This document shows, piece after piece, positions 1 through 40,490 of a stretch of DNA of 40,490 nt. A program made the position numbers and the translations under genes. Under the pieces are notes generated by a model. The model was given only the letters and a program-made list of their open reading frames with translations. It was not told where the DNA came from and made no database searches. Source of the stretch: Nitrosopumilales archaeon (GTDB lineage: Archaea > Thermoproteota > Nitrososphaeria > Nitrososphaerales > Nitrososphaeraceae); contig JBIQJB010000020.1 of assembly GCA_044507735.1 (NCBI GenBank), positions 1-40,490 on the forward strand. Reading direction: 5' to 3'. The stretch's first letter is position 1; every line of letters begins with the position of its first letter.

Positions 1-1
1 T

Positions 2-54
2 GAAAAAAGCTAGGACAGTCCTAGCTTTACGCATTACCCTAAGTTAACAGAGCC
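2..54 (+). repeat. Left copy of a 53-bp terminal inverted repeat containing a 23-bp palindrome (6..28)
   Basis: gaaaaaagctaggacagtcctagctttacgcattaccctaagttaacagagcc is the exact reverse complement of 40438..40490. Its core aaagctaggac-a-gtcctagcttt is an 11-bp dyad with a 1-nt spacer. Confidence 0.97.
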
Positions 55-119
55 GAGTTTATACACAAAAAGGATAAATAGTAATGCAATTATAGCGACT
101 TAGGTGTGCATGAGGGATA

Positions 120-917
120 ATGGACTATAAAGCATATGCACTAATGGCTATATTAATGGCATCTGTTGCATCCGTTGCACTCGTTGGCGCAGCGTATGCA
201 CAGTCAGCAGCACTGACAGTACAGACAGACAAGAACAGCTACACCTCCGGCGAAGACATTACTATTACCGGTCAGGTGGAATCAGCAGCCAGCCAGATAA
301 TTCTGATCCAAGTTCTTGACCCACAAGGGAACCGCGACAGGATTGATCAGGTTCAAGTGGCCGCAGATGGATCATTCACGTATACATTCCGCGCTGGTGG
401 ACTGATGAACACTGACGGCACATACAGGGTAGTGGTAGGCTCTGGAAGTAGAACTGCAGAGACAACATTCCAGTTTACTGCGGGCGAACAATGGAGAACA
501 ATCAACGTAAACATCGGTGGAGAAAACCACCAGATTCAATACATGATAACTGGCGCAGGCAACCGCCTCGACAGGATCACAGGCGATGTCACTACAAAAT
601 CGTTCCTTGCTGAGCTTACAGCACAGTCTGCAGGAACCCTGTCACTGAGATTCAACGAAAGCATCTTTGACGCAGATTCGGAGTTCACAGCATTCGTAGA
701 CGAAGTGGCGTTTGACAAGCCTCTGCCAGCAGGCCCAGGTGCAACGAACACGCTCCGCATTGACTTTGATGCAGGCACATCACAGATCGAGATCATTGGT
801 GACCGCATCATCCCAGAGTTCGGCGCAATCGCTGCAATCGTACTGGCTGTGGCAATCGTCGGAATCATCGTGGCAACTGCAAGGTACGGCAAGTTCAACT
901 TCACTCCAAGGCTATAA
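120..917 (+). CDS. Secreted surface protein with PEFG-CTERM sorting domain and Ig-like N-terminal domain
   Basis: N-terminal signal peptide (..AAYAQ), TDKNSY..GEDITITG Ig-like start, and C-terminal IIPEFG + hydrophobic helix + basic tail (RYGK), the thaumarchaeal PEFG-CTERM pattern. Confidence 0.9.
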   Translation: MDYKAYALMAILMASVASVALVGAAYAQSAALTVQTDKNSYTSGEDITITGQVESAASQIILIQVLDPQGNRDRIDQVQVAADGSFTYTFRAGGLMNTDGTYRVVVGSGSRTAETTFQFTAGEQWRTINVNIGGENHQIQYMITGAGNRLDRITGDVTTKSFLAELTAQSAGTLSLRFNESIFDADSEFTAFVDEVAFDKPLPAGPGATNTLRIDFDAGTSQIEIIGDRIIPEFGAIAAIVLAVAIVGIIVATARYGKFNFTPRL

Positions 918-953
918 GAAAAAAGCAATAGCCTTTTTTCCTTCTTTTTATTG
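918..953 (+). terminator. Putative oligo-T terminator between the PEFG-CTERM gene and the convergent tRNA
   Basis: gaaaaaagcaatagccttttttccttcttttta immediately after the stop codon. Confidence 0.5.
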
Positions 954-987
954 ATTGATCAGAAGCTACCGAAAGGTATTGCAAAAA

Positions 988-1094
988 TGGGGCCTTCGGA
1001 GGGATTTGAACCCTCCTCAAGCGGTTTCTGCCGAAAAGTTTCTTGAGAAACCGGCCACAGCCGCCTATACTGACCAGGCTATACTACGAAGGCC
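988..1094 (-). tRNA. tRNA-His(GUG) with a 29-nt intron at 37/38 (1026..1054), encoded G-1 and CCA
   Basis: Minus strand: acceptor GCCTTCG/CGAAGGC, anticodon stem GGCGG/CCGCT with loop CT-GTG-G|A, T-arm GAGGG-TTCAAAT-CCCTC, 3' C-CCA. The exon-intron junctions form a bulge-helix-bulge (GG|C, CUGU/GCAG, AA|A). Confidence 0.95.
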
Positions 1095-1134
1095 GCCAGA
1101 AAATTTGCATTCTCTACAGTATATAATCGTTCGA

Positions 1135-1962
1135 TCATTTTCCAGGCAAGATGCCCAGTCGGATGGTTTCTACGCCCAAATCCTCCAGCCGGTCTGCCAG
1201 GCCATTCATCCCTATCGAGTCGCCTGCGAGATGCCCCATGACGATCAGATTGCGGTCACGGAGCTGGCTGTCTTCTCTAAGCTTTGTCAGCTCACCATGG
1301 TCAACGTGCAGATAGATGACCGTGGAGACGCCGTGTTGCATATAGGCCTTCGCGATGCCGTACCCGCCGTTGGTTCCTGCAGCTACCACCAACGCCCAGT
1401 GTCCGGCCTTGTTCTTTTCACTGCCCAGCTTTACTTCCACCCTTGTGGCGGCCTTCCTAAACTCAGGGATCTTCTCTATCGATTTGACAATGTCGGAAAC
1501 ATGTTCTGTCTTGCCAGACTTGATCGCCTTCAGTATTACCTGTCGCATGTACTCGTCACACGGCTGATGGACATTGACGAGCGGCATGCCAAGTACTCTT
1601 GCCGCCCCAACAATATCGCCATAAATTTCAGCGTGATTGCGAGTGGCGACCCGTTCCTTGAGCCTTGCAACTGCGTCTCTTGCAACTTTTTTGGGCACGC
1701 CATGTTCCACCATGAATTCCACGTGCCTGTCAAACACCTTGTAAAAGTTGACATGGGCAACCCCTATCGGATGGTGGGCGATCACCGCATCGCATTGAAG
1801 TTGTCTTGCGAGCATCAGCTCAGCAGTCCCCACGTCGATCGCGACGAGCACTTTGTTGATGTTCTTTCCCCTTACATGCACGGCGCTGTCCGCAGGAATT
1901 TTCTTCCAGCCCGCAAGCTCGAGCCCAATTTTCATGATCGTTTCGGTGTTAATGGCGGCCAT
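1135..1962 (-). CDS. NIF3-like dinuclear metal-centre protein
   Basis: VAIDVG, IAHHP, VHQPCD and GHLAGD metal-ligand motifs typical of the NIF3/YbgI fold. Confidence 0.75.
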   Translation of the reverse strand: MAAINTETIMKIGLELAGWKKIPADSAVHVRGKNINKVLVAIDVGTAELMLARQLQCDAVIAHHPIGVAHVNFYKVFDRHVEFMVEHGVPKKVARDAVARLKERVATRNHAEIYGDIVGAARVLGMPLVNVHQPCDEYMRQVILKAIKSGKTEHVSDIVKSIEKIPEFRKAATRVEVKLGSEKNKAGHWALVVAAGTNGGYGIAKAYMQHGVSTVIYLHVDHGELTKLREDSQLRDRNLIVMGHLAGDSIGMNGLADRLEDLGVETIRLGILPGK

Positions 1963-2025
1963 GGCTTTCAGTCTGCTCAGTGCAAAATTTAAATCTGATG
2001 TGCAAGTCCTTGCAGGTGAAAAAGC

Positions 2026-3066
2026 ATGAGCTGCTCAGACGAGCACGTGTCGCATTCAACCGATGACAACAACTTGATCCAGATCACACCCCAGCTCAAG
2101 GCAAGGCTGCAGAAAGCCAAATACGGTGTTTACAATCATTCTGCAGTCGAGCTATGCCACTGGACCAAAAAGTCGTTTGCAAACGAGGGCAGCTGCTACA
2201 AGCACAAATTCTATGGCATTTCGACCCATCAGTGCATGGAGATGACGCCGGCCGCCATGAACTGCGAGAACAGGTGCATTTACTGCTGGCGGCCAACCGA
2301 GTTTTACGACACTCTGGAGATGCCAGAGGAGCTGGTTGACGAGCCGGATGTCATTGTACAACGGCTCATGGCTGAGCGCAAGAAATTGATTAACGGCTTT
2401 TACGGTCATGCCAAGAACGACAAGAAGAAACTAGACGAGTCTCTCCTGCCAGCACACTATGCGATTTCTCTGTCCGGCGAGCCGACTATGTATCCCAAAT
2501 TGCCCCAGCTGATAAAATACTTGAAGTCGCTCAAGGCTACAAAATCGATATTCCTTGTAACAAACGGACAGGAGCCGGAGATGCTAAAGAGGCTGGAAGC
2601 AGAGGATGCTCTGCCCACTCAGATCTACCTCTCTACCAACGCCTCAAACAAGAAGATGTTCCACCAGATCAACAGGCCTATGCACAAGGATGCATGGGAG
2701 AGGTGGTGGGAGAGTCTTCGTTTCCTTGCAACTGTCAATACAAGGACTGTGCTTAGGATGACGCTGATTAGAGGCTACAACGACAGCGCAGATTTTGTTG
2801 GCGAATTCGCTGAAATGATGGCACAGGGAAATCCTCACTTCATCGAGCTAAAGTCATACATGCATATAGGGATGTCAAACCGCCGGCTGGAACAAGACCA
2901 AATGCTAGAGATGTACGAGGTAAGGGATTTTGCAGCAAAGCTGTGCAAGAAAATGCCATCATTTAGCGTCATGGACGAGAGCGAGATTTCAAGGATAGTG
3001 GTTCTGCAGAATCAAGCGCGATATGTTGACAGGTGGATTAAGGAATATATCGCGCAAACCCACTAA
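2026..3066 (+). CDS. taw1: 4-demethylwyosine synthase (radical SAM, TYW1/Taw1)
   Basis: HSAVELCHWTKK, CYKHKFYGI, CENRCIYCWRP (CxxxCxxC), ISLSGEPT, FLVTNG. Confidence 0.93.
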   Translation: MSCSDEHVSHSTDDNNLIQITPQLKARLQKAKYGVYNHSAVELCHWTKKSFANEGSCYKHKFYGISTHQCMEMTPAAMNCENRCIYCWRPTEFYDTLEMPEELVDEPDVIVQRLMAERKKLINGFYGHAKNDKKKLDESLLPAHYAISLSGEPTMYPKLPQLIKYLKSLKATKSIFLVTNGQEPEMLKRLEAEDALPTQIYLSTNASNKKMFHQINRPMHKDAWERWWESLRFLATVNTRTVLRMTLIRGYNDSADFVGEFAEMMAQGNPHFIELKSYMHIGMSNRRLEQDQMLEMYEVRDFAAKLCKKMPSFSVMDESEISRIVVLQNQARYVDRWIKEYIAQTH

Positions 3067-3101
3067 CTCGCTTCGCGCCAGGGCCGGTTGAGCTGATGGT
3101 T

Positions 3102-3659
3102 CTACAGCGCAGAGCCGCGGGTTGATTGATACCACAATGCGAACTTGTCAAGGGCAGCCCTTCTGTGAGAGTAATCGTTCTTCTTGTCTCCTAGCTCCGC
3201 AAACGTCAGTTCAACGCCAGCAGGAATAAAGATTGGGTCATATCCCCAGCCGCCTTCTGCTATTTTCTCAGCTATCCTGCCATCGACGCGGCCTTCTGAA
3301 ATAGACAGGCGGGTGCCATCATAGAACGCAATGAGGGAGCGGAATGACGCGCTTCTGTCGGGCGAACCATCCAACAGCTTCATGATACCCCTGTTCCCAA
3401 GAGTCTTGAAAGCATGAGATGAATATTGGCCGGGAAAGCCCTTCAGTGCATCAATAAATAGGCCATCATCTTCCACTATGACAGGCCGGCCAACCTGCGA
3501 GAAGGCGCTCTTGGCTTTTTCTCTTGCAATCTCTTCAAGCGAGTCTGACTGTATCTCGACGAGGTTCACTTGAGCAAAGTCGACAGGTATGTTGTGCATT
3601 GCTAGTACTGACTGAACTTCAAAGAACTTGTTCTGGTTAGTGCTTGCAAAGGTCACCAA
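3102..3659 (-). CDS. rdgB: Non-canonical purine NTP pyrophosphatase (RdgB/HAM1)
   Basis: STNQNK, EIQ, EDDGLFIDALKGFPG, GWGYDPIF, SHRRAA motifs. Confidence 0.95.
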   Translation of the reverse strand: MVTFASTNQNKFFEVQSVLAMHNIPVDFAQVNLVEIQSDSLEEIAREKAKSAFSQVGRPVIVEDDGLFIDALKGFPGQYSSHAFKTLGNRGIMKLLDGSPDRSASFRSLIAFYDGTRLSISEGRVDGRIAEKIAEGGWGYDPIFIPAGVELTFAELGDKKNDYSHRRAALDKFALWYQSTRGSAL

Positions 3660-3692
3660 GCATTACTGGAAAAGGTGACTGGCTTTTTTATA

Positions 3693-4646
3693 CTATGGTT
3701 TATGGCTCTTGTAGATCACAAACCCAAGTCCGGCCGCGATCACAGAAGATGCAATGATTGCACTCTGTATCTGCAGCATCTGCGCAGACGAGAATGCTTC
3801 ATCGTATGGCTGCATGGAAAGCATAACCCAAGTGGCACCAGGCATCTGGACAGGGCTGTATGCGATGTACATTTGAACTCCATCATGCATTTCGATTCTT
3901 GATCCGCTGTTGCCCGCAAGCGCGTCTGCATAGCTCTGCAGGTCAGAGAGGTTTTCATCCGCAGATACCAGTGCACTGGAGGGTACAACCTCGTGCTCGT
4001 TCTGGTCGATGTAGATCACCCTCCCGCTGTATTCTGGTCCAAGCAATTCGTCCGCTCGGCTATTAAGCGCCTTAAGGTTCATGATTGCTATCGAGACGCC
4101 GGCCAGCGTTTTGTCATCGTGATAAACCGGCACGGCCAAAGCTGCCGCACTTGCTCCTGTTGCCGCCGAAATGTATACTTCGCCGAGGTATGGCTTGCCG
4201 CGGGCCACTGCGCCCTGAAAATAGTCGCGTGAGATAAAGTTCGTGCTGGTGAGGTTGAGCTGCCTCGAATATGGCTCCTCAAGGTACATGTCGCCGTTTG
4301 GTAGTATAAACCCGATACCGTCAATATCAGGATTGGAGGCAAGAATGTCTTTTGCTACCTGTCTTATTCCAATTGCCGCGTTTTCAGGCACACCTTTGTT
4401 TTCTGCGCTCACCAGATGCGCTTCTGACGTGTCCTTTAACTGCGGCAGCTTCGCCGTAACATCCATAATCGATGCAACGGCTGACATCCTGCTGCCAGTG
4501 TCGATTGCAACATGCCTAACATTGTCTTCGATATTCCTTGCTGTCTTATCCAAAGTCTGAATTTGGGCCATGCCGGCATACGACAAGGTCCCGATCGCAA
4601 TCACTACAGCAACAGCATAACACGCCAGTGTCGTCGCCTTTCCCAT
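3693..4646 (-). CDS. Membrane protein with an extracytoplasmic dCache-type domain and no cytoplasmic output domain
   Basis: N- and C-terminal hydrophobic helices flank RDYFQGA..YLGEVYISAATG..AVPV and YIAYSPV..TWVML Cache-like motifs. The protein ends 5 aa after TM2. Confidence 0.75.
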   Translation of the reverse strand: MGKATTLACYAVAVVIAIGTLSYAGMAQIQTLDKTARNIEDNVRHVAIDTGSRMSAVASIMDVTAKLPQLKDTSEAHLVSAENKGVPENAAIGIRQVAKDILASNPDIDGIGFILPNGDMYLEEPYSRQLNLTSTNFISRDYFQGAVARGKPYLGEVYISAATGASAAALAVPVYHDDKTLAGVSIAIMNLKALNSRADELLGPEYSGRVIYIDQNEHEVVPSSALVSADENLSDLQSYADALAGNSGSRIEMHDGVQMYIAYSPVQMPGATWVMLSMQPYDEAFSSAQMLQIQSAIIASSVIAAGLGFVIYKSHKP

Positions 4647-4682
4647 GATAAGGTTGTCAGAACTGTCTTCTATAATAGTGTG

Positions 4683-5294
4683 TCACATTACGCGGGCGTA
4701 CCTGCCGCGCTGCTCTATCTCTCTTACGTTTTCCAGTATCTGATCTGTCCTTCTTTTGCCTACCACACTGACGTAGCCCTCCACAAACCGCGGAAAAGCC
4801 TTTTTGACTGAAATGTGTGCGCTGGCTAAAACCTCCTTTATCAGCCGGATATCTGTCGCCATGTCTTCCGTGCGCTCTGAATAGTAAGAGAGACCAAAGT
4901 CAAGCAGTACAAGTTTATTGTTTGCAATAAAATTCGACGTGGTCAGGTCACCGTGGATGATGTTGTTTGCATGAAGCATTGCCGCATAGCGACCCATTTC
5001 ATAACAGAGGTCAGGAGTTAGAACGTCCCGGGCGTTGTCACCCTGCACAAATTCCATTATTATTTCTGCGTTCACGGGGTCGACGAAATATACAAACGGA
5101 GACGTGACGCCGGCAGACTTGGCGGCTGACATAAAGCTGGCTTCATGAACAGTCCGCTGCTTTCTGATTGCCTGATCAAGCTCACGGTGCCTGTAGGGCT
5201 TGGGTGTCCTCACCTTGGAGACTGCAGGCCGGCAGCCCCATTCCACCAGGTAGATGTCTGCCTCCGCCCCCCTTTTCACCAGCCTTGGCTGCAA
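4683..5294 (-). CDS. bud32: KEOPS complex kinase/ATPase Bud32
   Basis: RGAEA, KVRTPKPYRH, HGDLTTSN, LDFGL, R.RYA C-terminus. TTG start. Confidence 0.93.
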   Translation of the reverse strand: MQPRLVKRGAEADIYLVEWGCRPAVSKVRTPKPYRHRELDQAIRKQRTVHEASFMSAAKSAGVTSPFVYFVDPVNAEIIMEFVQGDNARDVLTPDLCYEMGRYAAMLHANNIIHGDLTTSNFIANNKLVLLDFGLSYYSERTEDMATDIRLIKEVLASAHISVKKAFPRFVEGYVSVVGKRRTDQILENVREIEQRGRYARVM

Positions 5295-5327
5295 TAGTAA
5301 TATACCCTCTGGAATGGAGATAAAAAC

Positions 5328-5648
5328 GTGGTGAGTTTCGAGCCGGCGGCAGATGAAAAAGTAATCCTTGACGAGGATTGCGCAGAGGACAAGCTCAGAA
5401 GTGGCATACTCGTGCTAACAGACAAGAGGCTTGTCTTCCAAAAGACTCAAGGAAGGATGGCCACCCTCTCAAAGAAAGAGGGAGAAGTCGTGCTCGACAT
5501 CCCGCTTTCAAAGATATCGTCGGTCAGAGCAGAGGGCTTTTTGGTGAAAAAATTGGTCATCGTTTCTGACGGGCAGACCTACAAGTTTGGTGTGTTTAGC
5601 AATAGCAAGTGGGAGCGCCAGATAAAGCAGCTTACTGGCGCCAGCTGA
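5328..5648 (+). CDS. Small PH-like/GRAM-like domain protein
   Basis: G.LVLTDKRLVF...IPLSKISSV...L.I...YKF...W pattern of PH-fold domains. Confidence 0.6.
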   Translation: MVSFEPAADEKVILDEDCAEDKLRSGILVLTDKRLVFQKTQGRMATLSKKEGEVVLDIPLSKISSVRAEGFLVKKLVIVSDGQTYKFGVFSNSKWERQIKQLTGAS

Positions 5649-6639
5649 CATCGACTGTATCAAGACGCCAAGACTGGCGAACGGTGGAGTCCCTTATTTT
5701 GACTTGCTTTTTTGTGGCCTGGTAGTCCTGCAGGGCTGTCCATGCGATCTGCGCGCCGTTGTCCCCGGCAAATTTCAATGGGCATGTGAAGAGCTTGGCG
5801 CCGTGCCGGCTGCATGCAGATTCTAGCATTTCTGCTAGCCTCTTGTTTGCTGATACCCCTCCCACTATCATCATCTCTTTTTTGCCCGAGAATGACAGGG
5901 CACGCTCGACAACTTCCGCGAGCATCGCAAACGCCGTCTCTTGCAGAGAGTAGCACACATCAGAGGTGGCAGAAGGTGAAACTCCAGTAGCTTTTTCAAC
6001 GAGCTTTGTCGCAGCCGTCAGCAGGCCTGAAAACGACACGTCGTTGCCTTTGACGACATATGGAAGCTGCATGTACTGTCGCGTGGATTGCGTTGCCAGC
6101 TGCTCGATTCTACCGCCGCAGGGGGAAGCAAAGCCAAGTGCCCTTCCAAACTGGTCAAGCAGTTGCCCTACGGTGATGTCCAGTGTCTCCCCAAAGACGC
6201 GCCACCTGCCGTGAGAGAAGGCGAGTATCATGGTGTGGCCTCCAGAAACCAGCAAGACAAGAGGATCGGAAGCACCTGTAAGCATTGATCCAAGTTCTAG
6301 GTGCCCGAGTGCGTGGTTGACAGGCACCAACGGCTTCTTGTAAAAGCCGGCTACCGTCCTAGCCACCACCGCTCCAACCCTCAGGCATGGTCCTAGTCCC
6401 GGTCCTGCAGAATAGCCCACGATGTCCACGTCCTTCATGGTGATGCCAGCAGACTGCAAAGATTTGTGAAAAATGTCAGAGCTGACCTCTGCATGATGGC
6501 GCGATGCTTCTCGAGGGTGTATGCCGCTTCCCTCTGGCGCCCTGTAGACGTCGCGCTCGTCAGAGAGGATCTTGCCCGCAGAATCCACTATAGAGCAACC
6601 AAAAGTATGAGCGGTGCTTTCCACCCCAAGACACAGCAT
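5632..6639 (-). CDS. kae1: tRNA t6A37 threonylcarbamoyltransferase Kae1
   Basis: LGVESTAHT, GPGLGPCL, VNHALGH, VSGGHT, GETLD, GGVSAN, DNGAQIA. Confidence 0.96.
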   Translation of the reverse strand: MLCLGVESTAHTFGCSIVDSAGKILSDERDVYRAPEGSGIHPREASRHHAEVSSDIFHKSLQSAGITMKDVDIVGYSAGPGLGPCLRVGAVVARTVAGFYKKPLVPVNHALGHLELGSMLTGASDPLVLLVSGGHTMILAFSHGRWRVFGETLDITVGQLLDQFGRALGFASPCGGRIEQLATQSTRQYMQLPYVVKGNDVSFSGLLTAATKLVEKATGVSPSATSDVCYSLQETAFAMLAEVVERALSFSGKKEMMIVGGVSANKRLAEMLESACSRHGAKLFTCPLKFAGDNGAQIAWTALQDYQATKKQVKIRDSTVRQSWRLDTVDVSWRQ

Positions 6640-6651
6640 TTTGCTACTATA

Positions 6652-7854
6652 CTATCCCCTGCTTGTCGCTGACACTATTTTAATCACGTCTCCGCTCTTT
6701 AGTTTGTGGTCGGCCCCTATCCTCTGCTTTGTCCTTGCATCAACAGCATACAAGAAGCCTTTTGCAAGATCGGCGTGAACAGTCTGTGCCAGATCCCGGG
6801 CAGTAGATCCCTCAGGAAGCAGCTTGACATCAGGCAGGACATTGCCTTTCTTGTCGGCAAGCTTGAACTCGTCCTCAACAGGGTAGACCGCGATCATGCG
6901 TAACAGCTTGAAGCAGGCGATGTTTATCGCTTCCTGCACACCGGTCGATCCATATTTTTGTATCAGGGTCCTGACGATGTCTAGCGCCTTTTGCTGCTGT
7001 GCATTCAGCGTCACGTTTGGCTTGACGTCAAACGAACTATCTCCAGGCAGGTAGTGGAGAATCCCCTTTTTTGACGCCTTGCGAAGGAGCGCCTCAGCCT
7101 CGGACGCACAGGGAACCACTTCAAGGCCGGCTGCCTTTATTTTCTCAATGTTGGCTTCTGACGACGGCAGGTCTGCCTTGTTGGCAGCTATCACAAATGG
7201 CTTGGCCTTTGTCCGCAATATTTTGCAGAATGAGCGTATGTCTTCTTCAGTCCAGCTCACCGGTTTTTTCATCGCAAGTCCAGATGCGTGTATCGCGGCT
7301 GCTATCACAGGCTCACCTATCCCAAGGCCAGACAGGCGCTTGGCAAGCATCTGTTCCAGCTTTTGACCCAGCCCTTCGGCTTCCCTCGCATTCTTGCCCC
7401 AGTCCCGACTGACAAGGGCCGCAAGCCACAGGTCAAACTCTTCTTCGACGAATTCAATATCATACATCGGGTCGCCCGTGCCTGCAGGAACCGGCCTGCC
7501 TTGGCTGTCGGTAGAACCCGAAGCATCCACCACGTGTATAAGTACGTCAGCCTGCCTCGCATCGTCGAGAAACTTGTTGCCCAGCCCCTTGCCCGCATGG
7601 GCACCTGGAACCAGACCTGCCACATCAACCAGCTTGACGGGGATGAACCTGTTGCCGTCGATGCACATCGAATGCACAGGGTTATCCTGGACGCCAAATT
7701 CGCGGCAGACGCATTTTACCCTTGCAAAGGCCACTCCCACATTAGGCTCAACAGTAGTAAATGGGTAATTGGCTGCAGGAACGGCAAGCTCGGTTGCCGC
7801 ATTGAAGAATGTGGACTTGCCCACGTTGGCCTTGCCAATCAACCCGATGATCAA
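6652..7854 (-). CDS. Obg-family YchF/Ygr210-like ATPase/GTPase with C-terminal TGS domain
   Basis: GKANVGKS, NYPFTT, DVAGLV, GLGNKFL, NKAD, and a C-terminal TGS-like segment. Confidence 0.9.
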   Translation of the reverse strand: MIIGLIGKANVGKSTFFNAATELAVPAANYPFTTVEPNVGVAFARVKCVCREFGVQDNPVHSMCIDGNRFIPVKLVDVAGLVPGAHAGKGLGNKFLDDARQADVLIHVVDASGSTDSQGRPVPAGTGDPMYDIEFVEEEFDLWLAALVSRDWGKNAREAEGLGQKLEQMLAKRLSGLGIGEPVIAAAIHASGLAMKKPVSWTEEDIRSFCKILRTKAKPFVIAANKADLPSSEANIEKIKAAGLEVVPCASEAEALLRKASKKGILHYLPGDSSFDVKPNVTLNAQQQKALDIVRTLIQKYGSTGVQEAINIACFKLLRMIAVYPVEDEFKLADKKGNVLPDVKLLPEGSTARDLAQTVHADLAKGFLYAVDARTKQRIGADHKLKSGDVIKIVSATSRG

Positions 7855-7913
7855 ATACTGTTACGTTCAGATATTCTCTTGTGCCCGCATTAATGTCTTT
7901 CAAGATTTAAAAG

Positions 7914-8417
7914 TTGAAGGTACGACATACCGCCTTGTTGAACACCGCTGCCACTAGGCTTGCAAGAAGGCTCGGGCTTGAAAAGCACCCCGAGGGGGGC
8001 TACTTTAGGCAAACATACAGATCAGACACAACAATAGACATTGAAGGATATGAAGGGTCGCGCAGCATCGCTACTGCAATCTACTACATGCTTGCAGGAA
8101 ATGATTTTTCTGCGTTCCACAGGATCAAGTCCGATGAAATCTGGCACTACTACGCAGGAGGAACAGTCACACTGTACGCAATTGACAAAGACGGAAGATT
8201 GTCCAGAACGAAAATCGGCAGGAAGGGAGATTTCCAGGTGGTCATAAGAGCAGGCACATGGTTTGCCGCTTCACTTGACAGCAAACGATCGTATTGTTTG
8301 CTTGGCTGTACAGTGTCGCCGGGATTTGACTACCGCGACTGGGAGCTTGGCAAGAGAGACGACCTTGCAAAGATGTACCCTCAGCACAGAAAGGTCATTG
8401 AGAGATACACAAAATAG
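7914..8417 (+). CDS. Cupin superfamily protein (DUF985/Cupin_5)
   Basis: L.KHPEGGYF, TAIYYML, FHRIKSDEIWHYY, GTWFAA, CTVSPGFD. Start uncertain. Confidence 0.88.
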   Translation: MKVRHTALLNTAATRLARRLGLEKHPEGGYFRQTYRSDTTIDIEGYEGSRSIATAIYYMLAGNDFSAFHRIKSDEIWHYYAGGTVTLYAIDKDGRLSRTKIGRKGDFQVVIRAGTWFAASLDSKRSYCLLGCTVSPGFDYRDWELGKRDDLAKMYPQHRKVIERYTK

Positions 8418-8437
8418 TCCCCACCTTTCAGCCATCG

Positions 8438-9178
8438 TTGTCTATGCCAAGGCCGGGGGCAGTCTGCATTGTAAGTGGAGGACTTGATTCTGTCTGCTAT
8501 GCAGCAATGCTTGCCAGGGACCACGACATTTACATGATAACTTTTGCCTACGGCCAGCGTGCCAAGAGAGAGGTCGAGTGTGCCCGCCACTTTGCAAGGG
8601 TGCTCAAGGCAAAGGATCACAAGATCGTCGATATAGGGTTCATGAAGTCACTTTACGGCACAAGCAATGCGCTCACTGACAGAAGGCAGGAGCTGTTTGA
8701 GGATTTTTCGCAAAATTTGGTGGTGCCGGTGCGAAATGCTGTTTTCATTACGATAGCGACGGCATGGGCAATGAGCATCGATGCCAAGGTCGTCGCATAC
8801 GGTGCACACACGGGAGACATTCCGCACTACCCCGACTGCAGGCCCGAATTCGTAAGGGCCATAAACGAAGCGCTCAACATCGCCGAGTCCGACGGCATAG
8901 CATCCGGAGCACGGCAGGCTGTAACTGTAATGTCACCGGCAGTCTCTGGCCTTGACAAGTCAACGCTTCTAAAAATCGGATACGAATTGCTGGGCGACAA
9001 GATATTCCGGACTTGGAGCTGCTACTCTGATGGGATGAGGACCAGCAGAGGGAGCTATCTACATTGCGGGCGTTGCGAATCGTGTATAAATAGGAAAGCC
9101 GCATTCACCACCGCACGGATAGAGGACAAAACAAAGTATGCAACAAAGGACAGCAGTCACGAGGGCCAAGCTCTCTGA
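8438..9178 (+). CDS. queC: 7-cyano-7-deazaguanine (preQ0) synthase
   Basis: SGGLDS, YGQR, VPVRN, YPDCRPEF, TWSCY, CGRCESC. The start may be the ATG at 8444. Confidence 0.95.
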   Translation: MSMPRPGAVCIVSGGLDSVCYAAMLARDHDIYMITFAYGQRAKREVECARHFARVLKAKDHKIVDIGFMKSLYGTSNALTDRRQELFEDFSQNLVVPVRNAVFITIATAWAMSIDAKVVAYGAHTGDIPHYPDCRPEFVRAINEALNIAESDGIASGARQAVTVMSPAVSGLDKSTLLKIGYELLGDKIFRTWSCYSDGMRTSRGSYLHCGRCESCINRKAAFTTARIEDKTKYATKDSSHEGQAL

Positions 9179-9875
9179 GATATTCACCAGCATCGAAGGG
9201 GAGGGGATAATGCTTGGTACCAAGACAATGTTTGTCAGGCTGGCAGGTTGCCCTCTAAAGTGCCACTGGTGCGACACACCTTATGCTTTACCCCTTGACA
9301 GCGGCTCCGACTACTCTGTAGAAGAGGTAAAAGACCTCATTTCAAAAGACCTCCAACCAAACACTTACAAGGTCAACTTTACTGGCGGCGAACCCCTCGT
9401 CCAGCACGAAGCAGTCATCGAGCTTGCCAAGTTTGTGAGGGAAAAAGGAATCAAGACATACCTAGAATCGGCATGCTATGATTCGTCAAGGTTCGCCAAG
9501 GTCTTGCCGTACATCGACATTGTCAAGATAGAGTTCAAGCTGAAGGACTCAAAGGCTGTTGACGAGAAGCACTATAGCAGTCTTTTAAAGAGCGAGTTTG
9601 ACTGCCTCAGGATGGCGATCGCAAGCGGAAAGACCACATACATCAAAGTAGTGGTAACAAACTCGTCAAGCCTGAAAGAATTCAAAGAACTGGTGCGCGA
9701 GGTGTTCAGAGTAGTGGATAAGCGAGAAGAGATAGCAGGATTTATAATACAGCCGAGCCATAAAGTGGATGAGCCAACATTGGATGTGCTTTTTGGCTTT
9801 TATGACGCTGTCTACCCGCTATATGATCAGGTTCGTATTGTCCCCCAGCTTCACAAGATTATAGGAATCAGGTAA
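9138..9875 (+). CDS. queE: 7-carboxy-7-deazaguanine synthase (radical SAM)
   Basis: EIFTSIEGEG, FVRLAGCPLKCHWCDT, TGGEPL, PQLHK. Confidence 0.93.
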   Translation: MQQRTAVTRAKLSEIFTSIEGEGIMLGTKTMFVRLAGCPLKCHWCDTPYALPLDSGSDYSVEEVKDLISKDLQPNTYKVNFTGGEPLVQHEAVIELAKFVREKGIKTYLESACYDSSRFAKVLPYIDIVKIEFKLKDSKAVDEKHYSSLLKSEFDCLRMAIASGKTTYIKVVVTNSSSLKEFKELVREVFRVVDKREEIAGFIIQPSHKVDEPTLDVLFGFYDAVYPLYDQVRIVPQLHKIIGIR

Positions 9876-9885
9876 AAACCAAGAA

Positions 9886-10494
9886 ATGACAACAACATCA
9901 ACGACGACAAAACCAACGCCAGAAAGGACGGCGATCAACAAGAGGAAGGTGGCCAAGCTCATAAGACAGCTGCTAATAGAATTAGGTGAAAATCCAGACA
10001 GAGAGGGACTTGCCAGCACTCCGAACAGGATAGCAGACATGTATGAAGAGATTTTTGGTGGCTACAGGATGGATGCGGAACTTGATGTCAGCTTTTCTGA
10101 AGAGACTGACGCCATAGTGGCAAAGGACATCCAGTTCTACAGTATGTGCGAGCACCACATGCTGCCATTCTTTGGCAAGATACACGTGGCATATGCGCCA
10201 TCAGGCAAGGTATTTGGTGTCTCAAAGCTAGTGCGGCTGGTCGAGAAATACTCTCGCCGCTTGCAGATTCAGGAGAGGCTCACAAAGCAGATAGCAGACG
10301 AACTGGTACGCATGGGAGTAAAGGGCGCGCTGGTGATTGCGGAAGGTGAACACTTGTGCATGAAGATGCGCGGCGTGCGCAACAACAGCTCGATAACCAC
10401 AATTGCTCACCGCGGCGTGATGGAGCAGAAAGAGATGCGTGAGCACGTGCTTGCACTCATTTACAACCCCAAGTCGGAAATGACCAGGGTGTAA
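9886..10494 (+). CDS. folE: GTP cyclohydrolase I (type IA)
   Basis: GENPDREGL.TP.R, SMCEHHMLPFFG, SKLVR, RLQIQERLT, HLCMKMRG. Confidence 0.95.
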   Translation: MTTTSTTTKPTPERTAINKRKVAKLIRQLLIELGENPDREGLASTPNRIADMYEEIFGGYRMDAELDVSFSEETDAIVAKDIQFYSMCEHHMLPFFGKIHVAYAPSGKVFGVSKLVRLVEKYSRRLQIQERLTKQIADELVRMGVKGALVIAEGEHLCMKMRGVRNNSSITTIAHRGVMEQKEMREHVLALIYNPKSEMTRV

Positions 10495-10940
10495 GGACCG
10501 CCTTTTTGATCTCTTTTGTCTGTTGCAGAGCGAATTGCATTAGACGCAGTTCCACCCGTTGGAATTGCCGGTGTCAATAAGGACAGCACACGCTTAGCCA
10601 TGCGATGTCGGCCTTCACTACAGTTTGCGCATCCAGACACTTGGTAATACGCGGGCTCCAGCGCTGCCTACGACGGCATGATATTGCGTGCAAAAGTTGT
10701 GGTACATTGCAGCAAAGTGTCGCAGTTTGAGCACACGCACACACACGCACAATTCTGCTATCGCTGGTCCAGGCAGCCCAAGATGCGCCCAGTAAACAAT
10801 TTCACCTTCTCCTTTTCAAAGGCCTTTTCACGTAAAAGAAGCGAGATTTTTTTCCCTATAGATAAAATGCAGAACCTATTTGAAGATCTGAAGCGTGTTT
10901 ATTATCACAAGAGTGCAGTCGATAATACTCTACCTTACGC

Positions 10941-12140
10941 TTGATAATGATTCAGCAGAGGGGAGATGACGAGCTAGGAGACATGGCTGATTCATGGGCA
11001 AACTGCCCGGTGTGTAATAGTCGATATGCAGCTTGGATGTCCTCCTGTCCGATGTGTGGCGTACCAAATAACTTTGTTCTGCCACCGCCAGCACGGAAGA
11101 GAATCGTTGCAGGCAAAGTGGTTGCCGGTATAGCGATCATTCTGGTAACTGCGGTGCTATTGGCTATGGTAGCTCCCTCACTGATAGAGGCAATTCGCCA
11201 ACAGCAGCAGGAAGGCAGCCCTGTGATCAGGATTCTGCAGCCGCACATTCCAGCGTCAAGTACGACAGTCCCGCATGAAGAGCTGGTGCAGCACGCTCTA
11301 GACCTCATCAACAAGGACAGGGCAGACCACGACCTTCCGCCGGTGGAGCTTGCTGACAATCAGGCGGCACAGATGCATGCAGAAGATGTCTTTAACACCA
11401 AACAGATATCGCACTGGATGACAAACGGAGAGAAGCCCTACATGACATATACCCGATATGGAGGTCAAGGTAGCGTGCAGCAGAACGTGGCAATAGCGGG
11501 CTTTAGCGCGTCCCAGTACGAGGAATGCCGTACCAGCATACTGGTCAATTGTGAAAGGATAGACCCGCTGCCTACCATAGAGGAGCTAGAATACGAAATG
11601 ATGTATAACGACGAGGAATGCTGCAGCGACGGACACAAGAACAACATCCTGGATCCGCACCACACCCACGTGAGTATCGGAATTGTATATGACGAATACT
11701 ATTTGGTGCTGGTACAGAATTTCGAAAACAGCTACGGGCTTGACGTGGACATCGACAACGGCCAGGTAAGGATCAGTGGCGAGCTTGCTGAAGTAGAGCT
11801 TGAGCAGGTGAACATTTACTATGACAAGACGCCTGACAGCGAATCCTATGAGGAGAACAGACACAGGCTGTCATATTCCACGGGCGAGCTTGTGGCCATA
11901 GTGGTCAGACCACTGCCGCCGGGCTACTATTATGAAATGCGGACGGATGAGTATTCGCTTATCGAAGCGGACAGGTGGGAGGACGGAGATGGCGACTTTG
12001 TAGATATTACCTTCGATCTTGCCGAAGCGGTCGAGGACGATGGCGTCTACACGCTATTTGCGATCGTAAAGGACGGCGATGAAACTTTTGATGTAACTTC
12101 ATATTCGGTTTTCGTAGACTCGGAAGATGATGGCAGCTAG
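10941..12140 (+). CDS. Membrane-anchored CAP/SCP-domain protein with N-terminal zinc ribbon
   Basis: CPVC..CPMC ribbon, a TM helix, then LINKDR..L.P, AQMHAEDV, SHW, GHKNNILDP, VSIGI CAP motifs. Acidic C-terminus. Start uncertain. Confidence 0.85.
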   Translation: MIMIQQRGDDELGDMADSWANCPVCNSRYAAWMSSCPMCGVPNNFVLPPPARKRIVAGKVVAGIAIILVTAVLLAMVAPSLIEAIRQQQQEGSPVIRILQPHIPASSTTVPHEELVQHALDLINKDRADHDLPPVELADNQAAQMHAEDVFNTKQISHWMTNGEKPYMTYTRYGGQGSVQQNVAIAGFSASQYEECRTSILVNCERIDPLPTIEELEYEMMYNDEECCSDGHKNNILDPHHTHVSIGIVYDEYYLVLVQNFENSYGLDVDIDNGQVRISGELAEVELEQVNIYYDKTPDSESYEENRHRLSYSTGELVAIVVRPLPPGYYYEMRTDEYSLIEADRWEDGDGDFVDITFDLAEAVEDDGVYTLFAIVKDGDETFDVTSYSVFVDSEDDGS

Positions 12141-12422
12141 CACAATGCAAAAAGTGCGATCGAAAGAACGACTGCTGTATGCCACTTGGGCGAATGAGCA
12201 CATACAGTGAAGAGCAGTTGTCCACCCAATTCCAGGCATGCAGCCTAAGTATCTCGGAGCACATCAAGTATCCCAACTTCACCTGAGTGAAGGTGCAGGA
12301 GCAAATTGTTCACGGAGGAATTTCATTTGCTTTGGTTGCAAAAGCAGTCATGCTGCACATAGGGGCGATATCTGAGCTCTGAAACTTATATTCTAGAACG
12401 TGCAAATAATCATGTTAACAAT

Positions 12423-12926
12423 ATGAGCGAAACTCCAAACTCAACCCCACAACCTCCTACTGAGATACTGCTTGCCAGCTGGGGGGAGCGCTTTTTGGCA
12501 TGGCTAATCGACTTTATCATAGTAAACACGGTGCTATGGGCGATATTTGCAGCGATTGCATTTCCATTCTGGGTCACTGGTGCACCCGATAGATGGTTTG
12601 ACAGAGGAGAAGGACCAATAGGATGGGCTGCCACTAGCCTTGTCTTTTTTGCTTACTGGATATACTTTGAAACTACTACGGGCCAGTCGCTTGGCAAGAT
12701 GGCGCTTAAGATAAAGACAACAGATTTGGCGGGAAACAAGATCGACGTCAGGAGCGCCGCGATAGAAAGTTTTGGTAAGGCTTTCCTCTTGCCAATTGAC
12801 GTGATCCTCGGTTGGATATTCACAAACGACAAGAGGCAGAGAATATTCAGCAGGGCAGGAAACACGATCGTGATCAAGGCAAAGCCCGTGATCAACGAAG
12901 GGCAAATCAGATACACAAAGACGTGA
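12423..12926 (+). CDS. RDD family membrane protein
   Basis: ASWGERFLAWLIDF, GQSLGK, RQR near the C-terminus. Confidence 0.9.
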   Translation: MSETPNSTPQPPTEILLASWGERFLAWLIDFIIVNTVLWAIFAAIAFPFWVTGAPDRWFDRGEGPIGWAATSLVFFAYWIYFETTTGQSLGKMALKIKTTDLAGNKIDVRSAAIESFGKAFLLPIDVILGWIFTNDKRQRIFSRAGNTIVIKAKPVINEGQIRYTKT

Positions 12927-13170
12927 TCAGGACAACAAAAGTGGTACGACAGCACGGATAGGTAGGCATTATCATGCAACGCCACCATTGGCCAAATTGT
13001 GCCATGGTGCGCGCATATTGCTCGCCTACACCGTTATACCATGCTGAAACCCGCAAGATTGCGAGTGATCATAATTTAGATCAAGTCATATATTTAAGAT
13101 CTGTGTTAGAATTCTCCACATATTGCGTCAACTCATTTATACCTAACATGACACTATAGAACATTCTCTG

Positions 13171-13500
13171 ATGACAAGAATCCCTTTGAATCAAGGAGAA
13201 AAAAGCTCTGGCCCCTTTTGTCAAGTCAGCGGCTGCTTTGAACCAGCCGACTACTGCATCATTCTCAAAGGGTCAGAGGAGCCAGACTATTACGAAGTCA
13301 GCAAGGAGAGCAACTACGAAAAGATAGGTAAGTGCTTTGATGGTGGTGACTTCGAGGAGAAAGAGTTTGAGGGATTCAAGATGGCGATATACTTTTGCGG
13401 CAAGCATGACAGTGAATTCAAATGTCTCATCCGTGGAAGCGAGCTTCGGATTGCAAGGCGCCAAGACCTTCGCGCTCTAGAAATTCGACAGGGTCGATGA
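13171..13500 (+). CDS. Hypothetical protein, possible Zn-binding (CxxxxC...CxxH)
   Basis: 109-aa ORF with CQVSGC and FCGKH. AT-rich promoter-like upstream region (tttata near 13136). Confidence 0.6.
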   Translation: MTRIPLNQGEKSSGPFCQVSGCFEPADYCIILKGSEEPDYYEVSKESNYEKIGKCFDGGDFEEKEFEGFKMAIYFCGKHDSEFKCLIRGSELRIARRQDLRALEIRQGR

Positions 13501-13828
13501 GCCGCCAGCTATCAAGCTCGTAAAACAATATGGAGAACTTGTCATTTGAAAAGCCAGGTGGAAACTGCTGGAATGTCGATACCACTGGCAGACCACTGTC
13601 TTTTTCTGAAAGATCCTTTAGCCTCTTTACCTCAAAACCCTTCAGGCGAGGTATGCCCAGACTCGCCTTGACCTGTATGAACCACTTGTGATCATTGCAT
13701 GTAGCGACAATGTCAGCGGGTCCCCTGCTTCCGGGGGACAACCAGACATCCCAGCCAACAGCCTTCAGGTAGAGCGCTACCAGGTATTCAGCCTCGCGGC
13801 CAAACTTGCTCCAAGAGTAATTATGCAA
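13427..13828 (-). CDS. Hjc-like PD-(D/E)XK endonuclease
   Basis: GREAE..VA.YL...GW.V..S.GS.GPADIVA...FIQVK, the Holliday-junction-resolvase-like core. Confidence 0.75.
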   Translation of the reverse strand: MHNYSWSKFGREAEYLVALYLKAVGWDVWLSPGSRGPADIVATCNDHKWFIQVKASLGIPRLKGFEVKRLKDLSEKDSGLPVVSTFQQFPPGFSNDKFSILFYELDSWRLIDPVEFLEREGLGALQSEARFHG

Positions 13829-13939
13829 TCAAGCCGAAGGCGCTTCAATCTCATATAGCTGTTTCTGGTCGCGATCTTTTACCACCTGCTCAACAAGATA
13901 CATATGTGACAGCTGGAGCGTACGTGCCTGTCTCCGTCT

Positions 13940-15757
13940 ATGAGTACCACTACCCCTTTTTCAGCTTTGAAGGTTGGACGATGGGACCTTGCAGACCTTG
14001 TAAGGGACCCTTCGGGTGACGAATTCGCACAGCTTTTGAAGTCCATTGAAGCAGAGGTTGCACAGTTTGAAAGAAATAGACAGATCCTGCGGCCAGACAT
14101 CACTTCGTCCGAATTTGAGGGATTGCTCCACAAGATCGAGGAGATATCCGAAAAGATCGCGGTGGCTAGCGGCTATGCTCACCTGCGTTACTACGCGGAC
14201 ACCTCTTCGAACGAGGCATCGGCTCTTGTTATCAGGATTGAGAAGTTGGCATCCGACATTGGTAACAGGACACTCTTCTTTGACCTTTGGTTCAAGAGGG
14301 AACTTGACGAAGCAAATGCAAACAGGCTGATCGGCTCTGTCCCGGAGGTATACAGAGAGTATCTCCGGCACAAGCGCCTGGTAGCCAGGCATTCGCTAAG
14401 CGAACCGGAAGAGAAGATCATCAATACTCTTGAAGTCACGGGCACGGGTGCGCTCGTAAAGATCTATGACAAGATGACAAGCGCCTTTGAATTTACCATG
14501 AAGCTAAAGCGGGGTAGAAGAATAATAGAGAAAAAGTTTGACAACAAGGAAAAGCTCGTATCGCTTGTCAGAAGCCCGGACGCAGCCACCAGAGAAGCGG
14601 CATACAAGTCGCTGCTAGAGGTCTATAGGAGGAACAGCGGCGTGCTGGGAGAGATATACCAGAACATTGCAATTCAGTGGCGCGATGAGGCTATCACGAT
14701 GCGCGGCTACAAATCGCCCATCTCTGTCCGCAACACAGCAAACAACTTGGATGACACCACTGTAGAGGCCCTGCTTGCCTCCTGCAAGAAGAACACGGCC
14801 ATCTTTCAGGACTACTTTAGAGAGAAGGCCAGGATGCTTGGAATGAAAAAGCTGCGCAGATACGACCTTTATGCGCCCATTTCTACCAGGGCCAAGGACA
14901 GCAGAAAGTTCACTTTTGGAAAGGCAGTCACAAGTGTGCTTGACACCTTTGGTGACTTTGACCCCCAGATCCGTGCTCTTGCCGAGCGCGTCTTTATTGA
15001 ACGTCATGTTGACTCGGAGATCAGGAAGGCAAAGCGTGGTGGCGCATTCTGCTACACGGTCACTCCCAAGAGGACACCCTACGTGCTCCTGAACTTTGAT
15101 GGCCAGACACGGGACGTTGCCACCCTTGCGCACGAATTTGGCCACGCCATCCACAGCATGCTTGCTTCAGAGATGCCGATAATGGTGTCTCATGCGCCGC
15201 TGCCACTTGCAGAGACTGCATCCGTATTTGCAGAGATGCTACTCAATGAAAAGCTGGCGGAGAAGATGAAAGACAGCGAGCGCAGGATCCTGCTAGCGGA
15301 AAAGATAGACGATATTTATGCCACCACCCTCAGGCAGGCATATTTCACGCTTTTTGAAATCGACGCGCACAGGGCAATAGCTGAAAACAACGCGACGATC
15401 GATGCCATCGCCAAGATCTACTTTGACAACCTAAATGACCAGTTTGGCAGTTCGATTGCATTGTCGTCCGACTTTCAGTGGGAGTGGGTATACATCCCGC
15501 ACTTTTACCACACGCCATTCTACACATACGCCTACTCGTTTGGCAACCTTCTAGTACTCTCTCTCTACCGCCAGTACAAGCTCGAAGGCAAGTCATTTGT
15601 GCCGAAATATCTCAAGATACTATCCGCGGGTGGGTCGAGAAAGCCTGAAGAGCTCTTGATGGAGGCCGGAGTGGATATCTCTAGAGAGGAATTTTGGCAG
15701 CAAGGGTTCGACTATGCAAAAGAAATGATACAGCAGCTGAAATCACTTGCGCCATGA
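13940..15757 (+). CDS. pepF: Oligoendopeptidase F (M3B peptidase)
   Basis: WDLADL N-terminus, KRGGAFC, TLAHEFGHAIH (HExxH), AETAS, IPHFYHTPFYTYAY. Confidence 0.92.
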   Translation: MSTTTPFSALKVGRWDLADLVRDPSGDEFAQLLKSIEAEVAQFERNRQILRPDITSSEFEGLLHKIEEISEKIAVASGYAHLRYYADTSSNEASALVIRIEKLASDIGNRTLFFDLWFKRELDEANANRLIGSVPEVYREYLRHKRLVARHSLSEPEEKIINTLEVTGTGALVKIYDKMTSAFEFTMKLKRGRRIIEKKFDNKEKLVSLVRSPDAATREAAYKSLLEVYRRNSGVLGEIYQNIAIQWRDEAITMRGYKSPISVRNTANNLDDTTVEALLASCKKNTAIFQDYFREKARMLGMKKLRRYDLYAPISTRAKDSRKFTFGKAVTSVLDTFGDFDPQIRALAERVFIERHVDSEIRKAKRGGAFCYTVTPKRTPYVLLNFDGQTRDVATLAHEFGHAIHSMLASEMPIMVSHAPLPLAETASVFAEMLLNEKLAEKMKDSERRILLAEKIDDIYATTLRQAYFTLFEIDAHRAIAENNATIDAIAKIYFDNLNDQFGSSIALSSDFQWEWVYIPHFYHTPFYTYAYSFGNLLVLSLYRQYKLEGKSFVPKYLKILSAGGSRKPEELLMEAGVDISREEFWQQGFDYAKEMIQQLKSLAP

Positions 15758-16637
15758 CAATGCGATACTTGCAGTTTGCATAGTCGGATCAATGGCTGCC
15801 GGCGTGTTCCTGCCGGCTGCAGGCCTGCTGGTTGAGCCTTACATCCTTGTGTGGCTTGGCGCCCTCCTCTTCTTCAACCTCATCAGGCTAAACACTTCTG
15901 ATCTGGTTGCGACCTTCACAAGGCCTCGGCAGCTTGTAGTACTCTCTGCCGTCAAGCTGATCGCACTGCCGCTAGGCATGTATGGCCTCACGTATTTCGT
16001 GTATCCGCCCTTCGCTCTCCCAGTCCTGCTCCTCTCTGGGATTTCGACAGGACTTGGTGCGCCATTCGTTGTCAACCTGATAGGCGGCAGGCTTGCCATC
16101 GTAGTGGGAATGATAATAACGACATCTCTAGCAGTGCCCTTTATCCTACCAGCTCTGGTCTATGCACTGGTAGGCTCGCAGCTGGAAATCCCCGTACTTG
16201 ACATGGTAATCCTGCTTGCGGCTGCGCTTTTCACTCCCCTCGCAGCAGGGTGGTTAGCGAAAAGGCATTTCCCGACTGCATCAAGGTTTGCCGACAAAAA
16301 CTCATTCCCGTTGTCACTGGTCTTTATCGTGCTGATCAACTTTGGCATGTTTGCCAAGTTCTCAAGTTATTTTTATGAGGAGCAAGTGTTTCTGTTGCAG
16401 ACTGTTGCAACGGCATTCTTGTGTTATGCTGTCTATGGCATCATAGGATACGCAATTGCGGCGGGAGACCGGCACGAAAGGAACGCCGGCATGATATCTA
16501 TGACTTATGTCAATAACGTGCTTGTGGCTGTGCTTGCCCTTCAGTTCTTCGGTCCGCAGGTCGCCGCTCTTGCGGCGATCTATAACATCCCATATTATGG
16601 CGGCATTGTGGCTATCAAGAAATTCGTCCCCAGGTAG
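15747..16637 (+). CDS. Bile acid:Na+ symporter (SBF/BASS) family transporter
   Basis: About 9-10 hydrophobic helices with the family-like pattern (KLIALP, NLIGG, NN.LV). Substrate unknown. Confidence 0.7.
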   Translation: MRHDNAILAVCIVGSMAAGVFLPAAGLLVEPYILVWLGALLFFNLIRLNTSDLVATFTRPRQLVVLSAVKLIALPLGMYGLTYFVYPPFALPVLLLSGISTGLGAPFVVNLIGGRLAIVVGMIITTSLAVPFILPALVYALVGSQLEIPVLDMVILLAAALFTPLAAGWLAKRHFPTASRFADKNSFPLSLVFIVLINFGMFAKFSSYFYEEQVFLLQTVATAFLCYAVYGIIGYAIAAGDRHERNAGMISMTYVNNVLVAVLALQFFGPQVAALAAIYNIPYYGGIVAIKKFVPR

Positions 16638-16676
16638 CAGGTAGGTATATCTTTCTGAAATTCACATTTTGAAAAT

Positions 16677-16865
16677 ATGCCAGTGATTCAGGTAACCATG
16701 AGCCAAGGAAGGACTGTTGAGCAAAAGAGAGAGCTTGTTAGTGTCTTGACAAGAGAAGCGGCAAGAATTCTTAAAACAAGGGAGGAGAGCATCCGATTCC
16801 TCATTTACGAGGTGTCGAAAGAGAATTGGGGCGATGCGGGTGTGCTGGGGCTTGACATGAAATAG
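16677..16865 (+). CDS. 4-oxalocrotonate tautomerase family protein
   Basis: 62 aa with the catalytic Pro directly after Met, GRTVEQK, and EVSKENWG..G. Confidence 0.9.
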   Translation: MPVIQVTMSQGRTVEQKRELVSVLTREAARILKTREESIRFLIYEVSKENWGDAGVLGLDMK

Positions 16866-16927
16866 GCAGGGAGTCATTTTGCATATCGACCACAGGACAA
16901 GACTTTTTAGTTCTTTGTTGAGAAAAA

Positions 16928-18496
16928 GTGCCAGTGCTCAAAGCGAGCCTGAACTATGATAAAGGCACCATAGTCATCAAGGGTCTTGCACACATCCCTT
17001 TTGCAACGCTGGACCCCCGGAGCAATGTATTGCGAGCACAGGCTCACTATTACGCAAACATAATAGATTATCTGAAGCAAAGCGGAATAGAGTTTACCGA
17101 CACTGTCTTCTCCAATGCCATAGCATCTCCAGATTTTCGATCTGGCAGTAGTAATGATGACGGAGGCAGTTCAACAAATGGCAAGGGGCCATATGCTGCT
17201 GCCTCAATTTCGCTGAGAGATTATCAGCAGAGAGCACTCGAGAGCTGGATCCGCGCAGGAATGAGGGGCTCCGTTGTTCTGCCTACGGGTTCAGGCAAAA
17301 CAATTGTAGGTATCAAGGCAATAGAGAAAGTAAATGCCTCCTCGCTGATAGTTGTTCCAACTCTTGATTTGATGGATCAGTGGACTGGAATTCTTACAAA
17401 ACATTTTCCGTTCACGAAAATAGGAAATCTTGGAGGCGGGATGGATGACATCCAGCCGATTACGGTATCAACATATGACTCTGCCTACTTGCGTGCCCCA
17501 CTGCTTGGCAACAAATTTTCCCTAGTAATATTTGATGAAGTGCATCATCTAGCAGCTCCCGGATACAGGACTATTGCAGAGCAAATGGCGGCTCCTTACA
17601 GGCTAGGGCTTACTGCCACTATTGAAAGGGAAGACGAGCTTCACAGGGATCTGCCAAGGCTCATAGGAGATGTGGTATATCGGGCAAGCGTTGACACTCT
17701 GGCCAAGAAGAAGCATCTTGCTCCTTACGAGATCGAAAGGAGGAAGGTTCAGCTCCTGCCAGAGGAGCTGAGAGAGTACAATGAGAACATGTCTACTTAC
17801 AGGCAGTGCCTGAGCAAGATCATGAAGACAGCCGGCAGAGGCTACTACAATATCACCTTTGAAAAATTGATAATGATGTCAGGCAAGAATCCAGTCGCAA
17901 GGGCAGCTCTTCTTGCAAGGAACAGGGCTACGAACATCGCGCTGAATAGCAGGGCCAAGATAGAAGAGCTCAAAGAGATCCTGGCAGAGAATCAGGGAAA
18001 AAAGACCATCATATTTACCCAGCACAATAGCTTGGTTTACCAAATATCAGACAAGTTCCTGATACCATTCATAACATACAAGACAAACAAGGAAGAGAGA
18101 CAAGATGTCCTCAGAGGTTTCAAAGAAGGACGGTACATGGCCATCGCCACATCAAAAGTACTGGACGAAGGTGTTGACGTGCCTGATGCAGAACTTGGAA
18201 TAATAGTAAGTGGAACAGGTAGCGGGAGGGAGTTCATCCAGAGACTCGGAAGATTGCTCAGGCCAAGGCCCGTAGTTGCCAATACTGCCTCCGGCTCGGC
18301 CAATCGGGCTGACTATGACAAGCAGGCCAGGCTGATTGAGATTGTTTCCTCAGAGACGAGAGAAGAAACCGTCACAAGTGCAAAAAGGAAGAGAGCCCTG
18401 AGATCAATTGGGCAGCATGGCAGGAGTGGTGTCGATGAAGGCGACGGCGATGTCATCGATGAAAGTGACTTGCGCGGAGATCGCGTGGAAAGATAG
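16928..18496 (+). CDS. xpb: XPB/Rad25-like SF2 helicase
   Basis: LRDYQ, PTGSGKT, DEVHH, GLTATIERED (RED motif), DEGVDVPDA, QRLGRLLR. Confidence 0.9.
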   Translation: MPVLKASLNYDKGTIVIKGLAHIPFATLDPRSNVLRAQAHYYANIIDYLKQSGIEFTDTVFSNAIASPDFRSGSSNDDGGSSTNGKGPYAAASISLRDYQQRALESWIRAGMRGSVVLPTGSGKTIVGIKAIEKVNASSLIVVPTLDLMDQWTGILTKHFPFTKIGNLGGGMDDIQPITVSTYDSAYLRAPLLGNKFSLVIFDEVHHLAAPGYRTIAEQMAAPYRLGLTATIEREDELHRDLPRLIGDVVYRASVDTLAKKKHLAPYEIERRKVQLLPEELREYNENMSTYRQCLSKIMKTAGRGYYNITFEKLIMMSGKNPVARAALLARNRATNIALNSRAKIEELKEILAENQGKKTIIFTQHNSLVYQISDKFLIPFITYKTNKEERQDVLRGFKEGRYMAIATSKVLDEGVDVPDAELGIIVSGTGSGREFIQRLGRLLRPRPVVANTASGSANRADYDKQARLIEIVSSETREETVTSAKRKRALRSIGQHGRSGVDEGDGDVIDESDLRGDRVER

Positions 18497-18499
18497 GAC

Positions 18500-20395
18500 G
18501 TGCTAGCAGCTCCATTACTGCGGGCCACGGTTCGAAAGGGCAAGATCATGCCTCTGTTCTGTACTCAAGGTCAAGATCAAGAATTGGCGCAGCAGATTCT
18601 CAAGGAATTCCAGGAATCACACAAGGCGCGTGAGAAAAAATCCGAGCTGTATGACAGGATATCTGCAATAGAATCGAGTCATAAGGATTACAAACTAGTA
18701 AGGGGGCTCTGTGCTCTTCTTGAAAGGAGATGTACCTTCAATGCTGCTTCCCAAATCAGTGGCAGCATCCCGGACAATGGCGGCACAGCATTACCTGCAG
18801 GCGGCGGTACTCGTGCTACTGCAATGGCTGTAAACCCAATTGATGTCAGAAGGATGTTGTTCGAAGAGTCGTCCAGGAGAGGGTTTGCGTTGACTGATCT
18901 TGAAAGGGAGAGCATTATCAATTCGATATCGGAAAAGCTGCATGTTTCGTCAGGCGACATCAAGAAGATGATGTGGAGTGATCTGGATGATAATCTGATC
19001 TTTGAACGCTTTGATGATATCGATGCTAAGACTCTGGTTGGCTGGTACAACCTATCGCTCATACAAACCCTACTCTTCAACGCAACAAGAATGGAATTTC
19101 GCGTTTCAGGAGGGACAAACTGGAAGCGAATATTGAGGAATGTAAAGAGGCTCGGGTTGATGTATTATCTGGAAAGCCGCAGCGAACATAGTGACAACAA
19201 GACGAACACCACTTCCCTGGTTTGCACTCTAGAGGGACCTCTTAGCCTCTTCAAGCTAACTGATAGGTATGGGACGTCGCTTGCCAAGCTGCTTCCATCC
19301 ATAGTGCTTCCAAAAGAAAGTGTCAACTGGCAGATAGATGCATGGGTAATCAGAAAGACAATGACGCAAGGAAGGAAGCTATATCAATTCAAAATTTCCA
19401 AAGACGAGCAGGCATCTCTGCATTTGGCAGAACCCTTCTACGCATCAAGAGGCGACGACAACAACAACTACAACAAAGACAGTCAAAAGGCATGGCCGGC
19501 AACTTTAGAGGATCAATATTCCTTTGATAGCCTGGTGGAGGAAAAGTTTGCGCGCAAATTCAATGAAGTAGTAGGAGAGGGAAGTGGGTGGAAGCTTGTA
19601 AGGGAGCCAGACCCTTTGATTGTTGCCGATGGCAAGGCATTCATTCCCGATTTCATGATTGAAAAGTATGGAAGCAGGGTATACCTAGAAATCGTTGGAT
19701 TTTGGACACCCGAATATTTGGAAAGAAAACTCCAGAAGGTAAAGCAGTTTTTTGGAACCCGCAATAACAGCACTGACCGTTACGTAACGAAAAGCGATGC
19801 GACGGTGGCGACAACTGCAATCGATCTCTTTATAGCCATAAATGATGAGCTTGCCGGCTCCAAGATCTCCCCATCTTCTTCACAAGCTACAACTTTCACC
19901 TCTTTGATTCCTGCTGATAGGTTGATCTTTTACAAGAATGACTCTGTCCCCATACGCCCAATTCTTGATCATCTAAAGGATTTGGACAGAGAGATGATCG
20001 ATAGGAAACTCAAAGACCCCAACCTGAGAATAGAAGTGGATCGCTCACTAGATATCGTTCCGCTCAGAGACCTCGCAGACAAGTATGACCTCCCTATCGA
20101 CGTAGTGGTCAAGATTGCTGCAAGAGACCATGGTGACCGGTACATTACTGTCGGCAGCGGAGGAGGGCAGCAGCCACAATACTATTGCCTTGTTTCAAAA
20201 GCCAGGGTCAAGGAGCTTGAATCGCTCCTAAACGGAGTCAAAACTTTCAGCGACGCATGTGCGATTCTTTCAGATAACGGCATCCCGGAGACGTATCATG
20301 CAGAGCTTATTGAAAGACTGGGCTATGAAGTCATTTGGCAGAGCATCGACATCAGCACAGCAGTCATTGAAAAAAGAAAGACGGTGTCAACGTAA
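18500..20395 (+). CDS. bax1: Bax1 endonuclease (DUF790), partner of XPB
   Basis: YKLVRGL..LLER, YNLSLIQTLLF, EGPLSLFK..RYG, DSLVEEKF, REPDPL, IPDF, LEIVGFWTPEYLERKL. Lies 3 bp after xpb. Confidence 0.88.
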   Translation: MLAAPLLRATVRKGKIMPLFCTQGQDQELAQQILKEFQESHKAREKKSELYDRISAIESSHKDYKLVRGLCALLERRCTFNAASQISGSIPDNGGTALPAGGGTRATAMAVNPIDVRRMLFEESSRRGFALTDLERESIINSISEKLHVSSGDIKKMMWSDLDDNLIFERFDDIDAKTLVGWYNLSLIQTLLFNATRMEFRVSGGTNWKRILRNVKRLGLMYYLESRSEHSDNKTNTTSLVCTLEGPLSLFKLTDRYGTSLAKLLPSIVLPKESVNWQIDAWVIRKTMTQGRKLYQFKISKDEQASLHLAEPFYASRGDDNNNYNKDSQKAWPATLEDQYSFDSLVEEKFARKFNEVVGEGSGWKLVREPDPLIVADGKAFIPDFMIEKYGSRVYLEIVGFWTPEYLERKLQKVKQFFGTRNNSTDRYVTKSDATVATTAIDLFIAINDELAGSKISPSSSQATTFTSLIPADRLIFYKNDSVPIRPILDHLKDLDREMIDRKLKDPNLRIEVDRSLDIVPLRDLADKYDLPIDVVVKIAARDHGDRYITVGSGGGQQPQYYCLVSKARVKELESLLNGVKTFSDACAILSDNGIPETYHAELIERLGYEVIWQSIDISTAVIEKRKTVST

Positions 20396-21028
20396 TCGAA
20401 CCCTTGTTAAGGCCCCCTGCGCATCCTGCACAGAGATCAGAAATCATAGGTCAACGCAGGCCTAGCCAGTGTGGGATGGTCCTTACATTTGATCACTCAG
20501 GCAAGAGAATTATGCAGCGTTAGGGTTCCGCTGGCTTGGAGACGTCCGGCGCTGCGATCCGCTTGTCGAATCGCAAACAAGGACGTTCGGTTTTCATGGC
20601 TGATACTAGGTGTGTGCCTTGATTCCAGGGTTGATGACTATGCCCGCACGCTTCTGTAGTAATCCACCATCCTGAGCACCAGTAGGCCGGAAATATCCAG
20701 ACAGGCAGACGATTGTTTGCACTTGCAATTGAAAAGCAGATAACAAGACATTCTTCTGCATGCATCCCGTGATTCTCTGGATATGGGTCTCTCTGTCGGC
20801 ATTGGTCAGGTCCTTCAGTCCAACGCAGAACAAACATCATCTGATGATATTTTGTGCGTCTGTTTAATCTCCCATTGTTGGCTGACAATAAGCGTAGCAT
20901 GTTAGTCATTTTCCATACTTCCAACTAGTGGTTGTTGTCAATTGACACTTTCAAAACTCGTCAGCCTGCAGTTGACGGAAATCAACATCAATAACGATTA
21001 TTAGTTACGTTCACAAATTCCGCCTCAT

Positions 21029-22105
21029 ATGCTCAAGGTAGCAGTCATTGGAGCCACCGGTGCTGTGGGGCAAGAATTCATTATCGCCCTCAACAAGCAC
21101 AAGTGGTTTGAGCTGACACAGGTGGCCGCTTCTGAAAGATCGGCCGGCAAGAAATACATCGATGCCATACGCGATCCGAATTCCGGTATTCTGCGCTGGC
21201 ACAACAGGGAAGAAGTACCCGAGTACGTGAAGGACATGGTTGTTAGCAAGGTTGACGACATAAAGCCGGAGAAATTTGATCTCATATTTACTGCGCTTGA
21301 ATCTGATGATGCCAAAATAGTTGAACCGAAATTCGCCAAGACCACTCCCGTGATCAGCACTGCTGCCGCATTCCGCTATGAAACCGATGTCCCAATACTC
21401 ATACCAGGAGTAAACGACAGTCATGCAGAGCTTTTGAATATTCAGAGGAAGAACCGAGGCTGGAAGGGGTTCGTTGCACCGCTGCCGAATTGCACTACGA
21501 CAGGGATGGCCATTACACTAAAGCCAATCCTCGACAAGTTCGGGATTGAAAAAGTATTCATGACGTCAATGCAGGCCCTGTCAGGCGCAGGAAGGTCGCC
21601 GGGCGTAGTCGCACTCGACATACTGGACAATGTAATCCCATACATTCCAAAGGAGGAGGAAAAAGTGCAGATTGAGACGAAAAAGATCTTGGGCGGATTG
21701 AACAAGGACTCTATTGCATCTGCGCCCCTCAAGGTGAGCTGCACCTGCACCAGGGTCCCGGTCCTAGATGGTCATACCGAGAGCGTCTTTGTAGAGACAG
21801 AACAGACAGCCGAGGCAGAAGAGGTCAAGAAGGAGATGTTGAAATTCTCAAAGAACGTGTCTATAAAGAACCTGCCGACAGCTCCAAAAGACTATATCGT
21901 AGTGCACGACGATCCAACAAGGCCACAGCCGAGGATTGACAGAGAGCTCAACGACGGAATGACAACGGTGGTAGGAAGGCTACGCAAGGACACTGCCTTC
22001 GACAATGGAATAAAATATGTCCTCCTGTCGCACAACGAGAAGATGGGATCGGCCAAGGGTGCCATCCTACTTGCCGAACTCTTGAAGGATCGCAACATCC
22101 TCTAA
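21029..22105 (+). CDS. asd: Aspartate-semialdehyde dehydrogenase (archaeal type)
   Basis: GATGAVGQ, PNCTT catalytic Cys, QALSGAG, RVPVLDGH, RPQPR, SHN. Confidence 0.95.
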   Translation: MLKVAVIGATGAVGQEFIIALNKHKWFELTQVAASERSAGKKYIDAIRDPNSGILRWHNREEVPEYVKDMVVSKVDDIKPEKFDLIFTALESDDAKIVEPKFAKTTPVISTAAAFRYETDVPILIPGVNDSHAELLNIQRKNRGWKGFVAPLPNCTTTGMAITLKPILDKFGIEKVFMTSMQALSGAGRSPGVVALDILDNVIPYIPKEEEKVQIETKKILGGLNKDSIASAPLKVSCTCTRVPVLDGHTESVFVETEQTAEAEEVKKEMLKFSKNVSIKNLPTAPKDYIVVHDDPTRPQPRIDRELNDGMTTVVGRLRKDTAFDNGIKYVLLSHNEKMGSAKGAILLAELLKDRNIL

Positions 22106-22184
22106 ATTTCTTTCTTTAATCTGATAAAGTTGCAATTAATATGGTTTATTAAGCTCCAAATTATTGATCTAACTGAATTCCTGC

Positions 22185-22649
22185 ATGGGAAGAATCGATG
22201 ATCTTGACGTGAAAATTTTGGCCGAGCTTGCCCGTGACGCAAGCATTTCCGTGCCAAAACTTTCGAAAAAGATCAATGTTAATTCTTCTGTGGTCTATAG
22301 TCGGATAAAGCGTCTGGTAAAACGGGGCCTTATCAAGAAATTCACGATCATAATAAACGACGAGGCACTCGGCTTTAGCGTAAGGGCGCTAACAGGCATC
22401 AACATGGACTCCAAGCTAAGGGACAACGTGCTGAACGAGCTCTTCAAGATTCCCGAAGTGAGGGAGGTAGCAGAGGTCACAGGAAGATTCGATGTATTGG
22501 TTACAATGAACGCCCATTCGCTTGACGAGATGCATCAGATTATTTCTGAAAAGATAGGTAGGATAGAGGGCGTGCAAAAGACAGAGACATTTATCGAGAT
22601 GCGCAAGACCAGCCGCGAGCTGGCTTATCCTGCATCTATCGCCAAGTAA
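22185..22649 (+). CDS. Lrp/AsnC family transcriptional regulator
   Basis: DDLDVKIL..L..DA HTH, RIKRL...GLI, VTGRFD RAM domain. Confidence 0.92.
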   Translation: MGRIDDLDVKILAELARDASISVPKLSKKINVNSSVVYSRIKRLVKRGLIKKFTIIINDEALGFSVRALTGINMDSKLRDNVLNELFKIPEVREVAEVTGRFDVLVTMNAHSLDEMHQIISEKIGRIEGVQKTETFIEMRKTSRELAYPASIAK

Positions 22650-22693
22650 TGATATAAATAACAATTAGTTCACTTTACCCTCGCGGTCATCAA

Positions 22694-23584
22694 TTGACGA
22701 CTCACCAGATAACGGCAGGCAACCGGCTCAAAAACTATTATGAGCTCACGAAACCCAAGATCTGGTACCTGCTCGTTTTTACGGCATTTGGAGCAGCTCT
22801 CACTGCGTCATTTCTGTTTGACGAACCAATCGCTCCGTTAACGTGGCTCCTGCTCATTGGCGGAGTGGCAGCCGGATCCGCGGCAGCCGATACGCTGACG
22901 GGATACAACGACAGAGACATTGACGCGATAATGGAGCGCACGAAAGGCAGGCCAATACCCTCTGGAAGAATATCACCGCGGAATGCGCTCGCCTTTGGCC
23001 TCATCCTCGCTGCGATTTCGCTTGTCTGTGCCTGGTTCATCAACATCTGGGCCTTCGGACTAATGGCGTTTGGACTATTTGACAACATTATCGTATACAG
23101 CAAGTGGCTGAAAAGAAGAAGCCAGTCAAATATCATACTTGGCGGCTTCTCCGGCGGAGCTCCGGCGCTGATAGGATATGTGGCTGTAACTACCATGAAC
23201 ATTGAGATCGGCCTGGTGATGGCCGGCCTGGTATTCCTCTGGATACCGACTCACATCTGGAGCCTTGCGCTGCACGTGAAGAAGGATTACACCATTGCAC
23301 GGGTACCGATGCTTCCAGTAGTATCAACCGAAAAGACCTCTGTGCGCGTGATTGCCGGCACCACCTTGATGATGGTTGTGTTTAGCATCCTGCCGTTCTT
23401 TTTCAACCAGTTTGGACTGATCTATCTGATTACTGCAAGTGTGTTTGGAGTCGCGATGGTCGCAATGTCCATCTGGCTCCTTGTAAAGCCCAGCGAAAAG
23501 GCCTCATGGACCGTGTTCAAATTCTCAAGTCCCTACCTGACGGCTCTTTTCATCGCCTTCATGGTGGATGCCTTTTTCAAATAG
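22694..23584 (+). CDS. cyoE: Protoheme IX farnesyltransferase (heme o synthase)
   Basis: LTKPKI, DRDIDAIMERTKGRPIPSG, YSKWLKRR, WIPTHIWSLA, DY...VPMLPV. Confidence 0.94.
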   Translation: MTTHQITAGNRLKNYYELTKPKIWYLLVFTAFGAALTASFLFDEPIAPLTWLLLIGGVAAGSAAADTLTGYNDRDIDAIMERTKGRPIPSGRISPRNALAFGLILAAISLVCAWFINIWAFGLMAFGLFDNIIVYSKWLKRRSQSNIILGGFSGGAPALIGYVAVTTMNIEIGLVMAGLVFLWIPTHIWSLALHVKKDYTIARVPMLPVVSTEKTSVRVIAGTTLMMVVFSILPFFFNQFGLIYLITASVFGVAMVAMSIWLLVKPSEKASWTVFKFSSPYLTALFIAFMVDAFFK

Positions 23585-24277
23585 CAGGATCCGCCTTTCA
23601 CACTCGTACAGCACCCTTGCAACCACCACATGCGCCTCAAGCCCCAGATCACTGATAGAATAGTTCAGGTTCAATAGCGTCCGAGTGGCTTCGGAGAAAT
23701 GTCCTCTCGGAAACCCGCCTATCACGAACGCGCAGTCATCTTTTCCAGAGGACAGATTGTCGGCCACTGCCCTTTCTGCTGTGCTTTGCACTCCTGTGAC
23801 AGACAGGCCGATTACCCTGCCCGGCCTTATCGCGCCAATCAGGTCGGATAGCGTCCCAGCAGAGAGCTCCATTAGCACCGCTCCCTGGTCGCTCTTTATT
23901 ACACCATCCCTGAACAGGTTCACCATCAGTCCTTCAAATCTAAAATACGACTTTGGAATTCGGAGATTATCTGCTATTGCGATCAGCTTGTCGTTTACCG
24001 TATGGACATAGACGCGTAGCATCCCTTTCATAAAGAGCGGCGTCCCAAGTGCTTCCATTAGCGCAAAATGAACAATGTCAGGCCTGCCACGTTTGTTTGC
24101 ATTCTCAAGTTTCTTCATCGCCGCGTGGTGATAGCTCCTATCCAGCAAAGTCTCGGAGGGTTTCAGACCAAGCCTTTGCGCATGGTTCCTTACAGATGCA
24201 TGCCCCAAGATCTCTTGTGGGACGGTCTCCAGCGCAGCTTCGGCGATGATAAGTGTTATCGTACTTCTCGATACCAA
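23525..24277 (-). CDS. nep1: 16S rRNA pseudouridine N1-methyltransferase Nep1/Emg1 (SPOUT)
   Basis: AEAALE, LLD.SYH, RGRPDIVH, RIPK.Y.RF.GL, IGGFPRG. Confidence 0.92.
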   Translation of the reverse strand: MVSRSTITLIIAEAALETVPQEILGHASVRNHAQRLGLKPSETLLDRSYHHAAMKKLENANKRGRPDIVHFALMEALGTPLFMKGMLRVYVHTVNDKLIAIADNLRIPKSYFRFEGLMVNLFRDGVIKSDQGAVLMELSAGTLSDLIGAIRPGRVIGLSVTGVQSTAERAVADNLSSGKDDCAFVIGGFPRGHFSEATRTLLNLNYSISDLGLEAHVVVARVLYECERRILLFEKGIHHEGDEKSRQVGT

Positions 24278-24289
24278 ATGCCCCGTATA

Positions 24290-24703
24290 TTAAGGAGCGT
24301 CGGCGGCGCGTTTGGACAAGATCTCAGATTTTTTAGCGTGCACAAGCTTCTTCAACTCTCCGACGCACCTCCCCAACTCTTTGCTAGCTTCTCTTCTGTC
24401 AGCATTGTTAACAATTATTTCACTGGGGCCGAACTTGGAACTCCCGACTTGGATTGGTATTTTCGAATGCAAGAGCTCGCCCAAAAAATCAAACAGCTCT
24501 GGATAGGTCGCGTTGTTTTCATAAACATAGGTTGTCGTCCCGTCACTGGATAGCGCTTCCTCCTTCAAGAGGAGCGAAAATGTGGGAAGCGAGATCGACT
24601 CAACGATGCGGGCTCCAAGCTGTCCAAGCTCGGAATCATTTCCACTCTTTTTCAGCTGCGAATATTTCCTTGCCATCCGCTCGATCTCGTCTACACTTGT
24701 CAA
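24290..24703 (-). CDS. Hypothetical protein
   Basis: 137-aa ORF with protein-like composition filling the gap, co-oriented with nep1. Confidence 0.7.
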   Translation of the reverse strand: MTSVDEIERMARKYSQLKKSGNDSELGQLGARIVESISLPTFSLLLKEEALSSDGTTTYVYENNATYPELFDFLGELLHSKIPIQVGSSKFGPSEIIVNNADRREASKELGRCVGELKKLVHAKKSEILSKRAADAP

Positions 24704-24740
24704 TGAGGATAATGGTTTGCCAAATTAATTAACAGTTGCA

Positions 24741-25088
24741 GTGTACAGTTTATCTGGAAGATTGGCGTTGGCTGCCCACGTAGTGTCCGCCAAGGCGCAA
24801 GCGAAGGAGATAGCAAGGGAACGAATCAGCATCTTGATACAGAACGCTCTGCACGAAAAGGACCCCGATCTTGCGGCTCAGCAGGCATGGCTGGCCAAAA
24901 AGATAGCGATGCGCTATCGTGTCCGGCTCCCGTACGAGGCGAGGCAGCTCTTTTGCAAAAAGTGCAAGGCGTTTATCGTGCCAGGGAGAAGCGCACGCGT
25001 GAGGGTGGGCAGAGCAAAGACGAGAGCCATCCGCATAACCTGCCTGAGGTGTGGACACACTTACCGAAAGATAATGGCGACGGAATAA
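24741..25088 (+). CDS. rnp4: Ribonuclease P protein subunit Rpp21 (Rpr2)
   Basis: IARERI..L, R.RLP, FCKKC, CLRCG. The true start may be slightly downstream. Confidence 0.9.
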   Translation: MYSLSGRLALAAHVVSAKAQAKEIARERISILIQNALHEKDPDLAAQQAWLAKKIAMRYRVRLPYEARQLFCKKCKAFIVPGRSARVRVGRAKTRAIRITCLRCGHTYRKIMATE

Positions 25089-25127
25089 GGATTTATAAGG
25101 GCTCGAGCAAAAATCCGAGATACCAAT

Positions 25128-25583
25128 ATGGCAAAGGTTTACGATGTTCCGGCTGACGAGCTGATCGCCAAGCTGGCTGAACAATTGAAGAATGACAAGA
25201 AGATACAGGCCCCGGCTTGGTCGGCGTTTGTCAAGACAGGCTCGCACGCCATGCGCATACCACAGAACAAGGACTGGTGGTACACAAGGTGCGCTTCAAT
25301 CTTGCGAAAAGTTTACCTTCACGGCCCTCTTGGAGTTGCAGACCTGAAAGTATCCTATGGTGGCAGGAAGAAGGTCGGATACAACCTGGCCCACCACAGA
25401 GACGCAGGTGGCGCGATCGTCAGGAAGGCCCTGCAGCAGCTAGAGGCTTCTGGTTATATCGTAAAGGTACAGGGCAAGGGCAGGCTGATTTCAAGCGAGG
25501 GCATGAAAAAGATGGACAGGCTTGCTACCGAGATCCACAAGGAGCTGATCAAGGCGGTACCCCAGCTTCAGCGCTATGCGTGA
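25128..25583 (+). CDS. rps19e: 30S ribosomal protein S19e
   Basis: VYDVPA, FVKTG, WWYTRCASILRKVY, YGG, RKALQQLE. Confidence 0.97.
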   Translation: MAKVYDVPADELIAKLAEQLKNDKKIQAPAWSAFVKTGSHAMRIPQNKDWWYTRCASILRKVYLHGPLGVADLKVSYGGRKKVGYNLAHHRDAGGAIVRKALQQLEASGYIVKVQGKGRLISSEGMKKMDRLATEIHKELIKAVPQLQRYA

Positions 25584-25592
25584 TAACACATA

Positions 25593-25889
25593 GTGGCCAT
25601 GTCAGTCCCGCTGCCAAATCAACCAAATGACGAAGAAGCTAGAAGGCGCGAAGCTGAAGCTGCAGCGATGCGCCAGCGTGTGTTGATGGTAGTGCTCGAT
25701 CCACAGGCCCGGCAAAGGCTCATGAACATCAGGATGGTCAAGCCCGACCTCGCGACGGCCGTTGAGAACTATCTTATTAGCGCGGCTTCTTCTGGCAGGA
25801 TAAACAGGCCGCTGAGCGACGAGGAGCTGAAGCAGCTCTTGCTCCGCATCCAGCAGCCAAGAAAAGATTTCAAGATTGAAAGGCGCTGA
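25593..25889 (+). CDS. PDCD5-like double-stranded DNA-binding protein
   Basis: L.P.AR.RL.NI.MVKP.LA..VE..LI, DEELKQLL, FKI.RR. Sits in its usual position after rps19e. Confidence 0.92.
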   Translation: MAMSVPLPNQPNDEEARRREAEAAAMRQRVLMVVLDPQARQRLMNIRMVKPDLATAVENYLISAASSGRINRPLSDEELKQLLLRIQQPRKDFKIERR

Positions 25890-25971
25890 ACGGCAGCAGC
25901 GTATATGTGTGTGTATTTTGCAGGCCGGGAATGAGTTAACTATTTAAGGTCTGGTACGAGCTTTTGGCATA

Positions 25972-27030
25972 ATGAAGGCAGCAGTATTCCGAGAATACAA
26001 TAAAGACCCGACAAAGGTCGTCAAGATTGAAGATATTGACGTTCCTAAGATCAAGCCAAATGAAGTTTTGATAAAAGTTGAAAGTGCGGCATATAACTAC
26101 AATGATCTCTGGGCCATTTGGGGTGAGCCAATCAAGACCCCGCTTCCACACATTTCCGGAAGCGACGCGGCAGGGACAATTGTTGAGGTCGGCTCTGACG
26201 TCCAGAAGCTCAAGGTCGGCGACAGGGTAGTATCGCACTCCAACATGAGCTGCAGGGTCTGTGAGGCATGCACCTCTGGCAGGGAGTACGACTGCAACGA
26301 CCGTACCATCTGGGGATTCCAAACAGGTCCGCTCTGGGGCGGCTTTGCTCAATACACACATCTTCCAGAAGTCAACGTGGTCAAGATCGCGGACAATGTT
26401 TCATTTGACCAGGCTGCCGCAGTCTCTATGGTAGGAATGACCTCGTGGCACATGCTTGTCGGCCGCGCCAAAATAAAACCGGGACAGCTTGTCCTCATAA
26501 TGGGTGGCGGTTCTGGTGTAGGCATGGTAGGCATCCAGATTGCCAAGCTTTACAATTGCACGGTTATTGCAACTGCAGGTAACAAGGACAAGATGGACAA
26601 ATGCCTCCAGCTTGGCGCAGACTATGTGGTCAACCACAGAGAAGCAGACTGGTACAAGAAGGTGCGAGAAATCAACAAGAAGCTCGGGCAATCCGGCGTT
26701 GACGTAGTCTTTGAGCACATCGGCAAGTCAGTCTTCCCGCAGGAAGTTAGCCTTCTCAAGATGGGCGGAACGCTTGTCGCCACTGGCGCTACGACAGGAT
26801 ATGACTCTACGATCGACCTCAGATACCTGTTCTTCAAGGGCACTAACCTGCTTGGCTCGACACAGGGCACCAAGGCAGAGCTTGAAGAAGTAATGTACTG
26901 GGTCAGCAAGGGCAAGATCAACCCGGTGATCGACACAGTCCTGCCATTCTCCGATATGGTGAAGGGCCACGTCATGATGGCAGAGGCCCAGCAGTTCGGC
27001 AAGATACTGACGACTCCACAGAAACTCTAA
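25972..27030 (+). CDS. MDR-family NAD(P)H enoyl-CoA reductase (Ccr-like; candidate acryloyl-CoA reductase)
   Basis: NYN and GSD replace the catalytic-Zn ligands. Structural-Zn C94/C97/C100/C108 retained. IWGFQT, VFEH.G, G.TTGY, D.RY, GS motifs as in Ccr-type reductases. Confidence 0.8.
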   Translation: MKAAVFREYNKDPTKVVKIEDIDVPKIKPNEVLIKVESAAYNYNDLWAIWGEPIKTPLPHISGSDAAGTIVEVGSDVQKLKVGDRVVSHSNMSCRVCEACTSGREYDCNDRTIWGFQTGPLWGGFAQYTHLPEVNVVKIADNVSFDQAAAVSMVGMTSWHMLVGRAKIKPGQLVLIMGGGSGVGMVGIQIAKLYNCTVIATAGNKDKMDKCLQLGADYVVNHREADWYKKVREINKKLGQSGVDVVFEHIGKSVFPQEVSLLKMGGTLVATGATTGYDSTIDLRYLFFKGTNLLGSTQGTKAELEEVMYWVSKGKINPVIDTVLPFSDMVKGHVMMAEAQQFGKILTTPQKL

Positions 27031-27064
27031 ACTATCCCTTCTTTCTTCCCCTTTTTGTCTTCAT

Positions 27065-27928
27065 ATGACGCTATTAAGAAGCCTGATATTTGTACCCGGC
27101 AACAGCACTCGCTTTGTGGAAAAGGCCAAGATGCTTGCAGCCGACATAATTTGCTTTGACCTCGAAGACTCTGTCCCTGTCAATGAAAAAGATGCTGCAA
27201 GAAAGATAATAACCGACGCTATTACGCACCGGCAGGAATACACCAGACCGGTGTACGTGAGGGTAAACTCGCCAGAATCAGGACTGATAGCAGACGACCT
27301 CAAGGCTGCTGTGCGCAAGGGAATCGACGGAATCGTGATCCCCAAAGTCAACCACGCGCAGGAAATGACGAGGATAAAAAAGCAGGTAGCTGTCCTTGAG
27401 AAGAAAAACCGGACCGGCAAGATATCGTTGTTGCCTTCGATCGAAACCGCAAGCGGAGTAGTTAATGCCTACCAGATAGCGAGTGCAGATGACAGGGTGA
27501 ACGCGCTTGTCTTTGGTGTGTTTGACTTTTTGTATGATATGGGGCTCGATTACGACGAAAACGATCCGACCGGTTATGCATTCGCCAGAGCAAAAATTCC
27601 CGTTGATGCGAAGGCTGCCGGCGTACAGGCGATAGACGCAATATGGCAAAAGATTGACGACACCGAGGGTCTTGTCAGAGATGCAACTGCTGCAAAGCGC
27701 CTCGGGTATTCAGGCAAGAGCATAATCCATCCAAGCCAAATAGAGCCCGTGCACAATGTGTTTCAGCCAAGCAAGAACGAAGTTGAATGGGCTAAAAAGG
27801 TGGTGCAGGCCCTGGGAGAGGCGATGGAGAAGGGGCGCGGCAGGGGTGCCGTGCGGCTGGAGGGCAGGATGATCGATGCCGTGCATTACAAACAGGCCAG
27901 GGCCATTCTTGACGCAGCCCAAGGTTGA
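27065..27928 (+). CDS. CitE/HpcH-family CoA-ester lyase (citryl-/malyl-CoA lyase-like)
   Basis: RSLIFVPG, DLEDSV, VRVN, PKV, IETA, FG..D, GK..IHPSQI, A...GRMID. Confidence 0.9.
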   Translation: MTLLRSLIFVPGNSTRFVEKAKMLAADIICFDLEDSVPVNEKDAARKIITDAITHRQEYTRPVYVRVNSPESGLIADDLKAAVRKGIDGIVIPKVNHAQEMTRIKKQVAVLEKKNRTGKISLLPSIETASGVVNAYQIASADDRVNALVFGVFDFLYDMGLDYDENDPTGYAFARAKIPVDAKAAGVQAIDAIWQKIDDTEGLVRDATAAKRLGYSGKSIIHPSQIEPVHNVFQPSKNEVEWAKKVVQALGEAMEKGRGRGAVRLEGRMIDAVHYKQARAILDAAQG

Positions 27929-28067
27929 ATGCTGACTAGTTTTCCATCAGGTATCATCAGCCAGTCAGCAGCAGTAGACGCTTCCGGACTGGAAACGCGG
28001 GAGAGGCGCATATGCGCAGGGCATGTACAAACATTCTAAATATAGCTGGCGCCAACACTGCCTTGGG

Positions 28068-29153
28068 ATGGGGCAAGAGACTGTCAGCGAGCGTATGGGC
28101 TCGTGTTCTCATGGCGGCATTTACTCGGTCAACCCCGCGCTGGTCAGAGTCGACTGCAGCTCAAGCGTCAACCCGCTTGGAACCCCCAGAAAGGCAATAG
28201 ATGCCATTCAAAGAAACGCCAAGTCCCTTGCACCAATGTACCCTGATCCAGAATGCAGAGAGCTAAAGGATGCCCTGTCATCCTATTTGCACGTTGACAG
28301 GGATTGGATTAGCGTCGGCAATGGCGCGGTGGAGATCATTTACTGGTTTGCTCAAGCGTTTGCAAAGGGCAAGGTGGTGATACCTGCGCCGACATTCTGC
28401 GAGTACGAACTTGCATCGCAAAAGGCAGGCGCAAGAGTAACGTTCGTTACCCTTCAGGATTGTTTCAAGCTTGATGCCGATGAAATTATTGAAAAAGCGA
28501 AAGGCGCGGATGCGATCTTTTTGTGCAATCCAAACAATCCGACGGGCACGCTTGCCACTAGCGAAATAAAAAGGATAATTGAAAACGTTGACAGCTCTGC
28601 AAAGATCCTTCTTGATGAGTGCTTTATCGAGCTCGTAGATGATCCTGATGCCAACAGCATGGTCGGGAGAGTGCAAGAGTTTGACAATCTTGTAATCCTT
28701 CGATCATTGACCAAGTCATTTGGCCTTGCTGGCTTGAGAGTGGGCTATAGCGTCTGCAACCCTTCACTCGCAGGCAAGCTTTCCATGAACAAGATCCCCT
28801 GGAACGTAAACGGTCTGGCGCAGGCTGCGGCAGTTGCTGCGCTTTCGGACAGAAAAAAATATCTTCAGAGAACGAGGGCAGTTATCAAGAGGGAACGCAA
28901 ATTTCTGCGTGACCACATAGCCAGGTTAGAATCATTCAATCCGCTGGAATCAGATGTTAACTATTTTCTTATCGACCTCAAGGACAGGAATTCTGCGCAG
29001 TTCCGAGATGCACTCTTGAAAAAGTCAGGTGTGCTTGTCAGGGACTGTAGCACATTTACAGGCATGGGCTCGCACCATGTCAGGGTCGCAGTCAAGACGC
29101 ATGCCGAGAACCTTCGCCTGGTGAAGGCATTGGAGAGATTTGCTGATGGCTAG
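28068..29153 (+). CDS. cobD: Threonine-phosphate decarboxylase (PLP, class I/II aminotransferase fold)
   Basis: HGG, SSSVNPLG, YPDP, GNGA.E, CNPNNPTG, DECF, RSLTKSFGLAGLRVGY. First gene of the cob operon. Start moved to the in-frame ATG at 28068, about 25 nt after TAAATATA (28037..28044). Confidence 0.85.
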   Translation: MGQETVSERMGSCSHGGIYSVNPALVRVDCSSSVNPLGTPRKAIDAIQRNAKSLAPMYPDPECRELKDALSSYLHVDRDWISVGNGAVEIIYWFAQAFAKGKVVIPAPTFCEYELASQKAGARVTFVTLQDCFKLDADEIIEKAKGADAIFLCNPNNPTGTLATSEIKRIIENVDSSAKILLDECFIELVDDPDANSMVGRVQEFDNLVILRSLTKSFGLAGLRVGYSVCNPSLAGKLSMNKIPWNVNGLAQAAAVAALSDRKKYLQRTRAVIKRERKFLRDHIARLESFNPLESDVNYFLIDLKDRNSAQFRDALLKKSGVLVRDCSTFTGMGSHHVRVAVKTHAENLRLVKALERFADG

Positions 29154-30000
29154 GAAGGCCAGGCTCTTGATGGTGCAGGGCACTTCTTCTGGTGCTGGCA
29201 AGAGCACCACGGTGATCGGCCTGTGTAGACTGCTTTCAGACAGGGGCTACAAGGTCGCGCCGTTCAAGGCACAAAACATGTCGTCCAATTTTTATTCGGC
29301 TCAGGGCGGGCTCAAGATGGCATCGGTGCAAGCGATTCAGGCAGTTGCGTCTAGGAAAGAGCCGGATCCAAGGATGAACCCAATCCTGCTCAAGCCTCTT
29401 GGGGAATACAGGAGCATGGTGTTTCTGAACGGCCGGCTGTACTCTGAGATGCACGCAAAGGAGTACTATGAGAAATTTGTCATGCAGCACGGCTTCTCCA
29501 TTGCGCTCAAGGCTCTTGACAGCCTGCGGAGCGAAAACGACGTTGTGGTGATTGAAGGTGCAGGCTCGCCGTCAGAGATCAACATTGCAAAATACGATAT
29601 TGCCAACATGCTCCTTGCGGAACAGGTCGGAGCTCCAGTGCTTATTGTGGCAGACATTGAACGCGGCGGATGTTTTGCCAGCATCGTTGGTACGATGCAG
29701 TTGCTAAAGCCGGCCCACCGGAGCCTTGTCAAGGGATTTCTGATAAACCAGTTCAGGGGCGACATCACCCTCCTCGCACCAGCGATAAAGGAAGTGCAAA
29801 AGATGACGAAAAAGAGGATTCTTGGGGTGATACCAAAGATCGAGTTCAACTTGCCAGAGGAGGATTCGCTTGTAGGCGGCATGGCAGGAAAGGCGGATGA
29901 TGTCCCCCGCGAAGCTTGGGACTGGCAGATAGACCTCGTTGCAAAGGCGATAAGAGAGAGTGCAGATATGGAAAAAATAACGGAGGTCATCGGGCTATAG
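29140..30000 (+). CDS. cobQ: Cobyric acid synthase, synthetase domain only (no GATase domain)
   Basis: QGTSSGAGKS, PFKAQNMS, MNPILLKP, EGAGSP.EIN, DIERGG, INQFRGD, LPEEDS. Only 286 aa. Confidence 0.9.
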   Translation: MLMARKARLLMVQGTSSGAGKSTTVIGLCRLLSDRGYKVAPFKAQNMSSNFYSAQGGLKMASVQAIQAVASRKEPDPRMNPILLKPLGEYRSMVFLNGRLYSEMHAKEYYEKFVMQHGFSIALKALDSLRSENDVVVIEGAGSPSEINIAKYDIANMLLAEQVGAPVLIVADIERGGCFASIVGTMQLLKPAHRSLVKGFLINQFRGDITLLAPAIKEVQKMTKKRILGVIPKIEFNLPEEDSLVGGMAGKADDVPREAWDWQIDLVAKAIRESADMEKITEVIGL

Positions 30001-30968
30001 AAGCACTGGCTACTCTACTTGTGGCGCTTCTTGCAGGGATAAGCGCTGACTTGCTATTTGGCGACCCTCCAAATAGGTATCATCCGGTGGCATGGCTTGG
30101 CCGGCTAATCGGCCATTTTGTGCCCCGTCTAAAGGGAGGAGCAGAGAGGGCAAAGGGTACGATATTTGCAATCTCCCTAGTAGCGGCAGTTGGCCTCGCA
30201 ATCCACTTTGCAGTATTTGCAAGCATGGTGTATCTCGGAGGCATAATTGCACTGATCATAGCTTCTGCAATAGTGCTGAAAATAGCCATCGCAGTCACAG
30301 GCATGGAAAGGCACGCAAAGGCGATCATGTCATGCCTGGAAGCTGGCGACCTGGTTGGCGCCCGTCAGAACCTGTCTATGATAGTGAGAAGAAAGACCGA
30401 CGATCTTGACGAGCAGCACATCATGTCAGCAACAATCGAATGTGTAAGCGAAAGCACGGTTGACGGAATAACTGCGCCCATCTTTTACTACTCCCTATTG
30501 GGGCCGGCGGGAGCGTTTGCGTACAGGACGATAAACACGCTTGACTCGATGGTGGGATACAAGGATGAATATTTCAAAGACATTGGCTGGATGTCGGCCA
30601 GGCTTGACACGGCTGCAAACTATGTTCCGGCGAGAATAACCGCTTTTCTAATGGTAGTGTCGGCAAGGATGCTTGGAGCCGACTGGAAAAATTCGCTCAG
30701 CATGCTCCAGCGCGACCATGCAAAGACATTCAGCCCAAACGCAGGCTACCCGATGGCCACAATGGCTGGCGCGCTGCGCGTCAGGCTCGAAAAGGTTGGC
30801 CACTATGCGCTGGGCGATGACCAAGAGCCGGCAACGCTTGAGAAGTGCAAGGAGGCCATTTCGATAATGAAGCTTACCACGCTGTTGTTCTGCCTCGGCG
30901 TTTCTGCGCCCATAATTTCGGCCATGTATCTTGCAGGTGGATGGAGGATTATTCTTGGCATCCCTTAA
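29997..30968 (+). CDS. cbiB: Adenosylcobinamide-phosphate synthase
   Basis: GDPP..HPV.W.G, AR..LS.IV.R, E...E..VDG..AP.FY, NTLDSMVGY, ARLD..N.VPAR, SPNAG. Start uncertain (ATA 29997 or GTG 30021; the ORF-track start at 29916 lies inside cobQ). Confidence 0.88.
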   Translation: MEALATLLVALLAGISADLLFGDPPNRYHPVAWLGRLIGHFVPRLKGGAERAKGTIFAISLVAAVGLAIHFAVFASMVYLGGIIALIIASAIVLKIAIAVTGMERHAKAIMSCLEAGDLVGARQNLSMIVRRKTDDLDEQHIMSATIECVSESTVDGITAPIFYYSLLGPAGAFAYRTINTLDSMVGYKDEYFKDIGWMSARLDTAANYVPARITAFLMVVSARMLGADWKNSLSMLQRDHAKTFSPNAGYPMATMAGALRVRLEKVGHYALGDDQEPATLEKCKEAISIMKLTTLLFCLGVSAPIISAMYLAGGWRIILGIP

Positions 30969-31752
30969 GCCGGTTCAGTCCGTTCTTGCATTCCTGACAA
31001 TACTGCCGGCAGGCAAACAAAGCCATGACATACACTATGTCGCCAAGAACATGCATCTGTTCCCCGTCGCAGGTCTCGTAATAGGTGCAATAATCGGCGG
31101 GATGGCCTTTGGAATCTCGCCCTTCCTGCACCCGCTGCTGGTAGGGTTGCTCGTCACTGGCGCACTCGTGATCATAACGGGCGTTCACCACACTGATGCG
31201 CTGGCAGATTTTGCAGACGGCCTGATGGCAAAGGGTGGCAAAGAGGTAAAACGCAAAGCCATGCTCGACCCCGCCGTCGGCTCCGCAGGTGTGGCAGCAC
31301 TTGTCATGTATTTCGCAGGCATGATAATCGTGTTCCAGACAGGATTTCCGTCTGGCTTGTCCATTCTCGCTAGCATCGTGACTGCAGAGGTGATTGCAAA
31401 GTATGTCATGGTGTACCTTGCAAACAGGGGACTTTCGGCATGGGAAGGATTCAGTTCGCCTTTTACCGCAGCGATGAAAGACAAGCGCAAGATAGCAGCA
31501 GCGACAGGCATCGTGCTAGCAATAGTATGGCTTGCAAGCAATTATGCCGGCATGATTGCTCTTGGGGTTTCGCTTGCCATCGCAACGATTATGAAATACG
31601 CCTCAGGCAAGAGCTTTGGGGGGATATCGGGAGACGTCCTTGGCGCATCGAATGAGATTACCCGGCTGTCGTCGCTTATCGTATTGTCGTCAGTTCCCCC
31701 GCTCCCGCTGACGACGGCAGTGGTGAGTGTGGGTGGGGTGCCTTTCCTTTGA
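30955..31752 (+). CDS. cobS: Adenosylcobinamide-GDP ribazoletransferase (cobalamin synthase)
   Basis: FLTILP, TG.HH.DALADFADG, M.DP.VG, FGGISGDVLGA.NE. In-frame TTG at 30955 chosen as the start. Confidence 0.9.
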   Translation: MASLKPVQSVLAFLTILPAGKQSHDIHYVAKNMHLFPVAGLVIGAIIGGMAFGISPFLHPLLVGLLVTGALVIITGVHHTDALADFADGLMAKGGKEVKRKAMLDPAVGSAGVAALVMYFAGMIIVFQTGFPSGLSILASIVTAEVIAKYVMVYLANRGLSAWEGFSSPFTAAMKDKRKIAAATGIVLAIVWLASNYAGMIALGVSLAIATIMKYASGKSFGGISGDVLGASNEITRLSSLIVLSSVPPLPLTTAVVSVGGVPFL

Positions 31753-32345
31753 TAGCGGCCATAATGTGTGGCGGCAAGGCGACAAGGATGAAGGCGCAGA
31801 CTGAAAAGCCGCTGCTCAAGGTCGGCAACATTTCAATGATAGAACGGGTAGTATCAGCTCTTGCCGGTTCTCACAAGTTTGAAAAAATTGTCACTATAAC
31901 TTCGCCCAATTCTCCAAACACAAAGCAGCGTATGTTAACAATGGGAATTGAGGTAATTGAAACAGCAGGGGAGGGCTACCCTCAGGACCTTTCTCTCGTC
32001 CTTGCCAGACTAAAACCAGAAAGGGTCATGGTGGTGCCGGCGGACATACCACTGCTAGACTCGCAGACCATAAGTGACATTGTCGACACTGCCTGCAGCA
32101 AGCAGGAGCCGGCCGTCTCAATTGTGCTTGAGAAGGAGTTTGTGGAAAACACAGGCGTCAAGCCGAGTGTGGTTTTTGGCCGGTACTGCCACTCCGGCAT
32201 CACTGTTTTCGACACGGCGAGAGTTGCAAGAGAAGTGGCGGTGCAGGAGCGCTATATAGTGATGAACAGGAAGAGGCTGGCGCTCAACGTAAATACAAAA
32301 GAAGAGTTGGAGCTGGCGGAGAAATTACTGGTCCAGTGCGCCTAG
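31749..32345 (+). CDS. cobY: GTP:adenosylcobinamide-phosphate guanylyltransferase (archaeal)
   Basis: MCGGKATRM..EKPLL, G.GY..DL, ADIPL, NVNT. Last gene of the cob operon. Confidence 0.85.
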   Translation: MIAAIMCGGKATRMKAQTEKPLLKVGNISMIERVVSALAGSHKFEKIVTITSPNSPNTKQRMLTMGIEVIETAGEGYPQDLSLVLARLKPERVMVVPADIPLLDSQTISDIVDTACSKQEPAVSIVLEKEFVENTGVKPSVVFGRYCHSGITVFDTARVAREVAVQERYIVMNRKRLALNVNTKEELELAEKLLVQCA

Positions 32346-32525
32346 CACCTTGCCGTTGATTATGGCAAGGCTTCCAGACTTTTGTGCCAGCAGCTCCCCG
32401 CATGACTTGCAGTTGATGTCAGTTGTCGTGTGCGAAAAGACCACGGCTTTTTCGCCGCATTTTTCACACTGGACTGACAGGAATGCGCTCCTCGGCTTTG
32501 GAATCATGATGCTTTCTCGCTTCAT
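32325..32525 (-). CDS. rps27e: 30S ribosomal protein S27e
   Basis: IPKPRS.FL.V.CEKC...VFSH...CKSCG. Confidence 0.95.
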   Translation of the reverse strand: MKRESIMIPKPRSAFLSVQCEKCGEKAVVFSHTTTDINCKSCGELLAQKSGSLAIINGKVLGALDQ

Positions 32526-32536
32526 ATCAGATCACC

Positions 32537-32809
32537 TCATATCTCCAGCTTGCGGATCCTCATGCCCTGTTTCATTGTCTTGTACTGGCACGTCTTACAG
32601 GTATAGCGCAAAGTCATTTTCTTGGTGGTCTTGGCAGTCCTCTTGAGTTCGGGGAATTTCTGGCCGCCATAGCCTTTCTTGTCCTCGGCGTGCCTGCGGG
32701 CGCCCTCTGCCACCTTGCGATCCTTGCCCTTCTTATATAAGGCAACTGACTGGACCGTATGGGTCTTACACTTGGGGCAGAACTTGCGCATCTCCTTCTG
32801 CATCTTCAT
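32537..32809 (-). CDS. rpl44e: 50S ribosomal protein L44e
   Basis: FCPKCKTHT, GYGGQKFP, KTTKK, CKTC. Confidence 0.96.
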   Translation of the reverse strand: MKMQKEMRKFCPKCKTHTVQSVALYKKGKDRKVAEGARRHAEDKKGYGGQKFPELKRTAKTTKKMTLRYTCKTCQYKTMKQGMRIRKLEI

Positions 32810-32928
32810 ATGGCTACCAGATGCTCCGAAAGGGTAATTTAATGTATATCTGCATCTCCAGAAGCCACTCCCAGAGGCAGCATTAACAGCAAATCTAATA
32901 TACCAAGACTACCAACCCCTCCGGTAGT

Positions 32929-33054
32929 ATGTTCGAATCCCTGTTACAGCAATCAATAGACCCGGCTGCTTTCCCTGTATGGATCCCACTGGCTTTCGGA
33001 CTGATTGTAGGCCTGGCCTACGTGGTTGCGTCAGCAGCAAGGCGCAGTCGCTAA
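32929..33054 (+). CDS. Unannotated 41-aa single-pass membrane microprotein
   Basis: MFESLLQQSIDPAAFPVWIPLAFGLIVGLAYVVASAARRSR*. TATA-like taatata about 27 nt upstream, T-tract directly downstream, one TM helix plus a basic tail. Confidence 0.7.
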   Translation: MFESLLQQSIDPAAFPVWIPLAFGLIVGLAYVVASAARRSR

Positions 33055-33119
33055 CGGCGCCTAACTCTTTTCTTTTTATATGATACAGCTTTATAATCAG
33101 CGATAGCTTTACCCATACC

Positions 33120-33335
33120 ATGGGCCTTTTCCACCGAGAGAAGACTGAATGTAGCGAATGTGGCGCGAGATTTGCAAGCTATGATGAGCTCGTCCAGCAT
33201 GCCAGAGAAGCCCACAAGATCCGCCCTGTCAGATGCAGTAGCTGCGGCAGGTTTTTCCTGCACGAGAAAGACAGGTTGCACCACGTAAAGGAAGAGAAGG
33301 AGAAAAAGTTGGACGCCCGCAGGCACAGGTTTTAA
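33120..33335 (+). CDS. Small C2H2 zinc-finger protein
   Basis: CSEC-x12-H-x4-H complete finger, then CSSC-x12-H with the last ligand absent. tttataat promoter upstream. Confidence 0.8.
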   Translation: MGLFHREKTECSECGARFASYDELVQHAREAHKIRPVRCSSCGRFFLHEKDRLHHVKEEKEKKLDARRHRF

Positions 33336-33362
33336 TGAATCTGCAAGGATGATCGCTATAGA

Positions 33363-33776
33363 ATGGATTTTGCGGTGAGGATAGGGGCAACGAAGGAGCG
33401 CACAATAACCGTCGACTCGAATCAGACGACAAGCTTTCTCTGGGAAGGTGAAAACGTCCTCTCTACCCCCTCGATGATATTGGAGATGGAGGAGACGTGC
33501 AGGCTCTTGCTCAAAGAACAATTTTTGCGCGACCCCGACTGGGACTCGGTCGGTACGATCGTAGATATCAAGCACCTTGCAGCCACACCTGTGGGAGCAG
33601 AGGTATACCTCAAGGCCAAGGTGGTCTCGGTCGATGGGAGACGTGTCATGTTCGAGGTGGAAGCGAGGGACAAGCTTGAGAAGGTGGGCGAAGGCAAACA
33701 CGAGAGGTTCATAATAAACATCCCCCGTTTCAGGGCAAAATTCAACGAGAAGCAAAAGCAATTGGGGACGCAATGA
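33363..33776 (+). CDS. Hotdog-fold thioesterase, FlK-like
   Basis: VLSTP.MI..ME (Thr, Glu), SVGT.V.IKHLAATPVG (His), G.G.HER. Confidence 0.88.
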   Translation: MDFAVRIGATKERTITVDSNQTTSFLWEGENVLSTPSMILEMEETCRLLLKEQFLRDPDWDSVGTIVDIKHLAATPVGAEVYLKAKVVSVDGRRVMFEVEARDKLEKVGEGKHERFIINIPRFRAKFNEKQKQLGTQ

Positions 33777-33838
33777 GTCAAAATCTATAAAAGACGCATG
33801 GGGAATCGTGTAATTATTCTAATAGGTGATATGCAAGT

Positions 33839-35491
33839 ATGGCATCAATTCAAACAACTGCTGGCGGAATGCCAGTTTTGATTTTGAAGGAAGGAACCAA
33901 GGAATCAAAGGGCAGAGAAGCCCAGAAGAACAACATCACTGCTGCAAAGCTTATCGCGGAAATTGTAAAGACCAGCCTAGGTCCAAGGGGCATGGACAAG
34001 ATGCTTGTGGACTCGCTGGGAGATGTGACAATAACAAACGACGGCGCCACCATTTTGAAGGAAATTGACGTGCAGCACCCAGCTGCGAAAATGATGGTAG
34101 AAGTCGCAAAATCTGTCGACAACGAAGTTGGTGACGGCACCACGTCGTCGGTTGTATTTGCCGGCGCCCTGCTCGAAAAGGCTGAAGAGCTGGTGAACAA
34201 GGACGTGCACCCGTCTGTCATTGTGGATGGCTACAACGCAGCCGCCGAGCAAGCACTGAAGATATTGGAAAGGATTGCAGTCAAGGTCGACATCTCTGAC
34301 AAGGACATGCTGATGAAAATCACAAGAACCAGCATGGATTCAAAACTGGTATCAGAAGACAGTCCGACGCTGGCACAGATCGTCGTTGACGCGGCAAAGC
34401 AGGTCGCAGAAAAGACAGACGCAGGTGGCTACAGAGTAGACCTTGACGACATTAAAGTTGAGAAGAAGGCAGGAGGCTCGATGCGCGACACAAAGCTGAT
34501 CAGGGGAGTTGCCCTTGACAAGGAAGTCGTGCACGCAGGCATGCCAAAGAGGATTGAAAATGCCAAGATCGCATTGATCAACTCTGCTCTGGAAATCGAA
34601 AAGACGGAAATGAGCGCAGAGATCAGGATTTCGGACCCGCAGCAGATGAAGATGTTCCTCGAAGAGGAAAACCGCATGCTCAAGTCCATGGTCGACAAGA
34701 TAGTACAGAGCGGCGCAAACGTCCTCCTGTGCCAGAAGGGCATCGACGACATTGCGCAGCACTACCTTGCAAAGGCCAACATTCTGGCAGTAAGGCGCGT
34801 AAAGGAATCAGACATGACCAAGATGTCCCGCGCAACTGGTGCCAGGATTGTCAACAACCTTGACGACCTCACAGCAGACGATCTTGGAAGCGCAGACCTA
34901 GTCGAAGAGCGCAAGATAGAGACTGACAAATGGGTATTTGTCGAAGGGTGCAAGAACCCGAAATCTGTCACAATCCTGATCAGGGGCGGCTCTCAGAGGG
35001 TTGTCGACGAGGCTGACAGGTCATTGCATGACGCACTAATGGTCATGAAGGATGTGTTTGAGCATCCGGCCATAGTCGCAGGCGGAGGGGCACCAGAGGC
35101 GTACATCGCAAACGAACTGAGACAGTGGGCCAGCAGCCAAGAAGGCCGCGCCCAGCTGGCGGTGCAAAAGTTTGCCGATGCTCTGGACGTAATCCCGCTC
35201 AGCCTCGCAGAGAATGCAGGCATGGACCCGATAGACACCATGACAGAGCTTCGCGCAAGCCAGAGCAAGGGATCCAAATGGACAGGTGTCGATTGCAGGA
35301 ACACAAAGGTGACTGACATGTACAAGCAGAACGTGCTGGAGCCTGTTGTGATCAAGCAGCAGATAATCAAATCTGCTACAGAGGTCGTGTCGATGATCCT
35401 CAGGATCGACGACGTGATTGCGGCAAGCAAGTCCAAGATGCCGTCAGGTCCTCCAGGCGGAGGAGGCATGGGCGGCATGGACATGGAGTAA
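33839..35491 (+). CDS. ths: Thermosome (group II chaperonin) subunit
   Basis: LGPRGMDKML, TNDGATIL, GDGTTS, AGGGAPE, LRIDD, GGMGGM tail. TATA ctataaaa near 33785 and SD ggtga at 33825. Confidence 0.97.
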   Translation: MASIQTTAGGMPVLILKEGTKESKGREAQKNNITAAKLIAEIVKTSLGPRGMDKMLVDSLGDVTITNDGATILKEIDVQHPAAKMMVEVAKSVDNEVGDGTTSSVVFAGALLEKAEELVNKDVHPSVIVDGYNAAAEQALKILERIAVKVDISDKDMLMKITRTSMDSKLVSEDSPTLAQIVVDAAKQVAEKTDAGGYRVDLDDIKVEKKAGGSMRDTKLIRGVALDKEVVHAGMPKRIENAKIALINSALEIEKTEMSAEIRISDPQQMKMFLEEENRMLKSMVDKIVQSGANVLLCQKGIDDIAQHYLAKANILAVRRVKESDMTKMSRATGARIVNNLDDLTADDLGSADLVEERKIETDKWVFVEGCKNPKSVTILIRGGSQRVVDEADRSLHDALMVMKDVFEHPAIVAGGGAPEAYIANELRQWASSQEGRAQLAVQKFADALDVIPLSLAENAGMDPIDTMTELRASQSKGSKWTGVDCRNTKVTDMYKQNVLEPVVIKQQIIKSATEVVSMILRIDDVIAASKSKMPSGPPGGGGMGGMDME

Positions 35492-35545
35492 GAAAGAAGG
35501 AATCCCTCTTCTTTCTCCTTTTTACCTTTTTTCGATCTTTTTCAA
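35492..35545 (+). terminator. Pyrimidine/T-rich terminator after the thermosome gene
   Basis: ctcttctttctcctttttaccttttttcgatctttttc following the stop codon. Confidence 0.5.
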
Positions 35546-35578
35546 ACTACATATACAACCTAGCCATTTTGAGCATAC

Positions 35579-36616
35579 GTGACATTAATCGAAAAGCTGC
35601 GGCACCTTGTCGTCGGGGGCTCGATAGTTGTAATGCCCGACTTTTTCGTCGACCGCATAATACGGCTAGAATCAAAAGAGAAATTCTTTGACGCGCTGAC
35701 AGAAAAAGCAAAGCGAGGCGGCGGAAGCGTCAGAGGGGTGCCAACAGTCGACGTCAAGGGGGGCAATGCAGTCAATGTGGCTTATTGCCTTTCAAAGCTT
35801 GGAGTCAAGGTCTCATTGTTCACGGTGGCAGACGAAATAGGCGCTGCCATGATACGGCAGGCATTCTCTCAATTTGGCGAGAGGGTGACGCTGAGGATAA
35901 GCACGGGCAAGAGCGGCCTCACCACCTCGTTTGAATTCCCGCATGGAGAAACAAGAGTAAACGTCATGGTTAGTGACATTGGCGACAACGACAGCTTTGG
36001 CCCAGAGAAGATAGGATCAGAAGCCGACAGAGCCATTCTGAAAAATGCCGACGGAGTCGTGATAACCAACTGGGCAAGCAACAAGAAGGGCACCGAGCTT
36101 GCCGAGTTTGCCTTCAGGAATTCACCAAGCGCCTTCCACTTTATCGATCCTGCAGACATTGAAAATAGAAAGCAAGACTTTTGCAACTCACTGGCCAAGC
36201 TTGCAGACATAACCGACTGTCTGAGCATAAATGAAAATGAATGCAACTCGCTTGCAGACGCACTGGGGATTGCGCATCCGCTTGGAGCCAGCTTTGATGC
36301 AAATGAAATCAAGGCAGCTGCCAAGATGGTTGCGCAAAGAGTAGGGATCAGCACCGATCTGCACACAAGAATTGGCTCTGCGTGGTCGAACGGAAAGGAA
36401 AGTGAATTTGTGCATGCGATAAGAGTAGAGGCAAGGACTCTCACAGGTGCTGGCGACTCGTGGGATGCAGCAGACATTGTAGGATACCTTGCAGGCCTTG
36501 ACGCTCGCGAGAGGCTCTTGTTTGCAAACTGCTGCGCGTCGCTCTATGTAAGAGACCCGCAGGGCGAGCCTCCTGTCATGAACAAGGTCTTCGAGTTATT
36601 GGAAAGGGTGCAGTAG
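35579..36616 (+). CDS. PfkB/ribokinase family carbohydrate kinase
   Basis: GGNAVNVAY.L.KLG, NENE, TGAGDSWDAA. Confidence 0.9.
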   Translation: MTLIEKLRHLVVGGSIVVMPDFFVDRIIRLESKEKFFDALTEKAKRGGGSVRGVPTVDVKGGNAVNVAYCLSKLGVKVSLFTVADEIGAAMIRQAFSQFGERVTLRISTGKSGLTTSFEFPHGETRVNVMVSDIGDNDSFGPEKIGSEADRAILKNADGVVITNWASNKKGTELAEFAFRNSPSAFHFIDPADIENRKQDFCNSLAKLADITDCLSINENECNSLADALGIAHPLGASFDANEIKAAAKMVAQRVGISTDLHTRIGSAWSNGKESEFVHAIRVEARTLTGAGDSWDAADIVGYLAGLDARERLLFANCCASLYVRDPQGEPPVMNKVFELLERVQ

Positions 36617-36631
36617 TGCTAGTAGCGACAA

Positions 36632-36952
36632 TCAGGCAAGCTTGCTGGCATCAAACGGTTCCCTGATCGATCGCAGCATGTAGAGCATCTTGCGGATGTA
36701 GCGCTGCTTTGACGGGACCTCGACCAGCTTGCGCTGGTAAAAGTCGATCAAATGATCGATAATGCAGGTGCCGTCCTGTGATTCTGACAGATTACTCAAT
36801 ATCTGCGAGTACCAATACTCCACCAGGGCATCCTCGCCGTGTTTTTCCTCGAGCTCGACCAGAAATGCAAAGTTCGAATGGCATCGGCGACACAACCCAT
36901 AGTGAGCCTTGGCATACGATCTACTTTCAAAATGGCCGCACTTTGCCCTCAT
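36632..36952 (-). CDS. Hypothetical protein with N-terminal CxH/CxxC Zn-binding motif
   Basis: KCGH...GLCRRCH followed by a helical domain. Confidence 0.7.
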   Translation of the reverse strand: MRAKCGHFESRSYAKAHYGLCRRCHSNFAFLVELEEKHGEDALVEYWYSQILSNLSESQDGTCIIDHLIDFYQRKLVEVPSKQRYIRKMLYMLRSIREPFDASKLA

Positions 36953-37031
36953 TCGTCATGGCATACTATGCAGAAACCCTATTTGAACCCCGACGGGTAT
37001 TTTAAATGACAAGAGTGCCCTAGACTTTGCC

Positions 37032-37271
37032 ATGATAGAGGCAGAGGATGCGGTCAGGATCGTCGATACAGTCGCCAAGAACCTGATTGGGGTATCAAGA
37101 AATAGTTCCAATTTTGAAAGGCTGCCAGACACATTTTGGGGGTATTTCGCAAGAGGGCATGACGCAAAAGGCAGGTTTGGAGTGATCGTCACCTATTCTG
37201 AAAACGGCAGCGACGTTGACGAGCTGATAAGGATGTACGAACAGTGGGTCGCAAAGAACAAGTCTAGATGA
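37032..37271 (+). CDS. Hypothetical protein
   Basis: 79-aa ORF with protein-like composition. ttttaaa TATA about 27 nt upstream. Confidence 0.7.
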   Translation: MIEAEDAVRIVDTVAKNLIGVSRNSSNFERLPDTFWGYFARGHDAKGRFGVIVTYSENGSDVDELIRMYEQWVAKNKSR

Positions 37272-37566
37272 CCTGCTCTATGACCCATTCTCGGAATTTT
37301 GCAATTCCAAAATCCTCCGACTGCTTGACGAACGCCGGATCCTTGGTTCTCCACTGGTCCTGTGGGATGCCGTCAAAGAATTCCTGCATGCACAAGATGA
37401 ACCGGAATCGCAGGTTACGAGGGTTTTCCGAGATCCCGTATCGGTAGAGAATGGCCGCTATTTTTCCAAAGGCTTCGTCGTAGTTCCGCTTGAACCCCTC
37501 GATCTTGAAGGTTTCTTCCAGAATCCGGGTTATCGCGTCCAGGTCGTCGCGGAGTGTGATGATCAT
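37264..37566 (-). CDS. Hypothetical protein, translationally coupled to the MazG-like gene
   Basis: 100-aa ORF whose ATG overlaps the upstream TGA (ATGA). Confidence 0.7.
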   Translation of the reverse strand: MIITLRDDLDAITRILEETFKIEGFKRNYDEAFGKIAAILYRYGISENPRNLRFRFILCMQEFFDGIPQDQWRTKDPAFVKQSEDFGIAKFREWVIEQVI

Positions 37567-37817
37567 GGCTTGGACTTGAGCATCTCCAACTTTCTACCAT
37601 ATACGGCGCTCATGTTGGAATCGAGGTCAAGATTGTATTTCGTGGCCAAGTAATACATAAGCGCGGCTGATTCGGTTATCTCCATCTTGGCGTGCTCGAC
37701 ATTATTCTTTTCCATTGCAAAAGCGATCTCGCCGATTTCTCTTACCAGGTGGATAAATGCTGCAGACTTGTCGTCGCCAAATTTCTTGTTGTAGTAATCA
37801 ACTGCTATAGAGCTCAT
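37563..37817 (-). CDS. Single-domain MazG-like NTP pyrophosphohydrolase
   Basis: HLVREIGEIA...EITE..LMYYLA....LDL....K, resembling the ExxE/ExxD all-alpha NTP-PPase pattern. Confidence 0.7.
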   Translation of the reverse strand: MSSIAVDYYNKKFGDDKSAAFIHLVREIGEIAFAMEKNNVEHAKMEITESAALMYYLATKYNLDLDSNMSAVYGRKLEMLKSKP

Positions 37818-38435
37818 GTGCAGGACAATTAGGGATCAGGTGGTTATAAGAATTAGAGGCGCGGTATTTGCTTGTGCCAGCTTATGGCAAGACTGCAGCC
37901 TGTACGGTGATTGGCAGTTGGCCCAAGTGTATCTCGTGTCTTGCGCAGTTCATCCCTTGAGATCCAATTTTCCAACTGCAAGCTGACGACAGACAACACA
38001 CCCTCCAAGAATACATCGGCCTATTGCTCTGCGTTGGCAGAGACACTGTAGCATCCCCGTCTATTCCAGAAGCTTCTGGAGCTGCCTTCTTGCCGTTTCT
38101 GATGTGTCCTTACGTCAAATCTTACCGCTGTCCGACCTGTGCGATGGTACTGGGGTTTCGACTCTTGCCGTTCTTTTTTTGGTATCTTCTATCCCCCTCC
38201 TCCAGATCCATTCACTTCTCATTTCGTTCTTGAGACACACGCTATCAGGGGTTGGCTCCAAGCCGATTATGACGGATGACGAAAGGGTGCCATACTATGT
38301 TATAGATATCTAAGGTGAGAATGATGCTTCCCAGAGACTGTCAGAAGAAGTCAATGGCTGATAACCATACTGCTCAGAGGTTAGATTCGGCAGGTTATCG
38401 GTGCCCTTATAAAGTACGACCTTAAATCCATTCCC

Positions 38436-38534
38436 ATGGACGTACTCTCAGAAGACAAATGCAATTGCCAGCAATGCATGGATGAACAGGCAGAGATGTG
38501 CCTGGCTAACCACTGCGAGTGTTGCAAGCACTAA
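38436..38534 (+). CDS. Unannotated 32-aa Cys-rich, metallothionein-like peptide
   Basis: MDVLSEDKCNCQQCMDEQAEMCLANHCECCKH*: 7 Cys and 2 His. Strong TATA ttataaa at 38407..38413, consistent with a leaderless transcript. Confidence 0.7.
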   Translation: MDVLSEDKCNCQQCMDEQAEMCLANHCECCKH

Positions 38535-38585
38535 GGACGGCCACATCCATGCGGCAATTTTTTCCCAAGCAAGTCCTGCCACTCT

Positions 38586-38651
38586 CAGGCAGCGCTTCTT
38601 GAACCTCTTGCCGCTGCTGCATGGGCAGGGGTCATACCCTCCAACTTTTTC
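38586..38651 (-). pseudogene. Remnant of a SEC-C motif protein
   Basis: Reads EKVGGYDPCPCSSGKRFKKRCL (SEC-C consensus K.GRNDPCPCGSGKKYKKCC). It is preceded directly by an in-frame TAA and has one Cys replaced by Arg. Confidence 0.6.
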
Positions 38652-38760
38652 TTATCTAAATTTGCAGAAGTTGACGCCCGCAGGATAGGTACCTAACAGC
38701 AAGATCAAGCATTCTGGCAGCCAAAAGGGGTATTAAGGGATTCACGATATAACACACGGC

Positions 38761-39612
38761 TTGTCCGGATCAGCAGAATTTGTGATCAGAACTATGAGGC
38801 AGTCTGACCTAGACGTCGCTATTCAGTGGGCCTCCTCCGAAGGATGGAACCCTGGCCTGAACGATGCAGAGACATTCTACCATGCAGATCCGTCTGGGTT
38901 CTTTGCAGGCTTTGTTTCAGGGGTTCCGGTTGCAAGCATTTCATCAGTCGCGTATGACAGCTCATTTGGATTCTTGGGGCTGTACATAGTGAAGCCCGAG
39001 TACAGGGGACGCGGTTTTGGAATAAAGATCTGGGAAAGAGCGCTTGATTATCTTGGTGATAGGAATATTGGGCTTGACGGCGTAATCGCAAGACAGAAAG
39101 ACTATGAGAAATACGGCTTCAAATTCGCTTACCGGAACTTACGGTTTGCAGGTAGCTTCACATGTCCGACGAGGTCGAAAAATCTAGTCGACTTGAAGAA
39201 TCTTGAAACAAGCAAGATTGCAGAGTACGACGTCCAGATGTTTCCTACAAGGCGCGACAATTTCATTTCAAGATGGGTCAAGCAGAAGGGAAGTAAGGCT
39301 CTGGGCCATCTGGCAAACGGCAAGCTTGTGGGATACGGAGTCCTGCGCCCGTGCCGGATAGGCTTTAAAGTAGGGCCGCTTTTCGCAGACAGCAGAGAAA
39401 TCGCACAGGAATTGCTGTCTGGCCTGGCAAGCCATGCTGGAAAGGACAGAATTTTCATCGATGTTCCAGAGCCAAACAAGCAGGCCCTTGATCTTGTGAA
39501 AGGAAATATGATGATGGAAAAGATCTTTGAAACAGCGCGTATGTACAACAAGTCCATTCCAGATCTGCCGCTAGATCGGATCTATGGTGTGACCACGCTG
39601 GAGCTCGGATGA
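38761..39612 (+). CDS. Two-domain GNAT N-acetyltransferase (YitH-like C-terminal domain)
   Basis: EGWNPG, FLGLYIV.PEYRGRGFG, GLDGV, KVGPLFAD, IDVPEPN, FETARMY, TTLELG. Confidence 0.9.
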   Translation: MSGSAEFVIRTMRQSDLDVAIQWASSEGWNPGLNDAETFYHADPSGFFAGFVSGVPVASISSVAYDSSFGFLGLYIVKPEYRGRGFGIKIWERALDYLGDRNIGLDGVIARQKDYEKYGFKFAYRNLRFAGSFTCPTRSKNLVDLKNLETSKIAEYDVQMFPTRRDNFISRWVKQKGSKALGHLANGKLVGYGVLRPCRIGFKVGPLFADSREIAQELLSGLASHAGKDRIFIDVPEPNKQALDLVKGNMMMEKIFETARMYNKSIPDLPLDRIYGVTTLELG

Positions 39613-39613
39613 T

Positions 39614-39860
39614 CTGAGCGAATTGTAGAGTTCGGCCGCTTTGGCGCCAACATCTTTGGCCTCCATTATGATGGTGTCCGCAAAAAACGCGTCTGCGCCG
39701 GCCTTTCTCAGGTACTGCACGTCTGCAGGCTTTGAAATGCCACTTTCGCTTGTCTGCGAGCCTGTCTATGCTTCCCCCCCTGCCAAGTTTTTGTCAAAGA
39801 TAGTCTTGACGAGTAGGATGCAATCTGCGCCTGCCTTTTCCCCGGCGTCAATTTTGAAAA
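39614..39860 (-). pseudogene. trpC: Degraded indole-3-glycerol-phosphate synthase fragment
   Basis: KIDAGEKAGADCILLVKT...then SESGISKPADVQYLRKAGADAFFADTIIME: the TrpC GAD.ILL, ESGI and GAD.FL.G..IM motifs. There is no start, a frameshift/stop at the G7 run (39774..39780) and the middle of the gene is missing. Confidence 0.75.
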
Positions 39861-40135
39861 AATTCTAAATTCTTGGGCTTTAGATATCCAAGGTAAAAGA
39901 GTGCGGGATTATAGTTTAGCACTCTTGTTCACACCTATGAGATAATCAATTATGTTATTATTAAAAATTCTTCGATCATTACTTTGACTCAGAAAAATCG
40001 TCATTTCTGAATGTTTTCAGCACCAAGAACGAGTGCCAAATTTACGAATTACAGCCTTTATTGATGCATGTTTTCGAACATCATTTGCTTATTTCAGATT
40101 TTTGCAACAAAGCAGTTAATGAGTATCCGAATTAA

Positions 40136-40402
40136 CTAACCCAGAACTTTCTCTAGCTCGTCAAGTCTCTTCATCCCTTTTTCTGTTATTGTTAATTTTT
40201 TGAATCTTCCATCAACATATAGATCGACAAACTGCTTGCTATGGAGATATTGGACGTACTTCTGAAGTGTCTTTGGGTTAACATTAGCCTTCTGCTGAAG
40301 ATGACTTATGCTTATTTTGCCTTCCTTTAGGATTCTGAGGAATCTCATCTCCATGTATGGATTGATTCTTTTCTGCTCCAAAGATTCCCGTGCGACGATC
40401 AC
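40136..40402 (-). CDS. Small winged helix-turn-helix transcriptional regulator
   Basis: ISHLQQKANVNPKTLQKYVQYL...FV...ITEKG..L, an archaeal wHTH pattern. GTG start 35 nt from the terminal repeat. Confidence 0.8.
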   Translation of the reverse strand: MIVARESLEQKRINPYMEMRFLRILKEGKISISHLQQKANVNPKTLQKYVQYLHSKQFVDLYVDGRFKKLTITEKGMKRLDELEKVLG

Positions 40403-40437
40403 AAACGCTACTATTTTACTTTTTTTTCAGATCACGA

Positions 40438-40490
40438 GGCTCTGTTAACTTAGGGTAATGCGTAAAGCTAGGACTGTCCTAGCTTTTTTC
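40438..40490 (-). repeat. Right copy of the 53-bp terminal inverted repeat (palindrome 40464..40486)
   Basis: Exact reverse complement of 2..54. Confidence 0.97.

Follow-up and report, generated by a model that had tools for sequence, protein, structure and literature searches.

A perfect 53-bp inverted repeat at the two ends of a 40-kb archaeal contig is the left end of a multicopy IS6-family insertion sequence

Why should a contig full of archaeal housekeeping genes begin and end with the same 53 nucleotides in opposite orientation? In the window studied here (the whole stretch of DNA analysed, 40,490 nt), bases 2-54 (+) recur at 40438-40490 (-) as a perfect reverse complement, with 0 mismatches in 53 nt, just as an earlier note on this DNA had reported. 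When the window was shuffled 100 times with its dinucleotides preserved, 0 matches turned up, even at a tolerance of 3 mismatches. A repeat search stretches the end pair to 82 nt at 85%; true identity stops at base 54/40438, and the flanks differ from there. The window is the complete contig C6 (G000:C6:1-40490) of a 55-contig MAG, so the 53-nt repeat does reach the contig ends, and the earlier remark that the match runs to the window edges holds as well. The earlier note saw in this geometry a possible invertible, phase-variable segment, and it listed two MITE/IS ends among the alternatives. It is the latter that proved to be the correct reading. The 53-mer is the left (IRL, transposase-proximal) end of an insertion sequence (IS) of ~720 bp that belongs to the IS6 family and is present in multiple copies. 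The terminal repeat of C6 is an ordinary break of a short-read assembly at IS copies and not a dedicated genetic switch. The features of the window on which this reading is built are as follows.

1..54, minus strand: outermost 53-54 nt of IS copy A, IRL side; the body extends leftwards off the contig
6-28: palindrome with a 10-bp stem, copy A
39-54: 16-bp terminal inverted repeat (TIR), copy A
55..62, plus strand: 8-bp target-site duplication GAGTTTAT of copy A; 8/8 match, adjoins the IRR tip at the start of C17
120..917, plus strand: PEFG-CTERM surface-protein gene (TIGR04296, 31 bits, cut-off 25)
40139..40354, minus strand: small winged-helix (HTH_45 / Sso10a-like) gene (PF14947 HTH_45, 37.7 bits, cut-off 25.5)
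40430..40437, minus strand: 8-bp target-site duplication of copy B, TCGTGATC read outward from the IS; 8/8 match, adjoins the IRR tip at the start of C15
40438..40490, plus strand: outermost 53 nt of IS copy B, IRL side; the body extends rightwards off the contig
40438-40453: TIR of copy B
40464-40486: palindrome of copy B

The DNA between the two IS tips has the content that had been described for it. Housekeeping genes are present (thermosome, Kae1/TsaD, RIO/Bud32-like kinase, ribosomal protein S19e, XPB-Bax1), along with cobalamin and archaeosine/queuosine genes, and the Pfam scan of the 49 window ORFs found no transposase, integrase or recombinase family. The family matches listed above also agree with the earlier naming of the two edge genes; the ATG of the PEFG-CTERM gene has the IS end 65 bp upstream, that of the winged-helix gene 83 bp upstream. 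Scans of the window for tRNAs and Rfam families gave no match, so the 53-nt repeat represents neither a tRNA nor an ncRNA gene. Assessed as a structured RNA, the palindrome reaches z-scores of about -2 on either strand, and its stem is only partly kept among relatives of the element.

The earlier note had itself suggested counting the 53-mer genome-wide, a multicopy IS being named there as an outcome that speaks against inversion. The count came to nine places and to exactly such an element. The IRL tip lies at five contig ends (both ends of C6 plus C20, C2 and C27) and also inside C17, C1, C38 and C18, beside homologous elements of ~720 bp, which makes at least nine IRL ends; the opposite (IRR) tip lies at another five contig ends (C15, C17, C25, C26 and C40). 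Five IRL and five IRR contig ends are what is expected for about five collapsed identical copies, the interior of which is missing from the MAG. The copies that were assembled, three full and one partial, are all diverged. The two copies that flank C6 are inverted with respect to each other and their tips are identical over 53-54 nt each. These identical tips, together with loose ends in the run data (see below) that enter transposase coding sequence, suggest that both are full-length and identical throughout.

The anatomy of the element is that of an IS6 member. Copies in C17, C1 and C38 measure 716-720 bp, within the IS6 length of about 700-890 bp. The 16-bp TIR reads GGC[T/G]CTGTTAACTTAG, and its two ends (GGCTCTGTTAACTTAG vs GGCGCTGTTAACTTAG) are identical at 15/16 positions, in keeping with the 15-20 bp, the GG tips and the cTGTt motif of IS6 TIRs. 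The transposase start codon follows ~9 nt past the 53-mer in full copies and would thus fall beyond the edge of C6. Each of the four copies assembled in this genome is frameshifted; an intact transposase was sought in its contigs and not found, and no match attains the cut-off of NF033587 (IS6 transposase). The ORF fragments of the four copies match this model colinearly, in fragments only, and Pfam recovers from them only PF13610, sub-threshold. In relatives the DDE transposase of 213 aa is intact. One such ORF matches NF033587 over positions 2-196 of 202 (E 4.5e-29) and PF13610 with 40.4 bits, over the cut-off of 27. The relative's ORF and the colinear fragments together identify an IS6/IS240-type DDE transposase as the only gene of the element.

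Comparison with an excerpt of the IS6-family review PMC7986276 brings out likenesses as well as differences. That text gives 700-750 bp for the archaeal IS6 clades Ai and Aii, close to the 716-720 bp found here. Further traits shared with the family as described there are a single transposase ORF (213 aa here) that begins near the left end, TIRs of ~16 bp with GG tips and a CTGTT motif, target duplications of 8 bp, and the occurrence of some copies without direct repeats. In contrast, the relatives' transposase is distant from the NCBI model (101.6 bits, under the curated cut-off of 125), and, unlike the elements treated in the excerpt, ours has a palindrome between the TIR and the start codon, kept in some relatives only. 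Among archaea, the excerpt names members from the Euryarchaeota and Crenarchaeota and mentions no Nitrososphaeria. The palindrome had also suggested an IS200/IS605-TnpB element (hairpin end plus guide RNA); this candidate was dropped, as TIRs, 8-bp duplications and an IS6 transposase were found.

The target sites link each end of C6 to another contig. Among the 25 possible IRL x IRR pairs of contig ends, two share their flanking 8-mer at 8/8 positions, namely C6-left with the start of C17 and C6-right with the start of C15. Direct 8-bp target duplications, as expected of IS6, also occur inside the assembly: the internal copy of C17 has TAATAATC on both sides (8/8), the C1 copy matches at 7/8 and the C38 copy has none. 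The other IS-tipped contig ends have no 8-mer partner (best 6/8, C27/C26), which leaves 3/5 IRL ends and 3/5 IRR ends unpaired. Such unpaired flanks are compatible with replicative (cointegrate) transposition and do not prove it. For the left site there is evidence from relatives, too: in 9/11 relatives' loci the C17 flank runs directly into the C6-left flank, and all six loci that were displayed base by base carry the 8-mer once, i.e. an empty C17|C6 site. The C6|C15 junction on the right has the 8-mer as its sole link. C15:55-1654 was found in 0/40 same-genus genomes, and the last ~600 bp of C6 returned only dispersed-repeat matches and no empty site for copy B among 40 same-genus genomes. 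The start of C17 encodes RpoH/RpoB; the ORFs at the start of C15 show no family match.

The length of the repeat has its own explanation. Many contig-end pairs of the MAG share an overlap of exactly 55 nt, the mark left by a k=55 graph, and the ~53-nt repeat length thus reflects the assembler k-mer. Taken together, these data make us confident that C6 is a normal stretch of Nitrososphaera-type chromosome lying between two opposite, near-identical IS6-family copies of ~720 bp, at which a k=55 assembly stopped. The IRL ends of both copies face inward to C6, and the true repeat is the entire IS. A k=55 de Bruijn assembly was unable to cross it, so contigs touching an IS copy end ~53-55 nt inside, producing a 53-bp "terminal inverted repeat". 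The 53-mer itself consists of the TIR followed by sequence that leads up to the transposase start, a putative promoter with a TATA-like box overlapping the palindrome. Both target sites were hit with an 8-bp duplication. On the left, the IS sits in the intergenic region that separates the divergent rpoH-rpoB operon (C17) and PEFG-CTERM gene; the right target lies upstream of the small winged-helix gene, adjoining strain-specific DNA (C15). The present order would then be rc(C17)-IS-C6-IS-C15. The earlier proposal that the assembly broke at a repeat present in two opposite copies is borne out by the IS tips at both ends of C6.

Sequencing runs bear on the same junction. C6 DNA is present in 20 runs from 8 studies, which are kept as Logan contigs (k=31) that also stop inside the IS. 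Logan contigs of X1 and X2 span the junction of IS tip and unique DNA (window 26-842 and 26-812, 0 mismatches); both runs are possible sources of the C6 DNA and not independent of the assembly. Over window 1-2500, the Logan contigs of X1, X2, X14 and X15 stop at base 26 inside the IS or offer loose ends only, those of X14 and X15 leave the junction uncovered, and neither an empty-site contig nor support for one or the other orientation of the segment was found in the four runs. The loose ends lead, somewhere in the sample, into the 5' part of the transposase coding sequence. The summed Logan depth over bases 1-84 is 29-37 times that of the neighbouring DNA.

Given two inverted IS copies, has the segment between them been turned around? 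Long identical inverted repeats around a chromosomal segment could support recA/RadA-type recombination, and by analogy C6 may resemble large inversions between inverted IS or rRNA copies, being likewise flanked by long inverted repeats. An inversion could be added to the IS reading in two ways, by homologous recombination over 720 bp or by the intramolecular replicative "trans" pathway of IS6. The latter is described in the excerpt of PMC7986276 and creates exactly an inverted segment bracketed by inverted IS copies, and the copies here are inverted and identical at both tips. The unpaired IRL and IRR ends would fit IS-mediated rearrangements elsewhere in the genome. By reasoning, two simple insertions, one insertion plus a trans inversion, and two insertions plus recombination all lead to the same ends, 8-mers and synteny. 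After a flip, however, neither edge gene would have a different 720 bp in front of it, and 40 kb of housekeeping genes would have been shifted without visible regulatory gain. We consider it rather improbable that the 40-kb segment is or was inverted, and equally so that the two copies make this block of core genes flip naturally in the population. If this were true, IS-driven chromosome rearrangement would be ongoing beside the RNA-polymerase operon of an ammonia-oxidising archaeon, and the same process would have left its scars in the unpaired IS flanks found elsewhere.

A programmed phase-variation switch, in which a site-specific recombinase would act on the 53-bp repeats, turn the segment around and thereby alter expression of the PEFG-CTERM or winged-helix gene, draws on geometry only, i.e. 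inverted repeats with outward-facing genes at both edges. Hin, Fim and the Bacteroides invertons use short repeats and a dedicated adjacent recombinase and flip 0.2-3 kb of promoter or gene part. It is in the geometry of inverted repeats around a segment that C6 resembles such invertible promoter or shufflon switches; unlike them, its repeat is a mobile element, it encloses 40 kb of core genes with no recombinase, and the local upstream sequence stays unaltered. A repeat that is the end of an IS found at nine genome places is not switch-specific, and a dedicated serine/tyrosine recombinase is absent among the window ORFs, so the earlier claim of an invertible phase-variation segment finds no support. 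Both genes keep their own upstream regions of 65 and 83 bp. With or without a flip, both also adjoin the same IS end (IRL), and an inversion therefore leaves the 720 bp upstream of each unchanged; the earlier idea that a flip swaps the flank context of the edge genes is right only for the DNA beyond the IS. Since the left site carries no IS in relatives, we are dealing with a recent insertion rather than with a conserved switch. We regard a switch as very unlikely. The same low probability goes to a composite transposon, with two IS copies mobilising the 40 kb as a unit. IS6-family elements do form pseudo-compound transposons (PMC7986276, excerpt), but such a unit would have one 8-mer on both outer flanks. 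Here the two outer 8-mers differ, each being matched by the 8-mer on the inner side of the same IS copy, the left junction preserves ancestral synteny (9/11), and the cargo consists of core housekeeping genes. An artefact of assembly or library (adapter, chimera, palindromic misassembly), or else the terminal repeats of a linear replicon or virus, might be suspected from a palindrome-containing repeat placed exactly at both contig ends. The same sequence, however, lies inside long contigs and in complete elements with target duplications, related elements occur in other genomes (see below), two runs, each a possible source of C6 DNA, show the junction in their Logan contigs, and the content of the contig is chromosomal and syntenic with relatives. 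This explanation, too, has hardly any likelihood left.

The IS reading is of use chiefly as a caution. Where a short-read contig begins and ends with a perfect inverted repeat about as long as the k-mer, the usual reason is that it lies between two repeat copies, and not that it is a special element. The 8-bp target duplications and 55-nt overlaps together offer a way to order MAG contigs (here C17-C6-C15-C40). The data also point to a recent IS insertion beside the rpoH-rpoB operon and to an active-looking IS6-family element in Nitrososphaera-type archaea, with about five identical copies here and relatives in many MAGs. Related elements occur in 7/24 same-genus genomes (a count that includes the unpublished G022) and at 52 loci, mostly in Nitrososphaera/Nitrososphaeraceae MAGs; the motif GGnnCTGTT lies upstream of the transposase match in 21/51 related loci.

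Our analysis identifies the terminal inverted repeat of this contig (C6) as an ordinary feature: the assembly broke at two copies of an IS6-family insertion sequence that lie in inverted orientation. Bases 2-54 are the reverse complement of 40438-40490, identical over 53 nt; a pattern search of the window allowing up to 3 mismatches returned exactly two sites, one at either end, and none in 100 dinucleotide-preserving shuffles. The perfect repeat described in the earlier note is thus real. Since the window is the complete contig (the assembly has 55 contigs and 2.33 Mb and is rated 97% complete), the repeat does run to both contig ends, and the suspicion that it might be longer holds in that the biological repeat is the whole insertion sequence (IS). 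The sequences of the two ends part ways past base 54 and before base 40438; an 82-nt arm at 85% identity from repeat finding was rejected as a gapless extension into unrelated flanks.

A search of the genome recovered the 53-mer at the C20 start and the C2 end (exact over 53 nt), at the C27 start (exact over the 47 nt present) and inside contigs C17, C1, C38 and C18 (94-98% identity). Homology among all copies stops at the boundary ...GAGCC, beyond which each has a different sequence, so the 53-mer behaves as the end of a mobile element. Querying with the C17 copy delimits a homologous unit of 716-720 bp. The assembled copies are:

C17:143827-144546, element, used as query
C1:36147-36862, element
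C38:10938-11653, element
C18:2-367, partial copy of the element

The other tip lies at five contig ends (C15 start, C17 start, C25 end, C26 end and C40 start). Five contig ends in the genome thus carry one tip and five the other, a tally that fits about five near-identical IS copies collapsed by the assembler. The ~720-bp body of the identical copies is absent from the bin, whose shortest contig is 2,651 bp. The earlier note, which proposed a possible phase-variation inversion, had itself named the end of a multi-copy IS as a finding that would refute it, and this is what the genome-wide search revealed.

When contig ends were compared all against all, many pairs proved to share precisely 55 nt end to end with 100% identity, which marks a de Bruijn graph with k=55. 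Contigs running into the IS carry 47-55 nt of it. The length of 53 nt is set by the assembler. The earlier suggestion that the assembly broke at a repeat present in two opposite copies is confirmed by the two inverted IS6-family copies, and the listed alternative of "two MITE/IS ends" was right as to the IS, the 53-mers being tips of a ~720-bp multicopy element.

The two tips, GGCTCTGTTAACTTAG and GGCGCTGTTAACTTAG, are identical at 15 of 16 positions as inverted repeats. The internal C17 copy has TAATAATC on both flanks, the 8-mers flanking the C1 copy match at 7 of 8 positions, and the C38 copy lacks a target duplication. All four assembled copies are frameshifted; their ORF pieces match NCBIfam NF033587 (IS6 family transposase) colinearly (2-57, 38-106, 77-123 and 114-178 of 202), and in a genome-wide search with this model they were the sole matches, none reaching the cut-off. 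Elements related to it, with 71-77% DNA identity along their full length, were present in 7 of 24 same-genus genomes, a count that takes in the unpublished genome G022, and in none of 16 genomes from other families of the order. Two of them, L011 (genome G006) and L013 (genome G023), have an intact 213-aa ORF. Against NF033587 the L011 protein aligns over 2-196 of 202 (E 4.5e-29; 101.6 bits, below the curated 125), and against Pfam PF13610 DDE_Tnp_IS240 it scores 40.4 bits, which exceeds the cut-off (27). Scanning species-representative genomes with it returned 52 loci, mostly in MAGs labelled Nitrososphaera or Nitrososphaeraceae, which also favours the earlier guess at the organism. In 21 of 51 of these loci the transposase match is preceded by a GGnnCTGTT tip at most 120 nt away. 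The excerpted text of PMC7986276 describes IS6 members as 700-890 bp long (700-750 in archaeal clades Ai and Aii), with target repeats of 8 bp and inverted repeats of 15-20 bp that have GG tips and a cTGTt motif. By that excerpt, the element agrees with the family in every hallmark readable from sequence (length, inverted repeats, 8-bp repeats). It is an insertion sequence of the IS6 family and seems to be an uncatalogued one that is common among Nitrososphaera-type archaea.

Read in transposase sense, the 53-mer consists of the 16-nt transposase-proximal inverted repeat (IRL), a spacer of ~10 nt, a palindrome and a T-run, and in full copies the transposase start codon follows ~9 nt beyond it. 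The palindromes are:

6-28, palindrome with 10-bp stem, left end
40464-40486, palindrome with 10-bp stem, right end

Relatives have a TATA-like motif ~30 nt ahead of the ATG, immediately in front of the palindrome's 5' arm or overlapping it. The 53-mer thus probably holds the transposase promoter, and the palindrome may serve as an operator or as a barrier to read-through from outside. Folding of the palindrome gives z-scores of about -2, and only some of the relatives keep the stem.

The sites of the two copies can be read from the DNA beside the tips. The genes at the contig edges are:

120-917 (+), PEFG-CTERM gene
40139-40354 (-), small wHTH gene

At the left end of C6 the IS tip adjoins the 8-mer GAGTTTAT, which recurs next to the opposite tip at the C17 start; at the right end the 8-mer is TCGTGATC (read outward), which recurs at the C15 start. 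These are the two exact 8/8 pairs among 25 possible pairings, with a chance of ~1 in 65,000 per pair, each. Partners were found for neither three of the five IRL ends nor three of the five ends with the opposite repeat (IRR), which may reflect IS-mediated rearrangements elsewhere or partners outside the bin. The left copy (copy A) lies 65 bp before the ATG of the PEFG-CTERM gene, and the C17 start encodes rpoH (Rpb5 C-terminal domain) and rpoB (Rpb2 domains) reading away from the IS, which places copy A between the RNA-polymerase operon and the PEFG-CTERM gene, in their divergent intergenic region. In 9 of 11 same-genus loci fetched with the C6-left flank, the C17 flank directly adjoins it; the other two (L022 and L029) gave no match to the C17 flank. 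In the six loci examined base by base, the 8-mer (GAGTTTCT or GAGTTTAT) is single and stands between both conserved flanks. Such a textbook empty site shows that copy A inserted recently and that the C17/C6-left adjacency is ancestral. At the right end no comparable empty site turned up: neither the last ~600 bp of C6 nor the first 1.6 kb of C15 was found in 40 same-genus genomes, where short dispersed repeats gave the only hits. The G+C content is 34.7% at this edge (39850-40437), 50% in C6 as a whole and 44.4% in C15, whose ORFs match no Pfam family; the edge and C15 look like a strain-specific island beside the right copy (copy B). The far end of C15 overlaps the end of C40 by 55 nt, suggesting the contig order rc(C17)-IS-C6-IS-C15-rc(C40). 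The 55-nt overlaps and the target duplications could scaffold this MAG further.

A phase-variation inversion of the segment is not supported by our data. As the earlier note stated, the window shows no transposase or recombinase: a Pfam scan of its 49 ORFs found no recombinase, integrase or transposase family. The relatives are IS-free at the left site, so the arrangement is not a conserved regulatory device. The swap proposed for the edge genes would take effect only beyond the IS, since the same IRL end adjoins both; after a flip, each gene would keep its native 65 or 83 bp upstream, followed by the IRL end and the whole IS, so that nothing would change locally. Recombination can occur between two identical inverted repeats of 720 bp. 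According to the excerpted PMC7986276, a further route to inversion is open to IS6 elements, namely replicative transposition in trans within one molecule. We nevertheless regard an inverted or flipping C6 segment as quite improbable. Three histories fit: two simple insertions, one insertion plus an inversion in trans, or two insertions followed by homologous recombination. Contig ends, 8-mer pairings and ancestral synteny come out alike in each; the histories differ only in which ends are joined via one physical IS copy, a link that a collapsed short-read assembly and k=31 contigs do not record.

A composite transposon is rejected too: it would need two equal outer 8-mers, but here the outer 8-mer on each side is the same as the inner one beside it, and relatives show the left junction to be ancestral. 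The assembly artefact also listed in the earlier note is ruled out by the copies with target duplications inside long contigs, by the related elements in other genomes and by Logan contigs of two sequencing runs (X1 and X2, possibly the source of the assembly), which span the IS-tip junction (window 26-842 and 26-812) with 0 mismatches. Their summed depth over window 1-84, which counts other organisms' copies too, is 738 versus a neighbouring depth of 20 in X1 and 911 versus 31 in X2. The preferred reading remains an assembly break at two inverted IS copies.

Elsewhere, C27 and C26, joined by a 55-nt end overlap (together ~39.8 kb, bounded by an IRL tip and an IRR tip), make a second ~40-kb block between two IS copies, in direct orientation; the 8-mers on its flanks differ (6/8 alike). 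At the C27 start, a 34-bp sequence duplicated in tandem (C27:48-115) immediately adjoins the IS tip. Just downstream of the wHTH gene, window 39985-40115 holds a ~125-bp dispersed repeat with copies at 69-75% identity in C2, C3, C29, C9, C22 and C17 and ten at 84-90% in the relative G047; it had no match in an Rfam scan and may be a MITE or a conserved small gene or RNA. A second short repeat (39892-39970; 35-80 nt), not a tRNA by tRNA scan, has matches of 95-97% in C10 and C27, 80% in C49, and 94-97% over 33-36 nt in the relatives G003 and G016. The 940 bp at 37818-38760 lack ORFs of at least 70 aa on both strands, matched nothing in Rfam and hold no sequence that is repeated in the genome. 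Finally, C7:9669-10257 is a paralogue of the PEFG-CTERM gene region, with 69% DNA identity to window 304-883.
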